64,000 bases of DNA, from NCBI GenBank assembly GCA_963657885.1, contig CAVKNZ010000001.1, positions 55,203 through 119,202 of the forward strand, given 5' to 3'. Position numbers and translations under genes: made by a program. Shown in pieces: positions 1 through 64,000 of the stretch. How positions within the stretch are numbered: position 1 is the first letter of the stretch; each line of letters starts with the position of its first letter. The stretch comes from Bacteroidaceae bacterium (lineage in GTDB: Bacteria > Bacillota_I > Bacilli_A > RFN20 > CAG-826). The notes under the pieces are model-generated. The model saw nothing but the letters and a program-made list of their open reading frames with translations. It was not told the origin of the DNA and searched no databases.

Positions 1-148
1 GGGCATCGATGACCACAAATTATCAACAATTAAAGACGATGTATATTCAAAGAAAATATCACAAATTGAAAGAGTGGCATGTTTTCTGCGCTTGGTGCGA
101 ATCTTTGCCTCATTTCTTAGAATTAACTAACGCGAACAATTTATAAAT

Positions 149-1630
149 TTATTTATGGCGATGGATAAATGACATCGTCATTTTTTCTTTGCTAATTAGT
201 AGAAGCGTTAAATATACAATCACTGAAACGATAAACACGCCGGCAAGGACGATAAAATAAGATAAATCGATATAAACATTTTGGGTTAATTGATAAATCA
301 ATTTACTTCCAAAATAAGAAATAACGCCGATAATCACGCCGATAATAAGTATTTTTAAATTGTTTAAATTGAAAATCATCTTTTTAGAGTCTTCAAATGT
401 TAAAGCTATTAAGACAATCAAACATAAAGCATCGACAATCGAAGTGCCTAAGGCAACGCCGAAAGCTGGTGAATCTTTAAAGATAACTAGTGCGAATAAT
501 AGCGATAATAAAATGTTTGCGACGGCGCCACTAAGCATAACAAACAAGTAATATTTTTCTTTCTTCTTTTGGACGAGAATTTGAGTATAAATGATGTTTG
601 ACAAAGAGAAAGTAAGCATCAAAGGACATAAAGTGATTAAGACTTTACTTGCTTCATTATAACCATCTCCTCCACTTATTAAATATGTGATTGGATAAGC
701 TAATGTTGACATCATTGCGATGAAAGGTATAACAATTAAAAAGCAGATATTTGCGGAGTATTTATTTAGATTTGCATAGTTTTTCGTATCGTTTCTGCTT
801 AAATAATACGAGGCTCTAGGCATAAAAACGCTAGCTAAAGCAAGGATGATGCCGATGATAATATCGACTCCTTTCATGCCAACTGAATATGATCCAACAG
901 ATGATTTAGATTCATCAATTAAACCTAAAATGAAAGTATCTGTTTTACTATATATTGCAGTCGCAAGTGAGATAAAAAATAGAACTTTTAATATCGGGAA
1001 ATATTGTTTGAAATTATATGGTCCACTTTTTTTGAATTTAACAAGTTGAGGCAAATACACCAAGTTAGAAGCAACAGTAAATAAGGTTGTTAACGTTGTG
1101 ATAAATGTATATAAAGGAAGCCATTCTTTATATTTGATAGTTGCGAAGATGATAATATCGACTAAACCTAAAATAACAATTGAACGTATTGCTAGATAGG
1201 TGTGTTTTTCTAATGCGGTGAACACCCATTCAAAAGCAAAGACGCTGGCAAGGAAATTTAAGGAAATTAAAAAGATGATTGATTGGTTATCTCCTTCGTG
1301 AAGTGTCGGAATAGATAAAACTAATACAGTCATCAAAATGAAAGATAATAATGTCATTATTGCTTGCAGTATGAAGAATTCTTGAATTTTCATCGAAAGT
1401 TTTTCAGGATTATCTTTTACTTTCGTGCACTCTCTAACAGCAATATTTGGAATCGAAATTTTGGATAGAATTATAAAATAATATACAAATGATGTAGCCC
1501 AAGAAAATGTACCTAAGGCAGAGTCGCCAAGTATTCGGCAAACAAAAGGAAAAGTAATAAAGGACAATAAAGTCATTGCTATTGTACGAATTAAATTCAC
1601 AACAACATTAGCGTGTATATTACTTTTCAT
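149..1630 (-). CDS. Polysaccharide/oligosaccharide flippase of the MOP superfamily (Wzx-like); about 14 predicted TM helices
   Basis: 493 aa, uniformly hydrophobic with periodic TM segments. The N-terminal region (NVVVNLIRTIAMTLLSFITFPFVCRILGDSALGTFSW) is typical of Wzx/polysaccharide biosynthesis proteins. Sits next to two glycosyltransferases. Confidence 0.6.
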   Translation of the reverse strand: MKSNIHANVVVNLIRTIAMTLLSFITFPFVCRILGDSALGTFSWATSFVYYFIILSKISIPNIAVRECTKVKDNPEKLSMKIQEFFILQAIMTLLSFILMTVLVLSIPTLHEGDNQSIIFLISLNFLASVFAFEWVFTALEKHTYLAIRSIVILGLVDIIIFATIKYKEWLPLYTFITTLTTLFTVASNLVYLPQLVKFKKSGPYNFKQYFPILKVLFFISLATAIYSKTDTFILGLIDESKSSVGSYSVGMKGVDIIIGIILALASVFMPRASYYLSRNDTKNYANLNKYSANICFLIVIPFIAMMSTLAYPITYLISGGDGYNEASKVLITLCPLMLTFSLSNIIYTQILVQKKKEKYYLFVMLSGAVANILLSLLFALVIFKDSPAFGVALGTSIVDALCLIVLIALTFEDSKKMIFNLNNLKILIIGVIIGVISYFGSKLIYQLTQNVYIDLSYFIVLAGVFIVSVIVYLTLLLISKEKMTMSFIHRHK

Positions 1631-1712
1631 ATCTTTTTAAGTATAAACAATAACCTTTAAAAGTTAAGAAACTTTCTTAAAGATTTCTTAATGAAATTAT
1701 ATAATATGTGTA

Positions 1713-2906
1713 ATGCGAATCTTGCTTGTTTGTCAGTATTACTACCCTGAAAGATTCTCTTTGGTTGATATTGCTGAAGAGTTAGTTAGACGTGGACATA
1801 AAGTAACTGTTGTAACTGGCAAACCTAATTATGGTTTAAGAAAAATACTCCCTGAATATAAGAAAATTAAATATGAAATCATCAATGGAGTTGAAGTTTT
1901 TCGTGTCAAAATATATCCGCGAAAATATTCGAAAACATCGATATATTTAAATTACTTATCGTATTATTTCTCTGCGAAAAGATTTGTTAGGAGCTTTAAA
2001 CAAGAATTTGATATCGTCTTATCTTTTTCAATGTCACCGGTTATTGAAATTGCTCCAGCAATCGTCTATGCGAAAAAGCATAAAATAAAACATGTTCTTT
2101 TCTGTGAAGATCTTTGGCCTGAGTCGACAGTTATCACTCACGCCGTTAAATACAATTCTTTGATTTATAAAATTTTGTTTGCTTGGAGCAAGTCGCTATA
2201 TAAAAAATGCGATGAAATAGTTGTTTCCTCGCCTTCTTTTATTGACTATTTCCATAATGTTTTAGGCCTTAAAGATAAGAAATATGTCTATATTAATCAA
2301 CCTATCTTAGTAAGTAAAAGTCATTCTTTAGAGCCAATTATGTATAAGCATAAATACAATTTTGTTTATGCTGGCAACATCGGAAAAATTCAATTAACTG
2401 ATAATCTTGTTAAGGCGATTGATTTATTAAATAGTGAGGATGCGTGTCTTCATTTAATGGGAATGGGCAGTGAACTTGATAACATTTTAAAATTAATCGA
2501 TGAACTTAAATTGAATGATAAAGTTATCTATCACGGAGCTTTGCCAATTGAACAAGCAGAAAATTATTATGCGAACGCTGATGCTTTAATTGTTTCACTT
2601 AAAGGTGAAGGCTATGTTGGTAAAACTATACCAAATAAAGCAATTCAATATATGAAATATTCTAAACCTTTAATTGGCGTCATAAAGGGCGACGGAAAAG
2701 AACTACTATTAAAGGCAAACGGCACTTTATTTTCGGAAGAAAACCCTGATGATATCGCGAAAACTTTTGAAAAATTTATTAGCTTAAGTGAAGAAGAAAA
2801 AGCTAAATTAGGAAAAAATAATTTCACTTATTTTAACGAAAATCTAACAAGTGAAAAACTTGTCGCTTTGTTAGAAGAAGAATTGCTTAAAAACATTAAT
2901 CATTAA
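1713..2906 (+). CDS. Glycosyltransferase family 4 (GT-B fold, WcaI/RfaB-like)
   Basis: 397 aa. N-terminus MRILLVCQYYYPERFSLVDIAEELVRRGHKVTVVTGKPNY is the classic GT4 N-terminal domain. C-terminal region resembles the EX7E region (LIVSLKGEGYVGKTIPNKAIQYM). Confidence 0.75.
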   Translation: MRILLVCQYYYPERFSLVDIAEELVRRGHKVTVVTGKPNYGLRKILPEYKKIKYEIINGVEVFRVKIYPRKYSKTSIYLNYLSYYFSAKRFVRSFKQEFDIVLSFSMSPVIEIAPAIVYAKKHKIKHVLFCEDLWPESTVITHAVKYNSLIYKILFAWSKSLYKKCDEIVVSSPSFIDYFHNVLGLKDKKYVYINQPILVSKSHSLEPIMYKHKYNFVYAGNIGKIQLTDNLVKAIDLLNSEDACLHLMGMGSELDNILKLIDELKLNDKVIYHGALPIEQAENYYANADALIVSLKGEGYVGKTIPNKAIQYMKYSKPLIGVIKGDGKELLLKANGTLFSEENPDDIAKTFEKFISLSEEEKAKLGKNNFTYFNENLTSEKLVALLEEELLKNINH

Positions 2907-3981
2907 GCAACACTTTTTTATGTGCTTCAACCATCTTCTCAATGGTGTTTTCTTTTGCTACTTTTATTGCCTCTTGTTTGTCTAATGCTAAAACATCATT
3001 AAGAGCTTTATTTAATACACCCTTATCTAATGAATTAATGATAAAACCATTTTTATTTTCTTTAATTAATTTTCTTGCGGCGTTTACATTTGGAAGAGAT
3101 ATAACATTTAAGCCTTGTGACATTGCTTCATTGATAACATGGCCATAGATGTCTTCCGCACTTGGGAAGATAAAAGCATCGGATATTCTATAATATTCAA
3201 ATAATTTTTCTCTAGATAAAAAACCAAGTAATTTTATATTTTTAATGGCGTTTTGCCTCAAATAACGTTTAATTTTCTTTTCTTCTTTTCCGATTCCAGC
3301 GATTAATAGGAGTTTATTTTCATCACTAGGCCAATTCTTAATTAGATTGAAATAATTCTTTCTTTTTATAAGTTGACCGCATGAAATGTAGACATATTTT
3401 GATGCGATATTTAATTCTTTCTTTTGTTTTGCTATCTCATCCTGTGTTAGAAGATTTTTGACAATTTCATTTTCATATATTGTCGAGTAGGGGTAAGAAT
3501 AAATCCGAGATTTATCCGCGCCATAATAAACTAAATATTCATCTGAACGTTCATCAGGCGAAAAATAAAAACTAGCATGCGAAATATATTTTCGCTTTAA
3601 ATGTCTTCTAATCGGATTTTCTTTAGTTTTAATGATGCCTCCATTGATATAAAGACAATATGGAATGTTTTTTCTTATTAGATAATTTATTGCCTTCATC
3701 TCTGAGAATTGTGAATAGCCATTCATGATGATGAGGTCGTATTTATTGTTTTGAATGTGTTTACGGACATCGTTCGAGATGATGTTTTCTTTTCCGATAG
3801 CTATACCTTTAATCTTTATTGTTTTAAACAAATATGAATGTTCAAAATAGAAAGATTTGTTTCTATCGCTATTTTTATCTCGTTCAAAAATGACGTTAAG
3901 GTCGACAAATTTGGATAATTCATTTAAGAAACGCACTTTGTATGGCGCGGGATGATTAAAGACGAACAAAATTTTTTTCAT
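2896..3981 (-). CDS. Glycosyltransferase family 4 (GT-B fold)
   Basis: 361 aa. MKKILFVFNHPAPYKVRF at the N-terminus and the C-terminal motif FIFPSAEDIYGHVINEAMSQGLNVIS are typical of group-1 glycosyltransferases. Overlaps the upstream GT4 convergently by 11 nt. Confidence 0.75.
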   Translation of the reverse strand: MKKILFVFNHPAPYKVRFLNELSKFVDLNVIFERDKNSDRNKSFYFEHSYLFKTIKIKGIAIGKENIISNDVRKHIQNNKYDLIIMNGYSQFSEMKAINYLIRKNIPYCLYINGGIIKTKENPIRRHLKRKYISHASFYFSPDERSDEYLVYYGADKSRIYSYPYSTIYENEIVKNLLTQDEIAKQKKELNIASKYVYISCGQLIKRKNYFNLIKNWPSDENKLLLIAGIGKEEKKIKRYLRQNAIKNIKLLGFLSREKLFEYYRISDAFIFPSAEDIYGHVINEAMSQGLNVISLPNVNAARKLIKENKNGFIINSLDKGVLNKALNDVLALDKQEAIKVAKENTIEKMVEAHKKVLLND

Positions 3982-4053
3982 TGCTATTATTTTACTACAT
4001 ATTAATTTAGTAATAAGCAGTTCATTTAATAGTTCGTTATAATTAATTAAGTT

Positions 4054-4716
4054 ATGGATAAGTCGTGGCTAGCTTTCTTTGAAAGCATTAAAAATAAGAC
4101 ATATTATCAAACGCTTATTTCTTTTTTGAATGACGAATATTCTACAAAGATAATCTATCCTCCTAAAGAATTGTTGTTTAACGCTTTTGAATTAACGCCA
4201 GTAAATGAAATTAAAGTGGTCATTTTAGGTCAAGATCCTTATCATAACGAAAATCAAGCTATGGGATTATCGTTTTCAGTTCCTAAAGGTGAGCCTTTAC
4301 CGCCTTCTTTAAGAAATATTTTTAAAGAATTAGAAAATGATTTATCAATAACAATGTCTAATAACGGAGACTTAACATATTTAGCTAAACAGGGTGTATT
4401 TTTAATCAATGCATATTTAACTGTCGAGGAGCATAAACCTCTGTCGCATAAAAGAGAAGAATATGACTTGCTGATGGCTGATTTATTTAAATATTTAAAC
4501 GATTTAAAGCAACCGATTGTCTTTATGCTCTGGGGTGGTTTTGCTAAAAAGTATAGAAAATATCTAAATAATCCTAACCATCTAATTTTAATGAGCAATC
4601 ATCCTTCACCATTAAGCGCTAATCGAGGAGGTTGGTTTGATATGCATCAGTTTTCCACTTGCAATGCCTTTTTAGTTAGCCATCATCTTTCTTCTATTGA
4701 TTGGAAAAATAACTAA
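4054..4716 (+). CDS. ung: Uracil-DNA glycosylase (family 1 UDG)
   Basis: 220 aa. Carries the water-activating motif VILGQDPYHNENQAMGLSFSV and the C-terminal HPSPLSA leucine-loop motif, both diagnostic of Ung. Confidence 0.95.
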   Translation: MDKSWLAFFESIKNKTYYQTLISFLNDEYSTKIIYPPKELLFNAFELTPVNEIKVVILGQDPYHNENQAMGLSFSVPKGEPLPPSLRNIFKELENDLSITMSNNGDLTYLAKQGVFLINAYLTVEEHKPLSHKREEYDLLMADLFKYLNDLKQPIVFMLWGGFAKKYRKYLNNPNHLILMSNHPSPLSANRGGWFDMHQFSTCNAFLVSHHLSSIDWKNN

Positions 4717-4732
4717 TCTTATAATAATTGCA

Positions 4733-4846
4733 ACCGGAGCTTCATTGTTGAGGCTGAGAGGAATCTAATCGAGGATTCGACGGGACCTGATCCAGATAAT
4801 GCTGGCGGAGGTAATGTTTTTTCCTCCGAGGTAGGAGGACTTTTTT
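4733..4846 (+). promoter_or_regulatory. TPP (thiamine pyrophosphate) riboswitch (THI element) with an SD-sequestering expression platform
   Basis: Thi-box core seen directly: CTGAGA at 4754-4759 and ACCTGATCCAGATAATGCTGGCG at 4785-4807, matching the conserved TPP aptamer segments. Downstream, CGGAGG (4806-4811), CCTCCG (4823-4828) and TAGGAGGA (SD, 4832-4839) can form mutually exclusive hairpins. ATG of the downstream transporter is at 4847. Confidence 0.8.
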
Positions 4847-5848
4847 ATGAAAAAAATAGAAAAAGGAAAATGGTGTTTGTTTATTCCTTTGATTTGCTCG
4901 GTTGCGGTGATTTTGTCGCTTTTAGGGGTCGATATAATCTACAAAATAAAGGTTGATGAAGAATCAATTAAAACTGCTATTCATCTGTGGGATTTGTTTA
5001 ACTCCAGCTTAACTCCTTTATGGCCAATTATTGTCATTATTTCATCTATATCGCTTGGAGGTTTGCTCCCTTTGCTTTATTTAATTAGGAAGCTTGAAAA
5101 AAGCGAAAATATCTCAATTGTTTCAACTTTCCTTTTCCTAACTGGCTTATTATTTTTAATTGCGTATAAAGAACTTTTTGCCTATTTTGGCGACTCTTTA
5201 ATTGAAAATTTTAAATCCGCGGATATGGGTTATGGCATTGCTTTAGCTATTATGTTTACTTCCTTAGGTGCGATTAGCTCCTTGTTTATTTCTCCAAAGA
5301 AATATGGAGACAATGTAAAAGCGATAACGGAAGATGCAATGCTAATTGCCCTTGCCTTTGTTTTAAGTTTTGTAAAAATTCCTATCGGTTCAACAGGCGG
5401 ATCAATAAACCTTCAAATGCTTCCATTATTTATCATCGCTTTAAGGCGCGGACCATTGCATTGCTTTATTTCCAGCGGAATTATTTATGGTTTACTAGCT
5501 TGTTTAGTCGATGGTTATGGCTTTGCTACTTATCCATTTGACTATTTACTCGGCTTTGGCTCGGCAGCAATTTTGGGCTTTTTTAGGCCTCTTATTTTAA
5601 ACGAGAAAGAAAATTACGCTTATCGACTCTGCTTTATCTTTTTAGGCTGCTTATTAGCAACCTTGCTTAGATTTATTTCATCCACAGTTTCATCAGTAGT
5701 TATCTATGAATACGCCTTTGTTGCTGCCCTAGCTTATAACGCTGTTTACATTCCAGTTTCTGGAGCGGTTTCAATTGCTGTATTGATGATATTTTTTAAA
5801 CCTTTTACCTATATCAATAGACAGTATCCGGTTGGCGAGGATAAATAG
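4847..5848 (+). CDS. thiT: Thiamine ECF-transporter substrate-capture (S) component, ThiT-like C-terminal half, with an N-terminal membrane extension of about 150 aa
   Basis: 333 aa polytopic membrane protein directly downstream of the TPP riboswitch. Residues about 160-333 (EDAMLIALAFVLSFVKIPIGSTGG ... LPLFIIALRRGPLHCFISSGIIYGLLACL) resemble ThiT/ECF S-components. The N-terminal part has 3-4 extra TM helices. Confidence 0.55.
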   Translation: MKKIEKGKWCLFIPLICSVAVILSLLGVDIIYKIKVDEESIKTAIHLWDLFNSSLTPLWPIIVIISSISLGGLLPLLYLIRKLEKSENISIVSTFLFLTGLLFLIAYKELFAYFGDSLIENFKSADMGYGIALAIMFTSLGAISSLFISPKKYGDNVKAITEDAMLIALAFVLSFVKIPIGSTGGSINLQMLPLFIIALRRGPLHCFISSGIIYGLLACLVDGYGFATYPFDYLLGFGSAAILGFFRPLILNEKENYAYRLCFIFLGCLLATLLRFISSTVSSVVIYEYAFVAALAYNAVYIPVSGAVSIAVLMIFFKPFTYINRQYPVGEDK

Positions 5849-5903
5849 TTTTTATTCATTTCCTTATTAGATTGATTTGTGTTATATTCCTATAAGGAAT
5901 TAA

Positions 5904-6953
5904 ATGATGAAAAAGAATAACGAAAACCTTACTGAAGAAAACAAAAATAAAGAAGTAGTCTCTGATACTGATAACGCTCAAGCTGAGATAGTTAAAGAGG
6001 AAAAATCAGAACCACTTCATGAAAAAACTGTAGAATCATTCGAATATAGCGATGATTCTTTAAAACAAATCGAAGAAGATAGAAAAGTATTTTTAGCTAA
6101 CTACAAAAAGCAAAATATCTTTAAATGGATTGTCGGTATCATTTGCTTAGCAATTGTTGTTACAACTTGGATTTTAGTTCCAAATCTTGGCACGAATGAT
6201 GGCGTAAGAGCGGATTGGGTGATGCCTATTATGATTACAGTCATCGCTTTATGCTTGCTTGCCACTTTCACTTATAGTGTTTTGCTTAAAAAGAGTTTAA
6301 ATAAAAAGACTCGAAGTTACTTTGATGCTTATTATGAAAATATGAACAAATATGTTTTTGAAGACAGCTCTTATAGCGATGTCACGCTTCAAAAACCAGG
6401 AAAAATTGCTCCAGTAGAATTTACCGAAAATCAAATTTATCGCGATGTTATCGATGTCGGTTCTCGCGGTCTTACTGAATTTAAATACCATGATTCACTC
6501 ATGATGATTGTTGAAGCAGCCGCACAGGTAAAAACTGATAAAAGAATGACGCCTGTATTTGTTGGTAAATATTTAGTCGGACCGTCTTCTTATACTGAAG
6601 AAGAGCCAATTATTATTTACATTAAAGGTGATAAAAGAGCATTACCTCCAACAAATGTTGATGCGTTAAAAAACGTTTACGATGAAAATGATGTTTTGAT
6701 TTACTCCAACAATAGCAATTGGAAGAAGGCAGTTTCTACAAAAGCATTGAATAAAATTAAAAAAGTTAAAACTGGCGGACAATTAGTTGACGTCGCTATT
6801 TCTTTGATAAGCGGCAAAACATATGTCTGTTTAGGGTATGATGATCCAACAATGGTTCTTCCTCTTGAACACGCCTTTGATCCATCACCAATGATGGAAT
6901 TTAAAGAAGATTTGTTGGAATTTTGCCAGATAATCGAGGCATTAAACAAATGA
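5904..6953 (+). CDS. Hypothetical membrane protein: acidic N-terminal tail, two TM helices, C-terminal domain of about 220 aa
   Basis: 349 aa ORF with SD AAGGA 6 nt upstream. TM pair at about residues 75-125. No recognisable catalytic motif. Stop overlaps the start of the downstream DUF402 gene (ATGA). Confidence 0.45.
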   Translation: MMKKNNENLTEENKNKEVVSDTDNAQAEIVKEEKSEPLHEKTVESFEYSDDSLKQIEEDRKVFLANYKKQNIFKWIVGIICLAIVVTTWILVPNLGTNDGVRADWVMPIMITVIALCLLATFTYSVLLKKSLNKKTRSYFDAYYENMNKYVFEDSSYSDVTLQKPGKIAPVEFTENQIYRDVIDVGSRGLTEFKYHDSLMMIVEAAAQVKTDKRMTPVFVGKYLVGPSSYTEEEPIIIYIKGDKRALPPTNVDALKNVYDENDVLIYSNNSNWKKAVSTKALNKIKKVKTGGQLVDVAISLISGKTYVCLGYDDPTMVLPLEHAFDPSPMMEFKEDLLEFCQIIEALNK

Positions 6954-7477
6954 ATTCGCTAAGAAATCAATGGATAATTGTCCAAGCTTATAAGCATAAT
7001 GGTGAACTTCATCGACAATGGAGTCACTCATTAGTCGTGGAAGATAATTCTGATTATTTTGTCGCTGTCTCTATTCGTTCATCTGTTACCGAAAGCGATG
7101 GTAGAAAATGGCACACTAAAGAGCCTGCAGTTTTTATAATGTCTAAAAAAGAATGGTTCAATGTTATTGCGATGATAAAAGAAGACGGCGTTTGTTTCTA
7201 TGTAAATATTGCGTCGCCAACAATTTATGACAAGGGATTTTTAAAATATATCGACTATGATCTCGATGTTAAATTGTATGTCGATGGCTCAACAAGACTT
7301 CTTGATGTAAGCGAATATCATCGCCATGCGAAAGAGCAACATTATCCTGATGATATAAGACATATTTTGACAAAAACTGTCGAAAAAATGTATGTTTTAA
7401 TGAACGAAAAAAAATATCCATTCGACGCGAATGCAGTCGATAGATATTTAAAAGAATTTAAGAAAATTGTTAGTTGA
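6950..7477 (+). CDS. DUF402-family protein (YgaC/FomD-like putative nucleoside di/triphosphate hydrolase)
   Basis: ATG at 6950 (MNSLRNQW...) is preferred over the TTG at 6923 given in the ORF track. About 175 aa. The pattern (QAYKHNGELHRQWSHSLVVED...YVNIASP...IDYDLDVKLYVDGSTRLLDVSEYHRHAKEQHYPDD) is typical of Firmicute DUF402 proteins. Confidence 0.55.
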   Translation: MNSLRNQWIIVQAYKHNGELHRQWSHSLVVEDNSDYFVAVSIRSSVTESDGRKWHTKEPAVFIMSKKEWFNVIAMIKEDGVCFYVNIASPTIYDKGFLKYIDYDLDVKLYVDGSTRLLDVSEYHRHAKEQHYPDDIRHILTKTVEKMYVLMNEKKYPFDANAVDRYLKEFKKIVS

Positions 7478-8348
7478 TTTGTTTTAAAACAGCATCGACT
7501 TCTTTATTGCCAGGCATTATGCGTCTTTTCTTGTTTTCATAGACTGATGCATCGCCAACAACAAAGATATTTTTACTGCTTTGATAATTCTTATCTACTT
7601 TAAAGAAGCCATTTTCTTTTTCTAAATTAAAATCATAAGAAGATACAATGTTACCGTAGTTAACTAAAATATAGTCGACATTTATATTTAGATATTCTTC
7701 TTCATTGACTTTTTGAATTGTTAATACTTTCGCTTCGTTATTTTTTACTTTTAATTTATAAGGAACGTATGGCGTTAAAACTTCAATGTAAGATAGAACG
7801 TCTTTTAACGTATCAAAATTCCCTCTGAATTCTCTACGTCGATGAATTAAATATACTTTCTTAGCTAATTTTGCGAGTTCTTTTGCCCAATCGATAGCGG
7901 AATCTCCTCCACCTAAAATAGCGATATTTTTATCTTTTAAGAATGAATAATCACCTAGATGATACAAAATGTTTTTGCATTCATCAGCGTGCTCAATATC
8001 CAATTTCCTTGGTGTAGAAAAGCCTAGTCCTGTAGCGATGAGTAAATATTGACATTGGTATGTGTCTTTGTCTGTCTTTACTTCGATACATTCATTGTTT
8101 TCCACTGATATCACTGTTTCATTTAAGCGAACATTTTCCATTTTTATTTGCTTAACTAAATAAGCAATATAGTCTTTTGCTTTTATTTCTTTGAATAAAT
8201 CTATGTCTACGATTTCTTTTTCGGGATATAGACGAGTTAATTGTCCACCTAAGCAATTATTAGCGTCGATAAGTAGATAATCATCGAGTTTGCTCGCGGC
8301 GTATAATCCGATAGGTCCGCCACCAATAATTATTACTTTCTTTTTCAT
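7470..8348 (-). CDS. FAD/NAD(P)-binding oxidoreductase with a thioredoxin-reductase-like fold and no CxxC redox motif (ferredoxin-NADP reductase type 2 / YumC-like)
   Basis: 292 aa. N-terminal FAD dinucleotide motif VIIIGGGPIGLYAA, a second Rossmann motif IAILGGGDSAIDWA and a C-terminal GDASVY. No CxxC disulfide. Confidence 0.65.
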   Translation of the reverse strand: MKKKVIIIGGGPIGLYAASKLDDYLLIDANNCLGGQLTRLYPEKEIVDIDLFKEIKAKDYIAYLVKQIKMENVRLNETVISVENNECIEVKTDKDTYQCQYLLIATGLGFSTPRKLDIEHADECKNILYHLGDYSFLKDKNIAILGGGDSAIDWAKELAKLAKKVYLIHRRREFRGNFDTLKDVLSYIEVLTPYVPYKLKVKNNEAKVLTIQKVNEEEYLNINVDYILVNYGNIVSSYDFNLEKENGFFKVDKNYQSSKNIFVVGDASVYENKKRRIMPGNKEVDAVLKQIN

Positions 8349-8393
8349 CTTAATAAAAGTATAACAAAGTTATATAATTAACAAGCCGTAATT

Positions 8394-8873
8394 ATGAATA
8401 GTTTTACTCTTATCACCAATTCCGCTTACGAAACGCAGAAACTAGCTGCCGATTTATCGCATTTTTTTTCTATTGGTGACGTCATTTTGTTAGAAGGTGA
8501 TTTAGGCGCGGGTAAAACGACTTTTGTTGGAGGCTTTTTAAAAGAGTTGGGCTATTCAGGACACGTTATTTCTCCAACTTTTAACATTTTAAAATGCTAT
8601 TTCGAAGTTAATCCTCATGTCTATCACATTGATGCTTACCGCTTAGAAGATTCTAAGCAAGATTTAGGCTTAGAAGAATTCATTGAAGGCGACGGCATAA
8701 CGCTCATCGAATGGCCTATATTTATAAAAGATTTGATTCCAGCGAAACATTTAAATATTGCCTTATATCGAATTGATGACAATAAGCGAAAAATTGTCAT
8801 CTCAAGCGACGATGGTTTTTATAAAAATATTTTTGGCTTCTTAAAGGAAAATTATGTATCAGTTGCTTCTTGA
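8394..8873 (+). CDS. tsaE: tRNA threonylcarbamoyladenosine (t6A) biosynthesis protein TsaE (YjeE ATPase)
   Basis: 159 aa with Walker A LEGDLGAGKTTFV. First gene of a tsaE-tsaB-rimI-tsaD cluster with overlapping reading frames. Confidence 0.85.
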   Translation: MNSFTLITNSAYETQKLAADLSHFFSIGDVILLEGDLGAGKTTFVGGFLKELGYSGHVISPTFNILKCYFEVNPHVYHIDAYRLEDSKQDLGLEEFIEGDGITLIEWPIFIKDLIPAKHLNIALYRIDDNKRKIVISSDDGFYKNIFGFLKENYVSVAS

Positions 8874-9447
8874 TAGTTCAAATAAGTATTTGACAGTTGC
8901 TTTAGCAAAAAATGGTATTCTTTTCGACAAAACCTATTATGAGGCTTGGCAAAGACAAAGCGAGGTCATGGTTAGCGAAATCGATGCTATTTTAAAACGC
9001 AATAATTTAGTGAAAGAAGATCTCTCCGCCATAGTTGTTGGAGTTGGTCCTGGCTCATACACAGGTGTCCGTATTGCAATCACTATCGCTAAAATTATGG
9101 CTTATGCTTTAAAGATTAAATTATACAAAGTTAGTTCTTTATCATTATTAAAAGCTGGTAATTTACCAACAATCTGCTTATTTAACGCAAGAAGTGGTCG
9201 CTCTTATTTTGCAGTTTATGAAGGCGATAAAGCGATAGTCAATGATTGCATTTTAAATAACGACGAAGTTTTAAAATATATTGATGAACATCCATCTTAT
9301 TATCTATCAGGTGACACAAATGTTATTGGAAAAAGCAGCGTTGATTTTGATATTCCGTCTAACTTAGCTTTTTCACTTAAAGAAGAGAATTTAGTTCAAG
9401 ATATCTTTTCGCTTAACCCAATTTATTTAAAGGATCTTTTAAAATGA
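8854..9447 (+). CDS. tsaB: t6A biosynthesis protein TsaB (YeaZ, inactive Kae1 paralogue)
   Basis: 197 aa. LLLDSSNKYLTVALAKNG ... VGVGPGSYTGVRIAITIAK is typical of YeaZ. Overlaps tsaE by 20 nt. Confidence 0.85.
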   Translation: MYQLLLDSSNKYLTVALAKNGILFDKTYYEAWQRQSEVMVSEIDAILKRNNLVKEDLSAIVVGVGPGSYTGVRIAITIAKIMAYALKIKLYKVSSLSLLKAGNLPTICLFNARSGRSYFAVYEGDKAIVNDCILNNDEVLKYIDEHPSYYLSGDTNVIGKSSVDFDIPSNLAFSLKEENLVQDIFSLNPIYLKDLLK

Positions 9448-9890
9448 TTGAAATTCGAAAAGCTACTTTAAATGATTTGGACGCTATTTATGAGATTGAA
9501 CAATCTTCATTTGTCAATCCATGGAAAAAATCCGATATTGAATATGAATTAACTACTAATCCAGTTAACGTTTTTCTTGTTGCTGTTGATGATAACGCTG
9601 TTGTTGGCTATTTGGATTTTTTGATTACTTTTAATAGTGCTTCAATTGTGCAAATTGCTACAAAAAGTACTGTACGTAATAGACATATCGCGACATCTTT
9701 ATTAAATGAGATGCTTAAAATCTTGCCTTCTGAAGGTGATGAAAAAGTGGAATTTGTCACTTTGGAAGTTCGTCAATCAAACGCTATTGCGATTGAAATG
9801 TATAAAAAATTTGGTTTTGAATTTATCACCATTAAAAAGAATTATTACGCTAACGGTGAAGATGCTTTGTACATGGTTAAAAGGATATAA
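9444..9890 (+). CDS. rimI: Ribosomal-protein-alanine N-acetyltransferase (GNAT)
   Basis: 148 aa GNAT fold (LEVRQSNAIAIEMYKKFGFEF) in the conserved position between tsaB and tsaD. Confidence 0.75.
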   Translation: MIEIRKATLNDLDAIYEIEQSSFVNPWKKSDIEYELTTNPVNVFLVAVDDNAVVGYLDFLITFNSASIVQIATKSTVRNRHIATSLLNEMLKILPSEGDEKVEFVTLEVRQSNAIAIEMYKKFGFEFITIKKNYYANGEDALYMVKRI

Positions 9891-9892
9891 AT

Positions 9893-10903
9893 ATGGCTAC
9901 GATATTAGGAATAGAATCTAGTTGTGATGAAACCGCAATTGCCATCTATCGAAATGGTGAATTACTTTCAAATGTAGTTGCGACTCAAATCAAGATGCAT
10001 CAAAAGTTTGGCGGAGTCATGCCCGAACTTGCTTCAAGACTTCATGCTGAGAATATTCTTTATGTTCTTGATGAAGCTTTAACTAAAGCTAATGTAACTT
10101 TAGATGAAATCGATGCAATTGCTTTTACGCGTGGTCCTGGACTTGTTGGAGCTTTACATATTGGAATGCAAGCCGCGAAGACTTTAGCTATGCTATACAA
10201 TAAACCTCTTATTCCAGTTCACCATTTAGCCGCTCATATTTATGCAAACGAATTTGTTAAGCCTTTAACATTTCCTCTTTTATCGATTGTTGTAAGCGGC
10301 GGTAATACTGAATTTGTTTACATGAAAGAGCCTTTAAGTTTTGAAATTATTGGCGAAACCAAAGACGATGCAATTGGAGAATGTTTCGATAAAGTCGCAA
10401 GAACTTTAGGGCTTCCTTATCCTGGAGGAATTCCAATTGATAAATTATCAAAAGAAGGTAAACATACTTATAAATTGCCTTTCCCGCTTCACGATGACTC
10501 ACTTAATTTTTCTTATTCTGGACTAAAAACTGCTGTCATTAATTTAGTTAATAATGAAAAGCAAAAAGGACACGAAATAAATGTTCCGGATATGTGCAAG
10601 TCATTCCAAGATGTTGCTATTTCGATGATTATGGATCGACTCGATAAAGCGCTTAGTAGATATGATATAAAACAAGTTGTTCTCGCTGGTGGAGTTTCTG
10701 CAAATTCATATTTAAGAGAAAAAATGCATGAACGCCTTGATAATAGCGGTGTTGACTTAATTGTTCCACCTATTTGGTGCACGACTGATAACGCAGCGAT
10801 GATTGTTCGCCTCGCTTCACATTTATATGAGAAAAAATTATTCGCTAAACTCGATATTTCTTGCGATCCAAATTGGCGAATAGATGAATACGATAAATTC
10901 TAA
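9893..10903 (+). CDS. tsaD: tRNA N6-adenosine threonylcarbamoyltransferase TsaD (Kae1/YgjD)
   Basis: 336 aa. MATILGIESSCDETAIAIY ... metal-binding HH motif (PVHHLAAH) ... GGVSAN. Canonical. Confidence 0.95.
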   Translation: MATILGIESSCDETAIAIYRNGELLSNVVATQIKMHQKFGGVMPELASRLHAENILYVLDEALTKANVTLDEIDAIAFTRGPGLVGALHIGMQAAKTLAMLYNKPLIPVHHLAAHIYANEFVKPLTFPLLSIVVSGGNTEFVYMKEPLSFEIIGETKDDAIGECFDKVARTLGLPYPGGIPIDKLSKEGKHTYKLPFPLHDDSLNFSYSGLKTAVINLVNNEKQKGHEINVPDMCKSFQDVAISMIMDRLDKALSRYDIKQVVLAGGVSANSYLREKMHERLDNSGVDLIVPPIWCTTDNAAMIVRLASHLYEKKLFAKLDISCDPNWRIDEYDKF

Positions 10904-10983
10904 TTTTCATTATTTTTGTATAACCGCTTTCATTAAGTAGCCATTTTTAATGAAACTTTCTATTGCGATAATGAAAGCGAAAA

Positions 10984-12723
10984 ATGTTCTCAATAAATCA
11001 AGTAGCATTCTATACTCTAACTCTTGCTGGATTAGGACTATTTCTTTTTGGAATTTCATCTTTGTCATCGACTTTAAAAGTGATGGCTTCTTCTAAATTA
11101 GCGAAACTTATCAACAAGTTTTCTAGTAATCCAATATTTGGTTTACTATTAGGAACTGGCTTTACAGCCATTATTCAATCATCAAGTGGCACGAGTGCAT
11201 TAGCAATTGGACTTGTTCGAGCGGGCGTGATGAATTTTACTCAAGCCAGCGCGATTATCATTGGGGCTAATATCGGAACAACTATAACTTCTTTTATTGT
11301 TTCAATACCTTTTATTGAATATTTTCCTCTAGTCCTTTTTGTGGGCTCAATTATTCTTCTATTTGCTACGAAGAAAAAATGGTCAAATATTGGAAACCTT
11401 TGTTTTGCTTTCGGTGCTTTATTTTTAGGACTTTGGCTCATGGAAATAAATCTATCTTCGATTGCTGATGAGCCATTCTTTATTGCCTTTTTTACAACAT
11501 TGAATGATTCTCCTTGGTTAGGACTACTTATTGGCACAATAGCCACGATTTGCCTACAATCTTCAAGCGCAGTTATTGGTGTTGTGCAAGGATTATTCGC
11601 TTTAAGTGCCGGCTCTTCTATTTCCCTTTTTGGCATACTTCCTGTCATTTTCGGGGCTAATATCGGAACAACTTCAACAGCCTTATTTGCATCAATTGGA
11701 GGCAGTAAAGAAAGCAAGAAAGTCGCTTTGTTCCATGTCCTATTTAACGTTACTGGGGCTCTTTTATTTATGGGCGTTATCTACATCTTTAAAGGTTATT
11801 TATCTGATCCAACTAACTTTGGAACTTTGAATACTGATGGCACGATGAATTGGTATGTTTCACCGATGTTTCAAATTGCTGTTTGCCATTTAATTTTTAA
11901 CTTTGTGACCGGAGCTATTTTCTTTGCTTTACTTAAACCTATTACAAATCTAATTAATAAGATAATTCCAACCAGCAAAACTAATAAAGTGCTTAAGCCT
12001 ATTAAGCCTTTAGATTGTAAGCTTATGAAAGACTTTCCTAGCGAAGGTTTAGCAATTGCTAAAGATAGAACACTATCGATGTTTTCTTACGATTTAATTA
12101 TGTTTGAAACTATCAAAGAATATCTATTTGCATTTAAAGATGAGGATGCTGATTTTGCTTTGAATATTGAAACAAACATCGATTTGATTGATAGACAGCT
12201 TAATGAATATCTTTCAGTCTGCGACAAAAGCAATCTAAACGAAGAAGAAATCTCAACTCTATTAAGCATCTTAAAAGCTAGCAAAGATATAGAACGTATA
12301 GGCGATTACGGTGAAAACATTATAAATTTCTATATCAATTTAAAAGAGAAAAAAGATTATCTTGATGCGAAAGAAAAAGAATTTTTTGTTTCGCTTACTG
12401 ATGAAGTGATTAATTTAATTTCTAAAACAATTAATGTCTATGAAAATAGTAGCAAAGAAAAAGGCATTGAAATCATCAAAGAAAGAAGACAATTTGTCGA
12501 TAAAATTAACAAAATAATTGATGAGCATCTACTCGATGAAAGCAAAGTGGAAAATAAGATAAGCACCCGCTTTTTAGAGCTCATCTTTGTCGATGTTTTA
12601 AATTGCTATGAACGTGTGGCCTCGCATTGTAGCAACATTTGTAAAATCTTTGGTACCGATAAGGTTTATTCGATTTCTAAAGAAGATGAAATTCTTTTCG
12701 CGGAAACCGCGAATAGAAGCTAA
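10984..12723 (+). CDS. Na+/phosphate cotransporter family protein (NptA/YjbB-like) with a C-terminal PhoU-like cytoplasmic domain
   Basis: 579 aa. Duplicated Na/Pi transporter repeats (QSSSGTSALAIGLVRAG; LQSSSAVIGVVQGL). Hydrophilic C-terminal domain of about 230 aa rich in E/K, as in YjbB. Confidence 0.85.
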   Translation: MFSINQVAFYTLTLAGLGLFLFGISSLSSTLKVMASSKLAKLINKFSSNPIFGLLLGTGFTAIIQSSSGTSALAIGLVRAGVMNFTQASAIIIGANIGTTITSFIVSIPFIEYFPLVLFVGSIILLFATKKKWSNIGNLCFAFGALFLGLWLMEINLSSIADEPFFIAFFTTLNDSPWLGLLIGTIATICLQSSSAVIGVVQGLFALSAGSSISLFGILPVIFGANIGTTSTALFASIGGSKESKKVALFHVLFNVTGALLFMGVIYIFKGYLSDPTNFGTLNTDGTMNWYVSPMFQIAVCHLIFNFVTGAIFFALLKPITNLINKIIPTSKTNKVLKPIKPLDCKLMKDFPSEGLAIAKDRTLSMFSYDLIMFETIKEYLFAFKDEDADFALNIETNIDLIDRQLNEYLSVCDKSNLNEEEISTLLSILKASKDIERIGDYGENIINFYINLKEKKDYLDAKEKEFFVSLTDEVINLISKTINVYENSSKEKGIEIIKERRQFVDKINKIIDEHLLDESKVENKISTRFLELIFVDVLNCYERVASHCSNICKIFGTDKVYSISKEDEILFAETANRS

Positions 12724-12828
12724 GCGTTTAGAAATTAATTTCTAAGTCGAGAAACACTATTTCAATCTTTTTTAATATCTTTTTGTAAAAAGATTTAAGA
12801 TAATAGTTATGTTCATAAGGAGTTAGTT

Positions 12829-14229
12829 ATGGAAGAGAAGACTACTGGCGTCACTGTTAGCGATTTATATTTATTAATTAGAAACCCTGATGACGAGGAG
12901 ATGAAAAGCATCCTTGCATCATTGGATGAAGTTTTTATTCAAGGTTGGATTAGAACTAACCGCGATAATGGATCTATTGGTTTTATCGCTTTAAACGATG
13001 GGACATGTTTTAAAAACATTCAGCTTGTTTATGATGAAAATACGACTAATTATAAAGAATTAGCCCATCAAAATACCGGAGCGGCTATTTCAGCTGTTGG
13101 AAAATTTGTTTTAACTCCAGAAGCGAAACAACCTTTTGAAATTAGAGTTAAAGAATTCGAAGTTGAGGGAAGCGTTGCAAGCGATTATCCTTTGCAAAAG
13201 AAGGCCCATTCTTTGGAATTCTTACGTGATATTGCTCATCTTAGACCTAGAGCAAACACTTTTAATGCTGTCTTTAGAATGCGTAACGCGATGGCGATGG
13301 CAATTCATGAATTCTTCCAAGAAAGAGGATTTCTCTACATTCATACGCCTATCATCACCGGAAATGACGCCGAAGGCGCCGGATCAACATTTTCTGTTGT
13401 GACAGATGATAAAGAACCATTCTTTTCTAAACCTGTTTCTTTAACCGTTTCTGGTCAACTTCACGTTGAAGCCTTTGCTTTAGCATTTAGAGACGTGTAT
13501 ACATTTGGTCCAACATTCCGCGCGGAGCATTCAAACACAACTAGACATGCCTCCGAATTCTGGATGATTGAACCAGAAATTGCTTTCGCAGATTTAAATG
13601 ATGATATGGAACTTATCGAAGATTGTTTAAAACATTGCATTGATGTAGCTCTTCATGAATGTCCTGATGAAATCGAATTTTTCAACAATTTCTTCGATAA
13701 AACCTTAAGTGAAAGACTTCATCATGTCCTTCATAGCGAATTTAAACGCATCAGTTATACTCAAGCTATTGAAGAACTTAAAAAAGCTGTTAAAAACGGT
13801 CATAAATTTGTTAACAATAACATCGAATGGGGCATGGACTTACAAAGCGAACATGAACGTTACATCACTGAAACGGTCTTTAATTCACCAGTTTTCGTAA
13901 CTGATTATCCAAAAGAATTAAAAGCCTTCTATATGCGTTTAAACGACGATAATAAAACTGTCGCCGCCTGCGACTTACTTGTCCCTTATGTTGGCGAACT
14001 TGTTGGAGGTTCTCAAAGAGAAGAACGTTACGACTTATTGAAGCAACGCATGGAAGAATGTCATTGTCTAAAAGGCTTAGAATGGTATCTTGATTTAAGA
14101 AAATATGGCGGTTGTAAGCACGCTGGATTCGGCATTGGCTTTGACAGACTTTTAATGTATGTCACTGGCATTAACAATATCCGCGATGTTCAACCTTATC
14201 CGCGCACGCACGAGCCTATTAAGTATTAA
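12829..14229 (+). CDS. asnS: Asparagine--tRNA ligase (class IIb aaRS)
   Basis: 466 aa. N-terminal OB-fold anticodon-binding domain. Class II motifs [21 protein letters not shown] and [10 protein letters not shown] ... GFGIGFDRL. Confidence 0.95.
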
Positions 14230-14235
14230 TTAAAT

Positions 14236-14373
14236 ATGACCGAAGAAGAAAAATATCAATTCCAATTAGAAAAAGAGCAACGTTCAAGAAACCGCATATT
14301 TGGACTTCTTGTTGTCATTGCTTTAATTTTAGTTGCTATATTAATCTACGAAGTTATTGTTTTTGTTAAATAA
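14236..14373 (+). CDS. Possible small single-pass membrane protein (45 aa), absent from the ORF track because it is shorter than the track's minimum ORF length
   Basis: ATG at 14236. Translation MTEEEKYQFQLEKEQRSRNRIFGLLVVIALILVAILIYEVIVFVK: amphipathic N-terminus plus one hydrophobic helix. Fills the asnS-to-next-gene gap exactly. No strong SD. Confidence 0.25.
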   Translation: MTEEEKYQFQLEKEQRSRNRIFGLLVVIALILVAILIYEVIVFVK

Positions 14374-15024
14374 TTATTCCGGATTTATTGGGGCTCTTGC
14401 CACGGTGTCCGGATCGAAGTTTTCTAGCGATTTATTAAAGACTGTCTTTGATAATTTTATTAAGCGATAGAATCTAGCGATATAAGCTTGGACATCATAT
14501 AAAAACCAAATTCCTCCAGCAAGCATCCCAAAGAAGAAAATGTATGATGGAATTGCTTCATTTGACCAATGAGGTGAAGAAATAACTTCTGGCCAATCAG
14601 ATATTAACTCCATTCCAAAGAAATTGCTTCTTGGGGCGTTATCCCAGTCAAAGATGTGGAAAAGTGTACCAACGCCTTCACTTTTATAGTCAAGAATGCT
14701 AATTGCCCAATTGTTTCTTATTAGACAAGTGAATAACAACACAAGAGAGGAAGTTAGCATTATTAAAAAAGGAATCCAACTATCTTTGAATAGTTGACGA
14801 TGATTTTTCTTGATTCCAAATTTTACTAATTTTTTAGAGTCTAAAATGACACCCGTCACAACTACATCGTGAACCATATCTTCCATCTTATCGCCTTGAA
14901 TTTTCATGATCTTTTTAACCAATAAAGAAAGATAACCAACGATGATGAAAACTAAGATAAACACTAAAAGTAAGACGATGATAAGTCGTTTATCGTTTTC
15001 ACTCAATTTGATTAGATTTATCAT
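14374..15024 (-). CDS. Hypothetical membrane protein (216 aa; N-terminal TM, W-rich C-terminal domain)
   Basis: ORF with overlapping start/stop to the two upstream minus-strand genes; a three-gene operon. No recognisable domain. Confidence 0.4.
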   Translation of the reverse strand: MINLIKLSENDKRLIIVLLLVFILVFIIVGYLSLLVKKIMKIQGDKMEDMVHDVVVTGVILDSKKLVKFGIKKNHRQLFKDSWIPFLIMLTSSLVLLFTCLIRNNWAISILDYKSEGVGTLFHIFDWDNAPRSNFFGMELISDWPEVISSPHWSNEAIPSYIFFFGMLAGGIWFLYDVQAYIARFYRLIKLSKTVFNKSLENFDPDTVARAPINPE

Positions 15025-15443
15025 TGATTTTCATCCTTTTCTTCGATTAAATCAGTATTTTGTTCAATTGCGTTTTCAATAGGTTTCACATCGATTGATG
15101 GTGGAACAGCACTTTGATTTAAGCCCATCGGATTTACATTTCCATCTTTAGCAACATAATTAATTTGCGGATTATTGATGACGATATTGTTTCCTTGAGG
15201 TTGTGTTTGTGGTGGTGTCGCAGAATCCGCTAATCGTTTGGCGATTATTTCTTTAGCTTTTACATCTTCTGGCAAGTCGCCAAATGGTCTTCCACCAGAG
15301 AAATAAACAATGATAGAACGTATCGCCGTGTAGATAAAAACAATTAGGCAATATACAAAAAATAGAGCAAAAAGAGCTGCGATAAAAGGCAATAAAATTG
15401 TTATTAACATTCCTAAGAAAAATGTTTTAAAGAAACTTGCCAT
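15021..15443 (-). CDS. Hypothetical membrane protein (140 aa; two TM helices, P/Q/N-rich acidic C-terminal tail)
   Basis: ORF 4-nt overlapped with the downstream gene. Hydrophobic N-terminal half (FFLGMLITILLPFIAALFALFFVYCLIVFIY). Confidence 0.4.
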   Translation of the reverse strand: MASFFKTFFLGMLITILLPFIAALFALFFVYCLIVFIYTAIRSIIVYFSGGRPFGDLPEDVKAKEIIAKRLADSATPPQTQPQGNNIVINNPQINYVAKDGNVNPMGLNQSAVPPSIDVKPIENAIEQNTDLIEEKDENQ

Positions 15444-15447
15444 ATTT

Positions 15448-16353
15448 TTATTTTATATTTTTATCCCTTCTTTTCAAGAAGAGGAAAATTATATCGATGA
15501 TGCCGATTAATATAGGCACAATATTCAATAAAAGCAAGTTATCCTTCATCGCATCTTTTTGATTGAAAATGGCATAGAAAATAATACCGATAACTAGTGA
15601 GATTGTTATAGCAACAATTTCCCAAATTCTTTTCTCTGCAATGGCTTCGCCTACGATGAAGGTCACGAAATAGAGTTCAATAAGAAAAAACAAATACGCT
15701 AATTCAAGTGAAAAAAGAGAACTTGTCAGTGAAAAAACTGCTGAAACAATTAAAGATGAAGAAGTAACAATATCGAAATTATCATTTTCTACTTCTTCAA
15801 TTTTTAGTTTTGTTAATTCGCTAGAAATAATTAAATAGCTTAAAGACATCTCGATTAATGAAATGACAAAAATAAATGAAGGAACGATGATGTCAATGTT
15901 TGCTGAATTGTCTAACTTAAAGAAAACTTTAAAGGTGTTTACTATATCGACATCAAATAAGAAGTTGATTAAAGGAATTTCCACAATCGTTATGCTCATT
16001 TGAACTAGCGATGTAAAAAGAATCGAATAAATAGGCGGAATATTTTTCTTACTTAATAGTCCGAATAGATAGCCGGTTAATAAACTAGGCAATAAATAAA
16101 AAAGAGTAGTTTCAATATTCCATAAAGTAGCGACTAAAGCTAAACCAAGTGAGGCAAAAGCGTATATTGGATAATAACGATCTTTACAATATATTTCGAC
16201 AAGTGCGCTTAATAAGGGCAAAACTAAAATTAGAAAGATGGAAGCGACGCTAAAAAAGGCACTTGCAACGCAAATAATGATGTTTATCGCGGCAATTAAA
16301 GCCATTAAAGCTATATTTTCCGTGAGAGTCTCTCTCTTTGTGAATATTTTCAT
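15448..16353 (-). CDS. Hypothetical polytopic membrane protein (301 aa, about 8 TM)
   Basis: First gene of the minus-strand three-gene operon 16353-14374. Entirely hydrophobic. No motif recognised. Confidence 0.4.
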   Translation of the reverse strand: MKIFTKRETLTENIALMALIAAINIIICVASAFFSVASIFLILVLPLLSALVEIYCKDRYYPIYAFASLGLALVATLWNIETTLFYLLPSLLTGYLFGLLSKKNIPPIYSILFTSLVQMSITIVEIPLINFLFDVDIVNTFKVFFKLDNSANIDIIVPSFIFVISLIEMSLSYLIISSELTKLKIEEVENDNFDIVTSSSLIVSAVFSLTSSLFSLELAYLFFLIELYFVTFIVGEAIAEKRIWEIVAITISLVIGIIFYAIFNQKDAMKDNLLLLNIVPILIGIIDIIFLFLKRRDKNIK

Positions 16354-16437
16354 GAATTTATAATATCATGAAAAATAATCCACATAGTCCCAAGATTGCT
16401 CCCTCTTTCTTGAAAAGATTTTTAAAGAATATAAATT

Positions 16438-16893
16438 GTGCTTATGAAAAAGATTTTAGCATTAACTTCTTTATCCTTTCTTCTAAGCGGTTGTAGCTTC
16501 TTTTCTAAAGACAATTCATCGGTAAATAATAGCGGCATTTCTAACGAGGTTCAGCACAATTATAATGAGATAAAAAATAAAAAATTAGCCTGGAATTACC
16601 TCTTTTTTGATAGCGATACGCCATATTATGTCTATTGTTATTCTTTGACTTGTTCGCATTGTAACAAAATCAAAAATCGAGTTATTGAGCATGCATTAAA
16701 GAATCATAATTTCTACTTTTATGAAGATAGTAATTCAACATGTTTTTCTGATGAAATAGATAAAACTATAGGCATTAACGATGTCAAATATTTAGTTATC
16801 AAAGGCTTTCCTTCTTTATTAAAAATAGAAGAAAAAACGCTTCAAAAAAATCTCTGCGGTGAAGATAAAATTTTAAATGAACTTAATCTTTAA
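16438..16893 (+). CDS. Lipoprotein with a thioredoxin-like CxxC motif (putative surface thiol-disulfide oxidoreductase)
   Basis: 151 aa. Signal peptide with lipobox LLSGC at the N-terminus. YYVYCYSLTCSHCNKIK resembles the thioredoxin first strand plus a CxxC active site. Confidence 0.5.
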   Translation: MLMKKILALTSLSFLLSGCSFFSKDNSSVNNSGISNEVQHNYNEIKNKKLAWNYLFFDSDTPYYVYCYSLTCSHCNKIKNRVIEHALKNHNFYFYEDSNSTCFSDEIDKTIGINDVKYLVIKGFPSLLKIEEKTLQKNLCGEDKILNELNL

Positions 16894-16944
16894 AATCTTC
16901 TTTATGTTGTGCTAGACTATTACAAAGTAATAAAGCACACAATT

Positions 16945-21185
<4,241 letters not shown>

Positions 21186-21208
21186 TTATGTTATTATGAG
21201 GACTGCTT

Positions 21209-21505
21209 ATGAAAGAATATAACAAAGAAGTCTTAAAAGATGCGGCTCATCGCCTCTTATTTGATATGTCAGAAGAAGAATATGACACTCTTTTAGATGA
21301 ATTTAGCATCATCATTAAACAAATGAATGTTATTGGCGAACATCCTGAAATTGATAATTATGAACCAATGACTTTTCCTTTTGAATGTACGACTTCATAT
21401 TTAAGAGAAGATGTAGCTTCCACACCTTTAAGCAAAACAGAAGCTTTAAGAAACGCGAACAATAAAGTTGGCGGGCAAATTAAATTGCCGAAGGTTGTCC
21501 AATGA
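21209..21505 (+). CDS. gatC: Asp/Glu-tRNA amidotransferase subunit C
   Basis: 98 aa immediately upstream of and overlapping gatA. Position and size match gatC of a gatCAB operon. Confidence 0.85.
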   Translation: MKEYNKEVLKDAAHRLLFDMSEEEYDTLLDEFSIIIKQMNVIGEHPEIDNYEPMTFPFECTTSYLREDVASTPLSKTEALRNANNKVGGQIKLPKVVQ

Positions 21506-22956
21506 TAAAAGATTATAAAAATTTATCGATAGTCGATCTTCATAATCTTTATGTTGAAAAGAAAATCACACCTTTAGAAGTTGTTGAAGAAGTTATCGCT
21601 TTATTAAAAAAAGACAACAATAACGCGATTGAATATCTAATGGAAAAAGAAGCTCTTGATATGGCTAAAAATATCGGAGAAGTTGAAACGGATAACCTCT
21701 TATGGGGAATTCCTTTCGCGGTTAAAGACAATATTTCAATTAAAGATGTTCCTTGCACAGGCAGTAGCAACATTTTAAATGGCTATATTCCTGTTTATAG
21801 TGCGACAGTTATCAATAAATTAGTTGCTAAAAAAGCCATTCCAGTTGTTAAGACCGCTTTAGATGAATTAGCGATGGGCGGAACTGGAACTTCTGGTCAT
21901 TTAGGAACAACATTTAATCCTTATGATAAAAGTCACACTCATCTAATCGGCGGTTCATCTTCAGGAAGCGCTGCTTTAACTTCTGCTGGCATCGTTCCTT
22001 TTGCCTTAGGAAGCGATACTGGTGACTCAGTTAGAAAACCAGCGAGCTATGCTGGACTTGTTGGCTTTAAACCTACTTGGTCGAGAATTTCTCGTTACGG
22101 CTTATTCCCATTTGCCCCTTCTTTAGACACGATTGGCTATTTTACTCGTTCAGTAAGTGATGCTGCATTATTATTAGATGTTCTTGCCGGACGCGATGAA
22201 CAAGATTCAACTTCATCAAATAAAGCTATGGAAGAATGCTATAAATCTATCGATGAAGGCGTTAAAAACATGAATGTTATCATCATCAAAGAAATTGTTG
22301 ATGCTATTGATGATAAAGATATCATTGCTTCATTTAATGAAGTTATTAACAAATTAGAAAAAGATGGCATCAATGTCACTTATAAACATTTAGACGAAGA
22401 TCTATTACGTTCCTTATTTCCAACTTATTTTGTCATCTCCTGCGCGGAGGCCACAAGTAACAACGCCAATTTAGATGGTATCAAGTTTGGCCCGTATTAT
22501 GATGGTAAAACTTATGAAGATGTGATGATGAAAGCTAGAACAAAAGGTTTTAGCGAACTCATCAAAAGAAGATTTATCTTCGGTTCCTTTGCCTTAATGA
22601 GAGAAAATCAACAAGATTTGTTCTTAAGAGCTCAAAGAAATAGACGAAGAATCGTCGATTCAATTAACAATTTATTAACTGATAACGATTTTATTCTTCT
22701 TCCAGCTTCGCCAACAGTTGCTCCAACATTTGAAAGTAAGACTGATAGATTGTCTGAACAATATTTAGTCGCAGATAATCATTTAGTTATCGCTAATTTT
22801 GCTGGTCTACCTTCTATTACTTTGCCAATGGGACTTAAAGATAAATTACCTTATGGAATTTCTATCACTGGCAAAGCATTTGAAGATAGTAAAGTTCTTC
22901 GCTTTGCGAAAGTGGTTGAAGATATTACTTCCTTAAAAGGATTGCATGCAGATTGA
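21502..22956 (+). CDS. gatA: Asp/Glu-tRNA amidotransferase subunit A (amidase signature family)
   Basis: 484 aa. Amidase signature GGSSSGSAALTSAGIVPFALGSDTGDSVRKPA. Confidence 0.95.
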   Translation: MIKDYKNLSIVDLHNLYVEKKITPLEVVEEVIALLKKDNNNAIEYLMEKEALDMAKNIGEVETDNLLWGIPFAVKDNISIKDVPCTGSSNILNGYIPVYSATVINKLVAKKAIPVVKTALDELAMGGTGTSGHLGTTFNPYDKSHTHLIGGSSSGSAALTSAGIVPFALGSDTGDSVRKPASYAGLVGFKPTWSRISRYGLFPFAPSLDTIGYFTRSVSDAALLLDVLAGRDEQDSTSSNKAMEECYKSIDEGVKNMNVIIIKEIVDAIDDKDIIASFNEVINKLEKDGINVTYKHLDEDLLRSLFPTYFVISCAEATSNNANLDGIKFGPYYDGKTYEDVMMKARTKGFSELIKRRFIFGSFALMRENQQDLFLRAQRNRRRIVDSINNLLTDNDFILLPASPTVAPTFESKTDRLSEQYLVADNHLVIANFAGLPSITLPMGLKDKLPYGISITGKAFEDSKVLRFAKVVEDITSLKGLHAD

Positions 22957-22967
22957 GGTGTAGCGTT

Positions 22968-24398
22968 ATGGAATTTGAACCTATTATCGGACTTGAAATC
23001 CACGTTGAACTAAAAACTAAAAGTAAAATGTTTTCCTCTGCGCCTGTCACATATGGGGAAGATCCTAATAGCCAAGTTGCGCCTTTAGATATGGCTTTTC
23101 CTGGCACAATGCCAACGGTTAACAAAGAAGGCGTTGTTTTTGCTATAAGAGTTAGCAACGCTTTGCACATGAAAATTGATGATGAACTTCACTTCGATAG
23201 AAAGAATTATTTCTATAGCGATTTACCTAAGGGTTATCAAATTACTCAAAACCTTAGACCAATTGGCTCTGATGGATATCTAGAAATTGAAACTTCAAAT
23301 GGAATTAAAAAAATCGGCATCGAAAGACTTCATATTGAAGAAGATACCTGTAAACAAATCCACTTCAGTGACTTCACTCTTTTAAACTATAACCGCGCTG
23401 GCACGCCACTTATTGAAATCGTCTCTCGACCAGAATTAACAAGTGGTCTTGAAGCGATGAGATATGTTGAAAAAATTCGTTCGATTGTCGTCTATAGCGG
23501 TGTTAGCGATGGCAAGATGGAAGAAGGAAGTTTAAGATGCGACGTCAATATCTCACTTAAAGAAAAAGGCTCCAAAGTTTTTGGCACAAAAGTGGAAATT
23601 AAAAACATCAACTCCATCTCCTATATTCAAAATGCGATTGATTTTGAAATTGCTAGACAGACTAATTTGCTTTTAAATGGTGAGAAAGTTCGTCAAGAAA
23701 CAAGAAGATATGATTCTTCAACAAATGAAACACTTTTGATGCGCGTTAAAACTGACGCAGTTGACTATAAATATTTCCCAGAAGATAACATCACTCCGAT
23801 TAAATTAAGTAAACAGTTCATCGATGAGGCCATTGCTTCTTGCCCTGAACTCGCTGATAGTAAACGCGATCGATACATTCATAAATTCTTTTTAAGTGAA
23901 TATGATGCTTCTCTTTTACTCGCGGATAAAGATGTTTCTTCTTATTTTGATGAATTAACTAAATATACAGATTCATATAAAATAGCTGCGAACTGGTTAA
24001 ATGTTGAAGTTGCTTCTTATCTAAATAAGAACTTTATAACTATTGATAAATTCCCACTTTCTCCGAAACGATTATCTACGCTTGTAGAACTTGTCTCGAA
24101 AAAAGAAGTTAGCTCCAATCAAGCTAAAGAAATATTTGAAAAAATGGTGAAAGATAATATCGACGCGGCTGAGGCTAAAGAAGCTTTAGGTATCGCTAAT
24201 CAAATATCTGATGTCGATTTCGTAAAAAGCGTCGTCGATGAAGTATTAAAAGAAAATCCTCAAGCCATTATCGACTTTAAAAATGGTCGAGATAGAGCTC
24301 TAGGATTTTTGATTGGTTTAGTGATGAAAAAGACAAAAGGTAAAGTTAATCCTAAGATGACTAGCGATATTCTTTTAAAAGAACTCAAGGAGAGATAA
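22968..24398 (+). CDS. gatB: Asp/Glu-tRNA amidotransferase subunit B
   Basis: Start most likely MEFEPIIGLEIHVEL at 22968; the ORF track gives 22953. Conserved GatB N-terminus and the C-terminal GatB/YqeY domain. Confidence 0.95.
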   Translation: MEFEPIIGLEIHVELKTKSKMFSSAPVTYGEDPNSQVAPLDMAFPGTMPTVNKEGVVFAIRVSNALHMKIDDELHFDRKNYFYSDLPKGYQITQNLRPIGSDGYLEIETSNGIKKIGIERLHIEEDTCKQIHFSDFTLLNYNRAGTPLIEIVSRPELTSGLEAMRYVEKIRSIVVYSGVSDGKMEEGSLRCDVNISLKEKGSKVFGTKVEIKNINSISYIQNAIDFEIARQTNLLLNGEKVRQETRRYDSSTNETLLMRVKTDAVDYKYFPEDNITPIKLSKQFIDEAIASCPELADSKRDRYIHKFFLSEYDASLLLADKDVSSYFDELTKYTDSYKIAANWLNVEVASYLNKNFITIDKFPLSPKRLSTLVELVSKKEVSSNQAKEIFEKMVKDNIDAAEAKEALGIANQISDVDFVKSVVDEVLKENPQAIIDFKNGRDRALGFLIGLVMKKTKGKVNPKMTSDILLKELKER

Positions 24399-24400
24399 AA

Positions 24401-25426
24401 ATGACAAAATTTAAAAACATTCTTGTAACTGGAGGAGTTGGCTATATTGGCTCACATACCGTTATTTGCTTATTAGAAAATGGTTATAATCCTATCATTG
24501 TCGACAATCTATGCAATTCGAAATTAGAAGTGCTTAACCGCATCGAAAAGATAAGCGGTGTTCGTCCTTTATTTTATAAAGGCGATGTCCGCGATGAAGA
24601 ATTGTTAGAAAAAATCTTTAGCGAAAACAAAATTGATGCGGTCATTCACTTTGCGGGCTTAAAAGCAGTGGGCGAATCGGTGGAAAAACCAGATTTATAT
24701 TTTGATAACAATATCGGTTCCACGAAAGCATTGTTAAAAGTTATGAAAAAACACGATGTTAAAAATATCGTCTTTTCTTCCTCGGCGACAGTTTATGGAA
24801 TTGTAAAACATGTTCCTATCGTTGAAACTGATCCAATTGGCGAAGTTACTAATCCTTATGCAGACACTAAAGTGCAAATTGAATACATCCTTCAAGACTT
24901 AGCCAAGAGCGATAAAAACATGAACATCGCCATTTTAAGATATTTTAATCCTATCGGCGCCCATCAAAGTGGACTCCTCGGAGAAGATCCTAACGGCATT
25001 CCTAATAATTTAATGCCATTTATCACTCAAGTCGCAGTCGGCAAAAGAGATGAGCTTAAAGTTTTTGGAAATGATTATCCAACGCGCGATGGTACCTGCA
25101 TCCGCGACTATATTCATGTTCTAGATTTAGCTAGAGGTCACGTTTTGACACTTAAAAAGTTAGAAACAAATCCAGGTTTAGTAATTTATAATTTAGGAAC
25201 AAGTGTCGGAACAACGGTTCTTGAACTTGTAAATGCCTTTATGAAGGCAAACGATATTAAAATTCCATATACAATTGTTGGCAGAAGAGCAGGCGATATC
25301 GCCGAATGCTACGCCGATTGCTCGAAAGCTTATAAAGAAATTGGCTTTAAGTGTTTATATAATATCGTTGATGCATGTCGCGATTCGTGGAATTATCAAA
25401 AGAATAATCCAGATGGAATAAAGTGA
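24401..25426 (+). CDS. galE: UDP-glucose 4-epimerase
   Basis: 341 aa. NAD Rossmann ILVTGGVGYIGSHT. Catalytic SSSATVYG ... YADTK (YxxxK). Confidence 0.9.
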   Translation: MTKFKNILVTGGVGYIGSHTVICLLENGYNPIIVDNLCNSKLEVLNRIEKISGVRPLFYKGDVRDEELLEKIFSENKIDAVIHFAGLKAVGESVEKPDLYFDNNIGSTKALLKVMKKHDVKNIVFSSSATVYGIVKHVPIVETDPIGEVTNPYADTKVQIEYILQDLAKSDKNMNIAILRYFNPIGAHQSGLLGEDPNGIPNNLMPFITQVAVGKRDELKVFGNDYPTRDGTCIRDYIHVLDLARGHVLTLKKLETNPGLVIYNLGTSVGTTVLELVNAFMKANDIKIPYTIVGRRAGDIAECYADCSKAYKEIGFKCLYNIVDACRDSWNYQKNNPDGIK

Positions 25427-25436
25427 GGGAATAGTT

Positions 25437-26381
25437 ATGGCAAGAAACGAAATCAAATTAGATACCAAGTTCGGCGATAGTCTTTATGGTTATGCTTGGA
25501 CTATCACAAAACCTAAAGGCAATGTCATTATCGTAACTGGCATGGAAGAGTATGCGCTTAGATATGATGAATTTGCTAATTTCTTAAATAAACATGGCTA
25601 CGATGTATTTTGTATCGATCATTACGGACAAGGCTTAAATGCTAAAACCGAGGCAGAACGTGGAGTAGTTCCTTCATCATTCTTCTCAAAATCAGTTAAA
25701 AACATTGACCAAATTGTTGTCGCTTGTCGCGAATCGCTTTTACCAACAACGATTCTAGCTCACAGCATGGGTAGCTTCATGCTTCAAGATTACATTCAAA
25801 GATTTACAACTCACATCAACAAAATTGTGCTTGTTGGCACCAATGGACCAAACGCCAAAGTTACTTATAAATTTGGCAAAGCCATTGCTAAATTAACTCT
25901 TACAAAGAAGAACCGTAGCAAAAAACATTTCTTCATGGACAAGATGATTTTTGGAATGTATGGAAAACATTTTAAAGATGAAGGACCTTCAAGCTGGTTA
26001 TCGCTTGATCCTAAAAATGTTGAAAAATATAAACAAGACGAACAATGCGGATATGTTTCAACGCACGGCTTCTATTATGAATTTATGAAAGGCTGCAACC
26101 GTATCTATCAAAAGAAGTTCTTAAAGAAGATTCGTAAAGATATGAACATTCTCATCGTCTCAGGAACTGATGATCCAGTAGGTGCTTATGGAAAAGGACC
26201 TTATAAATTGTTCCAACTTTATAAAAAACTTGGACTCAACAATGTTGAACTAAAACTTTATGATGAACTTCGTCATGAATTATTAAATGAAGAAAATCGT
26301 CAAGAAGTTTACGAAGATATATTAGCCTTCTTAGATAAAGAAGTTTCTGAAGCTGAATTTTATTTCAATAACAAACATTAA
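25437..26381 (+). CDS. Alpha/beta-hydrolase (lysophospholipase / monoglyceride lipase-like)
   Basis: 314 aa. Nucleophile elbow ILAHSMGSF. Overall length and pattern (HG..E...RY) typical of lysophospholipase L2-like hydrolases. Confidence 0.7.
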   Translation: MARNEIKLDTKFGDSLYGYAWTITKPKGNVIIVTGMEEYALRYDEFANFLNKHGYDVFCIDHYGQGLNAKTEAERGVVPSSFFSKSVKNIDQIVVACRESLLPTTILAHSMGSFMLQDYIQRFTTHINKIVLVGTNGPNAKVTYKFGKAIAKLTLTKKNRSKKHFFMDKMIFGMYGKHFKDEGPSSWLSLDPKNVEKYKQDEQCGYVSTHGFYYEFMKGCNRIYQKKFLKKIRKDMNILIVSGTDDPVGAYGKGPYKLFQLYKKLGLNNVELKLYDELRHELLNEENRQEVYEDILAFLDKEVSEAEFYFNNKH

Positions 26382-28093
26382 TTGTTATCAATTTTTACTT
26401 TCTTTTTGTCCTTAATCCTTTTAATGATGAAAATTATTAAGAATATTAGAGCTATCAATAATGTCGCGCTTGCATAGCCAAGCGTATCGATGCCAACATC
26501 TATCCATCTTGCTCCTCGTTTAGGAATGAATAGTTGAATGAATTCGCTTAATCCAGCGATTGAAAAGCCAAATACTAAAGAAGCCGGGTAGATTAGATAA
26601 CGGAAATACTTTTTCTTACTATCTTTAATAAGGAAATACGCGCCTAAGGTGGTAAATATTCCATCGACAAAGAAGAGCATTAAGTGACCAATTGATTTTC
26701 TAATGATGCTAAAAAAGTCATCTTCATTCGCGGAGTTGATGATTTTTAATGGCGTTACTTCAATTTCATATTCTAGGGTTGCGCTTGGAGAATTAACCGC
26801 GTATATCGTGATTTTAGTTTTGCCTGTTTCTATTCCTTTGATGGCGACGCTACTACCGCGGGATTCGATTTCCACTAGCGAGCTATTTTCTGCTTTCCCC
26901 ATCATCTTTTTATCGCTTGCGTTGATTGGAAGATAATTTGGAGAAATGAGTAAAGTTACTCCTTTTTCAATCTGGAAGCTACTCTTTTCACTCGCGTATT
27001 TAAGCGAACTTATCATCACATCTTCGACATCGATATCAATACTAGATGATTGAGATGGATCTAATGCTGATATGGCGGTTATGGTTACTTTTCCTTTTTT
27101 ACGATATCCGCGAACAATACCAGAGCTATCGACCATCGCGATGAGAGGATTTGATGAACTGTAAGTTAGTTTACTGTCGCTAGGAGTTACTCCATTCCAA
27201 TCGACAGTTAAAGGAGTGTTATGTAATCCTACTTCGCTATAATCATTTCCATCAAAGTTCATGTCGCCGATATAGGCTTTATTAGTTTTCGATGTTAGTT
27301 TCCAATTGTTATTAGGCTTGATAACTGTTTCTGCATTATTTTTAACTGTTATTGTTTCTTTTTTAGTGACTGTTCCATTGGAGACACTTATCTCTACTGT
27401 TCCAACGCTTTTTGCAGTTATGACTCCGAGATTGTTAATCGAAGCGATGCTAGTATTTGAAGAAGTGTATTCAAGTTTTGTGCTATCGAAATAACGGACA
27501 TATTTTAAAGGATCATTTATCGATTCAATTTTACTTATCGGAGTTACATTTACTAATTCTGTTAGTCCGGTTTTTATTTCTTTATTATCTAGAGAAATAG
27601 AAAAATCTATTGGGGCGCAGTGCTCTTTTACATAGAAAGTATAGTCAGTATGGATATCGCTATCTTTTAAGTGAGCTGTAACAGTGAATGAATCAATATC
27701 TTCATTAGCTTCTATGAAGGCTCCATAGTCAACTTGGATGACGTTGATTTTATCGCTTGAGCAAGTGAAATATATATTCGCGTCAGTTGCATTTTTCGGA
27801 TTAGGTGAGGCTATTAACTTTTTAGTCGCACCTAAAGGAATTTCGTTATCTTTATAACCTTCAACTCCGTTTAATAGATACCTATCATCTAGTTTTAAAG
27901 TTATTGACTCTGTTTTTATTTCATCAACATCTTTATCTATGCCATTGATAAAAAACTTAACTATGTTAGCAATAAAGTCAGACATTTGTCCTGAAACAGT
28001 TCCTGGGATAAACGCATTAGCGATGATAAAAAGATTTACCATCAACGATAAAGAAGCAAAGGTTAAGCCAATCTTTAAATTCTTTTTGCTCAT
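26378..28093 (-). CDS. Surface protein with N-terminal signal anchor, three Big_2 (bacterial Ig-like) repeats and a C-terminal VanZ-like membrane domain
   Basis: 571 aa. Big_2-like segments (ITAKSVGTVEISVSNGTVTKKETITV; GKVTITAISALDP; GKTKITIYAVNSP). C-terminal EFIQLFIPKRGARWIDVGIDTLG matches the VanZ family signature (E.iQ.f.p.R..d..Dv..N..G). Confidence 0.6.
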   Translation of the reverse strand: MSKKNLKIGLTFASLSLMVNLFIIANAFIPGTVSGQMSDFIANIVKFFINGIDKDVDEIKTESITLKLDDRYLLNGVEGYKDNEIPLGATKKLIASPNPKNATDANIYFTCSSDKINVIQVDYGAFIEANEDIDSFTVTAHLKDSDIHTDYTFYVKEHCAPIDFSISLDNKEIKTGLTELVNVTPISKIESINDPLKYVRYFDSTKLEYTSSNTSIASINNLGVITAKSVGTVEISVSNGTVTKKETITVKNNAETVIKPNNNWKLTSKTNKAYIGDMNFDGNDYSEVGLHNTPLTVDWNGVTPSDSKLTYSSSNPLIAMVDSSGIVRGYRKKGKVTITAISALDPSQSSSIDIDVEDVMISSLKYASEKSSFQIEKGVTLLISPNYLPINASDKKMMGKAENSSLVEIESRGSSVAIKGIETGKTKITIYAVNSPSATLEYEIEVTPLKIINSANEDDFFSIIRKSIGHLMLFFVDGIFTTLGAYFLIKDSKKKYFRYLIYPASLVFGFSIAGLSEFIQLFIPKRGARWIDVGIDTLGYASATLLIALIFLIIFIIKRIKDKKKVKIDNN

Positions 28094-28471
28094 GTGAAAA
28101 TTATAAACGTTTTTCTTTTATTTGCCGACTGTCTGAAGAAGATAAGCTTTCATGCGAATTAAGTTGAGTGACTTATTTCCAAAAATAAAAGAGACGAATC
28201 ATCTAGATAAAGACCTATTTAAATCATTATTGGAATAAAAAACAATTTTTTCTCCTATGAAAATGGAAGATTTTCTTGTCTATAAGCTATAAAAAGTAAA
28301 AATCTTCACGTAGTGAACTTATTTATTTTTCTTCTTTTCGCTTAAAAATGAAAAAATCGCCGAAAAACGAAACTAATAATTTCCTTGAAAACGCTTTCTC
28401 GCGCTTTTTTAATTGTAAGTGAACAAATAGTTTCGTCCATAATTATTGGTGTCGCTTGAAAGGAAACCATT

Positions 28472-31207
28472 ATGACTACTGGTGAAAAAATTAAGAAAAT
28501 TCGCACAGATAATAATTTATCTCAAGACGAATTTGCGAAAAAATTGGATGTTACACGTGTGGCTGTTAGCAAGTGGGAATTAGGCAAATCTTATCCTAGC
28601 ATTGCTAACCTTAAAAACATGTGTACCCTTTTTAACATCTCCTTCGATGATTTACTTGAAGAAACCAATCAAGAAGAACTTATGGGCAATGAAGATGGAA
28701 CAGAGCCTCAAGCAGATGATGAAAAGAAATCAAAACTTTCCACGAGAAAGAAAATTGACATTATTGCGTTTTCTATCATCGGCTTGGTTGCTGCGGTAGC
28801 AATTTCTTTAATTACCAGCGGACTAGTTTTAACATTTAACAAAACTACATCAGCTCCCGATAACGATGTTATACTCAGTCCAATTGAATCAATATATGTG
28901 AGTGAAAAGCCAACTTATATGACTTATTTAGTTGGTCAATCATTTAACAGCGATGGCTTAGTTGTTATGGCCGTTAGAGAAGATAACAACGAAGAAGCAA
29001 TTGAAGGATGGACAATTGATGTTCCTGAAACATTTGATGCAGAAACAAAGAATGGTGCTTATACAATTTCATACACTGATAAAGATAGTGAAAAAACATT
29101 CACGACAACTTTGGATGGCGTGAATGTTTATAGTTCAATGAGAGGCGTGTTTTCTCCAAATGGTTTAATTGCTATCAAAGGACCTATTCCTCAGAAAGCC
29201 GGTACAAAATTCAATTCATCTGATTTATTGTTCCATGTCACTTATGATGTTAATGGAGAAACAATTGAAGACACTCAATACACTTATCGCATGGGTGATC
29301 AAACGTCAAACAACTCATACGATGTTATTAAATTAGCTAAAGACACTACTTTAACGGATAGTGATACAACTGTTTCTATATATTATTCACAAGGAAAATC
29401 CGCGGAAATAAAAATTGATGTCTTTGAATCAATGTCTGTGAACTATAAGAAGAGCTCATTTGATGCTTCCAAAGATAAATTCAATTTTAGCGATGTTGAA
29501 CTGCTTGGCGAAAAAAGCGATGGCAGTAAAGTATCGGTTGACCCAAATGTCTATACTTGGGTTGATAACATTGAAGATGAACTAAGTGATGGGCAAGCGC
29601 TCATATATAATGGTGACCACACAATTGTTCCTAGCAGCGGCAATATATTTAATTTATCTTTTAAATTTAAGGTTACTAACGGTGTTAACATGGGTGATGT
29701 CGATCCTAATTTAAATGAAGATTTCTATTTCTCAGAAGCTGAAAATCTTGATTTTGTTGGAAACGTTGGCACATTAGTTCAAACTGGTGAAGACTACACA
29801 AAAGACTTTAAAGCTACAAATATTACTTTGGAGAAATTTAGAGCTGCAGCTTATTTAGGCTACACTGGTCGATATGAAGCCAGCGGAAAAGGCTTTGTTC
29901 TTGGCTTTGATGTTGCTACTCCTGAACGAAGCATGTCATTTACATTTAATGCTCCTGGAGGTGGATTTGGAGATTTAATTGTACGAGGCTCTACAAACGT
30001 AGAAGACACTAGCAACAAGTATCGTTCAAAAGATTTGATAGTTACTCAAGCTGCGAAGATTTATCTAAATAATGTTGAAGTAACATCTCAACTCGACCAA
30101 ACAGCAGTTTTCGAAGGTGTTAAAAATAGCGAACCAGATGAGCAAAATAGAACAGGTACTGTCGAAGGCTATGAACTCGAAGGTCGTTATAAATTTGTTA
30201 ACTGGACAGAAGTTAATTTAGGCAAACTCAATTTAAAACGTGGTAAAAATACAATTAAGTTTGTTCCTAATAACAACTATAGAAGTGGTCAATGGGACAC
30301 TGTTAAAGTTGATATCACCCCATATAAAGATGGTGGAAGCTCTAGCGATGAAATCTCATTAAGCAAAACTGAGTCAACACTTAATGTTGGTGAAAGTGAA
30401 ACGCTCATTTGCTATAAAAGCAAAACCGGAACAGTTAATTGGACCAGTTCTGACTCAACTGTCGCTAGTGTTGATCAAGATGGCAAAGTCACAGCGATTT
30501 CTTCAGGCAACGCAACTATTACCGCTACCTTCAATGGTAAATCAGTTTCATGCACGTATGAAATCATCGATCCTGACGAAAAGCCTGATTTAAACGATGA
30601 TACATATACATTTGAATGTGAAGATATGACTTTGACTGGAAAATCATCGTATCTAAAACAAACGGGCGATGATTATACAACTGATTATGTAGACAGCAAT
30701 TGTAGCTGGCCAGCATTCCATGCGGCGGCTTATCTAGGCTATACAGGCGATTACGCCGCGAGTGGTAGAGGATTTGTTCATAACTTTGATGACGCCAGTT
30801 CAACAATGAGTCAAACATTTACTCTCCCTAGCGGAGGCGATTGTGACCTTACTATTCGGGTTTCTTCCAACTATGGTGTTGAAGGTAGCACATATAAAAC
30901 CAATGCTTTAAGAGCAAATAAGATTGCTAAATACACTCTTAACGGAGTCGATATTACAAGCATGTTTACTGATGATATGGTGACCAAAAATATCACAAGC
31001 GACACTCCTGATGCTCAAAATAGAACAGGAACAGTTACGTATAGTCTTGATGGTAGATATCGTTTTGTCTATTGGACTGATATCACAATTAAAGGTGTCA
31101 GAATGAAAAAAGGCGAAAACACCATTGTCATCACTTCCAACAATGGCTCCCAAAGCGGTCACTGGGACTGCGTGTCACTCAATTTCAAGCCTTATAAATC
31201 GAATTAA
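28472..31207 (+). CDS. Membrane-anchored XRE-family HTH protein with a large extracellular region: two CBM6/CBM35-like beta-sandwich modules plus a Big_2 domain
   Basis: 911 aa. Residues 1-65 are a Cro/C1-type HTH (KIKKIRTDNNLSQDEFAKKLDVTRVAVSKWELGKSYPSIANLKNM). One TM helix near residue 100 (IIAFSIIGLVAAVAISLI). Two paralogous modules at about aa 425-620 and 700-911 share AAYLGYTG-Y-ASG-GFV-FD...P-GG--DL-R-S-N...QNRTGTV...GRY-FV-WT. Big_2-like segment VASVDQDGKVTAISSGNATITATF. Confidence 0.6.
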   Translation: MTTGEKIKKIRTDNNLSQDEFAKKLDVTRVAVSKWELGKSYPSIANLKNMCTLFNISFDDLLEETNQEELMGNEDGTEPQADDEKKSKLSTRKKIDIIAFSIIGLVAAVAISLITSGLVLTFNKTTSAPDNDVILSPIESIYVSEKPTYMTYLVGQSFNSDGLVVMAVREDNNEEAIEGWTIDVPETFDAETKNGAYTISYTDKDSEKTFTTTLDGVNVYSSMRGVFSPNGLIAIKGPIPQKAGTKFNSSDLLFHVTYDVNGETIEDTQYTYRMGDQTSNNSYDVIKLAKDTTLTDSDTTVSIYYSQGKSAEIKIDVFESMSVNYKKSSFDASKDKFNFSDVELLGEKSDGSKVSVDPNVYTWVDNIEDELSDGQALIYNGDHTIVPSSGNIFNLSFKFKVTNGVNMGDVDPNLNEDFYFSEAENLDFVGNVGTLVQTGEDYTKDFKATNITLEKFRAAAYLGYTGRYEASGKGFVLGFDVATPERSMSFTFNAPGGGFGDLIVRGSTNVEDTSNKYRSKDLIVTQAAKIYLNNVEVTSQLDQTAVFEGVKNSEPDEQNRTGTVEGYELEGRYKFVNWTEVNLGKLNLKRGKNTIKFVPNNNYRSGQWDTVKVDITPYKDGGSSSDEISLSKTESTLNVGESETLICYKSKTGTVNWTSSDSTVASVDQDGKVTAISSGNATITATFNGKSVSCTYEIIDPDEKPDLNDDTYTFECEDMTLTGKSSYLKQTGDDYTTDYVDSNCSWPAFHAAAYLGYTGDYAASGRGFVHNFDDASSTMSQTFTLPSGGDCDLTIRVSSNYGVEGSTYKTNALRANKIAKYTLNGVDITSMFTDDMVTKNITSDTPDAQNRTGTVTYSLDGRYRFVYWTDITIKGVRMKKGENTIVITSNNGSQSGHWDCVSLNFKPYKSN

Positions 31208-31209
31208 AT

Positions 31210-34200
31210 TTGAGGTCATTAAATATGAAAAAGTTAGGAAAAATAATTTGTTCAGTTAGCATAGCTCTACTTGCTGGAGTTATGATTACCGCCGATGTTT
31301 TAAGCGTTAAATATTATGCTTTTATCGATGAAGGCATAAATGGCTCAGGTGTCAACTATAGCAATGCATCCTCGGCCCTTGCTAAAGGTGATGCCTTTGT
31401 CAAAGAAATCATGGAAGAGGGCATAACAATGCTCAAAAACACTTCCGGAAAAGCTCCTTATGCCTACGATGAATCTAATCCTTCCGCGAATCGAAAAGCC
31501 AACGTCTTTGGTTGGTCGAGTGTTGATGCTGGCTTTTTGATTTCTGGATATGGATCCGGCATTTCTCGAATTCCTGAAAACAAACGTGTTCTTTTCTATG
31601 ATGGTTTTGATAAATATAACGATATCTATCCTAAGAAAAAGATTGAATACAACGCAAACTTAAAATCTTTCTATGAAGATTGGTGTAAATCTCGGGCAGT
31701 CACTGAATCTTTAGGTGGGAACGATAAGCTTTACACCAACTATAATCCAAAAGTTGATGTTTATACCTCTGATGAGAACAAAGTAAATGGAAAAACACTT
31801 TTAGAAGATGCAAAGGAATTTTCTGATAACGCAATTGTTGTCATCTCTCGTCAATCTGGCGAAGCGCAAGATTGTCCTCAGATGTATTCATACGTTGTTA
31901 ATGAAAAAGGTGGCGCGCCTACGCGTGTAGAACGAAGTTACCTCGCCTTAACTGATGAAGAATTGGATTTAATTGATATGGTGAAAAACAATTTCTCAAA
32001 TGTCACTATACTTTTAAACTGCACAAACATGGTTGAATGTGGCGCCTTTAGCGATGAAAAAATTCAAAACGTTTACTATATTGGTGTCACCGGACAATCA
32101 GGCGCAAGAGCGATTCCATCCGTTTTAACCGGTGATGTCAACCCTTCTGGAAGAATTACGGAAACATGTGTAACCGATCATAGCGAAAATCCATCATTTT
32201 ATAATTTTGGTCGTGTCTCATCTGCATCCACAACATATGTTGAAGATATTTATGTCGGTTATAAGTTTTTTGAAACCGCAGACAAGGAAGGCTATTGGGA
32301 TGGATACACTAATTCGGATAGCAAGAAGAGCAACGGAAAAACAGGCTATGATGGAATTGTTGAATACCCTTTTGGAAGTGGCTTAAGTTATACGACTTTC
32401 TCTTATGAATTTGCTACAGATAGTGAAGAAGACGCTATTTCTCCAACTAAAGGTAGCTCAATTGACTTAGATACAAAAATTAAAATAAATGTCAAAGTAA
32501 CTAACACTGGTTCAGTTAAAGGCAAAGATGTTGTAGAAATCTATTACACCGCTCCATACACCAAAGGTGGAATTGAAAAAGCATCAATTAACCTTATGGA
32601 TTTTGGAAAAACAAAATTACTTAAACCAGGTGAAAGCGAAATTTTAAGCTTTGAATTAGATCCATATTATATGGCTAGTTATGATTGCTATGATAAAAAT
32701 AGCAACGGCTTTAAGGGTTATGAACTTGAAGCTGGAAAATACGAAATTAAATTAATGAAAAATGCTCATACGTTATTGCTTGATGGCAATGATGGAGTCA
32801 TCGAATATAACGTTGATAGCACGATTAAAATCGACAAAGATGGTGTAACTGATAATGAAGTTAAAAATCGTTTTACCGGCAGCGATGCTTTCGATGGAAC
32901 AAGCATTGATAGAGATGATCAAACATTATATCTATCAAGAAGCGACTTCAAAGGAACAATAAAAAAAGAAACAGTAGCTAACTACACGAAAGCTGGAACT
33001 GTTAAAGCGACAAGATCTTATACTTTGCTTCCTACATTTAATCAAGATAATGGTTTATATCTTTATACTGATATAGATGGCAACAAGATTACAGATAGTA
33101 ACTTACTACATTCACCAACTAGCGATAAAGTTAAAGCTAATACTGAACTTATGAAAGAACTTGGCAATGACTACAACAATGAAAAATGGAATTTGCTTTT
33201 AAATCAATTAACTTATACTGACGCGACAAATCTCATCGTTATGGGCGGCTATTCGACAATCGAAGCCGAAAGTGTAGGCAAAATTTGGATGCGAGATAAC
33301 GATGGTCCAATGGGACTTACTAGATCAAATGCTTCTGTCACCGAAACTAGCCAATGGACCTGGTTCCCGATGGCGGGTTTAATCGGCAACAGCTGGAATA
33401 AAGAGCTAGCTAAAAACTATGGAAAGACCATCGCTAATGAAGCTCAAGTTACTGGCGTAAATGGCTGGTACGCGCCTGGATGCAATATTCGTCGCTCTCC
33501 TTTCGGAGGAAGAAATAACGAATATTATAGCGAAGATCCTATGCTTTCAGGCTATATGTCCGCCTATACAGTTAAAGGCGCTCTATCTGGAAGACTTACA
33601 ACTTATGTTAAGCACTTCGCATTAAATGAATGTGAGACTAATAGAGGTGGTATCAAAACATGGACCACTGAACAGGCCTTAAGAGAAATATATCTTAGAT
33701 CCTTTGAATTAACTGTTAAGGTTGGAAAAACAAATGGTATCATGTCGGCGTTTAACTCAGTTGGAGGAACTACCGCTCGTCAAAACGGTGCTTTATTAAC
33801 TTATGTTTTGCGTGACGAATGGGGTTTTAAAGGAACTGTTGTCACTGACTGGATGGGTGGCGCTGGCGATGCAAAACAAGGCACGATGTCTGGCAATAAT
33901 TTATGGCTCAATGGTTCTCAACAAAACAATCACAACTTTGGCAGCGATTGGATGAATGATGTGCAGATGGCAAATGATATTAGAGAATCTTGCAAATCTA
34001 TTTTATACATGGTTTGCAATACACAAATCCAAACAGATGAGGTGCCAGTTATTGTTGATGTTGTTAGAAACAAACCTCTTTGGATTATGTCTGTTGTTGG
34101 AATTAACTTAGCATTATTTGATGGAATATTGCTATTAACATACTTTGCTTTCATTCGTAAAGGAAAAGAAGGCGATTCATCTACTAATCCAGTAGAAGAG

Positions 34201-34218
34201 GAGACTAAAGGAGAATAA
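31210..34218 (+). CDS. Glycoside hydrolase family 3 beta-glucosidase with circularly permuted domain order (alpha/beta sandwich domain, then Fn3-like, then catalytic TIM-barrel domain), N-terminal signal and C-terminal TM anchor
   Basis: 1002 aa. The acid/base-containing GH3 C-domain comes first (VVISRQSGEAQD), then the Fn3-like FGSGLSYTTFSYEF, then the GH3 N-terminal domain with nucleophile motif GTVVTDWMGG (KHFALNE..., SED). C-terminal hydrophobic helix LWIMSVVGINLALFDGILLLTYFAFIRKGK. Confidence 0.8.
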   Translation: MRSLNMKKLGKIICSVSIALLAGVMITADVLSVKYYAFIDEGINGSGVNYSNASSALAKGDAFVKEIMEEGITMLKNTSGKAPYAYDESNPSANRKANVFGWSSVDAGFLISGYGSGISRIPENKRVLFYDGFDKYNDIYPKKKIEYNANLKSFYEDWCKSRAVTESLGGNDKLYTNYNPKVDVYTSDENKVNGKTLLEDAKEFSDNAIVVISRQSGEAQDCPQMYSYVVNEKGGAPTRVERSYLALTDEELDLIDMVKNNFSNVTILLNCTNMVECGAFSDEKIQNVYYIGVTGQSGARAIPSVLTGDVNPSGRITETCVTDHSENPSFYNFGRVSSASTTYVEDIYVGYKFFETADKEGYWDGYTNSDSKKSNGKTGYDGIVEYPFGSGLSYTTFSYEFATDSEEDAISPTKGSSIDLDTKIKINVKVTNTGSVKGKDVVEIYYTAPYTKGGIEKASINLMDFGKTKLLKPGESEILSFELDPYYMASYDCYDKNSNGFKGYELEAGKYEIKLMKNAHTLLLDGNDGVIEYNVDSTIKIDKDGVTDNEVKNRFTGSDAFDGTSIDRDDQTLYLSRSDFKGTIKKETVANYTKAGTVKATRSYTLLPTFNQDNGLYLYTDIDGNKITDSNLLHSPTSDKVKANTELMKELGNDYNNEKWNLLLNQLTYTDATNLIVMGGYSTIEAESVGKIWMRDNDGPMGLTRSNASVTETSQWTWFPMAGLIGNSWNKELAKNYGKTIANEAQVTGVNGWYAPGCNIRRSPFGGRNNEYYSEDPMLSGYMSAYTVKGALSGRLTTYVKHFALNECETNRGGIKTWTTEQALREIYLRSFELTVKVGKTNGIMSAFNSVGGTTARQNGALLTYVLRDEWGFKGTVVTDWMGGAGDAKQGTMSGNNLWLNGSQQNNHNFGSDWMNDVQMANDIRESCKSILYMVCNTQIQTDEVPVIVDVVRNKPLWIMSVVGINLALFDGILLLTYFAFIRKGKEGDSSTNPVEEETKGE

Positions 34219-34219
34219 T

Positions 34220-36142
34220 ATGAAGAATTATTTAAAATTTCCTATTTTAATTGCATCTGTGTTAACTACTTTTAATGCATTATCTCTTGTTAACAGCAAT
34301 AGCAAAGATGCATATAGAACAGATGCATTAAGTTATAAGACACTTCAAACAATTGAAAACAAAGCAGTTATTGAATTTGAAAATGAAAATCATAATTTGC
34401 CTGAAGGTGAATCTGCGAGTGTTTCTTATAGTGGATCAGCAGTAAGTTATAAAAATAATGGACAATACACTAATGCACGTATATTTGCGGCGCGATTTTA
34501 TACTGGAAACTATTCATGCTCCCCTATAAACGAGGAAGAAAAAACAGTATTTTTAAATGGCGAAGAAAGAACTAGAACCGTTAATACTACCGGAGGATAC
34601 GTACTCTATTTTAATGGAGGCTCTAATTCTAAAGTTTCTGTGACTTATTCATCGTCAGAAGAGAGATATGCTGATTTATATGTTCGCGTATCTACTAACA
34701 AAACTTCAAATGTCACTGCTGGTGCCCCGGCTTCGTATTCTTTATCTTTAAAAAATATGATGACAATAAATCTCAATGATGAAGATTTAACTATTAATGA
34801 TAAAGCTACAGTTTTTGGGCGAAAATATCAGGATCATTCGCTTGATGATGAATTAGGATCTAAAAATGGCACGGCTGATAATTTCGCTTTAGAAAAGGGC
34901 GCCGATGGTAATTGGGATACAAAGAACACTGTTTTAAACATGTATGGTCGTTATATACCTCAAGATTGGCAAACTGTATTAGTTGGAAAAGTTTTAATAA
35001 AAAAAGGCAATAATTCGTTTGTCTATTCCGCTATAAATGGCGATTACAGCGGTCAACTTGATTGCATGATTTTAGATTATGATAAATACGACAATAAAGA
35101 TGTTTATGAATTCGAAAACGCAGACGATTTAGGAAACGCTAAGAAAATCGCTAGTTATTCCGATGGCAAAAATGATGCTTTAATTCAAGATTTCGCAACT
35201 TACAACAAAGATTATGCATGCTCAAATCATGACTTTGTTAAATATTCTTACAATGGCAACACAATAACCTTTAATAATGTTAAAAAGAATAATTTTACCA
35301 ACCCTCATTTGGTAATGAGAGTTTCTTCATTGCTTGTAAATCAAGGAACTTATGTAACTACTAGCGTTCAACCAAGTAAATATTTAGAAATCAAAATTAA
35401 TGATAACGCCATAACAATCGATGATAGTTTATATATCGAAGGTCGTAATGACTCTGCAAATAAAGATCCAGATGGTATTTCCCACGGCATACAAGGATCA
35501 TTAAATTGGAGCGATTATTATGATTCTGGTAGGGGACCTCGTTATTTATATTTGATATGGAGAACAATTGATTTTGGTCCTATCACTTTAAATGGTGACG
35601 TTGATGGCGTGGGCTCAAATAAGTTTGAATTTACGACCATTAATGGAGCGGCCAATACTGAATACATTGGCTTTGACTATTTCTCTATTGTAGATGTTGA
35701 AGATGATCGTTACGCTGCAACAGCATTTGCTAATACATATGTCGGTTTATTTGCAAATACATGCAAGCCAGATGGCAACACAAATGTTTCTACATTAAAG
35801 ACAGTTTGGACATCTATGAGAAGCGACTACAATAATTTAACTACTGCATCTCAAACCATTATTTTAAATAGCTCAGCAAGTAGCGTCTCTCTTGATCCTA
35901 TCGAAAGATTATTGGAACGTTATGACTATATCGGTGGTAAATATAACACTCAACTTGTCGATGATGGAAACTGGAACTTCTTTGGACGTACTGTAAGTGC
36001 AACAAGTTCATATCCATTGCCATATATGTCGATGACAAATAACAACTATCTCTTGTTATTGATAATTATTATTGGATCAACGCTATCTATAACTGCGTTT
36101 ATTGTTATCTATAAAAAAAGTAAATATAAAAGACAAAAATAA
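34220..36142 (+). CDS. Secreted, C-terminally membrane-anchored surface protein of unknown function (possible glycan-binding beta-sandwich protein)
   Basis: 640 aa. Signal peptide MKNYLKFPILIASVLTTFNALSLVNS. S/T/N-rich body. C-terminal TM plus basic tail LLLLIIIIGSTLSITAFIVIYKKSKYKRQK. Translationally coupled to neighbours. Confidence 0.4.
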   Translation: MKNYLKFPILIASVLTTFNALSLVNSNSKDAYRTDALSYKTLQTIENKAVIEFENENHNLPEGESASVSYSGSAVSYKNNGQYTNARIFAARFYTGNYSCSPINEEEKTVFLNGEERTRTVNTTGGYVLYFNGGSNSKVSVTYSSSEERYADLYVRVSTNKTSNVTAGAPASYSLSLKNMMTINLNDEDLTINDKATVFGRKYQDHSLDDELGSKNGTADNFALEKGADGNWDTKNTVLNMYGRYIPQDWQTVLVGKVLIKKGNNSFVYSAINGDYSGQLDCMILDYDKYDNKDVYEFENADDLGNAKKIASYSDGKNDALIQDFATYNKDYACSNHDFVKYSYNGNTITFNNVKKNNFTNPHLVMRVSSLLVNQGTYVTTSVQPSKYLEIKINDNAITIDDSLYIEGRNDSANKDPDGISHGIQGSLNWSDYYDSGRGPRYLYLIWRTIDFGPITLNGDVDGVGSNKFEFTTINGAANTEYIGFDYFSIVDVEDDRYAATAFANTYVGLFANTCKPDGNTNVSTLKTVWTSMRSDYNNLTTASQTIILNSSASSVSLDPIERLLERYDYIGGKYNTQLVDDGNWNFFGRTVSATSSYPLPYMSMTNNNYLLLLIIIIGSTLSITAFIVIYKKSKYKRQK

Positions 36143-36145
36143 AAT

Positions 36146-37180
36146 ATGATTCTCCTTTCCTTTGTTGTTCCCTCTTTTAATGCTGAAAAGTATTTAGATA
36201 AAGTTATTCCTTCTCTTTTAGTAGGAGGAAACGATATTGAAATCATCATTGTTAACGATGGTTCTAAAGATAAAACTTTAGAAAAAGCTAATCAGTATAA
36301 AGAGAAATGTCCTGATATTGTTAAAGTCATCGATAAAGAAAATGGGGGACATGGGTCAACCATCAATGAAGCTATAAAAGTAGCTCAAGGTTTGTATTTT
36401 AAATGTGTAGACGCGGATGATTGGTTAGACAAGGATGCGCTTTTAAAATTGTTAGCAAAGATTAAATATCATCACTCTGTAAATAATTTGCCTGATTTAT
36501 ATCTAACTAACTTTGTCTATGAAAATGTTTCATCAAATCAAAGCCATGTTTTTTCATTGATGGATTATTTTCCTAAAGATGAAAGTGTTATTGGTTGGGA
36601 TAAAGTAAAGAATTTTAAGTGCAAAGACTTCTTTATGATGCATAGTCTTGTTTATCGGTTAGATATTCTTAAAAGATGTAAATTGCATCTACTTGAACAT
36701 ACATTTTATGTTGATAACATCTTTGTTTATGAGCCTTTATATTTTGTTAAAAGTATTTGCTATTTAAATATTGATTTATATCGATATTACATTGGTCGAA
36801 TTGATCAATCAGTATCTGTAAGTAGCATGGATAAGAACTACGCACATCAATTCCGCGTCTTTAAAGAAACAATGCTTTATTATTCATTGGATGATTTAAA
36901 GAAACTTAATAAAAACCACTTTAAGCATATGATACATGCACTATTTTCTATATTTGTGTTAACAACTTATTATTCAACGATTGGTGACACAAAAAAGAAA
37001 AGAAAAGAATTAAATGAGTTGCTTATAGAATTCAAAACTAAGAATAAAGATTTATATAGATTTTTAACGAGAAAGACATTGATTGTTCTTTATTATTATC
37101 AACCTTTCTTTATAAAGAAATTTATGGCTAACTTTGTTCATAATTTATTAAACAAAAAGACAGAATGGAACGCCTCATGA
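36146..37180 (+). CDS. Glycosyltransferase family 2 (GT-A fold)
   Basis: 344 aa. LSFVVPSFNAEKYLDKVIPSLLVGGNDIEIIIVNDGSKDKT and the DAD motif (KCVDADDWL) are diagnostic of GT2. Confidence 0.8.
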   Translation: MILLSFVVPSFNAEKYLDKVIPSLLVGGNDIEIIIVNDGSKDKTLEKANQYKEKCPDIVKVIDKENGGHGSTINEAIKVAQGLYFKCVDADDWLDKDALLKLLAKIKYHHSVNNLPDLYLTNFVYENVSSNQSHVFSLMDYFPKDESVIGWDKVKNFKCKDFFMMHSLVYRLDILKRCKLHLLEHTFYVDNIFVYEPLYFVKSICYLNIDLYRYYIGRIDQSVSVSSMDKNYAHQFRVFKETMLYYSLDDLKKLNKNHFKHMIHALFSIFVLTTYYSTIGDTKKKRKELNELLIEFKTKNKDLYRFLTRKTLIVLYYYQPFFIKKFMANFVHNLLNKKTEWNAS

Positions 37181-39621
37181 AACATAAAGAAATAGTTGAT
37201 TCACTAACATTAGAAGAGAAAGCTAGTTTAACAACTGGCAAAAACTTTTGGGAATCAAAAGATATTTTAGAAAAAGGCATTCCTTCTTTATTTTTCTCTG
37301 ATGGACCGCATGGTATTAGAAAGCAAGCCGCGGCCGCTGATCACTTAGGATTAAACGAATCACTTAAGGCAACATGCTTTCCGCCGGCCGCGACGATGGC
37401 CTCTTCTTGGGATATTTCATTAGGCGAAGTAATGGGTAAGGCCTTAGCTCAAGAAGCACTGGCTCAAAAAGTTAATGTTTTGTTAGGACCAGGACTAAAT
37501 ATAAAAAGAAATCCTCGATGTGGACGTAACTTTGAATATTTTAGCGAAGATCCTTGTCTTTCTGGCAAGATGGCTGCCTCTTACGTAAAAGGCATTCAGA
37601 GTTTAGGCATCTCTGCTTGCTTAAAACATTTTGCTTGCAATAACCAAGAAGAAAAAAGAATGACTATAGATACGATTGTCGATGAAAGAGCGTTAAGAGA
37701 AATATATTTAACTGGATTTGAGATAGCCATTAAAGAATCTCATCCAAGAACAATTATGTCTTCTTACAATATGCTTAACGGAGTTCACACGAATGAAAAT
37801 CCTCATCTTATGAAGATTCTTCGCGATGAATGGCAATATGAAGGCGTTCTTGTTACCGATTGGGGCGGAGAAAACGATAGAGTTAAAGGTTTTAATTTAG
37901 GTAACGAAATAGAGATGCCTGGTTCAGGGAAAGATGGTGTCAACGAAATTGTCAATGCTTATAAGGAAGGAAAAATAAGTAAAGAAGTTTTAGATAACAA
38001 CACTGATAGATTGCTTGACTTAATAATTGAGACCTCTAAGCCGTTTAAAGGTGAAAAGAGTTATTCTCCAGAATATGAAGAACATCATAAGCTCGCCATT
38101 AGATGCGCGGAAGAATCAATGGTACTTCTTAAAAATGAAAATAACATCTTACCTCTTAAGAGCGAAACTAAAGTTTGCCTATTAGGTGATTTCGCAGGTA
38201 GAATGCGTTATCAAGGCGCGGGAAGCTCGGTAGTTAACGCTTATAAGTTAGAAACTCCTTTAGAAGTAATTAAGGATTATAACTTAGATTTTATAGGCTA
38301 TGAAAAAGCCTTTCACCGCTTCGGTAGAAAAAGTAAAAAACTCTTAAATAAAGCAGTTAATTTAGCTAAAAAGGCTGACGTTGCTCTTGTATATTTGGGC
38401 CTAGATGAAGCGATAGAAGCCGAAGGATTAGATCGAAATAATATCAAAATTAATGAAAATCAAATTATCTTATTAAAGGCTTTGAAAAAAGAAGGCATAA
38501 AAGTAGTTAGTATTCTTCATGCTGGAAGTGTTGTGGAAATGGGCTGGGCAGATGATTGCGATGCCTTATTAAATGCTTATTTACCTGGACAAGGTGGCGC
38601 ACGCGCTGAACTCAACATCCTTTGTGGCTTAGTCAATCCTAGTGGCAAATTAGCGGAAACCTATCCTTTTAGCTATGAAGACACTCCGACGCATAAATAT
38701 TTCCCGGGAAAAGAGGTAAACACTCAATATCGCGACTCCATTTTTGTTGGATATCGGTACTTCTCTACTATTGGCAAGAAAGTTCGTTTTCCTTTTGGTT
38801 ATGGGCTTTCTTATAGCAATTTCTCTTACAACAGTTTAAACATTACTCCTAAAGGTGTTTCTTTTAAAATCAAAAATATCTCTAATGTTGATGGCAAAGA
38901 AATTGCCCAACTATATATTTCCAAAAAAGAATCAACTGTTTTTAGAGTGAAGATAGAATTGAAAGGCTTTATTAAGGTTTTCCTTAAAGCCGGTGAAGAA
39001 AAAGAAGTATTTATTCCATTTGATGAATATACATTTAGATATTGGAACTTACTTCTAAATAGATGGTCAGTTGAGAAAGGCAGATATGAAATATTAGTGG
39101 CCTCCTCCTCGGAAGATATCCGCCTTTCTTCTGAATACACTATCGAAGGAGAAAATCTAGATAGAGATTCTTTTATAGTTCAAGAAGAGATACCTAACTA
39201 TTTCTTTGGAAAGATTGATGATATATCTACTGATGAATTTGAAAAAATATATCTTTCTAAAGTTCCTTCAGAAAAATACTCTTTTATTAAAAAGAATCGT
39301 TTAGTTGTTCATTACAATACGACGATAAATGAACTTAAATATGCAAAAGGCTTTGCTGGTAGAGCCTTCTCTGCGCTTATTAAATTTGCTATTAAGTTCC
39401 TTCGCATTTTTGGTGATTACAAAACTTCAAACACTCTAATAATGGGTGTATTGCACGCCCCTATGAGAAGTTTAGCGAAGATGACTGGTGGAGCAATAAC
39501 AACTAAACAGTTAGACGGACTAATTATGATGTTTAATGGTCACTTCTTTAAAGGACTTCATTACTTTAATAAAAATAAAGAACGTAAAACGAAAAAAGGG
39601 AAGAAAAATGGAAGAGATTGA
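37165..39621 (+). CDS. Glycoside hydrolase family 3 beta-glucosidase/beta-hexosaminidase, canonical domain order, cytoplasmic (no signal peptide)
   Basis: 818 aa. N-terminal catalytic domain with GVLVTDWGG (nucleophile Asp). C-domain with LGLDEAIEAEGLDR. Fn3-like FGYGLSYSNFSY. Extra basic C-terminal tail of about 120 aa. Alternative start ATG at 37177. Confidence 0.9.
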   Translation: MERLMKHKEIVDSLTLEEKASLTTGKNFWESKDILEKGIPSLFFSDGPHGIRKQAAAADHLGLNESLKATCFPPAATMASSWDISLGEVMGKALAQEALAQKVNVLLGPGLNIKRNPRCGRNFEYFSEDPCLSGKMAASYVKGIQSLGISACLKHFACNNQEEKRMTIDTIVDERALREIYLTGFEIAIKESHPRTIMSSYNMLNGVHTNENPHLMKILRDEWQYEGVLVTDWGGENDRVKGFNLGNEIEMPGSGKDGVNEIVNAYKEGKISKEVLDNNTDRLLDLIIETSKPFKGEKSYSPEYEEHHKLAIRCAEESMVLLKNENNILPLKSETKVCLLGDFAGRMRYQGAGSSVVNAYKLETPLEVIKDYNLDFIGYEKAFHRFGRKSKKLLNKAVNLAKKADVALVYLGLDEAIEAEGLDRNNIKINENQIILLKALKKEGIKVVSILHAGSVVEMGWADDCDALLNAYLPGQGGARAELNILCGLVNPSGKLAETYPFSYEDTPTHKYFPGKEVNTQYRDSIFVGYRYFSTIGKKVRFPFGYGLSYSNFSYNSLNITPKGVSFKIKNISNVDGKEIAQLYISKKESTVFRVKIELKGFIKVFLKAGEEKEVFIPFDEYTFRYWNLLLNRWSVEKGRYEILVASSSEDIRLSSEYTIEGENLDRDSFIVQEEIPNYFFGKIDDISTDEFEKIYLSKVPSEKYSFIKKNRLVVHYNTTINELKYAKGFAGRAFSALIKFAIKFLRIFGDYKTSNTLIMGVLHAPMRSLAKMTGGAITTKQLDGLIMMFNGHFFKGLHYFNKNKERKTKKGKKNGRD

Positions 39622-40648
39622 AATTAAACCTTATTCAAATAATAAGCTTGTTGCATTAGTTCAGCGAATTGCTCGTTGGTGGCTTGCTCATTGGTATTCT
39701 TTTAGCGATAAACATCCAAAATTTGCCAGTCTTTTATATAAAATAAGCTTCTTTTTCATCTTTTCAATGGCGGTTACTTTATGGCAATTTCTCATCATGG
39801 TTTTCTTGCCATATGCCTTTGAAGGTATTTGGAATGTACCATTTTGTTTTCCACGTATTTCATTAGGACTTAAAGATGCTTTAGGTAATGATTTATATTT
39901 TGGGATTTTTAATGAGCCTGCGCAGGTGATGGTTGGCAACACTTTATCGCAAGCTTATACATCTAACGATGTCGATGTTTTATTAGCTCAAGGAGGAGTT
40001 GTTAAAGTTGGCGGACTTGGTAATTTCATTGCTTTTGAAATTGCTGTTTTTACCGCCCAATGCATTAACTTTCCGCTTCAAAGAAACATCACTTATAAAT
40101 CTAAAGGCAACCCTTATTTTCAAGCCTTTATGTATTTTGTCGGGTGGATCTTTGTTTCTTTATTCACTAATGCCTTATGGGGAATAGCTAATCCATTATT
40201 ATTATCTTGGCAAGTAAATGATGTCGTCATCGGTTTATTAAAGACTGTTCTTACCGGCGGTGTATCCATGTTTATTTTCTTCTTTATCTTTTTGCTTATT
40301 TTCCCCGACTTAAATAAAAGTGCGGAGAAAGCAGCGAAAAGATATAAAAAAGCCGAAAATAAAAATGCTGATGAAAAGAAGAAAGCTGAGCTATTTAAAA
40401 AGATGGTGGATGCGACTAATAAAGCTAAGATTGAAAATGCTCGTTTGAAGGCTATTCAATGCGAATCGCTATATAATGGAAAAGCAATTTCTTATCATTC
40501 TTATTTAGAAAAAGCGAAGAATCCAAAGCTTGCTGATGAAGAAGTAAATGAATTAAATGATATTGTTTCCAAGAAATATGAAGAAGCTATTAAAGCTAAA
40601 GAGAATATGCTTTTAGCAAAAAGCGAATATGAAAGAATTAAAAGATAA
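39608..40648 (+). CDS. Hypothetical membrane protein (about 5 TM) with a K/E-rich C-terminal coiled-coil tail
   Basis: Start taken as ATG 39608 (MEEIEIKPYS), overlapping the GH3 stop by 14 nt; the ORF track gives 39536. Hydrophobic core. The last 100 aa, KAAKRYKKAENKNADEKKKAELFKKMVD..., are predicted coiled-coil. Confidence 0.45.
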   Translation: MEEIEIKPYSNNKLVALVQRIARWWLAHWYSFSDKHPKFASLLYKISFFFIFSMAVTLWQFLIMVFLPYAFEGIWNVPFCFPRISLGLKDALGNDLYFGIFNEPAQVMVGNTLSQAYTSNDVDVLLAQGGVVKVGGLGNFIAFEIAVFTAQCINFPLQRNITYKSKGNPYFQAFMYFVGWIFVSLFTNALWGIANPLLLSWQVNDVVIGLLKTVLTGGVSMFIFFFIFLLIFPDLNKSAEKAAKRYKKAENKNADEKKKAELFKKMVDATNKAKIENARLKAIQCESLYNGKAISYHSYLEKAKNPKLADEEVNELNDIVSKKYEEAIKAKENMLLAKSEYERIKR

Positions 40649-41765
40649 TAAATATGATTTCTTAATTGTTGGGGCGGGGCTATTTGGCTCAACTGTCGCT
40701 AATAGACTAACTAGTTTAGGAAAAAAAGTTTTAGTAATTGATAAAAATCCCTTTGTTGGAGGAAATATTTATACTGAACAAATCGAAGGAATTCATGTTC
40801 ATAAATTCGGCGCGCACATTTTTCATACGTCTAATAAAAAAATATGGGATTATGTGAATTCATTTATGGACTTTATTCCTTTTGTTAATTCACCAATTGC
40901 TAATTATAAAGGCGAATTATACAACCTTCCTTTCAATATGAATACGTTCATAAAGATATTTCCTGAAGCTAAATCAATAGATGAAGTTAAGCAATGCATT
41001 GAGCAAGAAAAAAAGAAAGCAAACATAACATCTATCAATAATTTAGAAGATCAAGCCATTTCAATGGTGGGAACTTCTATTTATGAAATATTAATTAAAG
41101 GCTATACCGAAAAGCAATGGGGAAAATCAGCGAAAGATTTGCCTGTATCTATCATTAAAAGAATCCCTTTAAGATTCACATTTGATAACAATTATTTTAA
41201 TGATACTTATCAAGGAATACCGAAAGATGGTTATACAAACTTTATCAAAGCTTTACTTAATGGAAGTGATGTTAAACTTAATGCGAATTTCTTTAAAAAT
41301 GAAGACGAGTATTTAAAGATTGCTAATAATGTTATCTATAGTGGAAGGATTGATGAATTCTTTGATTATAAATTTGGAAAACTAGAATATCGAAGTGTTG
41401 ATTTTAAAACCAGTGTTCTTGATAGAGAAGTTTTTCAAGGTGTCGCGGTGATGAATTTCACTGATAGAGAAACTCCATATACACGCATTATTGAGCACAA
41501 GTTTTTTGATCGCTTTAACAATTCAAAAAAGACAGTTATATCTTATGAATATCCTTCATTAGATAATGAAAATAATAATCCATGTTATCCATTAAATGAT
41601 AAAAAGAACAATGATATTTATTCGCTTTATTTAGCTGAATCTAAAAAGCTTAAAAATGTTTACTTCGGAGGAAGATTAGCATTATATAAATATTTTGATA
41701 TGGATGATGTCATTGAAGAAGCTTTTAAACTTATAGACGAACTAATAAAAAGCAAAGTAGTTTGA
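40629..41765 (+). CDS. glf: UDP-galactopyranose mutase (flavoenzyme; galactofuranose precursor)
   Basis: 378 aa. YDFLIVGAGLFGSTVANRL FAD motif. GGNIYTE ... HVHKFGAHIFHT ... YSGRIDEFFDYKFGKLEYRS are conserved Glf signatures. Confidence 0.9.
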   Translation: MKELKDNKYDFLIVGAGLFGSTVANRLTSLGKKVLVIDKNPFVGGNIYTEQIEGIHVHKFGAHIFHTSNKKIWDYVNSFMDFIPFVNSPIANYKGELYNLPFNMNTFIKIFPEAKSIDEVKQCIEQEKKKANITSINNLEDQAISMVGTSIYEILIKGYTEKQWGKSAKDLPVSIIKRIPLRFTFDNNYFNDTYQGIPKDGYTNFIKALLNGSDVKLNANFFKNEDEYLKIANNVIYSGRIDEFFDYKFGKLEYRSVDFKTSVLDREVFQGVAVMNFTDRETPYTRIIEHKFFDRFNNSKKTVISYEYPSLDNENNNPCYPLNDKKNNDIYSLYLAESKKLKNVYFGGRLALYKYFDMDDVIEEAFKLIDELIKSKVV

Positions 41766-41788
41766 TATTTAAATATTAGTAAATTCTT

Positions 41789-41925
41789 ATTGGTGCATTT
41801 TGGTGCATTTTTTGGTGCAAATAACAGCATTTAATCTTACATCGCAATACAAAAATAACGATAATATCGAAGTAATTTAGCATATATATTTATTGGTGCA
41901 CTTTGGTGCATTTTTTGGTGTAAAT
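41789..41925. repeat. Two copies about 100 bp apart of a 33-34 bp element, each made of three tandem TGGTGCA heptamers spaced 10-13 bp, in the promoter region of the downstream AlbA_2 gene
   Basis: Copy 1 at 41789-41822: TTGGTGCATTTTGGTGCATTTTTTGGTGCAAAT. Copy 2 at 41892-41925: TTGGTGCACTTTGGTGCATTTTTTGGTGTAAAT. Gene ATG at 41969. Confidence 0.7.
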
Positions 41926-41968
41926 TGTTTATTAATATGATAATATAAAGCTGCAGAAAGGAGCATTT

Positions 41969-43393
41969 ATGGCCTTACCAACAAATATAAATACAATTCT
42001 AAACCCTAATATTGTCGAAAGCGTTCGCATTGAACTTAAAGAAGGCTTCAACGTTGAAAGTATTATGCATACAATATGTGCTTTCGCTAACGATATCGAT
42101 AATTTTTGTGGCGGTTACATCATCATCGGAATTAGCGATAAAAATGAAGTAATTGGTTTTCCTCGAGATAAATTTGATAGTTTACAAAAAGAAGTATTTA
42201 GATATTCAAAAAAATGCATAGAGCCATCATATGTTCCTCAAATTGAATTAGTTAACTATGACGATAAAGATGTCGTTGTTATTTGGTGTCCTTCTGGAGA
42301 AGAGAAGGCTTATAAATGCTACGAGCATGTTTTCAAAGAAAAGAAGGAAACAAGATATCTATGCTATATTCGTAAAGGATCTTTAACAGTTGTTGCTTCT
42401 AGAGAAGAAGAAAAAGAATTATATAATCTTGCTAGTTATACTCCTTTTGATGATCGCGTAAATTATAAATACGATTTAACTGTCATTAATCGAAATATTT
42501 TAAAAGACTATTTGATGGAAACTCAATCTCATCTATTGTCTAATTTTGATAATCAAAGCACTGAAGATTTGCTTTTAGATTTAAGAGTTATTGGAGGCCC
42601 TAAGGAGGATTATCGTCCAAAAAATATCGCTTTATTGATGTTTACTGATAAGCCTTCAAATTTTATTCCCTATTCTTATATAGAATTAACGATTTTAAAA
42701 GATAAAGAAGGGGACGAAATCATTGAAAAAACTTTTGATTCTCCCTTATACAAACAATATATCGATTGCATGGATTATATCAAAAATAAAATCATTGAAA
42801 AAAAGACAATTAAGGTCGAAGGAGATTTTAAATCGACTGTTGTTTATAACTACTCTTATGAAGTGCTTGAAGAAGTTATCGCCAATGCGATTTTGCATAA
42901 GTCATATCAAATAAATGAGCCAGTTTCTGTAAGAGTGGAATCGGACAAGATTGAAATCACCAATGTTCCGGGCTTTGATAGAACGATAAGCGACTCTTCT
43001 ATTCAAGAACTTAAACCTAAATCAAAACGCTACACCTCTCGTCGAATTGCTGAATTCTTAAAAGAATTAGGCATTGTCGAAGCTAAAAATACTGGTTATC
43101 CGCGCATCGTAAAACGAAGCAAAGAAAATGGCTCCCCCTTACCTATCATAGAAATGAATAAAGAACGTGATTATGTCACAGTTATCATTCCTATACATAA
43201 AGCTTTCTTAAACGAAAATTTATCATTACGGGACCGTATTATTGACTATTTAAATGAAAAAGATATGAGCAAGACTGAACTTGCTAATGCGCTTGGCTAT
43301 CCGCGAGTTACAAATTCTTTGACGTATCAGTTAAATAAGTTAATTGATGAAAAGAAGGTTGCTGTTCATAATCGAAAATATTATCTTTGTTAA
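41969..43393 (+). CDS. AlbA_2 (Schlafen-like, 'divergent AAA/AAA-4') domain protein with HATPase_c_4 domain and C-terminal winged HTH; putative transcriptional regulator / 'ATP-binding protein'
   Basis: 474 aa. N-terminal ESVRIELKEGFNVESIMHTICAFANDIDNFCGGYIIIGISDKNEVIGF (AlbA_2). Central EEVIANAILHKSYQINEPVSVRVESDKIEITNVPGF (HATPase_c_4-like). C-terminal HTH (MSKTELANALGYPRVTNSLTYQLNKLIDEKKV). Confidence 0.7.
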   Translation: MALPTNINTILNPNIVESVRIELKEGFNVESIMHTICAFANDIDNFCGGYIIIGISDKNEVIGFPRDKFDSLQKEVFRYSKKCIEPSYVPQIELVNYDDKDVVVIWCPSGEEKAYKCYEHVFKEKKETRYLCYIRKGSLTVVASREEEKELYNLASYTPFDDRVNYKYDLTVINRNILKDYLMETQSHLLSNFDNQSTEDLLLDLRVIGGPKEDYRPKNIALLMFTDKPSNFIPYSYIELTILKDKEGDEIIEKTFDSPLYKQYIDCMDYIKNKIIEKKTIKVEGDFKSTVVYNYSYEVLEEVIANAILHKSYQINEPVSVRVESDKIEITNVPGFDRTISDSSIQELKPKSKRYTSRRIAEFLKELGIVEAKNTGYPRIVKRSKENGSPLPIIEMNKERDYVTVIIPIHKAFLNENLSLRDRIIDYLNEKDMSKTELANALGYPRVTNSLTYQLNKLIDEKKVAVHNRKYYLC

Positions 43394-43403
43394 TCTTAAT
43401 TAG

Positions 43404-45611
43404 TTAATTAAAATACAATAACGTATCTCGATGCAGTAGATATTCGCTTTGTTCAAACAGTGAATAGTTTATCTTTATATCAGTTGCTGAATCATATATT
43501 TCTTTTGTTGGATACAATGCTTTTATTTGACTGATAGTTTTTATGTTGTTGTCTTTATCTTTTAGTTCAGTTGTTTCACTTATAAGAGTATGAGTTTCAA
43601 CAGTTAATATGCCTAAGAAAGACGAATCATTTTTCAATGCATTTAAATCTGAATATGAATAATAACTTAAAGCGGGTTTACTAGAGAAAAGCATCAAAGT
43701 GAAATTTGATTTTGATAGGCGATAGCTAACTTGGATGCTATTTGGTTCGCCATTTTCTAAATCAATATAGAAAAGTAATTCATAACGGTTTGCTTCATTA
43801 ACAGTTAGTTTCTTGTTACTAGAATCAGCTTTTATAGAAATTGGTTTATCATCACCTATTGGATAAACTTGGTTGTCGTTATTTATAACTCCATTTCCGT
43901 TTGCGATTTGATTATTTAGAAAATCAATTAACGTTGATTCCATCGGAGTGAAGGTAAACGAAACTGTTGATGAGGTGACAAACTTAGAATATAAAAGCGA
44001 TAAAGTTTCGTCTTCTTCTAAAGAGGTATCGCGAGTGAAATAAAATGTTTTAGATTCTGTTACTGTTACAAAATTATGCCTATAGATGATTGATTCTGAG
44101 GCATCTTCATATTTATCTAATGAACCGCTTAAATGGGTGCCGGCTAAGCGATATTCATATTGTTTTCTAATGCCGATAACATAGACAAGAGGATAGCCGT
44201 TAATTGTGGCGTAGCCATATTCATCTGCGGTGTTTTTAGAGCCTATTACTTTTATATATTTATTTGTCGCATTAAAGGAGTTGACGGCATTTGTGACATT
44301 TGTTGTAGCTATAGTTTTATCATAGTCATCATGCGCGTGAGCAAAATATAGATCAAAGCCATAATAGCCTTCCTCTAATGACAAGTTCTTTATCGCTTGA
44401 TTGTCTAACAAGCTAGTCCAATTGCCTGACCAAGAGCCATTATAGTCTAAAGGGTCAACATCCAATTGGATTGAGAACGTTTCATCACTACTTATATAAA
44501 CGTTATTTGTGAAATAGTTTATCCCTCCAACAGTGTTATTACTTGTTTGTTCTAAAGGGATTGTATATCTATTTGGATAAGAAATTTCATCGTCTTGCTT
44601 CTTATTATAATTAGTTCCTGGATTAACTCTAAATTTCATAAAGGAGGTATACATATTATTAATAAGTTGAGGCTTTCCGCTGTTTTTCGAGGCAAAAACT
44701 GGATAAAGATAGATGGTGTTATCATTTAAGCTTGATCCATCGATCGCTATAGAAGTGCTTCCGGTCGCGGTTAAGTTATCAACATAAGATAGTGACGTTG
44801 AAGAAGTTATAACTTGATCGGTGGTGACATCTTGTACGCCGTAATCGCCAATTTTATAAGGCGTTCCGCTTATCGCGGCTCCGCCTTGCCCAACAAGAGT
44901 GCCACTTGTTTCTGTTTCATATTTATCCCATATGGTATAACGACTTCTTTCTTCCGCTAAAGCTTTATCATAGGTCCAACCGATAAATTCTGGACCAAAG
45001 CCAAGATAGTCTTTATATACTGATTGAGCAATTATTTTTGATAATTTTGAGATAGGGATGTTGTTTTCAGCTTCTATCATCACGTATTTGCTAGTTTCAA
45101 CGATATTTAACTCTTCATTAGGAAGAATATAACCTGTCCATCTTCTTTTTGGATGACGTTTTATAAGTTCAGTATCGTTATTATTAAAACTTAAATTCGC
45201 ACCTGTTGAAGATTCTACCGATAGATAATAATAAGATACATCTGTCCATGGATATTGAGGATTGTAGGTGACATTGCTAAAATCAGCTCCGCTTTCATTA
45301 GAATGTCTTAAGCAATAAGGCTCTTCGCTATTGTAGGGATTATCAACGTGCTCTGCGATTTCTAATGGATCAGTGACTGTGCTTCCATCTTCTTTTATTA
45401 ATTCTGAACCTGTTGAATAATATGGTGAAGCAAAGAAATAGACGCGGAAGACATTACTTTTATCGACGCTATTAAGATGGGCGTTTTGCCCATATGTATC
45501 GATATTTTCTTTCTTCACCTCTTTTTCAGGAAAAACAAACAAAGAAAAAGCTACTGATGGAACAGTTAGTAATAGTAGTGATGCTAATGTTAACAGTATG
45601 TATTTCTTCAT
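43404..45611 (-). CDS. Large secreted/surface protein of unknown function, carrying the shared N-terminal motif; last gene of the SipW-like operon
   Basis: 735 aa. N-terminus MKKYILLTLASLLLLTVPSVAFSLFVFPEKEVKKEN shares the F[AS]x[FW]VF...E[VI]K..N motif with the two upstream paralogous N-termini. S/T/N/Y-rich, consistent with a beta-rich extracellular protein. Confidence 0.5.
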   Translation of the reverse strand: MKKYILLTLASLLLLTVPSVAFSLFVFPEKEVKKENIDTYGQNAHLNSVDKSNVFRVYFFASPYYSTGSELIKEDGSTVTDPLEIAEHVDNPYNSEEPYCLRHSNESGADFSNVTYNPQYPWTDVSYYYLSVESSTGANLSFNNNDTELIKRHPKRRWTGYILPNEELNIVETSKYVMIEAENNIPISKLSKIIAQSVYKDYLGFGPEFIGWTYDKALAEERSRYTIWDKYETETSGTLVGQGGAAISGTPYKIGDYGVQDVTTDQVITSSTSLSYVDNLTATGSTSIAIDGSSLNDNTIYLYPVFASKNSGKPQLINNMYTSFMKFRVNPGTNYNKKQDDEISYPNRYTIPLEQTSNNTVGGINYFTNNVYISSDETFSIQLDVDPLDYNGSWSGNWTSLLDNQAIKNLSLEEGYYGFDLYFAHAHDDYDKTIATTNVTNAVNSFNATNKYIKVIGSKNTADEYGYATINGYPLVYVIGIRKQYEYRLAGTHLSGSLDKYEDASESIIYRHNFVTVTESKTFYFTRDTSLEEDETLSLLYSKFVTSSTVSFTFTPMESTLIDFLNNQIANGNGVINNDNQVYPIGDDKPISIKADSSNKKLTVNEANRYELLFYIDLENGEPNSIQVSYRLSKSNFTLMLFSSKPALSYYSYSDLNALKNDSSFLGILTVETHTLISETTELKDKDNNIKTISQIKALYPTKEIYDSATDIKINYSLFEQSEYLLHRDTLLYFN

Positions 45612-45615
45612 TTAT

Positions 45616-46383
45616 TTATACCTTTGCTAGGAAAAAGGAAATATCGATAGATGAGTTATTGATAGCCTCGATGTTACTTTTCATCTTCTCATTTAGCATC
45701 TTTTCTGAATGGAAATATGAAGGAGAAAAGGAGCCAGAATAATTCCTGGAGTTATATACTCCGTTAAATCGAGAATATTTAAAATCGATGGAAAAATGGT
45801 GATAGCTGACTAATTGTCCTCCTAATGGAGTGAATTCTAAAATCTTATTTGTGTAGACAATGTTATTTACGTTATCGACTTTTTCGATAAATGATGATGA
45901 TGAATCAGTGTCCAAGTTAGTTACTTGTTTAGGCGAGATTATATCTAAAATTGATGATGATTTAGGATAAGGAATCTCTTCTCCAGCAATTGGAATGAGA
46001 TTTACCCCGCGAGTATCACTATCTTTTAAAGTTAATTGTAAGTAAATCGCAAGCGGACCATTTTCATACATTGTAGGAGAAGTATATTCGATGATGAAAT
46101 TTCTTTTCTTTGTTGGATTATCGCTTCTAGCTAAATCGATGCTTTCATAACCAAGCTCCAAATGCGTTTTTAAACTTGTCTCCTCTATTTCATCTTTATA
46201 TGTTCCATTATCTAAATAGACAAGGCGCATTTCTCCATAGTCTTGGTTCTTTTCGATTTCTATATTGACTATATTGTTTGCCTTAACTTCTGTGTTTTTA
46301 AAAACAAATATCGCAAAACCACTTCCAATAAGAAGGACAGGAACAAGCAAGAAGTATAACGTTAACAAGATTTTCTTTCTCAT
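45616..46383 (-). CDS. Secreted protein of unknown function with the shared IGSGFAIFVF N-terminal motif
   Basis: 255 aa. N-terminus MRKKILLTLYFLLVPVLLIGSGFAIFVFKNTEVKANN. 4-nt start/stop overlap with the upstream signal peptidase gene. Confidence 0.5.
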   Translation of the reverse strand: MRKKILLTLYFLLVPVLLIGSGFAIFVFKNTEVKANNIVNIEIEKNQDYGEMRLVYLDNGTYKDEIEETSLKTHLELGYESIDLARSDNPTKKRNFIIEYTSPTMYENGPLAIYLQLTLKDSDTRGVNLIPIAGEEIPYPKSSSILDIISPKQVTNLDTDSSSSFIEKVDNVNNIVYTNKILEFTPLGGQLVSYHHFSIDFKYSRFNGVYNSRNYSGSFSPSYFHSEKMLNEKMKSNIEAINNSSIDISFFLAKV

Positions 46384-47357
46384 TTTTCTTTACCATCTTC
46401 TTCTTGAGCTATAACCTCTTTTTGCTCTATACATATCGCTTCGATATCTTTTTCTAAGATGAGCATGAAGCGGTGGTTATATGGTTTATTTAGTCGATCT
46501 AATAAGAAGGAATATAAGCCCATCATCACGAAAGCGACAAAGACAATGATGATGCCAATGTTAGACTGCATATAAGAGATGAAGTAGCCAAAGGCTAGAT
46601 TCTTTTCACCATGAAAGTGTTCGCTTTGATGGACCCCAACAATCAAATCTTTTTTAACTTTGATTTCGCCAGTTAATGATGATGAGTTTGCGTCACCTCT
46701 AAAGGTGTATAACGGTTCATTGTTTTCATCATATTCAACGTATATAAGTCGATGTACAATAGTGACATAGTTTCCTCCGTTGCTATCTTTTTGCATCTTA
46801 AAGGCGACGACATCAAATGGTTTGATGTTATTAATATATTCTTCTTTGTTGCTTATCGAAATATAGGCAAATTGAGGAATTCTATCAGCCTCATTAGGTT
46901 TACCATTTTCATCGAGAAGATAAGTGTTACCTTTATAGGCTCTTTCCATTGAATCAGTTTGAATGACTAAGACCGCCTTATCGCCTAACCACATCTGATC
47001 GCCACTAGCCTTGATGGATAAAGAGACGCCAATCATGATGGTAAAGTAGACAAATAACAAGGCGATGAGGCCATCACTGACTATTGAAATGATTCTATTT
47101 GTTCTTTTATTAGCCTTTATTTCTTTATCGATATCTACAAATGATGTCGATTTATTTTTCTTGAGTCTTTTATAGATATATTTTGATGCACTTTCTCGAA
47201 TTAGCTCATCATCAAGACCATATTCTAATGATCGTTTTTTCTCATGGAAGAAAAAGGCCGCGAGGATTATAAACGCGGCGCTGAAGAGGATAATTACCAA
47301 TATTGCGATTAGCAGTATATAAAGATTGATACCGCTAGATCTGATGAAATAGTCCAT
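46380..47357 (-). CDS. ER/archaeal-type signal peptidase I (S26B, SipW-like; Ser/His dyad) with two extra N-terminal TM helices and a C-terminal TM
   Basis: 325 aa. Box B LVIQTDSMERAY (compare SGSMEP). Box C FDVVAF (compare GDIVVF). Box D TIVHRLIYV (His, not the Lys of S26A). Box E FRGDANSS (compare KGDNN). C-terminal TM IGIIIVFVAFVMMGLYSFLL, as in SipW. Confidence 0.6.
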   Translation of the reverse strand: MDYFIRSSGINLYILLIAILVIILFSAAFIILAAFFFHEKKRSLEYGLDDELIRESASKYIYKRLKKNKSTSFVDIDKEIKANKRTNRIISIVSDGLIALLFVYFTIMIGVSLSIKASGDQMWLGDKAVLVIQTDSMERAYKGNTYLLDENGKPNEADRIPQFAYISISNKEEYINNIKPFDVVAFKMQKDSNGGNYVTIVHRLIYVEYDENNEPLYTFRGDANSSSLTGEIKVKKDLIVGVHQSEHFHGEKNLAFGYFISYMQSNIGIIIVFVAFVMMGLYSFLLDRLNKPYNHRFMLILEKDIEAICIEQKEVIAQEEDGKEK

Positions 47358-47395
47358 CTAGCTACCTCCCACGCGGCACTTTTTATTTGATGCGA

Positions 47396-48016
47396 TTATT
47401 TTGACAAGACTTCAACTTTGTATTGCACAACGCGCGTAACTGCGGCTGACACGACAGTTTTTAACGCAGTGTATTCTGCCTTCTTAGTTGGTTCTTTTCC
47501 CGTTTTATAAGCAAATGTTGCACTGTTCCAATCGAATGTTTTAGCATTTTCTCCTAGAGTAAATGTATAGACACCATTTGTGTCATCATTAGCCTTTGTT
47601 GAGCCTGCATAGTTAACATCGACATAATCATATAAATCCTTGCCGAGTGTTAACGTAACAGTCATTTGATAGTAGATTTTATCATTATCATGATCGATTG
47701 CATCAGGATCAGTTGTTTCCCTTTCCTTATACACAGTTGTTTCTTTTGCTCCAAGTTCTAAATAAATACCTTTGGCTTCAGCAGTGCTTGTAATTCCTAA
47801 TTCAGCCCTTTTAGCTGCGGTTTGATCAAAGACAATACTAAATTCGTCAGCAACTTGCTCAAACTCGCCAACATCAGCAAGCTTTGTTATCTTTGCAGAC
47901 AAGTTTTTTGTTTCAGTAATCTGCGTTCCGGAAAATACCCAAATTGAAAAACCTGATCCAATGACGGCGACTCCCGCCATAAGTGGTAATAAGCTTTTTA
48001 TTAAAGTTCTTTTCAT
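47396..48016 (-). CDS. Small secreted protein (206 aa), possible TasA-like matrix/fibre subunit; first gene of the SipW-like operon
   Basis: N-terminus MKRTLIKSLLPLMAGVAVIGSGFSIWVFSGTQITETKNLSAKI. Compare the B. subtilis TasA N-terminus LVGGGTWAAFNDIKS...ASGTLDLSAKEN. Strong SD (AAGGAGG) upstream. Confidence 0.45.
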   Translation of the reverse strand: MKRTLIKSLLPLMAGVAVIGSGFSIWVFSGTQITETKNLSAKITKLADVGEFEQVADEFSIVFDQTAAKRAELGITSTAEAKGIYLELGAKETTVYKERETTDPDAIDHDNDKIYYQMTVTLTLGKDLYDYVDVNYAGSTKANDDTNGVYTFTLGENAKTFDWNSATFAYKTGKEPTKKAEYTALKTVVSAAVTRVVQYKVEVLSK

Positions 48017-48288
48017 TTTCTAAACCTCCTTGTTTCGCTTAGTGCTCTTTTGTTTATTAAAAAAAGAAAAATCAGTCAACTATTTTGAGCTTCTATATTA
48101 ATGAAAGTCGTTTATTATCGAACTTTTTTCGCATAATTGATAGAAAAATTATGAGTCGATTTTTAGCTAAAAATATGAGCGAAAAAGACGCGATATTTAC
48201 TCATAAAACAACATTTATAAAAATAAAGAATATAATAAATGAGCAAATCATTTTGTATTAGATATTGATTTGCATTATCGTTATAGCC

Positions 48289-49128
48289 ATGAAATATATA
48301 GATGACTCATTTGAAGGCGAAAGATTGCTATTCGCATTAAAGAATTCGACGATTGATAATTGTCATTTTCTCTTTGGAGAATCTCCTTTAAAAGAGAGCA
48401 AAAATCTAAAGATAAGCAATACTACTTTCGAATGGAAATATCCGATGTGGTACGCATCTAATATTGAATGCGAAAACATCAAATTAACTAATGACGCTAG
48501 AAGCGGGATTTGGTATTGCTCAAATATAACAATTAAGAATTCGCTTATTGAAGCGCCTAAAACATTTAGAAGAGCGAAAGATGTTTACTTAGAAAATGTC
48601 GAATTTACTAATGCGAGCGAGACTTTTTGGAATTGTAAGGACATTAAAATTATCAATTCTAGCTTTAAAGGTGACTATCTATTGATGAATTCTAAAAATG
48701 TTCATATTGATAAGCTTCATCTAGAAGGAAACTACTTTTTTGATGGAGGAGAGAATTTAGAAATTTCTAATTCTTTCTTAGATAGTAAGGATGCATTTTG
48801 GAACTGTAAAAACGTAATAGTTAGAAACTCAGTCATTCATGGAGAATATATTGGTTGGAATAGCGAAAACATTACTTTTATTGACTGCGAAATCATTTCT
48901 CATCAAGGCTTTTGCTATATGAAGAATGTGAAATTAGTGAATACAAAAGTTTTAGATTCTGACCTCACATTTGAATATAGCGAAAATATCGACGCGGACA
49001 TTATTAGTAAAGTTCAATCTATAAAAAATCCATCATCTGGTGTCATCAAAGTTAAGGGAGTTGATGAACTCATTCTTGATGATAACTATGTAGACAGTAA
49101 GAAAACAAAAATCGTTATAGAACAATGA
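48289..49128 (+). CDS. Right-handed parallel beta-helix repeat protein (DUF3737-like)
   Basis: Start taken as MKYIDDSFEG at 48289; the ORF track gives 48265. Repeats about 22 aa long of the N-[IV]-x-[IV]-x-N-[ST] type (NITIKNSLI, DIKIINSSF, NLEISNSFL, NVIVRNSVI, NITFIDCEI, NVKLVNTKV). Confidence 0.5.
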   Translation: MKYIDDSFEGERLLFALKNSTIDNCHFLFGESPLKESKNLKISNTTFEWKYPMWYASNIECENIKLTNDARSGIWYCSNITIKNSLIEAPKTFRRAKDVYLENVEFTNASETFWNCKDIKIINSSFKGDYLLMNSKNVHIDKLHLEGNYFFDGGENLEISNSFLDSKDAFWNCKNVIVRNSVIHGEYIGWNSENITFIDCEIISHQGFCYMKNVKLVNTKVLDSDLTFEYSENIDADIISKVQSIKNPSSGVIKVKGVDELILDDNYVDSKKTKIVIEQ

Positions 49129-50291
49129 AATATAATTTCGATGACATCGCAAATTTAAGAGGAACAGATAGTTCTAGATATTTAAATATAAAAAATGATG
49201 AACTTAATTTAACTATCGCGGATATGGACTTTAAAGTCCTTCCTGAAATTATAAAAGCTTTAGAAGAAAGAATTTCTATTGGAGCGTTTCCTTATTCAGA
49301 AGTGCCTGAAGAATTCTTTACTTCTTTTATTTCTTATCAAAAGAAAAGACATAATAACATCATTAAACGTAGCAATCTTTTATTTTCAACATCAGTCATC
49401 GCCTCATTAGACTCAATCTTAGATGTCTATACAGATAAAGGTGATAAAGTGCTCATGTTTATGCCTATATATAACACCTTTTATAGTTGCTTAAAAAATC
49501 ATGACTTAGAAGTCGTTTCTTGTCCGTTTATTGAAAAGGGAAACGAATATCAAATTGATTTCTCTCTTTTAGAAGAATTAGTAAAAAAGAACGATATAAA
49601 AATCCTTCTTTTATGCAATCCTCATAACCCAGGAGGAAAGATATTTTCTAAAGATGAAATCGATAGAATTATAAAAATAGTAAAAGATAACAATATTCTT
49701 TTAATTAGCGATGAGATTCATAGCGGAATTACTGACCCAGATAAAGAATATTATTCACTTTGTAACTATTTTAACGATTATAAAAATATCATCATTTTAA
49801 ATTCGGCGAGCAAAGCTTTTAATCTTGCAGGAATGCAGGCATCAATTCTTATTATTTCTGATGAAGAAATTCGCGAAAAAGTTAAAAGACAATTATATAA
49901 AAATGATGTCGGTGAACCTAATTCTTTTGGATGCTATGCCTCTATTAAAGCTTGGGAATATGGACTTGAATATAACAAAGAATTAAGAACGTATTTAAAG
50001 AAAAACAAAGACTATTTATCTTCACTCTCTCTTGAAAAGAAATATTCTTTAAAGCTTATCGATGGTGGATCAACGTATCTTCTTTGGTTTAAAGTGCCTC
50101 TTATCTTTAAAGATGGTGATGAATTCGTAAAAGATTTTTACAACGAAGAAAAAATTAAAGTTTCTCCAGGTTCTATTTATGGAATTGAAGGAAAAAACTT
50201 TATCCGTATTAACACCGCGACATCTTTTAAAAACATTAAGACATTATCGGCAAAGCTAGACAATTTCCTAAGCAAAAGAGTCTCAAAATAG
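49125..50291 (+). CDS. PLP-dependent C-S lyase of the MalY/PatB family (aminotransferase class I fold; cystathionine beta-lyase-type)
   Basis: 388 aa. DMDFKVLPEIIKALEE ... LLCNPHNPGGKIFSKDEIDRIIKI ... LISDEIHSGI ... NSASKAFNLAGMQAS (PLP-lysine in SASKAFN). Confidence 0.85.
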   Translation: MKYNFDDIANLRGTDSSRYLNIKNDELNLTIADMDFKVLPEIIKALEERISIGAFPYSEVPEEFFTSFISYQKKRHNNIIKRSNLLFSTSVIASLDSILDVYTDKGDKVLMFMPIYNTFYSCLKNHDLEVVSCPFIEKGNEYQIDFSLLEELVKKNDIKILLLCNPHNPGGKIFSKDEIDRIIKIVKDNNILLISDEIHSGITDPDKEYYSLCNYFNDYKNIIILNSASKAFNLAGMQASILIISDEEIREKVKRQLYKNDVGEPNSFGCYASIKAWEYGLEYNKELRTYLKKNKDYLSSLSLEKKYSLKLIDGGSTYLLWFKVPLIFKDGDEFVKDFYNEEKIKVSPGSIYGIEGKNFIRINTATSFKNIKTLSAKLDNFLSKRVSK

Positions 50292-51665
50292 TTATTTTTT
50301 GAAATAAATATCATCGCCGTCAAAGCGGTATTTCATTTTGATTTTGTCGGTCAAAAAACCATTTATTGAGGCAAAACCAAAGCCTTTTATATCAATTTCT
50401 TTAATTGCTTTTATTTTTGCAATTTCTTCTTTTATTAGTTCATCATCTAATTTGTTTTGTAGATATTTAACTTCGATAATGTCATAGCCATTCTCTTTCT
50501 TTATAGCTATATCGAATTCTCCGTTTTTCTTATTTATTGCATCATCGTAATAGTAAGAGCCAACATTATAGATTCCTTTTAATGTTCTATTTTTAATTAA
50601 AAATGAAATGTATTGCTTCACAATATTTTCAAATCTAAAGGAGATGAATGTATTGATGCTTTTTTCGATGTAGGTTTCATAAAAAACTTCTTTCCCTAAA
50701 AGGTTAATAATGTTTTCTTTTCCATAAATATAAGTATAGTAAAATCTTAGAACATTATTTGATAGAGAATAAGATATTTTTTTATTGTCGTTTATTCGAT
50801 TTATTGGAACATTTTCTTCGATGAATTCCATTTCGAATAGATTGTTTAATTGCTTGCTTAATAAGCCGTTTTGCTTATAATGCAGTTCATTTTCTAATTG
50901 TCGATATTTGATTTTCCCGTTTCCTATTATTTTGAATATAGTTTCATAATTAAGTTTACTAGAAAGATCGCTTGTATAATTTTGACTTGCATAGTTATAG
51001 ACGGAACTTAAATTATTTAAAAGTGTCATGCATATATTTTCTTTTAGAGTTTTGCTTTCATCTAATTGAGCTAAGATGTATGGTGAACCGCCAAACACTG
51101 AATAAAAGGCAACCTTATCGTAATTAGATAAGTGAGGATAAAATTCACTCGCAGATAGATAATCGAATTCTTTCAAATTGATGATAGTTTTAAATCGTCC
51201 ATACATTGGATTCTTATCTTTTATTAAAGTTTTCATCATGCCGATGTTTGAGCCAGAAAGGATGATATTTAGATTTTTTGTATAATTAGCTAATAAATTT
51301 TGAAAAAGTGAATCTAGTTCATCCCCATTATTTCTTACATATAGATAAGGGAATTCATCTAAGGCAATCACGATGTGTTTATTTAATGTGTTCAAATAAT
51401 TAAATAAAGAAAAGAGCGAATCAAAGCTGATGTTTGATGGGACGATATTATATTGAGACAACAATTTAGCTAATTCATCTATGTTATCTTTCAATGTTGA
51501 TTTTAAGCATTCAAAATGAACAAATGTTAAACCTGATTGCTTTAATGCTTCATCGATTAATAGGCTTTTACCAACGCGACGATTTCCATAGATTAAAACA
51601 TGATTAGAAGGCTCATTTAGAGTATTTTTAATTGCTTGAATTTCTTCTTTTCTTCCGATGAACAT
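50292..51665 (-). CDS. AAA+ 'archaeal-type' ATPase (Arch_ATPase, PF01637-like) with C-terminal DUF234; 'ATP-binding protein'
   Basis: 457 aa. FIGRKEEIQAIKNTL...HVLIYGNRRVGKSLLIDE (Walker A) ... IVIALDEFPYL (Walker B). The C-terminal 120 aa (GEFDIAIKKENGYDIIEVKY) look DUF234-like. Confidence 0.7.
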   Translation of the reverse strand: MFIGRKEEIQAIKNTLNEPSNHVLIYGNRRVGKSLLIDEALKQSGLTFVHFECLKSTLKDNIDELAKLLSQYNIVPSNISFDSLFSLFNYLNTLNKHIVIALDEFPYLYVRNNGDELDSLFQNLLANYTKNLNIILSGSNIGMMKTLIKDKNPMYGRFKTIINLKEFDYLSASEFYPHLSNYDKVAFYSVFGGSPYILAQLDESKTLKENICMTLLNNLSSVYNYASQNYTSDLSSKLNYETIFKIIGNGKIKYRQLENELHYKQNGLLSKQLNNLFEMEFIEENVPINRINDNKKISYSLSNNVLRFYYTYIYGKENIINLLGKEVFYETYIEKSINTFISFRFENIVKQYISFLIKNRTLKGIYNVGSYYYDDAINKKNGEFDIAIKKENGYDIIEVKYLQNKLDDELIKEEIAKIKAIKEIDIKGFGFASINGFLTDKIKMKYRFDGDDIYFKK

Positions 51666-51744
51666 CGATTTCTCCTTTTTGTTGAAAAAATTTTCAGTGA
51701 AATAATTTTCAACTAAATAATATATCGATTATTTGCTTATAGCA

Positions 51745-51772
51745 AGAAAAAACCGATATGTTTCAATCGGTT
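51745..51772 (-). terminator. Rho-independent terminator of the 51795-52211 minus-strand gene
   Basis: On the minus strand: AACCGATTGAAACATATCGGTT stem-loop (7-bp stem) followed by TTTTTT. Seen as AAAAAACCGATATGTTTCAATCGGTT on the plus strand, 23 nt after the stop. Confidence 0.55.
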
Positions 51773-51794
51773 AATTCTTATGTAGCTAATTCTT

Positions 51795-52211
51795 TTATTT
51801 ATCTTTTGCTTCAACGTCGATGACTTCTTCTTTGGGTTCACGGCTTAGGGCAATTAAACCTAAAATGCCAGCGGCGGTGGAGAATTCCACGCCGGAAAGC
51901 ACGCCAAAGATGATGCCTAAGATATGTAACTTTTTACTTGGCTTGTTGAATGCTTTCTTTGAAACTACTAAGTTAACGATTGCAAATGCAAGCGTAAAGG
52001 CAAAGATAACTTCATAGATTACAATAGCAGCCACAAGAACTTCTCTATCGTAGGCGTTTCCAGCTGGATCAGTTAAGGTAACATCACCATTAAGAGCTGC
52101 ACCTAAGCTTGCACCGAAGATAATCATTCCTAATGCAATAAGAGCAACGTAAACAATAGAGATGATGAAGCTAACTTTGTAGAAAGTTTTCGATAATCTT
52201 TTTAAGGCCAT
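51795..52211 (-). CDS. Small hypothetical membrane protein (138 aa, 4 TM)
   Basis: ORF with SD upstream (AGGAGG), immediately downstream of pgm on the minus strand. Hydrophobic throughout. Confidence 0.45.
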   Translation of the reverse strand: MALKRLSKTFYKVSFIISIVYVALIALGMIIFGASLGAALNGDVTLTDPAGNAYDREVLVAAIVIYEVIFAFTLAFAIVNLVVSKKAFNKPSKKLHILGIIFGVLSGVEFSTAAGILGLIALSREPKEEVIDVEAKDK

Positions 52212-52215
52212 TCTT

Positions 52216-53901
52216 TTAGTCCTCCTTTATTAAATTGTCAATAATTTTAGTATACGTATCTAGATTATTTTTACCATAAGCAAATATATAAGCTTTTAAT
52301 TTTGGTTCAGTTCCGCTTGGACGGATGGTGATTGTTTCGCCATCTTTAAGGAAGAACTTAATGACATTGCTCTTTGGCAGATTTGTTGGTTCATCATGAT
52401 CTTTATAATGAATCTTCTGTTCTAGATAATCGCCTAAATGGTCAATATTTGGAATCTTTTCTTTAATTGATTTATCTTTAAAATCGGACATGATTTTTTC
52501 GATGTGAGCTTTACCCGTTAAACCTTTAAATTCATAGGCATGAGTCGCGGTTTTATAATCACCAAATTCTTGGTATATTTCCATCAAACGATCGTAAACT
52601 GTCATGTTTTTATGCTTGTAGTAGTTTGCTAATTCAGACATGAGTAGCGAAGCATTTACTGCATCTTTATCGCGAATTTCCGGATTTGTTAAATAGCCAC
52701 AGGACTCTTCATAACCGAAGATAAATCTATTAGTTTCATTTTTCTTTTCTAGGAAGAGAATTTGCTCGCCTATATATTTAAATCCTGTTAACACTTCAGC
52801 TAGTTCAATGCCTCGCTTGTTAGCCATGATGTTTACTAAATCAGAGCTGACGATAGTTTTAACTGCGAATGGTTTTTCAGGGAGTGTGCCATTTTCTTTT
52901 CTAGCAAGATAGGCAAAATCAAATAGAAGAATGCCAACTTCGTTTCCTGTCAAAATTATTGGGGTGCCATGTTGATTTATGACTACGCCCATACGATCAG
53001 AATCAGGGTCAGTAGCAATTAAGATATCATCATTTTTTTCTATCAACAATTTGATGCCAAGAGTTAAAGCCTCTTTCATCTCTGGGTTTGGATATGGGGC
53101 GGTTGGGAAATTGCCATCTGGATCTTTTTGCTCTTTAACAACATCAATGTTTTTAAAGCCATCCATCTTCAAGATACTTGTGACACATTTATAGCCTGCT
53201 CCATTAAGAGGAGTGTAGGCAATATTGAGTATCTTTTCTTCTTTAACAAGAGATTGTTTAAGAGTGGACTCTAAATATTTTTGTTTTACATCTTCAGAAA
53301 TTGTTTCGATTAAACCTTCTTTTCTTAAAGATTTTTCATCTGCATATTTAATGTCAAACATGTCTAATTTTTCAATTTCTTGATAGACATCTGAGGCATT
53401 TTTATCAGTCATTTGACAGCCATCATTGCCGTAACATTTATAACCGTTATATTCTTTTGGGTTGTGTGATGCAGTTACAACAATTCCTCCATCGCATTTT
53501 AAATATCTTACTGCGAAGGACAAGGTTGGCGTGGGCATCAGTTCATCGTAAATATAAGCTTTTACACCATTCGAAGCTAAAACAATCGCTGCTTCATTAG
53601 CGAAAAATTTAGAATTATTTCTTGAATCGTAGGCGATGGCCACTTTCGGATTTGAAGTTTTCTTTAATAAGTAATTTGCTAGCCCTTGCGTAGCATGACG
53701 AATGACATATTTATTCATTCTATTGCTACCTAGAGCCATAATACCTCTTAGCCCGGCGGTGCCAAATTCTAAATCAGCGATGAAACGGTCGATGATTTCT
53801 TTTTCATTATCTTTAATGGCTTCTAATTCCGCTTTTTCATCTTTACTTAGTGATGAAGAATTAAGCCAACTTAAATATTTATTTAATATTTTTTGATCCA
53901 T
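52216..53901 (-). CDS. pgcA: Phosphoglucomutase / phosphomannomutase (alpha-D-phosphohexomutase superfamily)
   Basis: 561 aa. Active-site phosphoserine loop VVTASHNPKEYNGYK, metal-binding DPDSDR and sugar-binding GYEESCG loops. Confidence 0.9.
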   Translation of the reverse strand: MDQKILNKYLSWLNSSSLSKDEKAELEAIKDNEKEIIDRFIADLEFGTAGLRGIMALGSNRMNKYVIRHATQGLANYLLKKTSNPKVAIAYDSRNNSKFFANEAAIVLASNGVKAYIYDELMPTPTLSFAVRYLKCDGGIVVTASHNPKEYNGYKCYGNDGCQMTDKNASDVYQEIEKLDMFDIKYADEKSLRKEGLIETISEDVKQKYLESTLKQSLVKEEKILNIAYTPLNGAGYKCVTSILKMDGFKNIDVVKEQKDPDGNFPTAPYPNPEMKEALTLGIKLLIEKNDDILIATDPDSDRMGVVINQHGTPIILTGNEVGILLFDFAYLARKENGTLPEKPFAVKTIVSSDLVNIMANKRGIELAEVLTGFKYIGEQILFLEKKNETNRFIFGYEESCGYLTNPEIRDKDAVNASLLMSELANYYKHKNMTVYDRLMEIYQEFGDYKTATHAYEFKGLTGKAHIEKIMSDFKDKSIKEKIPNIDHLGDYLEQKIHYKDHDEPTNLPKSNVIKFFLKDGETITIRPSGTEPKLKAYIFAYGKNNLDTYTKIIDNLIKED

Positions 53902-54058
53902 ACTTTCTTCCTTTCATTTTTATCGTTTTAATTCTAGCACATCGCTTCAACGTTTATCTTTGATAAGCTTAATAATATTAAATGCTTTCTCATTAACAAT
54001 GAAAATAATATAATATTTTCGTTATTTATTTGATATTTTCTTACACTTATTTATCACA

Positions 54059-55177
54059 ATGGTCGAACTTAAAGAAATAATCCTTAAAGATAAGAAATGG
54101 AGACAGACGCCGGTTAACCTTTCTTTTAATAATGGCTATAACGAACTTGACTATTCTAAGAAAGCTGTCTTTAAAAGTTTATCTTTAAAGGAAGATTCTT
54201 TCCTCGATGGCACGTTTATCGTCGATGGAATTACTTTTTTACCTAATAACATCAATAGCGAAGAAACTCTATGCGTTTTAGCTATTTCTTCACAAGTTTT
54301 TTGCTTGACTCTTTCTTTTGTAACTAGCAAAAAAGAAAAGAAAGCTTTTATTGAAGATGTTCAAAATAAATTCATCGAACTTAAGGACATGCCTTTAGAG
54401 ACATTTATTGATAAAGATAATAAGATAAAGAAAATTATTGAAACTACCCTAAATGTAAAACCTAGCTATGTTTTGATCGATTATAACGATGAAATTAATG
54501 CTCTTTATTCTAGAATCATCGATAAAACCATTAAGTCTCACTCTGACGAATTAACCTTTATCATCTTGAAAAAAGAAGAAAAAGAAGCACTGTTTTCGAC
54601 AATTGATATCGTTAATAGCGATGAATCAGTAAGCACAGATAAAAAGGAAAAAAGCGAGAAAAAGACTAAGAAAATAAATCTATTTAATTCAGCTAGAGGC
54701 AAATTATTCTTAGACATCTTAAAGAAAGAATATACATCCTATCTTCTCATTGCTTTTGAAGTGATGTTTGGGGTTTTCTCATCTTTATTATTTCCATCAT
54801 ACTTTACAAATGAAGAAATCTTTTGGGGTGTCATTTTAATCATTGTTTCTGTCTTATGTATATTTACCGAAATCATCTTCGTTTCTTTATCCATTGAGCC
54901 TTATTTAAAAAAGGATAAAAAAGACGACCTCATTATTTCTTTATCCTTATTAGGAGCCTTTACTCTTATCGCCATTGGACTAGCTTATTTATTATTTGTG
55001 ATTTTGATGAACAATAACGTTTTGGTGGAACATGAAAAATATGAAGGCGTGATGTTTATTCCTTCAGTTGTTATAAGCGTTCTTTCACTAGCGATTATTG
55101 GCCTAATTAAATATGTTTCTAAACCATATTTTTGGATTCGAAAAAAGTTGTTCCCTCCTAAGAATAAAGACAAATAA
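54059..55177 (+). CDS. Hypothetical protein with a soluble N-terminal domain and 4 C-terminal TM helices
   Basis: 372 aa ORF with no convincing SD at the annotated ATG, so the start is uncertain. K/E-rich linker, then hydrophobic C-terminal third. Confidence 0.35.
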   Translation: MVELKEIILKDKKWRQTPVNLSFNNGYNELDYSKKAVFKSLSLKEDSFLDGTFIVDGITFLPNNINSEETLCVLAISSQVFCLTLSFVTSKKEKKAFIEDVQNKFIELKDMPLETFIDKDNKIKKIIETTLNVKPSYVLIDYNDEINALYSRIIDKTIKSHSDELTFIILKKEEKEALFSTIDIVNSDESVSTDKKEKSEKKTKKINLFNSARGKLFLDILKKEYTSYLLIAFEVMFGVFSSLLFPSYFTNEEIFWGVILIIVSVLCIFTEIIFVSLSIEPYLKKDKKDDLIISLSLLGAFTLIAIGLAYLLFVILMNNNVLVEHEKYEGVMFIPSVVISVLSLAIIGLIKYVSKPYFWIRKKLFPPKNKDK

Positions 55178-55211
55178 GATTAAAAATTTGTTGTTACTTA
55201 TAAAAAATAAT

Positions 55212-55232
55212 GCCGAATATATCGGCTTTTTT
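55212..55232 (+). terminator. Candidate short rho-independent terminator after the 54059-55177 gene
   Basis: GCCGAATATATCGGC hairpin (5-bp GC-containing stem) followed by TTTTTT at 55227-55232. A-run on the 5' side could make it bidirectional. Confidence 0.4.
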
Positions 55233-55313
55233 AAAAATAATAGACTCTGATTTGGAAATGAAGTCCAAAATAGATAGTAAATTTATCTTATTTTTCACAA
55301 AGGAGCTTATTTT

Positions 55314-56642
55314 ATGGCTAAGTACACTAAGAAGCAAATCCTAAAAATTGCGGAAACGCAGAATGTTCACTATGTTAGACTGCAATTTACCGACATGCTC
55401 GGCGTCATCAAAGCGGTGGAAATTCCTGTTGCAAAACTAGAATCTGCGTTAAACGGCGAGATCATGTTTGATGGTAGTTCTATTGAAGGCTTTGTTCGCA
55501 TCAAAGAAGCGGATATGTATTTAAAACCTGATTTAGATACATGGCTTATTCTTCCTTTTGAAGATAGTTCATTTGGCAAAGTTGCAAGATTAATTTGCGA
55601 TGTCTATACGCCTTATGGCAAGCCATTTAAAGGCGATCCTCGTTATATTCTTAAAAGAGCTATTAAAAGATTGAAAGATGCTGGCATCGAACAGATGAAC
55701 GTTGGCTTTGAACCAGAATTTTATTTACTTAAAGATGATAATGGCAACATTAAAGTCACCGATCAAGGTTCTTATTTTGATTTATCACCAATCGATAATG
55801 GTAATTCCATTAGGCGAGAAATCGCTCTCGAACTTGAACGATGTGGTTTTGTCGTGCAAACTGCCCATCACGAAGTAGGCAATGGTCAACAAGAAATCAA
55901 TTTTAAATATGCGGATGTCTTAACCGCGTGCGACAATCTTCAATCGTTTAAACATATCGTTAAATCAGTTGCGAGGAAAAATAACTTCATCGCCACCTTC
56001 ATGCCAAAACCATTTATGGATTTACCAGGCTCAGGTATGCACACAAACATTTCCATTCAAGATAAAGAAGGAAATAACCTTTTCTATGATGAAAAGGAAA
56101 GCATGAAATTATCCAAGCTTTGCAAGCAATTTATATATGGAATCTTAAAACATTCACGTTCTATGAGCGCGGTTACTAACCCAATTGTTAACTCTTATAA
56201 GCGACTTATATCCGGCTTTGAAGCTCCGTGCTACGCCTGCTGGAGCGATGCCAACCGTTCATCGATGATTCGCATTCCCGCCGTTAGAGGAGAAGCAACG
56301 CGAGCGGAAATCCGTAACGTTGATCCTTACGCCAATCCATATCTCGCGTTAGCGGTCATCATTAATGCTGGACTTGATGGAGTACTTAACCCTGATAAAG
56401 TTCCAGTCGTGCCTCCAGTGTATGACAACATCTTCTCTTTGACTCGCGAAGAAAGAGAAGCTAAAGGTATTCCAAATTTGCCTGAGAATTTAAAAGACGC
56501 ATTAAAAGAAATGGTTAACGACCCTCTTTTGAAAGAGACGCTTGGCGACCACACTTATGGAAAATATTTAGAAGCTAAAAAACTTGAATGGGCCGAATTT
56601 TCTCGCATGGTTAGCAAGTGGGAAGTCGATAGATATTTATAA
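55314..56642 (+). CDS. glnA: Glutamine synthetase type I
   Basis: 442 aa. Conserved GS regions MFDGSSIEGF, ATP-binding KPFMDLPGSGMHTNIS and NVGFEPEFYL. SD AAAGGAG upstream. Confidence 0.95.
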   Translation: MAKYTKKQILKIAETQNVHYVRLQFTDMLGVIKAVEIPVAKLESALNGEIMFDGSSIEGFVRIKEADMYLKPDLDTWLILPFEDSSFGKVARLICDVYTPYGKPFKGDPRYILKRAIKRLKDAGIEQMNVGFEPEFYLLKDDNGNIKVTDQGSYFDLSPIDNGNSIRREIALELERCGFVVQTAHHEVGNGQQEINFKYADVLTACDNLQSFKHIVKSVARKNNFIATFMPKPFMDLPGSGMHTNISIQDKEGNNLFYDEKESMKLSKLCKQFIYGILKHSRSMSAVTNPIVNSYKRLISGFEAPCYACWSDANRSSMIRIPAVRGEATRAEIRNVDPYANPYLALAVIINAGLDGVLNPDKVPVVPPVYDNIFSLTREEREAKGIPNLPENLKDALKEMVNDPLLKETLGDHTYGKYLEAKKLEWAEFSRMVSKWEVDRYL

Positions 56643-56689
56643 AAGAGCTACTTTCTAATATTATATTTAATATTTAGAGGTGCACTTTT

Positions 56690-57901
56690 ATGGACAATGA
56701 AATTTTTAGCTTAATTGAACAAGAAACTATTAGACAAAACGAAGGCATTGAGCTCATCGCAAGTGAGAACTATGTTAGCAAAGATGTCCGCTTGGCCGCG
56801 GGTTCAATTTTAACGAATAAATACGCGGAAGGCTATCCAAATAAAAGATATTACGGAGGTTGCGAATTCGTCGACAAAATCGAAGAAATCGCCATTGAAA
56901 GAGCTAAAAAATTATTTAACGTAAAATTTGCCAATGTTCAGCCTCATTCGGGTTCACAGGCTAACGCCGCGGCCTATCGAGCACTGCTTCCTGATGGAGG
57001 CAAGATTTTATCATTAACGCTTAACGATGGAGGACATCTAAGTCATGGAAGTCCGGTGTCATTTTCATCACATTTTTATAATTTCGTTTTCTATCCTTTA
57101 GGAAAAGATGCTCATCTAGATTATGACCTTCTTCTAGAAGTGGCGAAAAAAGAAAAACCGGATCTCATCCTTGCTGGTTACAGTGCCTATCCATTTACAA
57201 TCGACTTTAAACGCATCAAAGAAATATGCGATGTTGTCAGAGCGAAATTTATCGTTGATATGGCTCATATCGCAGGACTTGTTGCCTCAAACGAGCATCC
57301 TAGCCCAATTGGCTACGCCGATGTGGTGACATCTACAACACATAAGACCTTAAGAGGCCCTCGAGGCGGACTTATTCTTACTAACGATGAAGAATTAGCA
57401 AAAAAGATAAATTCCGCAGTGTTTCCATTCTATCAAGGAGGACCGCTTGAACACATAATTGCTGCGAAAGCGGTGTGCTTTAAAGAAGCTCTAGAACCAA
57501 GTTTTAAAGAATATATAAAAAATGTGAAAGAGAACACTCTTGCATGTGCGAAAACTTTTATATCATTAGGCGATAAAGCTTCACTTAGTGAAAATCATCT
57601 ATTTTTATTAAACACTCTTGAATCATTTAACCTTACAGGCTTGGACGCCCAGAAAAAGCTTGAAGAAATTGGCATAACTACGAATAAAAATATGCTACCT
57701 AATGACACATTAAAGCCAAATAAAACTTCTGGACTTCGCATCGGTTTCGCTGCGACTACAACTCGCGGAGCTACAAAAGAAGATGCGATTAAAATTGCTA
57801 CCTTAATACATAATTATTTAAAAGATTTAATAACTAAAGAAGAAGCTCAATCTATTGTTAAAGAAATAACTTCTTCTTGGAAAAAGATTGAAGAAATCTA
57901 G
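56690..57901 (+). CDS. glyA: Serine hydroxymethyltransferase
   Basis: 403 aa. LIASENYVS, PLP-lysine motif VVTSTTHKTLRGPRGG. Confidence 0.95.
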   Translation: MDNEIFSLIEQETIRQNEGIELIASENYVSKDVRLAAGSILTNKYAEGYPNKRYYGGCEFVDKIEEIAIERAKKLFNVKFANVQPHSGSQANAAAYRALLPDGGKILSLTLNDGGHLSHGSPVSFSSHFYNFVFYPLGKDAHLDYDLLLEVAKKEKPDLILAGYSAYPFTIDFKRIKEICDVVRAKFIVDMAHIAGLVASNEHPSPIGYADVVTSTTHKTLRGPRGGLILTNDEELAKKINSAVFPFYQGGPLEHIIAAKAVCFKEALEPSFKEYIKNVKENTLACAKTFISLGDKASLSENHLFLLNTLESFNLTGLDAQKKLEEIGITTNKNMLPNDTLKPNKTSGLRIGFAATTTRGATKEDAIKIATLIHNYLKDLITKEEAQSIVKEITSSWKKIEEI

Positions 57902-57915
57902 CAAGGAACGAAATC

Positions 57916-58122
57916 ATGAAAATCATCAAAGAAGCTAAAAACCCAACATTTAGAATCACCTGTGAATACTGCGGAACGATATTTGAATATCAGCAAAATG
58001 AATTAGGCTATCGACCTTGGTATCGTCATGGATTCATTTATTGCCCGCATTGTCATCGCCCTCTTAGACACGATCCAATCAATCGCGTCGACGATGTCAT
58101 CGATATTGAAGAACATAAATAA
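57916..58122 (+). CDS. Small zinc-ribbon protein (68 aa), C-x2-C...C-x2-C
   Basis: CEYCGTIF...YCPHCHRPL four-Cys ribbon. SD AAGGA upstream. 14 nt downstream of glyA. Confidence 0.4.
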   Translation: MKIIKEAKNPTFRITCEYCGTIFEYQQNELGYRPWYRHGFIYCPHCHRPLRHDPINRVDDVIDIEEHK

Positions 58123-58259
58123 TTATCTTTTTAATTACATTATTATTTTTAAAAAACATTGATTTAAACGATATTTTTTATTTACAAATTCCAAAAAATA
58201 CTAAAAATAGTTGAAATTGGAATTTTTCTTTTTCATATAATGATTTTAGATAAAAACAT

Positions 58260-59497
58260 ATGATATACAAAAGAACAATATTAGAATCAGTTATAAATTC
58301 AATAAATGAATATCCTGTAACCTTAATAACAGGAGCACGGCAAGTTGGTAAAACCACTTTAGTCTCATACTTTTTTGATAAAGGAATCGTTATCTATCTT
58401 TAGACGATTCTTCTTTATGTTATGAAGCTAAATCAAATCCAAAACTATTCTTAGAAAAGTATGGTAATCATTTGATTATTGACGAAATTCAAAAGGCTAA
58501 GGAATTATTTCCAGAAATTGAGCATTTAGTTAACAAAAAAAGATTAGAAGAAGGTTCTATAAAAGCTAATGGGATGTTTATTCTAACTGGCAGTCAAAAA
58601 TTTTCTTTTATGCGAGGCGTAAGTGAATCTCTTTCCGGAAGAGTAGGAATTATTGAATTAGAACCTTTATCTCAAGCGGAAATAAGAGGATGGAATGAAA
58701 TTCCTTTTATAGCTAATAACAATGAACTATTTAAAAAAAGTGAAGAAAGAGAATTAACTAATGACCAGTTATATTTATCCATACTTAGAGGCTTTTATCC
58801 TGCTAGATGGGAAATAGAAGATAAACCAATTCATAATTTTTTCTCTAACTATGTTAAGACTTATATTGAAAGAGACGTAGTTGAGTTAATCGCAATTAGA
58901 GATTTAACTAAATTTGAAAACTTTTTAAAGGCTATCGCTTCGTTAACTGGCGAAGAATATAACCCTAATGCAATTTCAAAAACAATCGGAATTGATAACA
59001 AAACCGTTGATGCGTGGCTTAATATTTTGATCGCTTTAAACTTAGTAACAATCTTAAATCCTTATTACGAAGATTCAATAAATAAGCGGATTGTCAAAAG
59101 CAAAAAGCTTTATTTCAACGATACCGGATTAGCTTGTTATTTAATTGGCGTCGATTCAGTAAGAACACTCAAAGCCTCATCTTTTAAAGGAAGGCTCGTG
59201 GAAACTTACATTCATAACGAAATTAGAAAATCGTTTATCAATAACTCAGTTTCCGCCCAGATGTTTTTCTATCGCGATAACAATCAAAACGAAATTGATT
59301 TTATCATCCTTAAAGATGGTGAATTATCGCTTGTAGAAGCAAAGTCTGGAAAACAATATGGTGTTAATGATGTAAAAAGTTTCAGACAATTAACAAATAG
59401 TAAATACAATATCGCTGGGCAGTGCATCGTTTGTAGAACAGATGATATTTATCGAATCAATTCATTGGTTTATGCTTATCCGATAAAATGCATCTAA
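58260..59497 (+). pseudogene. Frameshifted AAA_14/DUF4143 ATPase paralogue (1-nt deletion in a T-run near 58398-58401)
   Basis: Frame A from ATG 58260 encodes MIYKRTILESVINSINEYPVTLITGARQVGKTTLVSYFFDKGIVIY (Walker A) and hits TAG at 58401. Frame +2 continues YLSLDDSSLCYEAKSNPKLFLEKYGNHLIIDEIQKAKE... to 59497. It is co-linear with the intact paralogue at 62635-63873 (YVTLDDYSNRLL...LIIDEIQKAVE). Confidence 0.55.
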
Positions 59498-59521
59498 ATA
59501 TTAATTAAATGTAAAACGATA

Positions 59522-59563
59522 AAATGTCGCTTTATTTGTCGCTTTAAATGTCGCTTTATTTTT
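59522..59563. repeat. 42-bp element: three 12-bp-period tandem TGTCGCTTTA units. Direct-repeat copy A, abutting the stop of the AlbA_2 gene
   Basis: AAATGTCGCTTTATTTGTCGCTTTAAATGTCGCTTTATTTTT. Identical copy at 60957-61000 on the other side of the gene. Confidence 0.75.
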
Positions 59564-60911
59564 ATATGCTTTTAAGAACTTGCCAACTGCCTGTTTTCTT
59601 TGAACCTGTTCTACTGACCGCCCCGATTGAAATAAGTTTTTTTAAGCATCTTTGAACTGTTCTTCGATTGATATTTCCTTTTTCGGCGAGTTCTATCTGC
59701 GTTTGTTTAGGGTTTTCTTTTAAAGAGTTTAAAACCTTGGTTTCAGTTTTAGATAATTTATCTTTTATGGTATTATCGGTTTTTTTATTTCCACTTTTTC
59801 CTTTTCGATAGAAGATAAAGGAAAAGCCATCGCTATAAGTTGTATAACTTGTTTTGACGTTATTGGCTTTGCAAGCTGCATATACCTTTTTAAATCCGCT
59901 TCCAAACATCTCCACATCTTTGCATTTATATAATGTATTGAGGATCAATTTGTTTCTAGGTTGGCTTTTTCTATTTGAATTAACAAACATATCAGGATTT
60001 AAATTCGCTGGGAATTCACCAGGATTATAGATTTCTATCATCGTGGGTGTTATATCTATTTCGTTTTCAGTTACTCCTCGATAATTCGCGTGAGCGAATG
60101 AATTAACAACTATTTCTCTTATCGCTTCAACTGGTACTTCTGGGATTTCTTTTCTTGCGATGTTTTCACCTAGTTCGACCCGCCAATCCATTTTCTCTTT
60201 TATGTATGAATTGGCATAACGTATAAGGTTATAGATGTTATCTTCCACTCTTCTTATATCTGAGAAATTAATCCTTTCATCGCTAACGTATGTGGCGATT
60301 TTTAATACGACAGGTTTTTTGCTCGAGAAAAGATAAAACCCCGCGTTAGTTAAAAAGTTATTTTCTAATAAGCCTAGACCAGTTAATAGAGCTTCTTCAT
60401 CATATATGCTCAATTCATCTAATCGACCGCAGGAAGTAGCTTCATCGTAAAATGAACGCAAAGCGATATGATCAACACTTTCTAAGCCGTATTTAGTTAA
60501 ATTGTTTTCCCATTTTGATGAAAAGTCTGTTGAAAACAAAATGCTTCTTAGCTCATCAGGAGTCATTCTTTCCGATCTATCAACAACTCGTTTGTAATAT
60601 ATTCCAAAGGATGAGTATGGTTTTTCTGAGCCGTTAAAATCAACTTTTATGCACATCTTATTATCTAGCGTTACTTCTTTGATTGTTGGATAAATTATTG
60701 GCAGTATAGCTTCTTTGCAAGTTCTAGCGATATCATCTAAGGTATGAGAGCCAATTTCTTGGCCACATACATCACCATTGGGCTTAACTCCAAAATAAAG
60801 CGTGCCAGATCCATGCTTATTTAAAATCGCGCATATATCATCCATTGCTTCTTTTATTTCACTCGTGGATTTTTTAAATTCAAGTTGTTCGTTTTCTCGT
60901 CCTAAGTTCAT
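59562..60911 (-). CDS. AlbA_2 (Schlafen-like) + HATPase_c_4 + C-terminal winged-HTH protein; paralogue of 41969-43393
   Basis: 449 aa. ENEQLEFKKSTSEIKEAMDDICAILNKHGSGTLYFGVKPNGDVCGQEIG (AlbA_2). REIVVNSFAHANYRGVTENEIDITPTMIEIYNPGEF (HATPase_c_4-like). C-terminal HTH TQIELAEKGNINRRTVQRCLKKLISIGAV. SD AGGAGA upstream. Confidence 0.7.
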   Translation of the reverse strand: MNLGRENEQLEFKKSTSEIKEAMDDICAILNKHGSGTLYFGVKPNGDVCGQEIGSHTLDDIARTCKEAILPIIYPTIKEVTLDNKMCIKVDFNGSEKPYSSFGIYYKRVVDRSERMTPDELRSILFSTDFSSKWENNLTKYGLESVDHIALRSFYDEATSCGRLDELSIYDEEALLTGLGLLENNFLTNAGFYLFSSKKPVVLKIATYVSDERINFSDIRRVEDNIYNLIRYANSYIKEKMDWRVELGENIARKEIPEVPVEAIREIVVNSFAHANYRGVTENEIDITPTMIEIYNPGEFPANLNPDMFVNSNRKSQPRNKLILNTLYKCKDVEMFGSGFKKVYAACKANNVKTSYTTYSDGFSFIFYRKGKSGNKKTDNTIKDKLSKTETKVLNSLKENPKQTQIELAEKGNINRRTVQRCLKKLISIGAVSRTGSKKTGSWQVLKSI

Positions 60912-60956
60912 ATTAAACTGTTCTCTCCTGCATTTATTATAGCGCGATGAAAAGAA

Positions 60957-61000
60957 AAATGTCGCTTTATTTGTCGCTTTAAATGTCGCTTTATTTTTTC
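60957..61000. repeat. Direct-repeat copy B of the 3x TGTCGCTTTA element, about 45 bp upstream of the AlbA_2 gene start (its promoter region)
   Basis: AAATGTCGCTTTATTTGTCGCTTTAAATGTCGCTTTATTTTT, identical to 59522-59563 in the same orientation. Confidence 0.75.
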
Positions 61001-61080
61001 CTTTTCTCTATCTCGTTAAAAACAGTAGACATCTAATGCTATCAGTGTGGTTTGTTTACAGTCTTCTTTCAATCAGATTA

Positions 61081-62436
61081 TTAAAAGTCGTCGTTATTAT
61101 GCTCTAAGGCAAAAGTTAGATAATGGGGAATAGTAATTATTCCGTTTTCTTCTCCGATGTTATATTCGCCTATTTTTATCAATTTCACTTTCCCATAATG
61201 ATCAGGATGTTTCATGATGGTTTTGCTCGATTTTGTATTTCCGGTTGTAGATTTAGCTTCAATTAGAGTTGCATAGCCATCATAAGATATAACAAAATCA
61301 ATTTCCAAACCGCTTTCTTTCGCGTAATAGTAAGCGTCAATATCTGCTTTATATAGCGAATCGAAAACTATAGCTTCATAGATTGCACCTTTGCCTTGAC
61401 CTAAATTGTTATTTAATATCGCTCTTATTGTATCTATTCCATACATCGATGTGACTATTCCTATGTCTGTTGGAAATAGTTTAAATTGTGACGTTATTGC
61501 TTCACCGAATAATGGTAGAGAAGGCACTTCAACGTTGTAGACTTTTTTAACAATATGAGCTTGTCTTAAATATTCGATTGCGTCATTTTTATCATATTGT
61601 TTGCCAGTTTGAATTTTGCTGACAATATATCTTTTATTTTCTTTAGCTAAAAAGACTGGCATTAAATCGAAAGCATTTTCGATTCTAGCCATCTCACTTT
61701 TGTTAAAAATAGGCTTACCATCCTTACTTTTTCTTCTTCCGAAATCTGTTTTCATTTCAAAAACGATATTGTTAAGGACTTTATAAGCCTCTTTTATGCT
61801 CTTTGTTTCTAAATATGTGGCAATTACTTTTGGGAAGCCACCTATTGAAGCGTATTTTAAAAATAATTCTTTATATAAATTGTGTATGTTAGGATCTATT
61901 TTTTCTCTATTAGCAAAACAATTTATTAGATATTCAATTTGCTTTTCATCATAGCCATTTGCCCAAAGAAATTCTTCGAAGTCCATTGTTTTCATCTCAT
62001 ATATATCTTCTGAACCTGTTGGCGCGGGGCTATTATCACCTTTTACGTAGCTGTTTATGCCTAAAAGCGATCCGCTGGCGATGACAGAATAACGGCCATC
62101 TTCTTTGAATGATTTCAAAGACAATCTCGCTTTTGGACAGTCTTGTATTTCATCGAAAAATATCAACGTTGTCTCTGGTTTTATATTAGAATGCGGAAAT
62201 CTCAATGAAATATTTGATATGAGATCGTCGACATCTAAACTTTTTTCAAAATCAGCGGAATATTCTGGGTGCGTCCAAAAATTTATCATTATTAGTTTGA
62301 GATTATTTCGCTTAGCGAATTCCTTAATGCTTTCAGTTTTTCCACATTGCCTAATGCCGACAATCAAAGCAGGTATTTTGTCTTTTTTCTTTAACCAAGC
62401 ATCTAACTGCCTGTCTATTTTTCTACGGTAATACAT
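61081..62436 (-). CDS. AAA_14 ATPase with C-terminal DUF4143 domain ('ATP-binding protein')
   Basis: 451 aa. Walker A ALIVGIRQCGKTES. Walker B TLIFFDEIQD. C-terminal DUF4143-like region (KLFPTDIGIVTSMYG). Confidence 0.7.
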   Translation of the reverse strand: MYYRRKIDRQLDAWLKKKDKIPALIVGIRQCGKTESIKEFAKRNNLKLIMINFWTHPEYSADFEKSLDVDDLISNISLRFPHSNIKPETTLIFFDEIQDCPKARLSLKSFKEDGRYSVIASGSLLGINSYVKGDNSPAPTGSEDIYEMKTMDFEEFLWANGYDEKQIEYLINCFANREKIDPNIHNLYKELFLKYASIGGFPKVIATYLETKSIKEAYKVLNNIVFEMKTDFGRRKSKDGKPIFNKSEMARIENAFDLMPVFLAKENKRYIVSKIQTGKQYDKNDAIEYLRQAHIVKKVYNVEVPSLPLFGEAITSQFKLFPTDIGIVTSMYGIDTIRAILNNNLGQGKGAIYEAIVFDSLYKADIDAYYYAKESGLEIDFVISYDGYATLIEAKSTTGNTKSSKTIMKHPDHYGKVKLIKIGEYNIGEENGIITIPHYLTFALEHNNDDF

Positions 62437-62490
62437 TTAGCGAACCCTTTCTGAAAGTATTAGTTTTCTACTTAAAATATAAGAAAAACG

Positions 62491-62607
62491 AAAGGACTTT
62501 TCAAGCAATTTGTAAGAAATTCCGAGGGACTTTTCAGCCTGTTTGTAAGAATTTCCGAGCGACTTTCGACCCACTTTGTAAGAAATTCCGAGGGACTTTT
62601 TACTCTG
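62491..62607. repeat. About 3.5 tandem copies of a 33-bp direct repeat in the promoter region of the 61081-62436 gene
   Basis: Full units at 62509-62541 (TTTGTAAGAAATTCCGAGGGACTTTTCAGCCTG), 62542-62574 (TTTGTAAGAATTTCCGAGCGACTTTCGACCCAC) and 62575-62607 (TTTGTAAGAAATTCCGAGGGACTTTTTACTCTG). Partial unit at 62491-62508. Contiguous, no spacers. Confidence 0.75.
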
Positions 62608-62634
62608 AATTTTAAGATAAAAGTTTTTTAACTT

Positions 62635-63873
62635 TTAAATACTTTTCACTGGTACAATTAGCACATTTTCTGACAATGCACTTAAAGATTCAGAGGTGCA
62701 GACAATGCATCCTCTTCCTAATTCACAATGGCTACATTCTAGTTCTTTGAAGCTTGAAACATCGTTTAACGTATGCGTATCTCCGTATTTAGCTTCAACT
62801 GCATATAGCTTTCCTTGTTTAATGAAAACTAAATCAATTTCATGTTGATAGTAGTCACGGTAATAGTAAAATTGGGTTTCATCGCCGGCGTTATCGTAAC
62901 TCTTTTTGATTTCGTTTATGACAAATGTTTCAAATAATCTTCCTTTTAGGAAACTACGTGCTAACGTTTGCTTAGAATCTATACCAAGAAGATAGCAAGC
63001 AACCCCGGTGTCAAAGAAGTAAACTTTTGGAGTTCTTACAACTCTTTTAGTCCAGGAATATTCATAGTAGGGATAAATTAGATGGATGATTCCAGTTTTT
63101 ATCATTATGGAAATCCAAGTTTTTATACTCGTTGAAGATATGCCAATTTGCTTGGCGAGATTATCATAGTTTAGCTCTTGGCCTGTTAATGAGGCTATAA
63201 GGACTAAGAGATTATAAAATTTTGTTTCATCTTTTAATTCGATTAACTCTCTTACATCTTTTTGCAAATATGTTGAAACATAAGATGAATAAAAAATAGA
63301 TCTTTTTAAACCTTCATCATCGAATAATTCAGGCAGTTGCCCTTTTAGGATTAAATCAAGGACATCGCTTTGACTAAAAGATAGATGTTCACTTCTTTGA
63401 TGTATTTTTATTGGATCTGGTAAAAATGGAATATTATCTCTAGAAAAAATTTCGCTCATTGATAAAGTCGACATTTCTAATAAAGCAGCTCTTCCAGCGA
63501 GCGACTCTTTAGCTCTTTCCAATAAATCTTTGCGGCTTGAGCCAGAAAGAATATACATTCCGTTCGCAGCTTTATTGCCTTCAAGTCGGCGTTTTTCATT
63601 TACGATAAATTCGATTTCTTCAAATAACTCTACTGCCTTTTGGATTTCATCGATAATTAATGGAGCAGGGTGATTTGCTAAAAATGATCTAGGATCGCTT
63701 TGAGCTAACAATCTATTAGAATAATCATCCAATGTAACATAACAGAAGCCTTGCTTTTCATATATTTCAGTCAACAACGTCGTTTTACCAACTTGTCTAG
63801 GTCCGGTTAAAATCACGCAAGGGAAGTGCTTTAGCGAATAATCAATTACTTCTTTTATATGCCTTTTTATCAT
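62635..63873 (-). CDS. AAA_14 ATPase with C-terminal DUF4143 domain ('ATP-binding protein'); intact paralogue of the frameshifted 58260-59497 copy
   Basis: 412 aa. Walker A CVILTGPRQVGKTTLL. Walker B LIIDEIQKAVE. DUF4143-like C-terminus with KVYFFDTGVACYLLGI. Confidence 0.75.
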   Translation of the reverse strand: MIKRHIKEVIDYSLKHFPCVILTGPRQVGKTTLLTEIYEKQGFCYVTLDDYSNRLLAQSDPRSFLANHPAPLIIDEIQKAVELFEEIEFIVNEKRRLEGNKAANGMYILSGSSRKDLLERAKESLAGRAALLEMSTLSMSEIFSRDNIPFLPDPIKIHQRSEHLSFSQSDVLDLILKGQLPELFDDEGLKRSIFYSSYVSTYLQKDVRELIELKDETKFYNLLVLIASLTGQELNYDNLAKQIGISSTSIKTWISIMIKTGIIHLIYPYYEYSWTKRVVRTPKVYFFDTGVACYLLGIDSKQTLARSFLKGRLFETFVINEIKKSYDNAGDETQFYYYRDYYQHEIDLVFIKQGKLYAVEAKYGDTHTLNDVSSFKELECSHCELGRGCIVCTSESLSALSENVLIVPVKSI

Positions 63874-63881
63874 TTTTCAAA

Positions 63882-63925
63882 CCTCAACTTCGGAATTTCC
63901 AAAGTTCAACTTCGGATTTTCATAA
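63882..63925. repeat. Two tandem copies of a 21-22-bp direct repeat (CAACTTCGGAWTTTC core) immediately upstream of the 62635-63873 gene
   Basis: TCAACTTCGGAATTTCCAAAG / TTCAACTTCGGATTTTCATAAG at 63882-63925. The window ends at 64000, so the array may be incomplete. Confidence 0.4.
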
Positions 63926-64000
63926 GTAGTATATTATTTTTTACCTTCAAAAGTGAAAAAATTCATCGCGATGTTAGTTAAAGACAGAGATGAATATTTC

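What the first reader, a model, noticed from the sequence alone, without database searches (positions are those of the whole stretch)
28472..31207. One-component transmembrane regulator: N-terminal XRE-HTH, single TM, and a 800-aa extracellular region with duplicated CBM6/35-like modules and a Big_2 domain, directly upstream of the GH3 / surface-protein genes
A Cro/C1 HTH is fused through one TM helix to an extracellular glycan-binding-type ectodomain. This looks like a direct sensor-regulator, in the ToxR/RodZ style of topology but with CBM-like sensors. It heads the GH3 / surface-protein / GT2 / GH3 / glf run. It may couple extracellular glycan recognition to transcription without a two-component system.
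Basis: partly seen in the sequence, partly recalled or inferred. Interest (0 to 1): 0.65.

Follow-up and report, generated by a model that had tools for sequence, protein, structure and literature searches.

The report
Membrane-tethered regulator with sugar-binding sensor modules
The first gene of a sugar-degrading gene cluster in an uncultured gut bacterium fuses a DNA-binding switch, through one membrane helix, to two outward-facing carbohydrate-binding modules, so it probably lets the cell read an external glycan directly without a separate signalling relay.

Summary
ORF 28472..31207 (+) encodes 911 aa made of these parts:
- a canonical Cro/C1 (XRE) HTH;
- a 30-aa acidic/basic linker;
- one TM helix, N-terminus inside;
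- a stalk of Ig-like domains, one of them Big_3;
- two 44%-identical ~205-aa modules separated by a Big_2 domain.

A high-confidence model of the module (pLDDT 94) matches almost only CBM35/CBM6 structures. A family profile hits only CBM35 chains in the PDB.

The module family is tiny: 43 hits among 1.84 billion representatives. Every other member scanned is a secreted or anchored protein without an HTH.

The gene is the first cistron of a tight operon. It is always followed by a membrane-anchored, circularly permuted GH3 and by a protein carrying two more copies of the module.

Orthologues that lack the HTH have a LytTR two-component system directly upstream instead. This apparent regulator swap is the best available evidence that the HTH controls the cluster. 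The HTH is also the most conserved domain.

Ligand, DNA site and signalling mechanism are inferred, not shown.

Verdict: a real, new variant of a known kind, the transmembrane one-component regulators. Its nearest functional analogue is the CBM-bearing anti-sigma factor RsgI.

The parts
28369..28383 (+). 15-bp near-palindrome GAAACTAATAATTTC just upstream of the -35; candidate operator for the HTH
   Evidence: It lies in an invariant block in six orthologous promoters whose flanks diverge. It is the only GAAA[CT]N5[AG]TTTC in the 64-kb window and the only zero-mismatch hit. It is absent from HTH-less loci. The function is inferred.
28385..28413 (+). Putative promoter: -35 TTGAAA (28385-28390), 17-nt spacer, -10 TTTAAT (28408-28413). 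A cre-like box TGAAAACGCTTTCT (28386-28399) overlaps the -35.
   Evidence: The -35 and most of the -10 and cre-like box are invariant across orthologous loci. The cre consensus matches with 1 mismatch. A similar box occurs in 4 of 5 independent promoter lineages, including HTH-less ones, against a background of 0.11 hits per 200 bp. The simple promoter scan did not list it; the assignment comes from the alignment.
28430..28435 (+). Conserved GTTTCG half-site downstream of the -10. Orthologues have a second copy 18-20 nt further on.
   Evidence: Invariant in alignment A4. GAAAC/GTTTC pentamers number 3-4 per 200 bp against 0.3 expected in the close orthologues, p about 0.003 each, though these are not independent.
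28472..31207 (+). Whole gene, 911 aa: HTH, linker, TM, Ig stalk, CBM35-like module, Big_2, CBM35-like module
28472..28666 (+). Cytoplasmic Cro/C1 (XRE) helix-turn-helix, residues 1-65
   Evidence: HTH_3 E 4.7e-14. The nearest PDB sequences are DNA-binding XRE regulators: 9k3w, PezA, C.BclI, DdrOC. It is the most conserved domain among orthologues, 72-81%.
28667..28753 (+). Short charged linker, residues 66-94, poorly conserved
   Evidence: 24-41% identity among orthologues. Basic KKSKLSTRKK lies next to the TM.
28754..28837 (+). Single transmembrane helix, residues 95-122, N-terminus inside
   Evidence: It is the only segment with hydropathy above 1.6, and the flanks follow the positive-inside rule. 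AF2 predicts a helix at 102-119.
28838..29704 (+). Extracellular beta-rich stalk of Ig-like domains, residues 123-411; Big_3 at 151-212
   Evidence: Big_3 E 5e-6. The model is all beta strand, with pLDDT 80-90 over residues 230-410. The full-length model matches strings of Ig domains.
29705..30331 (+). CBM35-like module 1, residues 412-620
   Evidence: 44% identical to module 2. Matches the module profile at 1e-79 to 1e-100.
30350..30544 (+). Big_2 Ig-like spacer domain, residues 627-691
   Evidence: Pfam Big_2 E 7.8e-12. pLDDT is 80-90 here.
30584..31201 (+). CBM35-like module 2, residues 705-910
   Evidence: AF2 model pLDDT 94.4, pTM 0.90. The top Foldseek PDB hits are CBM35/CBM6. Profile hits to CBM35 chains have E 1.3e-4 to 1.7e-4.
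31210..34218 (+). Partner enzyme: circularly permuted GH3 (beta-glucosidase-like) with TM helices at both ends. It always sits immediately downstream.
   Evidence: Pfam domain order is GH3_C, Fn3-like, GH3_N. TM helices at 12-30 and 959-977. Synteny holds in every locus that has downstream DNA, at 65-86% identity. The closest PDB relatives are beta-glucosidases.
34220..36142 (+). Second module-bearing surface protein: signal peptide, two divergent CBM35-like modules (about 34364-35092 and 35096-35677), C-terminal TM anchor
   Evidence: The A3 profile gives E 1e-35 and 3e-25. The orthologue P0026 was found with the A2 profile, which holds no unk640-type sequences. TM at 612-630. Conserved downstream of the GH3.
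36146..41765 (+). Rest of the operon: GT2, cytoplasmic GH3, 370-aa membrane protein, UDP-galactopyranose mutase. GT2 and glf are not present in all orthologous loci.
41895..41912 (+). Terminator-like hairpin followed by a T run, after glf

Best explanation
The protein is a single-pass transmembrane one-component transcription regulator.

Shown by computation:
- The N-terminal 65 residues are a canonical XRE/Cro-C1 DNA-binding domain in the cytoplasm.
- A 30-residue linker and one TM helix tether it to the membrane.
- Outside, an Ig-domain stalk holds up two enlarged CBM35-type beta-jelly-roll modules.
- The gene is the first cistron of an operon. Its invariant core is this protein, a membrane-anchored permuted GH3 exo-glycosidase, and a second anchored protein with two more modules.

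Inferred:
- The modules bind an extracellular glycan, probably the polymer or glycoside that the surface GH3 trims.
- Because the ligand is multivalent and four modules sit on two anchored proteins, binding clusters or dimerises the receptor. This raises the local concentration of the weakly self-associating HTH. The HTH can then occupy the 15-bp palindrome at about -45 of its own promoter, and possibly the GTTTCG half-sites downstream. It most likely activates the operon, giving positive autoregulation.
- A cre-like box over the -35 adds catabolite repression by a separate factor of CcpA type.

The design does in one polypeptide what the HTH-less orthologous clusters appear to do with a LytTR response regulator and kinase pair.
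For: Architecture.

CBM35 fold:
- Module model pLDDT 94.4.
- The Foldseek PDB top 50 hits are almost all CBM35/CBM6, for example 3zm8 at E 3e-8, 2vzp, 2w1w and 2w47, with target TM-scores of about 0.7.
- The A3 profile hits only CBM35 chains at E 1e-4.
- Distant family members repeatedly give weak hits to PF14683 'CBM-like'.

Extracellular nature of the module: all the other family members examined carry a signal peptide, a lipobox or a TM anchor, and none has an HTH.

HTH is functional:
- Its nearest PDB relatives are DNA-binding XRE regulators.
- It is the most conserved domain, 72-81% against 62-67% overall, and 62% against 41% in the distant orthologue.

Link to the cluster:
- The gene is directly followed by the permuted GH3 in all 11 loci that have downstream sequence.
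- In both HTH-less lineages (L018/L019 and L006) a LytTR response regulator and an HATPase_c_5 kinase sit immediately upstream.
- No such pair occurs in the window or in the available flanks (up to 10 kb) of the HTH-bearing loci.
- The L018 promoter has 9-bp direct repeats with a 12-nt spacer in place of the palindrome.

Promoter footprint and palindrome.

The cre-like box is shared with HTH-less loci, so it is not the HTH's own site.

Class precedent: 50,302 transmembrane transcription regulators are known, 56% of them single-pass and 9% with HTH_3 (PMC10269533).
Against: - No experiment exists; the organism is an uncultured MAG lineage.
- Pfam CBM_35 is below its cutoff (17.1 against 28 bits). 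The module is about 75 residues larger than a normal CBM35.
- The Asn that precedes the conserved Asp in the two CBM35 chains aligned over that stretch is H, Q or N here (alignments), so ligand binding is unproven and the ligand is unknown.
- HTH-less orthologues show that the ectodomain has a job that needs no HTH.
- GAAAC/GTTTC enrichment is significant only in six closely related, non-independent promoters. It is not significant within 200 bp in the distant HTH-bearing loci L011, L012 and L013.
- The promoter scan did not pick up the proposed promoter.
- The sign of regulation and the clustering mechanism are guesses made by analogy.
- The operon also contains GT2 and glf, which fit surface-glycan synthesis better than catabolism.
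Confidence: 0.6

Rival explanations
1. The protein is mainly a surface glycan-capture or scaffold partner of the anchored GH3, comparable to a substrate-binding protein. Its HTH is not a ligand-responsive switch. It is either a constitutive autoregulator or a cytoplasmic protein-interaction domain in the manner of RodZ.
For: The conserved core is the ectodomain plus the GH3. Orthologues P0014 and P0007 keep the TM, stalk, modules and synteny but have no HTH. The GH3 is more conserved than the module protein. No signal-transducing element is recognisable between the CBMs and the HTH.
Against: The HTH is the most conserved part of the protein. It is of the ordinary DNA-binding XRE type, and no HTH_25 or DUF4115 hit appears. 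Loci without the HTH have a dedicated two-component system in the same place, which implies the HTH fills a regulatory slot.
Confidence: 0.2
2. Signalling works by regulated proteolysis. Ligand binding, or mechanical pull on the ectodomain, triggers site-1 and site-2 cleavage that releases a soluble HTH fragment. That fragment then acts as a repressor or activator. This is how RsgI anti-sigma factors and some ToxR-type regulators are processed.
For: RsgI sensors with CBM ectodomains use autoproteolysis followed by RseP cleavage (PMC10328401, PMC12203970). The linker is short and poorly conserved, and the HTH alone would be a complete XRE domain.
Against: No SEAL/RsgI-type or other autoproteolytic domain is detected. 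No protease gene lies in the operon. A free 90-residue XRE domain would lack a dimerisation domain.
Confidence: 0.1
3. The modules monitor the cell's own galactofuranose-containing surface glycan rather than a nutrient. The operon would then be an envelope synthesis and remodelling unit under feedback control.
For: GT2, UDP-galactopyranose mutase and a membrane protein are co-transcribed in the window and in L008 and L016. All extracellular components are membrane-anchored. B. subtilis RsgI gives a precedent for an envelope-sensing single-pass receptor (PMC9732909).
Against: GT2 and glf are missing from the orthologous operon in L001, and glf is placed differently in L012, whereas the module protein, GH3 and unk640 are constant. 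Both GH3s are beta-glucosidase/xylosidase-like rather than envelope enzymes. The cre-like box suggests catabolite control.
Confidence: 0.1

Closest known systems
Transmembrane transcription regulators (TTRs) as surveyed by Demey et al. 2023 (PMC10269533), e.g. ToxR, CadC, TcpP
   Same: A cytoplasmic DNA-binding domain, one TM helix and an extracytoplasmic sensor in a single polypeptide. The presumed action on DNA is from the membrane. Single-pass is the commonest form (56%).
   Different: ToxR and CadC use an OmpR-type winged helix, whereas this protein has an XRE HTH. Their sensors bind small molecules, protons or partner proteins. In the census of 50,302 TTRs, carbohydrate-binding domains were almost absent: CBM9_1 three times and RicinB_lectin_2 four times, with no CBM35, CBM6, Big_2 or Big_3 entries in the held tables.
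BcrR of Enterococcus faecalis (membrane-bound one-component bacitracin sensor)
   Same: A Firmicute transmembrane one-component regulator that acts on the adjacent operon (PMC3968067). From my own knowledge, it has an XRE-type N-terminal HTH and activates from inverted repeats upstream of the -35.
   Different: From my own knowledge, BcrR has four TM helices and no large ectodomain, and it senses a lipid-II-cycle antibiotic in the membrane. It is also transcribed separately from its target operon.
RsgI anti-sigma-I factors of Clostridium thermocellum
   Same: Single-pass membrane proteins whose extracellular CBM, PA14 or GH-like modules sense polysaccharides and switch on glycoside-hydrolase genes. 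This is the nearest functional analogue.
   Different: RsgI has an N-terminal anti-sigma domain that holds SigI. It signals by autoproteolysis and then RseP cleavage (PMC10328401, PMC12203970). Here the cytoplasmic domain binds DNA itself, no sigma factor gene lies next to it, and no RsgI or SEAL domain is detected.
CAZy family CBM35 (and sister family CBM6)
   Same: Beta-jelly-roll fold. A motif like 'Y-[ST]-G-x-G-F-V' before the central strand. An N-terminal E-x-E and a C-terminal conserved Asp. All top structural and profile matches belong to these families.
   Different: The module is about 205 residues rather than about 130, with roughly 75 residues of insertions. It falls below the Pfam CBM_35 threshold. 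The Asn two residues before the conserved Asp is mostly His. The family is extremely small, with 18 representatives at E<1e-10 among 1.84 billion.
RodZ
   Same: N-terminal XRE-like HTH, one TM helix, and an extracytoplasmic C-terminal region.
   Different: The RodZ hallmark domains HTH_25 and DUF4115 are absent. The context is a glycoside-hydrolase operon, not cell-shape genes.

Membership tests
Transmembrane transcription regulator (TTR; definition of PMC10269533: a predicted DNA-binding domain plus at least one TM region) | Recognised DNA-binding domain | tested here: met
   HTH_3 52.6 bits against a cutoff of 23; HTH_19 36.6 against 30.2.
Transmembrane transcription regulator (TTR; definition of PMC10269533: a predicted DNA-binding domain plus at least one TM region) | At least one transmembrane region, with the DNA-binding domain on the cytoplasmic side | tested here: met
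   One hydrophobic 28-residue segment at 95-122, with basic residues on the HTH side. AF2 predicts a helix at 102-119. No dedicated TM predictor was available.
Transmembrane transcription regulator (TTR; definition of PMC10269533: a predicted DNA-binding domain plus at least one TM region) | Regulates transcription while membrane-bound | not testable with these tools
   Only indirect support: the conserved HTH, the promoter footprint, and replacement by a two-component system in HTH-less loci.
XRE / Cro-C1 HTH family | Match to the HTH_3 model over its full length, with DNA-binding relatives | tested here: met
   Profile positions 1-55 of 55 matched. PDB relatives are the PbsX-family regulator 9k3w (E 3e-7), PezA, C.BclI and DdrOC.
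CBM35 (CAZy) / Pfam CBM_35 | Sequence match above the Pfam gathering score | tested here: not met
   17.1 bits against a cutoff of 28, covering residues 759-808 only.
CBM35 (CAZy) / Pfam CBM_35 | Beta-jelly-roll fold superposable on solved CBM35 structures | tested here: met
   Model pLDDT 94.4. Foldseek probability is 1.00 for 3zm8, 2vzp, 2w1w, 2w47, 2w3j, 2w46 and 4qb1, with target TM-scores of 0.62-0.74 for the isolated CBM35 chains. The A3 profile hits 3zm8, 5x7g and 2vzp at E 1.3e-4 to 1.7e-4.
CBM35 (CAZy) / Pfam CBM_35 | Conserved binding-site and calcium-site residues | tested here: inconclusive
   E13, E15 and D197 are nearly invariant and D197 aligns with the CBM35 Asp. The CBM35 Asn two residues before it aligns with H/Q/N here (alignments, and the sequences). 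Model coordinates could not be inspected. The roles of these residues are taken from my own knowledge of CBM6/35.
CBM35 (CAZy) / Pfam CBM_35 | Demonstrated carbohydrate binding | not testable with these tools
   Needs protein and glycan arrays or ITC.
RodZ | HTH_25 domain and C-terminal DUF4115 | tested here: not met
   Neither family appears in the Pfam scan at E up to 1.
RsgI anti-sigma factors | N-terminal anti-sigma-I domain, juxtamembrane autoproteolytic (SEAL) domain, adjacent sigI gene | tested here: not met
   No such Pfam or NCBIfam hit. No sigma-factor domain was found among the adjacent genes that were scanned, and the remaining ORFs are listed.
ToxR/CadC family | OmpR-type winged-helix (Trans_reg_C) DNA-binding domain | tested here: not met
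   Only Cro/C1-type HTH models match.
Bacterial Ig-like domains Big_2 and Big_3 | Pfam match above the gathering score | tested here: met
   Big_2 45.4 against 22.8; Big_3 27.0 against 21.2.

The most novel reading that the evidence does not exclude
This would be the first direct transmembrane transcription factor that uses CBM-type lectin modules as its sensor, and it was caught next to its evolutionary alternative. In sister lineages the same anchored CBM protein lacks the HTH and sits behind an AgrC-like kinase and a LytTR regulator. This suggests the CBM protein there acts as a co-sensor for an intramembrane-sensing kinase. Fusing an XRE HTH to its cytoplasmic tail would then have collapsed a three-protein relay into one polypeptide. 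Signalling would be by polysaccharide-driven clustering of a single-pass receptor, a receptor-tyrosine-kinase-like logic in a bacterium.
Probability: 0.3. Interest if true: 0.7.

Novelty: new variant of a known kind. Interest (0 to 1): 0.5.

Why it matters
How single-pass transmembrane regulators pass information across the membrane is poorly understood. About 57% of the 50,302 catalogued TTRs have no recognisable sensor domain (PMC10269533).

This protein has a sensor with an interpretable fold, a multivalent candidate ligand class, and its probable target promoter right next to it. It also has natural control loci in which the HTH is replaced by a two-component system. Together these make a compact and testable model for ligand-induced clustering as a signalling mechanism.

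It would also be a one-gene glycan biosensor part. In addition it defines a previously unnamed, enlarged subfamily of CBM35-like modules found in gut Bacilli.

Tried and rejected
- **Full-length AF2 model.** With 9 sequences it was poor (pLDDT 56). It was used only for secondary structure and the Ig-string match.
- **Word-indexed homologue searches.** The module profiles returned only a handful of proteins. The exhaustive HMMER search was more informative.
- **Phage tail-fibre idea for P0008/P0009.** These 906-aa module-bearing proteins gave no PHROG hit for any of seven ORFs of L007 and no match in 50,697 phage records. The idea was dropped.
- **Prophage repressor idea.** It was raised by the partial NCBIfam RstR hit, which is far below cutoff. 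It was rejected because chromosomal synteny is conserved across MAGs.
- **RNA elements.** Rfam and tRNA scans of the window found nothing.
- **cre-like box as the HTH's operator.** Rejected because the identical 14-mer occurs at the promoter of an HTH-less locus.
- **GAAAC/GTTTC enrichment.** It is not significant in the distant HTH-bearing loci L011, L012 and L013 within 200 bp, so it is kept only as a lead. The tandem pattern GTTTCG-N8-20-GTTTCG is absent from the window itself.
- **Source annotation.** Cluster look-up gave no source names for these proteins.
- **Literature.** A search for HTH + CBM35 + transmembrane regulator found nothing relevant.
Full report

Yes. The ORF runs from 28472 to 31207 on the + strand and encodes 911 aa.

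Pfam places HTH_3 at residues 7-61 (E 4.7e-14), Big_3 at 151-212 and Big_2 at 627-691. All three are above their curated cutoffs. CBM_35 (759-808) and PF14683 'CBM-like' (820-903) give only sub-threshold hits. NCBIfam shows partial matches to many XRE repressors and antitoxins over residues 1-70.

A single hydrophobic segment lies at residues 95-122, and KKSKLSTRKK is on its N-terminal side. The HTH is therefore cytoplasmic and residues 123-911 are outside. The AF2 model has a helix at 102-119.

The two C-terminal modules (412-620 and 705-910) are 44% identical, E 1e-57.

**2. What are the modules?**

A 31-sequence alignment of module copies (A3) gave a confident model of module 2, with pLDDT 94.4 and pTM 0.90. 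A Foldseek search of the PDB returned almost exclusively CBM35 and CBM6 structures:
- 3zm8, a GH26-CBM35, at E 3e-8;
- 2vzp/2vzr, the CsxA CBM35;
- 2w1w, 2w47 and 2wz8, the C. thermocellum CBM35s;
- 2w3j, 2w46 and 4qb1;
- the CBM6 entries 2cdp and 1uxz.

Target-normalised TM-scores are about 0.6-0.74.

The A3 profile, searched against PDB sequences, independently finds only CBM35-containing chains at significant or near-significant E-values. These are 3zm8 at 1.3e-4, 5x7g at 1.5e-4 and 2vzp at 1.7e-4, followed by 2w3j, 2w47 and 2w1w. Distant family members repeatedly give weak PF14683 'CBM-like' hits.

The module is about 75 residues longer than a normal CBM35, and the extra length is in insertions. 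E13, E15 and D197 are nearly invariant. In the HMMER alignments the CBM35 'N-x-D' lines up with '(H/Q/N)-W-D' of the module. I read this as a retained calcium site and a polar residue kept at the ligand-site position. That reading rests on my own knowledge of CBM6/35 and was not checked on coordinates.

The rest of the ectodomain is a string of Ig-like domains. Evidence is the Big_3 and Big_2 hits, a well-modelled beta region at 230-410, and full-length model matches to NUP210, DSCAM, S-layer proteins and invasin.

**3. How widespread is it?**

The full-length protein has only eight other relatives among 5.8 billion clustered sequences. Four are full-length orthologues at 62-67% identity.

An exhaustive HMMER search with the module profile against 1.84 billion representatives found 43 proteins at E<1e-3 and 18 at E<1e-10. 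I scanned the closer relatives individually (P0014-P0027). Each starts with a signal peptide, a lipobox or a membrane anchor, or is a fragment or a protein of unknown type. None has an HTH.

Genome hits are all uncultured Bacilli or Erysipelotrichaceae MAGs, several of them from gut samples.

The module is therefore an extracellular domain of a very small family, and only one clade has fused it to a DNA-binding domain.

**4. Genomic context**

The gene is followed 2 bp later by a GH3 whose domains are circularly permuted (GH3_C, then Fn3-like, then GH3_N). This GH3 has TM helices at both ends. Its closest solved relatives are beta-glucosidases, including other permuted ones.

Next comes a 640-aa protein with a signal peptide, two divergent copies of the same CBM35-like module and a C-terminal anchor. 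After that come GT2, a cytoplasmic GH3, a 370-aa membrane protein and UDP-galactopyranose mutase, and then a terminator-like hairpin at 41895.

A tblastn comparison shows that the trio of module protein, permuted GH3 and double-module protein is kept wherever the contig extends far enough downstream. This holds for L001, L008, L012, L015, L016 and L018/L019; the pair of module protein and GH3 is also seen in L013, L014, L017 and L006. GT2 and glf come and go.

**5. Evidence that the HTH is the cluster's regulator**

(a) The HTH is the most conserved domain, at 72-81% identity against 62-67% overall. In the 41%-identical orthologue P0006 it is 62% identical. The linker is the least conserved part, at 24-41%.

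(b) Its nearest solved relatives are ordinary DNA-binding XRE proteins. RodZ-type domains are absent.

(c) Two lineages have orthologues without the HTH: P0014 in L018/L019, and P0018 plus P0007 in L006. They keep the TM helix, stalk, modules and GH3 synteny. In both lineages a LytTR response regulator and an AgrC-like HATPase_c_5 kinase sit immediately upstream. Homologues of that pair are absent from the 64-kb window and from the flanks (up to 10 kb) of the HTH-bearing loci. The intergenic space before P0014 is 127 bp, so a hidden HTH exon is excluded. This looks like a regulator swap.

(d) The promoter regions differ accordingly. Six HTH-bearing loci share an invariant block. It holds GAAAC-N5-ATTTC, a -35 TTGAAA, and a -10 TTTAAT after 17 nt, followed by one or two GTTTCG sites. 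The 15-bp palindrome is unique in the window. The HTH-less L018 promoter instead has CTAAAATTA-N12-CTAAAATTG direct repeats. From my own knowledge, that is the spacing typical of LytTR sites.

(e) A cre-like box (TGAAAACGCTTTCT, 28386-28399) overlaps the -35. The same or a similar box is present in four of five independent promoter lineages, including the HTH-less ones, against a background of 0.11 hits per 200 bp. It is therefore probably the site of a shared catabolite regulator and not of the HTH.

**6. Likely mechanism**

Shown: the domain order, the topology, the CBM35 fold, the operon structure, and the conservation patterns.

Inferred:
- The modules bind an extracellular glycan related to the substrate of the surface GH3.
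- Multivalent binding clusters the single-pass receptor, possibly together with the double-module partner protein. The tethered XRE domains can then bind the palindrome centred near -45 cooperatively.
- The effect is most likely activation. This is by analogy with BcrR and ToxR-type activators that bind upstream of the -35, with positive autoregulation because the regulator is the first cistron.
- Catabolite repression is layered on top through the cre-like box.

Release by regulated proteolysis, as in RsgI (PMC10328401, PMC12203970), cannot be excluded, but no matching domain is present.

**7. Comparison with known systems**

As a class it is a transmembrane one-component regulator (TTR). The census in PMC10269533 found 50,302 TTRs, 56% single-pass and 9% with HTH_3. 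Small HTH-TM proteins similar to residues 1-162 are common on Firmicute plasmids.

What is unusual is the sensor. In that census CBM-type domains are almost absent: CBM9_1 three times and RicinB_lectin_2 four times. No paper in the library combines HTH, CBM35 and a transmembrane regulator.

The closest functional analogue is RsgI, which senses polysaccharides with extracellular CBMs. RsgI, however, is an anti-sigma factor with proteolytic signalling. The protein is not RodZ, RsgI or ToxR/CadC by their defining domains.

**8. Verdict**

It is a new variant of a known kind. The natural HTH-versus-two-component comparison and the tiny, unnamed CBM35-like family add interest. The lack of any experimental handle on ligand or DNA site, and the conceptual precedent of RsgI and glycan-sensing hybrid systems, keep the score moderate. 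Interest 0.5; confidence in the regulator-sensor reading about 0.6.

Noticed in passing
window 34220-36142 (+): The 640-aa 'surface protein' with no Pfam hit is a paralogous carrier of the same rare module. It has a signal peptide, two divergent CBM35-like copies (E 1e-35 and 3e-25) and a C-terminal TM anchor. It is conserved downstream of the GH3 in orthologous loci.
   Followed up: yes
window 31210-34218 (+): This GH3 has a circularly permuted domain order (GH3_C, Fn3-like, GH3_N) and hydrophobic helices at both termini, so it is probably an extracellular enzyme anchored at both ends. It is 65-86% identical across loci, more conserved than the module protein.
   Followed up: partly
window 28386-28399 (+); also L018 7967-7980 and L006 about 6414-6427: A cre-like catabolite box lies at the cluster promoter. 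The identical 14-mer occurs in an HTH-less locus, which suggests shared CcpA-type control of this cluster in several lineages.
   Followed up: partly
L018 7898-7927 (and the identical L019 sequence): 9-bp direct repeats CTAAAATTA-N12-CTAAAATTG lie upstream of the HTH-less orthologue, directly after a LytTR regulator and kinase pair. L006 has a similar pair of imperfect repeats (CCAAAATAA and CTAAAAACC).
   Followed up: partly
window 26378-28093 (-): A divergently transcribed 571-aa protein has an N-terminal anchor, Big_2 Ig-like domains and a C-terminal multi-TM VanZ domain. This is an unusual fusion of a surface Ig array to VanZ.
   Followed up: no
window 41969-43393 (+): A Schlafen AlbA_2 + HATPase_c_4 protein sits right after the operon terminator. 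A related HATPase_c_4 gene lies near the cluster in L018, and a Schlafen-like match lies in L012.
   Followed up: no
window 43404-48016 (-): Four consecutive ORFs (735, 255, 325 and 206 aa) each have an N-terminal hydrophobic segment and no Pfam match. They may form a surface-protein or secretion-related operon of unknown function.
   Followed up: no
L007 7783-10503 (P0008), also P0009 and P0015: Proteins of about 900 aa without a signal peptide carry one copy of the module after a helical N-terminal region. They sit next to an ORF of more than 1,700 aa. No PHROG or phage-genome match was found, so their nature is unknown.
   Followed up: partly
L011 (contig end) and L014 (contig end), same MAG UBA6865: P0006 (692 aa, one module) is probably truncated by the contig end. 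L014 starts at a contig end with a module followed by the GH3, so the two contigs are probably adjacent and the real protein has two modules without a Big_2 spacer (compare P0012).
   Followed up: partly

What the first reader, a model, noticed from the sequence alone, without database searches (positions are those of the whole stretch)
41789..64000. Island of paralogous 'ATP-binding protein' genes, each with its own private tandem direct-repeat array in the promoter or flanks
Within 22 kb there are two AlbA_2/HATPase_c_4/wHTH genes, one Arch_ATPase/DUF234 gene and three AAA_14/DUF4143 genes, one of them frameshifted. The promoter or flank of four of them carries a short tandem direct-repeat array with a different sequence each time:
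- 3x TGGTGCA, present twice, at 41789-41925
- 3x TGTCGCTTTA, present twice, around 59522-61000
- 3.5x a 33-mer at 62491-62607
- 2x a 21-mer at 63882-63925
A gene-specific iteron-like array upstream of each paralogue suggests each has its own autoregulatory operator or recombination site. These families are often enriched in defence/selfish islands, and their function is poorly defined.
Basis: partly seen in the sequence, partly recalled or inferred. Interest (0 to 1): 0.62.

Follow-up and report, generated by a model that had tools for sequence, protein, structure and literature searches.

The report
Private operator arrays of defence-candidate genes
Each of these poorly understood "ATP-binding protein" genes carries short repeats on its own promoter, and homologues in hundreds of other genomes do the same. 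The repeats are most likely the sites where each protein binds to switch off its own gene, an apparently undescribed trait of some of the commonest candidate anti-phage genes.

Summary
The repeat arrays are real, at the stated coordinates, and confined to these genes.

The arrays are a family trait:
- **AlbA_2/HATPase_c_4/wHTH homologues:** 58 of 76 have at least 3 copies of a motif just upstream, against 64 of 430 control genes. The period is 12 nt, and the proximal core sits exactly where the -35 hexamer belongs.
- **AAA_14/DUF4143 homologues (PADLOC PDC-S01):** 37 of 72 have at least 3 copies, against 7 of 134 controls. 96 of 118 spacings are 32-33 nt, as in the window's 33-mer.
- **Orthologues** at about 71-76% identity in other genomic contexts keep the same motifs.

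In the AlbA_2 family the repeat core co-varies with the recognition helix of the protein's own wHTH. The best reading is therefore a private, cooperative autorepressor operator on each gene. No binding or expression data exist.

The recombination-site alternative has only minor support. The "island" is contiguous only from 58.1 kb onwards. I found no paper describing these arrays.

The parts
41780..41822 (+). Distal copy of the 3x TTGGTGCA array, upstream of the AlbA_2/HATPase_c_4 gene at 41969
   Evidence: (family D6). It is 88% identical to the proximal 43-nt block.
41883..41925 (+). Proximal 3x TTGGTGCA array. Its last unit (GGTGTA) lies 16 nt before GATAAT, i.e. in the -35 position.
   Evidence: The spacing was read from the sequence; the consensus scan did not call this promoter. 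The same motif and position are seen in orthologues L168 and L169/170.
41969..43393 (+). AlbA_2 (Schlafen-like) / HATPase_c_4 protein, 474 aa. Its C-terminus is divergent and Pfam calls no wHTH.
   Evidence: Homologues of 44-81% identity were found.
50292..51665 (-). Arch_ATPase (ATPase_2)/DUF234 protein, 457 aa; matches PADLOC PDC-S27
51683..51721 (-). Operator-like element of the DUF234 gene: TGAAAATT x2 (period 15) within the inverted repeat GTTGAAAA/TTTTCAAC, just before the RBS
   Evidence: A related CACTGAA motif occurs in homologues L061, L190 and L191.
58260..59497 (+). Frameshifted AAA_14/DUF4143 pseudogene. The N-terminal 47 codons end at a stop near 58401 and the reading continues in another frame; the long ORF is 58472-59497. 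Upstream there is only a weak inverted repeat, AAATTCCAA/TTGGAATTT.
59521..59563 (-). Second, perfect copy of the 43-nt AAAGCGACA x3 array, overlapping the stop codon of the AlbA_2 gene by 2 nt, in the convergent intergenic gap
   Evidence: (family D2)
59562..60911 (-). AlbA_2/HATPase_c_4/MarR-type wHTH protein, 449 aa
   Evidence: The AF2 model has pLDDT 79. Folds matched: 3lmm, SLFN/SAMD9 N-terminal domains, the histidine-kinase CA domain, and MarR/SlyA for the C-terminus.
60936..60998 (-). Promoter array of that gene. In gene orientation it is AAAGCGACA x3 with period 12. The last GCGACA is the -35 hexamer (GCGACA-18-TATAAT, 60965-60936).
61081..62436 (-). AAA_14/DUF4143 protein, 451 aa (PADLOC PDC-S01). 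Walker A and B and the PD-(D/E)XK residues are conserved.
   Evidence: The AF2 model's nearest structures are the archaeal AAA+ protein 2fna and ORC subunits.
62476..62607 (-). 33-nt-period array, about 4 units, core AAAAGTCCCTCGGAATTTCTTAC in gene orientation. The promoter-like site TTGAAA-17-TATATT (62504-62476) lies inside the last, degenerate unit.
   Evidence: (family D1). Orthologues carry 3x GAAAAGTCGCTCCGAATTT at the same period.
62635..63873 (-). AAA_14/DUF4143 protein, 412 aa (PADLOC PDC-S01, a different subfamily)
63874..63957 (-). Pair of TCCGAAGTTGA units 22 nt apart, between a promoter-like site (TTCACT-18-TATACT, 63957-63928) and the start codon
   Evidence: Homologues carry inverted or direct pairs in the same place.

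Best explanation
Each gene is a self-contained, self-repressing module. The protein combines enzymatic domains with its own winged-helix DNA-binding domain:
- The AlbA_2 genes encode a Schlafen-like AlbA_2 domain plus a GHKL-like HATPase_c_4 domain.
- The DUF4143 and DUF234 genes encode an ORC-like AAA+ ATPase plus a PD-(D/E)XK nuclease.

The repeats are the protein's private operator.

**Proposed mechanism.** Several protomers bind head-to-tail to units spaced by whole helical turns: 12 nt in the AlbA_2 family, and 33, 22 or 11 nt in the DUF4143 family. Binding is cooperative. The promoter-proximal unit coincides with the -35 hexamer, the spacer or -10 box, or the transcribed leader. A filled array therefore excludes or blocks RNA polymerase and keeps a potentially toxic enzyme at a low, buffered level.

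**What is shown.**
- The arrays exist.
- They are conserved in place across families and orthologues.
- They are in register with the promoter.
- In the AlbA_2 family they co-vary with the wHTH recognition helix.

**What is inferred.**
- Actual binding.
- The sign of regulation (repression).
- Cooperativity.
- Any link to derepression on infection or stress.
For: **1. Family-wide conservation.**
- AlbA_2 homologues at 36-71% identity, from at least 7 phyla: 58/76 have >=3 copies of a 6-mer in -160..-15, against 64/430 control upstream regions (odds ratio 18, p 3e-26). Same-strand spacing peaks at 12 nt.
- DUF4143 homologues: 37/72 against 7/134 controls. 96/118 spacings are 32-33 nt.

**2. Orthologues keep the motif in unrelated contexts.**
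- L163-167, 71% identical to the 451-aa protein, carry 3x GAAAAGTCGCTCCGAATTT at 33 nt.
- L168-170, 73-76% identical to the 474-aa protein, carry 3x TTGGTGC.

**3. Promoter phasing.**
- In 41/68 AlbA_2 loci a repeat core ends 16-18 nt before a strong -10 (35 at exactly 17), with a second peak at 29 nt.
- In the window: GCGACA-18-TATAAT; TTGAAA-17-TATATT inside the last 33-mer; and the 22-mer pair between the -10 and the ATG.
- Other clades place sites at fixed positions -60/-48/-27 from the ATG, or between the -10 and the RBS.

**4. Co-variation with the wHTH.**
- All 7 proteins with K instead of R in the recognition helix (two clades) have GGACA cores; 0 of 64 R-proteins do.
- Proteins with S, M or P at that position have non-xGACA repeats.
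- KTV-R goes with TGACA; [ST]L-R, TV-R or NR-R with CGACA; RS[AV]R or KSLR with TGCCA.
- Motif sharing tracks wHTH identity (rho 0.47; partial coefficient 0.43) and not the other domains (0.09 and -0.03).

**5. The motifs are private.**
- They are absent from other promoters in the window and rare elsewhere in the fetched loci.

**6. A rationale for tight control.**
- Catalytic-type residues are conserved: E6, E8, E11, E18 and D60 in the AlbA_2 domain; Walker A/B and D380...E393-x-K395 in DUF4143.
- A related AlbA_2/HATPase_c_4 protein, TrlG, restricts growth (PMC7554251).
- The Avs9 AlbA_2 domain kills cells (PMC12680541).
Against: - There is no binding, footprint, TSS or expression evidence. 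Promoters are consensus matches only.
- The co-variation counts are not corrected for phylogeny. There are about two independent R-to-K events.
- For DUF4143 a crude motif-versus-domain correlation gave no signal, and the motif simply follows clades. Self-recognition there rests on conservation and position alone.
- A proximal site on the -35 is also compatible with class-II-type autoactivation.
- Arrays of 10 to more than 25 units (L005, L010, L020, L043) and the exact second copy after the stop codon (window, L169/170) exceed what a simple repressor needs.
- The 41969 protein has no Pfam-detectable wHTH.
Confidence: 0.7

Rival explanations
1. The arrays are recombination or attachment sites, and gene plus array is a small mobile cassette. 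The 43-nt copies on either side of 59562-60911 would then be attL/attR-like products of integration at a resident array, or substrates for excision.
For: - The perfect duplication is limited exactly to the array, with no flanking similarity.
- The same array-gene-array layout occurs in another subfamily, L169/170, and in L061 and L068.
- AlbA_2 genes in L024, L033 (tRNA-Asn 3' part), L060, L079 and L174-176 are bracketed by 40-172-nt direct repeats of host sequence, enclosing only this gene.
- Exact flanking repeats of >=20 nt occur in 3/62 targets against 1/241 control ORFs.
- The genes are patchily distributed across phyla and often sit near tRNAs, integrases or transposases.
Against: - Only about 4/72 loci have a downstream array. 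The norm is a single upstream array phased to the promoter.
- The host-sequence duplications do not include the array (L024, L060).
- There is no recombinase in the cassette and no known recombinase fold in the protein.
- A 1457-nt contig of a homologue is not circular.
- In L169 the downstream copy precedes another gene, which fits co-regulation.
- Mobility of the gene would not exclude an operator function for the array.
Confidence: 0.1
2. The arrays are iterons or origin- or centromere-like sites. The wHTH or ORC-like AAA+ protein would load on them to start replication of, or to partition, an element, as with plasmid Rep-iteron systems, archaeal Orc1/Cdc6-ORB or ParR-parC.
For: - Direct repeats at helical-turn spacing lie next to the gene of a wHTH protein.
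- The DUF4143 model's nearest structures are 2fna and ORC4/5.
- The DUF234 protein weakly hits the orc1/cdc6 TIGRFAM.
- Both direct and inverted arrangements occur, as in iteron plasmids.
Against: - The genes are chromosomal, sit between housekeeping genes, and occur in several copies per genome.
- No Rep, Par or plasmid gene lies nearby, and there is no plasmid match.
- The arrays coincide with the -35, -10 or leader rather than an AT-rich unwinding element.
- The proteins carry nuclease domains.
- GC-skew shows no origin-like switch at the arrays.
Confidence: 0.04
3. The repeats are generic promoter architecture not read by the gene's own product. They could be stacked -35-like hexamers or UP-like elements, sites for a host factor, or slippage-prone tracts that tune or phase-vary expression.
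For: - Many cores resemble TTGACA (GTGACA, GCGACA), and one core is the -35.
- Copy number varies from 2 to more than 25 between homologues.
Against: - Cores differ between paralogues in one genome, and some are unlike any -35: GATAAAT, GGTCAT, AGTCGTGAGTT, GCCCATTTTT.
- Cores co-vary with the protein's recognition helix.
- Control promoters in the same loci lack such arrays.
- Four samples with the same protein carry an identical 3-unit array.
Confidence: 0.08
4. The arrays are a chance product of AT-rich, low-complexity intergenic DNA.
For: The window is 33% G+C, and TRF lists many weak short repeats.
Against: - Shuffle controls do not reproduce the counts.
- All strong intergenic repeats sit at these genes.
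- The arrays recur in about 150 homologous loci at a fixed period and position.
Confidence: 0.01

Closest known systems
MarR-type and other wHTH autorepressors whose operator overlaps their own promoter
   Same: The C-terminal domain of the 59562 protein hits MarR, HTH_24 and TrmB, and superposes on SlyA, RovA and MarR structures. The sites overlap the -35 and -10 of its own gene.
   Different: The operator is a head-to-tail array of 3 to more than 25 units at 12-nt period in many clades, not one or two palindromes. The DNA-binding domain is fused to a 380-aa Schlafen-like plus GHKL-like enzyme body rather than being a small dedicated regulator.
Omega repressor heptad arrays (pSM19035) and ParR-parC. 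This comparison rests on my own knowledge, not on a test here.
   Same: A small protein binds cooperatively to tandem short repeats of variable number, in direct or inverted orientation, that overlap promoters and give autoregulation.
   Different: Those proteins have a ribbon-helix-helix fold, the repeat periods are 7 and 11 bp, and the systems are plasmid-borne and double as centromeres. No partition genes occur here.
Iteron-binding plasmid Rep proteins and archaeal Orc1/Cdc6 with ORB repeats. The comparison of the repeat systems rests on my own knowledge; the fold match was tested.
   Same: In both, a wHTH protein (ORC-like AAA+ for DUF4143) has its gene lying next to multiple copies of its own binding site, spaced by helical turns.
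   Different: The genes here are chromosomal and multi-copy, and carry a C-terminal PD-(D/E)XK nuclease. The arrays coincide with the promoter, no unwinding element is evident, and the period is 33 nt.
PADLOC phage-defence candidates PDC-S01 (AAA_14 + DUF4143) and PDC-S27 (Arch_ATPase + DUF234)
   Same: The window proteins match these models at E values of 2.5e-116, 6e-99, 4.6e-76 and 8e-45.
   Different: These are "guilt-by-embedding" candidates whose experimental validation is pending (PMC12988326). The papers I found describe neither DNA-sequence specificity nor cis elements.
TrlG of Photorhabdus laumondii (AlbA_2 + HATPase_c_4)
   Same: It has the same two-domain enzyme body. It is growth-restricting, is lost by mutation under selection, and is patchily distributed (PMC7554251).
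   Different: TrlG has no fused wHTH. A separate small regulator gene (trlR) sits in its operon, and no repeat array is described.
AbiEi-type antitoxins and wHTH regulators of defence loci such as BrxR and CapW. This comparison rests on my own knowledge.
   Same: A wHTH protein of a defence or abortive-infection module represses its own promoter through repeats. An AbiEi-like gene with a 4x TGGCAATGTAAA array lies just beyond the window end.
   Different: Those are dedicated regulators, separate from the effector, and they use inverted repeats. Here the putative effector regulates itself.

Membership tests
AlbA_2/HATPase_c_4/wHTH proteins (COG2865-type, annotated as 'putative DNA binding domain-containing protein') | N-terminal PF04326 (SLFN_AlbA_2) domain | tested here: met
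   E values 2.2e-18 (59562 gene) and 5.3e-17 (41969 gene). The model matches SLFN12, SLFN5, SLFN13 and SAMD9 N-terminal domains.
AlbA_2/HATPase_c_4/wHTH proteins (COG2865-type, annotated as 'putative DNA binding domain-containing protein') | Central PF13749 (HATPase_c_4) domain | tested here: met
   E values 2.1e-11 and 5.7e-09. There is fold similarity to histidine-kinase CA domains and to 3lmm.
AlbA_2/HATPase_c_4/wHTH proteins (COG2865-type, annotated as 'putative DNA binding domain-containing protein') | C-terminal winged helix-turn-helix | tested here: met
   Met for 59562-60911: HTH_24 at 3.4e-09 and MarR at 5.9e-08, and the C-terminus superposes on SlyA and MarR. For 41969-43393 Pfam finds no wHTH, so that gene is inconclusive.
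PADLOC PDC-S01 (AAA_14 + DUF4143 single-gene defence candidate) | Full-length match to a PDC-S01 model, with AAA_14 and DUF4143 domains | tested here: met
   PDLC04786 at 2.5e-116 (61081-62436), PDLC04790 at 6e-99 (62635-63873) and 4.6e-76 (the frameshifted gene). Pfam domains.
PADLOC PDC-S01 (AAA_14 + DUF4143 single-gene defence candidate) | Intact ATPase and PD-(D/E)XK catalytic residues | tested here: met
   Invariant G27, R29, G32, K33, D95, E96 and E378, D380, E393, K395 in alignments A3 and A4. The gene at 58260-59497 is frameshifted and so is probably inactive.
PADLOC PDC-S01 (AAA_14 + DUF4143 single-gene defence candidate) | Protection against phage | not testable with these tools
   The literature states that validation of most PDCs is pending (PMC12988326).
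PADLOC PDC-S27 (Arch_ATPase + DUF234) | Match to a PDC-S27 model, with ATPase_2 and DUF234 domains | tested here: met
   PDLC04984 at 8e-45. PF01637 at 4.4e-19 and PF03008 at 7.1e-09.
Autoregulated repressor with an operator on its own promoter (a functional class) | Repeated sites overlap the -35, the -10 or the leader of the regulator's own gene | tested here: met
   Consensus promoter scan of the window. The proximal repeat ends 16-18 nt before the -10 in 41/68 homologous loci. The promoters are predicted, not mapped.
Autoregulated repressor with an operator on its own promoter (a functional class) | Site sequence matches the specificity of the protein's DNA-binding domain | tested here: met
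   Met for the AlbA_2 family only: recognition-helix K goes with GGACA in 7/7 against 0/64, and motif sharing tracks wHTH identity. Inconclusive for DUF4143.
Autoregulated repressor with an operator on its own promoter (a functional class) | The protein binds the sites and lowers transcription | not testable with these tools
   This needs EMSA or footprinting and reporter assays.
Iteron replicon / Orc1-Cdc6 origin | Initiator homologue (Rep or Orc1/Cdc6) at family score, with an adjacent AT-rich unwinding element | tested here: not met
   There is only a weak sub-threshold hit to TIGR02928 (31.7 bits against a cut-off of 181). There are no Rep families and no plasmid match. The arrays coincide with promoters.
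Integrative cassette with att sites | A recombinase in or next to the unit, and direct repeats at both ends | tested here: inconclusive
   Direct repeats are present (43 nt). No recombinase domain is found in the window genes at 58-64 kb. Flanking duplications occur in a minority of homologous loci.
Known structured RNA or CRISPR array | Match to an Rfam family, or a repeat-spacer organisation | tested here: not met
   No Rfam hit at gathering score anywhere in the window. The units are contiguous, with only about 13 variable nt between conserved cores.

The most novel reading that the evidence does not exclude
The arrays may be more than operators. They could be assembly platforms that hold an oligomer of the enzyme in an inactive state on the protein's own promoter: a Schlafen-like nuclease, or an ORC-like AAA+/PD-(D/E)XK nuclease.

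A trigger would release the enzyme and at the same time derepress its gene. Candidate triggers are foreign nucleic acid, loss of ATP, or damage to or competition for the DNA. The result would be a one-gene sensor-effector-regulator circuit.

The same array may also act as a recombination handle that lets gene plus operator move as a unit. That would explain the exact array copy after the stop codon and the single-gene insertions bracketed by duplicated host sequence.
Probability: 0.15. Interest if true: 0.85.

Novelty: new variant of a known kind. Interest (0 to 1): 0.66.

Why it matters
AAA_14/DUF4143 (PDC-S01) is reported as the fourth most common predicted defence system in prokaryotes and the most frequent single locus in rumen genomes (PMC12988326, PMC13356809). 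AlbA_2 domains are the nuclease effectors of Schlafen and SAMD9 proteins and associate with bacterial defence islands (PMC12680541). Nothing is known about how the single-gene bacterial forms are controlled or what they recognise.

If each of these proteins is a sequence-specific DNA binder sitting on a private operator array, several things follow:
1. Each protein gets a defined ligand for biochemistry and structural work.
2. There is a simple reporter assay for finding what activates them.
3. There is a cis-signature that could improve annotation and separate subfamilies: a 12-nt or 33-nt periodic array on the promoter.
4. The recognition-helix-to-core code (R/K for T/G, and so on) offers a natural set of orthogonal repressor-operator pairs.

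Tried and rejected
**Searches that found nothing or could not run**
- Exact-protein look-ups for the AlbA_2 gene and its 100% identical database entry found no contig, so the source organism and the region beyond 64 kb remain unknown. The exception is a 696-nt extension from metagenome contig L162.
- There is no plasmid match for 58.1-64 kb.
- Single-protein scans of viral contigs for the 474-aa and 412-aa proteins found nothing. Alignment-based scans gave 13 and 3 loci.
- An alignment of all DUF4143 paralogues was too divergent for the locus scan. A narrower one worked.

**Tests that were weak or inconclusive**
- The exact-7-mer statistic undercounted degenerate and inverted sites: 40% of targets against 4.8% of control ORF upstream regions and 4.2% of random windows. 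The either-strand 6-mer statistic replaced it.
- The domain-versus-motif correlation for DUF4143 gave no signal, and listing helix sequences against motifs showed only clade structure. I do not claim co-variation for that family.

**Ideas considered and rejected**
- Circular episome: the 1457-nt contig L193 has no terminal overlap and no array.
- Known RNA family: no Rfam hit.
- CRISPR-like reading of the 33-mers: rejected, because there are no spacers of CRISPR length.
- Terminator: the terminator-like call at 41895-41912 is the repeat pairing with itself.
- One contiguous defence island over 22 kb: rejected, because housekeeping genes intervene.

Full report
**Observation.** The four arrays are present as described.
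- 3x TTGGTGCA lies at 41790-41819 and again at 41893-41922. The two 43-nt blocks are 88% identical.
- 3x TGTCGCTTTA lies inside a perfectly identical 43-nt block at 59521-59563 and 60956-60998.
- A 33-nt unit with 3.7 copies lies at 62480-62607.
- A 22-nt unit with 2 copies lies at 63874-63927.

Pfam confirms two AlbA_2/HATPase_c_4 genes, of which the second also has a MarR/HTH_24 wHTH. It also confirms one ATPase_2/DUF234 gene and three AAA_14/DUF4143 genes. One DUF4143 gene is frameshifted, and the frameshift is identical in an independent metagenome contig.

The motifs are essentially confined to the arrays. Six of 7 exact TGTCGCTTTA and 5 of 6 TTGGTGCA occurrences in 64 kb are in them. All six intergenic TRF hits scoring 44 or more lie next to these genes.

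The region is not one island. UDP-galactopyranose mutase, an aminotransferase, phosphoglucomutase, glutamine synthetase and SHMT lie between the paralogues. Only 58.1-64 kb is a contiguous cluster, and it continues beyond the window with an AbiEi-like gene.

**AlbA_2 family.** A genome scan with an alignment of homologues of the 59562-60911 protein returned 80 loci from Firmicutes, Synergistota, Spirochaetota, Bacteroidota, Proteobacteria, Actinobacteriota and Chloroflexota, at 36-71% identity. Nearly every one has repeats just upstream of the gene.
- Frequency: 58/76 loci have at least 3 copies of a 6-mer in -160..-15, against 64/430 control ORF upstream regions from the same loci (odds ratio 18, p 3e-26).
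- Spacing: same-strand spacing peaks sharply at 12 nt (64 cases), then 11 and 21.
- Architecture: the closer clade uses head-to-tail arrays of 3 to more than 25 units. A 42-46% clade uses a fixed pattern of AGTGAC at -60 and GTCACT at -48 and -27 from the ATG.
- Core: it differs between lineages. Examples are GTGACA, GCGACA (the window's, in gene orientation AAAGCGACA), GTGCCA, GGGACA, TGGACA, GATAAAT and GGTCAT.

The subfamily of the 41969 protein behaves the same way.
- Orthologues at 73-76% identity keep 3x TTGGTGC.
- 48% homologues have 4x GCCCATTTTT.
- 44% homologues from Amedibacterium have 3x AGTCGTGAGTT between the -10 and the RBS.

**Promoter register.** In 41 of 68 homologous loci with a strong -10 hexamer, a repeat core ends 16-18 nt upstream of it (35 at exactly 17). 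A second peak at 29 nt is one 12-nt period further. The proximal repeat is therefore the -35 element. In the window the scan finds three such arrangements:
- GCGACA-18-TATAAT at 60965-60936.
- TTGAAA-17-TATATT inside the last 33-mer unit, at 62504-62476.
- TTCACT-18-TATACT just upstream of the 22-mer pair, which then lies between the -10 and the ATG.

These positions are those of repressor operators. No Rfam family matches any of them.

**Who reads the arrays.** The AF2 model of the 449-aa protein (pLDDT 79) has three parts: a Schlafen/SAMD9-like N-terminal domain, a histidine-kinase-like ATP-binding domain, and a MarR/SlyA-like C-terminal wHTH. Its closest solved relative is the uncharacterised 3lmm.

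In the alignment of 77 homologues, the residue corresponding to R417 of the recognition helix (NRRTVQR) predicts the core.
- The 7 proteins with K, in two separate clades, all have at least 2 GGACA in their upstream region; 0 of 64 R-proteins do.
- The 6 proteins with S, M or P have repeats without any xGACA core.
- Neighbouring residues sort TGACA, CGACA and TGCCA users.

Pairwise sharing of repeated upstream 6-mers correlates with identity of the wHTH (Spearman 0.47; partial coefficient 0.43) and not with the AlbA_2 domain (0.09) or the middle region (-0.03). This is the main evidence that each protein recognises its own array. It is not phylogenetically corrected.

**DUF4143 and DUF234 families.** A metagenome scan gave 80 loci at 29-65% identity to the 451-aa protein.
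- 37/72 have at least 3 copies of an 8-mer within 200 nt upstream, against 7/134 controls.
- 96 of 118 spacings are 32 or 33 nt.
- Units have a core of about 20 nt, such as AAAAGTCGTTGGAAAAATGT, TCCGATTTTATTCC or CTCATGAAAATGT, followed by about 13 variable nt.
- The window's unit, AAAAGTCCCTCGGAATTTCTTAC, belongs to the same motif class.
- Its 71% orthologues in two unrelated contexts carry 3x GAAAAGTCGCTCCGAATTT at the same period.
- The last unit abuts or overlaps the promoter, including a unit between the -35 and the -10 in L115, L124 and L128.

The 412-aa subfamily mostly has an inverted pair, CCGACTA...TAGTCGG, bracketing the -10 and TSS, or a direct pair as in the window. DUF234 homologues share a CACTGAA motif, as a direct or inverted pair, before the RBS.

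The AF2 model of the 451-aa protein (pTM 0.80) is closest to the archaeal AAA+ protein 2fna and to ORC subunits. Secondary structure suggests a wHTH at about residues 245-322, ahead of the PD-(D/E)XK domain. I could not show which domain reads the array.

**Mechanism.** The best-supported explanation is that each gene is a one-gene autoregulated module. Its product binds cooperatively to a private array spaced by whole helical turns, and occupancy of the promoter-proximal unit blocks RNA polymerase.

This is consistent with the conserved catalytic residues of the enzyme domains and with evidence that related proteins are harmful when active. TrlG restricts growth in Photorhabdus and is encoded with a separate small regulator (PMC7554251). 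The Avs9 AlbA_2 domain kills E. coli (PMC12680541).

Binding, the sign of regulation and any induction signal are inferred. I put this explanation at 0.7 overall: higher for the AlbA_2 genes and lower for the DUF4143 genes.

**Rivals.** The recombination-site reading has some support.
- The 43-nt duplication is exact and limited to the array.
- L169/170 show the same array-gene-array layout.
- Several AlbA_2 genes are bracketed by 40-172-nt diverged duplications of host sequence, including a tRNA-Asn 3' part.

But downstream copies are rare, at about 4/72. The host duplications exclude the array, no recombinase is present, and a test contig was not circular.

An iteron or origin function is unlikely. 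The setting is chromosomal and multi-copy, the arrays coincide with promoters, and no replicon genes are present. Generic promoter architecture is contradicted by the private cores and the helix co-variation. Chance is excluded.

**Novelty.** PADLOC files the DUF4143 and DUF234 proteins as PDC-S01 and PDC-S27. These candidates are abundant but unvalidated (PMC12988326, PMC13356809). Full-text searches for the family names found no description of upstream arrays or of DNA-sequence specificity.

Autoregulation through repeated operators is a familiar principle. What appears new is that it is a family-wide feature, with defined 12-nt and 33-nt periods, of enzyme-wHTH fusion proteins that are among the commonest defence candidates. 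In the AlbA_2 family it also comes with a readable helix-to-core correspondence.

Noticed in passing
window 51683-51721: The Arch_ATPase/DUF234 gene (50292-51665, minus strand) has its own repeat element, which is not in the finding. It is TGAAAATT x2 (period 15) within the inverted repeat GTTGAAAA/TTTTCAAC, just before the RBS. A related CACTGAA motif occurs in homologues L061, L190 and L191.
   Followed up: partly
L162:1-823 (continues the window past 64000 by 696 nt): The next gene, divergent from the 412-aa DUF4143 gene, has an AbiEi-antitoxin-like N-terminus by eye (not scanned against Pfam). It has its own array, 4x TGGCAATGTAAA, so the cluster of self-operated genes continues beyond the window.
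   Followed up: partly
L024:5775-7466; L033:17-1964; L060:5603-7533; L079:5649-7556; L174-L176 around 2710-4700: Single AlbA_2 genes are bracketed by 40-172-nt direct repeats of host flanking sequence; the four blastn-aligned cases (L024, L033, L060, L079) are 93.6-96.3% identical. One repeat includes the 3' part of tRNA-Asn and another the 3' end of a host gene. The units are 1.6-1.85 kb and contain no recombinase. Exact flanking repeats of >=20 nt occur in 3/62 targets against 1/241 control ORFs.
   Followed up: partly
L169:2930-4470 and L170 (73% homologue of the 41969 protein): An identical 33-nt 3x TTGGTGC array lies both upstream of the gene and immediately after its stop codon, ahead of an AAA_11/AAA_12-DUF2726 helicase-like gene. 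This is the same array-gene-array layout as window 59521-60998, in a different subfamily.
   Followed up: partly
L010:1-250; L005:~740-850; L020:~5760-5950; L043:~5820-5960: Array copy number varies widely between homologues. L010 has more than 25 units of CAGTGCCA(N3-4) running off the contig start, L005 has 10 units, L020 has 3 + 12 units, and L043 has 12 units.
   Followed up: no
L001 end (= window ~59550) and L162 end (= window ~60969): Two contigs from the same public metagenome (SRR13434591) match the window and both stop inside the two 43-nt array copies. This is as expected if the duplicated array breaks short-read assembly. Many database homologues sit on contigs of 1.4-3 kb.
   Followed up: partly
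window 58260-58480: The frameshift in the AAA_14/DUF4143 gene falls near 58383-58400, right after the Walker A region (GARQVGKTT). It is identical in the independent contig L001, so it is a genuine pseudogene or split gene rather than a sequencing error.
   Followed up: partly
L004, L009, L013, L015, L020, L023, L061, L074, L169: DUF4143, DUF234 or AAA_14 genes lie within a few kb of AlbA_2/HATPase_c_4 genes in many unrelated genomes. L061 has all three side by side. Each has its own different repeat array, so the window's co-clustering is recurrent.
   Followed up: partly
window 43404-48016: Four consecutive minus-strand ORFs (735, 255, 325 and 206 aa) directly after the first AlbA_2 gene have no Pfam match. 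The 735-aa one also has no PADLOC or NCBIfam match.
   Followed up: no
window 41895-41912: The scan's only terminator-like call near the first gene is the TTGGTGCA repeat pairing with itself (GGTGCACTTTGGTGCA followed by T-rich sequence). It is probably a by-product of the array rather than a terminator.
   Followed up: no

What the first reader, a model, noticed from the sequence alone, without database searches (positions are those of the whole stretch)
41789..41925. Twin arrays of three helically phased TGGTGCA heptamers upstream of the first AlbA_2 regulator gene
Two 33-34-bp elements sit 100 bp apart. In each, TGGTGCA is spaced at 10 and 12-13 bp, about one helical turn, so the sites lie on one DNA face. 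This is the classic geometry for cooperative binding of a multimeric regulator. The second array overlaps the likely promoter of 41969-43393.
Basis: seen in the sequence. Interest (0 to 1): 0.55.

Follow-up and report, generated by a model that had tools for sequence, protein, structure and literature searches.

The report
Docking-site repeats around a Schlafen-ATPase gene
Two 30-bp blocks, each made of three evenly spaced TTGGTGCA motifs, lie in front of a gene for a Schlafen-nuclease/ATPase protein with a DNA-binding tail. Comparison with relatives indicates that the blocks are that protein's own docking sites, a family-wide feature I could not find described, and that the "twin" layout is probably a leftover of a duplicated gene copy.

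Summary
Window 41780-41822 and 41883-41925 are a 43-nt direct repeat. Each copy holds three TTGGTGCA units spaced 10 and 12 bp (the last unit is TTGGTGTA). Shuffles give no such array.

The downstream gene (41969-43393) encodes a Schlafen/AlbA_2 domain, a GHKL ATPase and a C-terminal winged helix ("Schlatpase-HTH").

In every orthologue examined, a triple array sits at a fixed distance (17-18 nt) before an extended -10. More distant homologues carry three to seven direct repeats of 11-13 bp near their own promoters (32/59 loci, against 5/75 control regions). The repeated motif changes with the recognition helix of the winged helix. The second AlbA_2 gene of this window has 3x AAAGCGACA instead.

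The twin layout is not conserved. In most orthologues, and at the window's second gene, the second array lies directly after the stop codon, giving [array][gene][array] with near-perfect 29-43-bp direct repeats. Array 1 here is probably the boundary of a decayed neighbouring cassette, as in locus L032.

Binding, the sign of regulation and any cassette mobility are inferred, not shown.

The parts
41780..41822 (+). Direct-repeat copy 1, containing array 1: TTGGTGCA at 41790, 41800 and 41812 (spacing 10, 12). No -10 element follows it at the canonical distance.
41823..41882 (.). 60-bp spacer between the arrays. Probably a strongly decayed remnant of a neighbouring cassette copy; the support is weak.
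   Evidence: It aligns in register with the L032 spacer (p about 0.04). The L032 spacer is a clear 3' gene remnant (p 0.001-0.007). There is no significant match to gene ends directly.
41883..41925 (+). Direct-repeat copy 2, containing array 2: TTGGTGCA at 41893 and 41903, TTGGTGTA at 41915. This is the promoter-proximal operator; its third unit occupies about -38 to -31.
41938..41946 (+). Extended -10 (TGATAATAT). The hexamer starts 18 nt after the last heptamer, as in the orthologues (17-18 nt).
41957..41963 (+). Ribosome-binding site AAAGGAG.
41969..43393 (+). Gene for a 474-aa SLFN_AlbA_2 + HATPase_c_4 (GHKL) + C-terminal winged-helix protein ('Schlatpase-HTH').
   Evidence: Pfam; AlphaFold model with pLDDT 87; Foldseek hits to 3LMM, SLFN11/SLFN5 N-domains, histidine-kinase CA domains and winged helices
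43211..43390 (+). Part coding for the winged helix (residues about 415-474). The predicted recognition helix is 449-460, preceded by R446-V-T.
   Evidence: Secondary structure H420-430, H435-441, H449-460 and a beta-hairpin 464-473; aligns to the Pfam HTH_24/MarR region of the second gene; weak HTH hits
60956..60998 (-). Upstream array of the window's second AlbA_2 gene: 3x AAAGCGACA at a 12-bp period, ending 18 nt before the -10 TATAAT (60936-60941).
59562..60911 (-). Second AlbA_2 + HATPase_c_4 + HTH_24/MarR gene (449 aa), 21% identical to the first.
59521..59563 (-). Downstream array of the second gene. It is a perfect 43-nt copy of 60956-60998 and abuts the stop codon, overlapping it by 2 nt (59562-59563).

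Best explanation
Each array is a set of three head-to-tail docking sites for the C-terminal winged helix of the protein encoded next to it, a Schlafen/AlbA_2 + GHKL-ATPase + wHTH protein. Array 2 covers the -35 region and the two helical turns upstream of an extended -10 promoter. Occupancy by an oligomer of the protein would therefore block RNA polymerase and keep the gene (a likely toxic nuclease) at a low level, i.e. autorepression. Array 1 is not part of a designed twin operator. It is most likely the outer boundary array of a neighbouring cassette copy that has decayed to about 60 bp. Tandem copies are the expected product of unequal recombination between the direct-repeat arrays that flank this gene in most relatives. 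Array 1 may still bind the protein.

Shown here: the repeats, their conservation, their fixed promoter geometry, the motif/helix covariation and the domain architecture.

Inferred: who binds, the sign of regulation, and the origin of array 1.
For: (1) The array is present and co-oriented with the gene in all orthologues examined (64-81% aa identity), while flanking DNA is unrelated. The extended -10 hexamer starts 17-18 nt after the third heptamer at the gene-proximal arrays. The regex missed L002/L027, where TGATATTAT lies at the same 18-nt distance on reading L002.
(2) More distant homologues carry different triple repeats at the same place: TGGTGCG (L103), GGCCCAttttt (L105), GTCGTGAGTTA (Amedibacterium, L111). 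The paralogue in the same window has AAAGCGACA x3 with the same 18-nt gap to its -10.
(3) Across the family, at least 3 direct repeats at 9-13-bp spacing occur within 160 nt upstream in 32/59 loci, against 5/75 control upstream regions and 7/295 shuffles.
(4) The recognition-helix segment tracks the motif: RV(V/T)NS goes with TTGGTGC[AG], SKTF(R/K) with AGTCGT..., T(D/S)T(V/L)SKA with GGGGTAAG, and so on.
(5) The C-terminus is a winged helix in a confident model.
(6) In many clades the repeats lie between the -10 and the RBS (listing, L111). That position fits repression, not activation.
(7) A preprint reports that the GHKL domain of this 'Schlatpase' module drives ATP-dependent tetramerisation (10.64898/2026.05.29.728809). 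This gives a basis for multimeric binding. The N-box residues E302 and N306 are invariant here.
(8) For array 1: L032 has the same twin layout, and its spacer is a 3' gene remnant in register with the array (p 0.001-0.007). L011, L022, L016 and L012 show [array][C-terminal remnant][array].
Against: There are no binding or expression data. Three sites do not map simply onto a tetramer. The downstream copy of the array after the stop codon is not explained by simple promoter autorepression. The window's spacer has only marginal similarity to the L032 spacer (p about 0.04) and none to gene ends, so the origin of array 1 is weakly supported. The same 3x TTGGTGCA arrays occur next to tyrosine-integrase genes, with no Schlafen gene nearby, in Coriobacteriia and some viral contigs. 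Another binder for this motif therefore exists in other organisms. The control upstream regions were taken from crude ORF calls and may be partly coding.
Confidence: 0.6

Rival explanations
1. The arrays are recombination-protein binding sites (integrase arm-type or excisionase sites). The array-flanked gene is then a non-autonomous integrative cassette moved in trans by a tyrosine recombinase encoded elsewhere.
For: Identical 3x TTGGTGCA arrays lie 15-20 nt upstream of tyrosine-integrase genes in L019 and L026. In L019 two such arrays, 5289 bp apart, flank an int + HTH_17 + IstB-like unit. They also lie just after integrase genes in L030/L023 and in viral contig L080, and next to a tRNA gene in L028. 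Flanking direct repeats of 29-43 bp, perfect in 6 of 10 gene-flanking pairs, surround the gene in varied contexts. Within-locus copies are more alike than between-locus copies (p = 1.5e-4).
Against: No integrase or transposase was found among the 49 window ORFs scanned, and there is no tblastn hit to the two integrases. In Bacilli genomes every array hit was next to an AlbA_2 gene or its remnant. The motif changes with the AlbA_2 protein's own recognition helix, including within one genome, which a trans-acting integrase does not predict. No core-type inverted repeat is conserved at the boundaries. Arrays of scrambled octamers are also found in viral contigs (8 and 2, against 15 for TTGGTGCA), so the shared octamer may be coincidence.
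Confidence: 0.1
2. The arrays are primarily an assembly platform that controls the nuclease rather than the promoter. Tandem sites would template or sequester oligomers of the Schlafen-ATPase protein. The gene's own flanking arrays would hold it inactive, and similar phased repeats on invading DNA (iterons, arm sites) would trigger it.
For: [quoted passage not shown] Here the wHTH takes the place of that sensor. Acidic residues E17, E22 and D42 and the GHKL N-box are conserved, so the protein is probably an enzyme and not only a repressor. Arrays lie on both sides of the gene. TTGGTGCA arrays exist on integrative elements and phage contigs.
Against: This is entirely inferential. TTGGTGCA arrays are only 2- to 7-fold more frequent in viral contigs than two scrambled controls. 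No defence-system neighbours were found here (PADLOC). It is not exclusive of autorepression.
Confidence: 0.15
3. The arrays are intrinsic terminators or insulators: array 1 would end the glf operon, and downstream arrays would end the AlbA_2 transcript.
For: A simple scan calls GGTGCACTTTGGTGCATT + T-run in array 2 terminator-like. That hairpin folds better than shuffles (-11.4 kcal/mol, z -3.4). Array 1 lies 25 nt after the glf stop.
Against: The array 2 hairpin depends on one window-specific C (41901). Array 1 and the reverse strands are not better than shuffles (z -0.5, +0.2). The downstream arrays of L005, L008, L003 and the second window gene give z -0.8, +0.2, -1.4 and -1.6. The unrelated motifs of other clades have no hairpin logic.
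Confidence: 0.03

Closest known systems
Direct-repeat boxes of winged-helix regulators that replace the -35 element
   Same: Seven- to eight-bp direct repeats at about one helical turn, read head to tail by a winged helix, occupying the -35 position of a promoter that lacks a good -35.
   Different: The binder here is not a response regulator. It carries a Schlafen nuclease-like domain and a GHKL ATPase. There are three or more units, a second copy of the array usually follows the stop codon, and the likely outcome is repression.
Plasmid iterons with autoregulating Rep proteins (own knowledge; review PMC4980987 appeared in the search but was not read)
   Same: Tandem direct repeats next to the gene of the winged-helix protein that binds them. 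The motif is specific to each protein variant, so variants in one cell can coexist. Two arrays could be bridged, as in handcuffing.
   Different: There is no replication initiator, DnaA box or AT-rich unwinding element. The units are 10-13 bp rather than 17-22 bp. The locus is chromosomal, among housekeeping genes.
SLFN-pAgo / 'Schlatpase' supradomain (bioRxiv 10.64898/2026.05.29.728809) and CRISPR-associated Schlafen Cash (PMC13462974)
   Same: The same SLFN_AlbA_2 + PF13749 GHKL module (PADLOC pAgo model hit over residues 29-333; Pfam). The preprint states that most of the 60,692 Schlatpase proteins are small and have no further domain or a short C-terminal HTH, and that more than 90% of structurally annotated C-terminal tails contain an HTH. 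That is the class found here.
   Different: Those papers characterise fusions to Argonaute or Csx15 sensors. In the passages read, neither mentions DNA targets, repeat arrays or autoregulation for the stand-alone HTH class.
Integrase arm-type sites and Xis X1-X1.5-X2 filaments; CIME-type cassettes flanked by att repeats (own knowledge)
   Same: Three phased direct repeats, with copies at both ends of a DNA segment in direct orientation. The identical octamer array is found next to integrases in other phyla.
   Different: There is no recombinase in the window or in the cassettes and no conserved core site. The motif co-varies with the cargo protein itself.
DIP2311 of Corynebacterium diphtheriae (PDB 3LMM), an uncharacterised structural-genomics target
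   Same: Best full-length structural match (Foldseek E 7e-22; phmmer E 2e-6).
   Different: No function or DNA target is recorded for it. Sequence identity is 15-18%.

Membership tests
Schlatpase-HTH protein (SLFN_AlbA_2 + GHKL HATPase_c_4 + C-terminal HTH) | PF04326 Schlafen/AlbA_2 domain at the N-terminus | tested here: met
   E 5e-17, residues 17-140; Foldseek hits to SLFN11 and SLFN5 N-domains and to 2KYY
Schlatpase-HTH protein (SLFN_AlbA_2 + GHKL HATPase_c_4 + C-terminal HTH) | PF13749 GHKL-type ATPase domain with an N-box | tested here: met
   E 6e-9, residues 318-406; invariant E302 and N306; histidine-kinase CA-domain structural hits
Schlatpase-HTH protein (SLFN_AlbA_2 + GHKL HATPase_c_4 + C-terminal HTH) | Short C-terminal helix-turn-helix | tested here: met
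   Three helices plus a beta-hairpin at 420-473 in a pLDDT-87 model; winged-helix structural hits; aligns with the HTH_24/MarR region of the paralogue; Pfam hits on the isolated tail are sub-threshold
Schlatpase-HTH protein (SLFN_AlbA_2 + GHKL HATPase_c_4 + C-terminal HTH) | Active Schlafen nuclease site | tested here: inconclusive
   E17, E22 and D42 are conserved, and Cash uses E17/D22 (PMC13462974). No structural superposition of the sites was made.
Autoregulatory direct-repeat operator of a winged-helix protein | Two or more direct repeats at about one helical turn | tested here: met
   Spacing 10 and 12 bp; 11-13 bp in other clades
Autoregulatory direct-repeat operator of a winged-helix protein | Overlap with the core promoter of the regulator's own gene, conserved in orthologues | tested here: met
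   The extended -10 starts 17-18 nt after the last unit at the gene-proximal arrays of the clade (L002 read by eye). Promoters are predicted, not mapped.
Autoregulatory direct-repeat operator of a winged-helix protein | Motif co-varies with the DNA-reading residues of the protein | tested here: met
   Table of 30 loci; two paralogues with different motifs in one window. Shared descent was not corrected for.
Autoregulatory direct-repeat operator of a winged-helix protein | Physical binding by the gene product and an effect on transcription | not testable with these tools
   Needs EMSA or footprinting and a reporter assay
Integrase arm-type / excisionase binding sites (att site) | A tyrosine recombinase gene adjacent or in the element | tested here: not met
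   None among the 49 window ORFs scanned; no tblastn hit to the L019 or L026 integrases; none inside any AlbA_2 cassette
Integrase arm-type / excisionase binding sites (att site) | Core-type inverted repeats around a crossover region at the element boundary | tested here: not met
   No conserved inverted repeat. An inverted GCACCA upstream of the array occurs in some loci only, at 1-12-nt distances.
Plasmid iteron origin | An adjacent replication-initiator gene and an AT-rich unwinding element or DnaA boxes | tested here: not met
   The neighbours are glf and an unknown convergent operon, in a chromosomal housekeeping context
Rho-independent terminator | A conserved G+C-rich hairpin followed by a T-run | tested here: not met
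   Only array 2 folds better than shuffles; array 1 and four downstream arrays do not
Known structured RNA | Match to an Rfam model | tested here: not met
   No Rfam hit in the whole window at gathering thresholds

The most novel reading that the evidence does not exclude
The array-flanked Schlafen-ATPase-wHTH gene is a self-contained cassette of a new kind. Tandem DNA repeats would be the ligand that sets the oligomeric state of a tRNA-type nuclease. The copies flanking its own gene would keep it silent or sequestered, and similarly phased repeat arrays on incoming plasmids, phages or integrative elements would assemble the active form. The flanking direct repeats would also let the cassette duplicate, excise and spread. 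This would give the largest, so far function-less class of prokaryotic Schlafen proteins a DNA-sequence-specific sensing mechanism.
Probability: 0.12. Interest if true: 0.85.

Novelty: new variant of a known kind. Interest (0 to 1): 0.6.

Why it matters
According to a 2026 preprint, stand-alone Schlafen + GHKL ("Schlatpase") proteins that are small and have no further domain or a short C-terminal HTH are the majority of about 60,000 such prokaryotic proteins. No ligand or role is described for them in the passages I read.

The comparison started by this finding shows three things. First, these genes typically carry three to seven helically phased direct repeats by their own promoter. Second, the repeat sequence tracks the recognition helix. 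Third, in at least two very different lineages, both present in this window, the same array is repeated directly after the stop codon.

This gives each protein a predicted DNA target that can be tested with an oligonucleotide and a gel. It also offers a natural pair of orthogonal protein/site combinations in one genome, and a possible route to understanding how a potentially toxic nuclease is kept in check. If the cassettes are mobile, it would be an unusual one-gene element bounded by direct repeats.

Tried and rejected
- Intrinsic terminator reading: rejected. Only array 2 forms a better-than-random hairpin, and that depends on a window-specific base.
- Rfam: nothing in the window.
- Literature search for the octamer returned only primers and the like. 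Searches on AlbA_2/HATPase_c_4 found no paper on repeat arrays at these genes.
- Empty-site test for mobility failed for lack of data. Exact-protein look-ups of both flanking genes returned only contigs of the same sample. The flanks of the solo arrays (L020, L013) and of the window match no other fetched locus.
- A generalised [array][gene][array] layout was not found in the 37-45%-identity homologues. Among the 71 metagenome loci only L116 (68-69% clade) reached an upstream/downstream common substring of 14 or more (41 nt). L117-L120 of the same clade share 13 nt.
- Window spacer as a remnant of the gene's own 5' or 3' end: not significant.
- Integrase-linked TTGGTGCA arrays as evidence for a shared binder: two scrambled-octamer controls also give non-coding arrays in viral contigs (8 and 2, against 15). 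No homologue of the winged helix occurs in those elements. Most viral hits are 12-nt-period coding repeats of giant viruses.
- NCBIfam has no model for the protein. PADLOC gives only partial hits to pAgo/Aga models.

Full report
**1. The observation**

Window 41780-41822 and 41883-41925 form a 43-nt direct repeat, 88% identical and 103 bp start to start. Each copy contains three TTGGTGCA octamers spaced 10 and 12 bp. The sixth unit is TTGGTGTA.

Five of the six exact TGGTGCA heptamers in the 64 kb lie in these 137 bp. The triple pattern, even with two mismatches allowed, matches only these two sites and none of 100 shuffles. TRF also reports both arrays.

**2. Surroundings**

The upstream gene (40629-41765) is UDP-galactopyranose mutase, at the end of a glycosyltransferase/GH3 cluster. 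The downstream gene (41969-43393) has SLFN_AlbA_2 and HATPase_c_4 domains.

The window is ordinary chromosome: TsaBDE, PcrA, LigA, GatAB, GlnA, GlyA. There is no integrase or transposase among the 49 ORFs scanned, and Rfam finds nothing. Homologues point to uncultured gut and rumen Bacilli/Erysipelotrichales.

An AlphaFold model (pLDDT 87) shows three modules:
- an N-terminal Schlafen-like domain;
- a GHKL ATPase;
- a C-terminal winged helix (H420-430, H435-441, H449-460, hairpin 464-473).

The best structural match is the uncharacterised protein 3LMM. A 2026 preprint calls the first two domains the "Schlatpase" supradomain. It says most of the roughly 60,000 such proteins are small, with no further domain or a short C-terminal HTH (10.64898/2026.05.29.728809).

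**3. Conservation at the promoter**

I fetched orthologous loci by exact-protein look-up, by a genome-wide scan for the array, and by a metagenome scan with a protein alignment.

Every orthologue (64-81% aa identity) has a triple TGGTG[CT][AG] array on the coding strand upstream of the gene. An extended -10 (TGnTAnnnT) has its hexamer starting 17-18 nt after the third unit. The regex missed this in L002/L027, where TGATATTAT lies at the same 18-nt distance on reading L002. The third unit therefore occupies the -35 position of a promoter with no good -35 hexamer.

Array 1 of the window, the equivalent extra array in L032, and all downstream arrays lack such a -10.

**4. Covariation across the family**

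More distant homologues have their own repeats in the same place:
- TGGTGCG x3 (L103);
- an inverted GCACCAA plus TTGGTGCG and TTGGTGAG (L102);
- GGCCCAttttt at an 11-bp period (L105);
- GTCGTGAGTTA x3 between the -10 and the RBS in Amedibacterium intestinale (L111).

The second AlbA_2 gene of this same window (59562-60911, minus strand, 21% identical) has 3x AAAGCGACA at a 12-bp period. That array again ends 18 nt before its -10.

In 59 diverse metagenomic homologues, 32 have at least three direct repeats at 9-13-bp spacing within 160 nt of the start codon. The comparison figures are 5 of 75 control upstream regions from the same contigs and 7 of 295 shuffles. The controls come from crude ORF calls, which is a caveat.

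Aligning the C-terminal domains against the motifs shows that the N-terminal part of the recognition helix changes with the motif. It is the same where the motif is the same. This has not been corrected for shared descent. Two paralogues with different helices and different motifs in one genome argue for matched, orthogonal pairs.

I conclude that the arrays are most likely the cognate binding sites of the adjacent protein. In many clades the repeats lie downstream of the -10, so the common effect is more likely repression than activation.

**5. The twin layout is not the conserved architecture**

The closest relatives (L115 at 81%, L021 at 80%, L002/L027 at 76%) have one upstream array and nothing after the stop codon.

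Most orthologues at 64-74% have the second copy zero to a few nucleotides after the stop codon, giving [array][promoter + gene][array] with 1502-1507 bp start to start. These are L003, L005, L008, L014, L015, L025, L032, L033/31, L034/35 and L116-L120. L103 has the same layout.

The window's second gene also has it, with a perfect 43-nt repeat at 59521-59563 and 60956-60998.

The flanking repeats are 29-43 bp and perfect in 6 of 10 gene-flanking pairs. They extend a variable 3-12 nt into the promoter spacer. Copies within a locus are more alike than copies from different loci (mean edit distance 3.1 against 6.0, permutation p = 1.5e-4). They are therefore kept alike by duplication or gene conversion, not only by selection on the heptamers.

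Neighbouring genes differ in nearly every case. This fits an island or mobile gene. At this level of divergence, however, loss of synteny alone does not prove mobility, and no empty site could be found.

**6. Origin of array 1**

L032 (a human-gut Bacillales MAG) has [array][62 bp][array][gene][array]. Its 62-bp spacer matches the 3' end of AlbA_2 genes, in register with the following array (p 0.001-0.007).

L011, L022, L016 and L012 show [array][C-terminal remnant of 285 to 120 bp][array] at one host position. The deletions all start at the 3' edge of the upstream array.

Tandem cassettes that share an array, followed by decay of one copy, therefore do occur. The window's 60-bp spacer aligns in register with the L032 spacer only marginally (p about 0.04) and not significantly with gene ends. 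The same origin for array 1 is plausible but not established. The twin spacings differ (103 against 92 bp), which argues against a designed helical phasing between the arrays.

**7. Alternatives**

Terminator: only array 2 forms a hairpin better than shuffles, and it depends on a window-specific base. Array 1 and four downstream arrays do not.

Recombination sites: the same 3x TTGGTGCA array lies beside tyrosine-integrase genes in Coriobacteriia. In L019 two arrays bracket an int/HTH_17/IstB-like unit, and L026 has one. It also lies beside a tRNA gene (L028), after integrase-like ORFs in Clostridia (L023, L030), and in some viral contigs (L080).

This link is unexplained. Three observations weigh against a shared binder:
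- those elements contain no homologue of the winged helix;
- scrambled octamers also form non-coding arrays in viral contigs (8 and 2, against 15);
- in Bacilli every array found is next to an AlbA_2 gene or its remnant.

The link may therefore be coincidental, or those arrays could be targets rather than relatives.

**8. How it probably works**

Inferred: ATP-dependent oligomers place three winged helices head to tail on one face of the DNA over -59 to -31. This shuts the extended -10 promoter. The oligomerisation rests on the GHKL behaviour described for SLFN-pAgo in the preprint and on the invariant N-box here.

The array after the stop codon in relatives could serve several roles, which I cannot separate:
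- a second anchor for looping or bridging;
- a sink for the protein;
- a substrate for recombination.

The conserved acidic residues of the Schlafen domain (compare Cash E17/D22 in PMC13462974) suggest that the protein is an enzyme whose level must be controlled. It is probably not a dedicated transcription factor.

**9. Novelty**

Direct-repeat operators and autorepression are familiar. Three things appear undescribed in the literature I could search:
- the link of such arrays to the stand-alone Schlafen-GHKL-HTH class;
- their clade-specific covariation;
- the array-gene-array cassette.

I rate the finding a new variant of a known kind, with moderate-to-good interest. It makes the DNA specificity of a very large uncharacterised family directly testable.

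Noticed in passing
window 59521-59563 and 60956-60998 (minus strand), around gene 59562-60911: The second AlbA_2/HATPase_c_4/HTH_24 gene is flanked by perfect 43-nt direct repeats, each 3x AAAGCGACA at a 12-bp period. One ends 18 nt before its -10 and the other starts at the stop codon.
   Followed up: yes
window 62480-62600: About 3.7 tandem copies of a 33-nt unit (TAAGAAAnnCCGAGGGACTTTTCA...) fill the intergenic region upstream of the AAA_14/DUF4143 gene 61081-62436 (minus strand).
   Followed up: no
window 63874-63927 and 51683-51721: A 22-nt tandem repeat lies directly upstream of the AAA_14/DUF4143 gene 62635-63873 (minus). A 15-nt tandem repeat lies 18-56 nt upstream of the ATPase_2/DUF234 gene 50292-51665 (minus). 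Other orphan ATPase genes in this window therefore also carry promoter-proximal tandem repeats.
   Followed up: no
L019 48-78 and 5337-5366; L026 3358-3387; L028 4277-4306; L080 14074-14104: The same 3x TTGGTGCA array lies beside tyrosine-integrase genes in Coriobacteriia MAGs. In L019 two arrays 5289 bp apart bracket int + HTH_17 + IstB-like genes. It also lies next to a tRNA gene, and about 70 nt after an integrase gene in a viral contig. No Schlafen gene is present in any of these. The relation to the window's arrays is unexplained.
   Followed up: partly
L011 7556-7905, L022, L016 4140-4365, L012: A nested series of internal deletions at one host site: [array][C-terminal gene remnant of about 285, 200, 190 and 120 bp][array]. 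All deletions begin at the 3' edge of the upstream array and retain only the winged-helix-coding end. The site lies next to IS66 fragments.
   Followed up: partly
window 41829-41842: Two Logan contigs of run SRR13434591 that are otherwise identical to the window end and begin here, between array 1 and the spacer. This may reflect structural heterogeneity at the arrays or only assembly.
   Followed up: no
L002, L005, L011/L014/L015/L022, L013, L034, L102 (left edge of the upstream array): Many orthologous arrays have a fourth, inverted unit (GCACCA/ACACCA) 1-12 nt upstream of the first direct unit. In L102 it is part of both flanking copies. The window's arrays lack it.
   Followed up: partly
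window 43404-48016 (minus strand): Four consecutive ORFs (735, 255, 325 and 206 aa), convergent on the AlbA_2 gene, have no Pfam or PADLOC hit.
   Followed up: no
L021, L027, L031/L033, L034/L035 (bins labelled Coriobacteriaceae, Lachnospiraceae, Gemmiger, Roseburia hominis from one study): AT-rich contigs carrying AlbA_2 genes 65-80% identical to the window's gene sit in bins of unrelated, higher-GC taxa. This probably reflects mis-binning rather than cross-phylum transfer.
   Followed up: no
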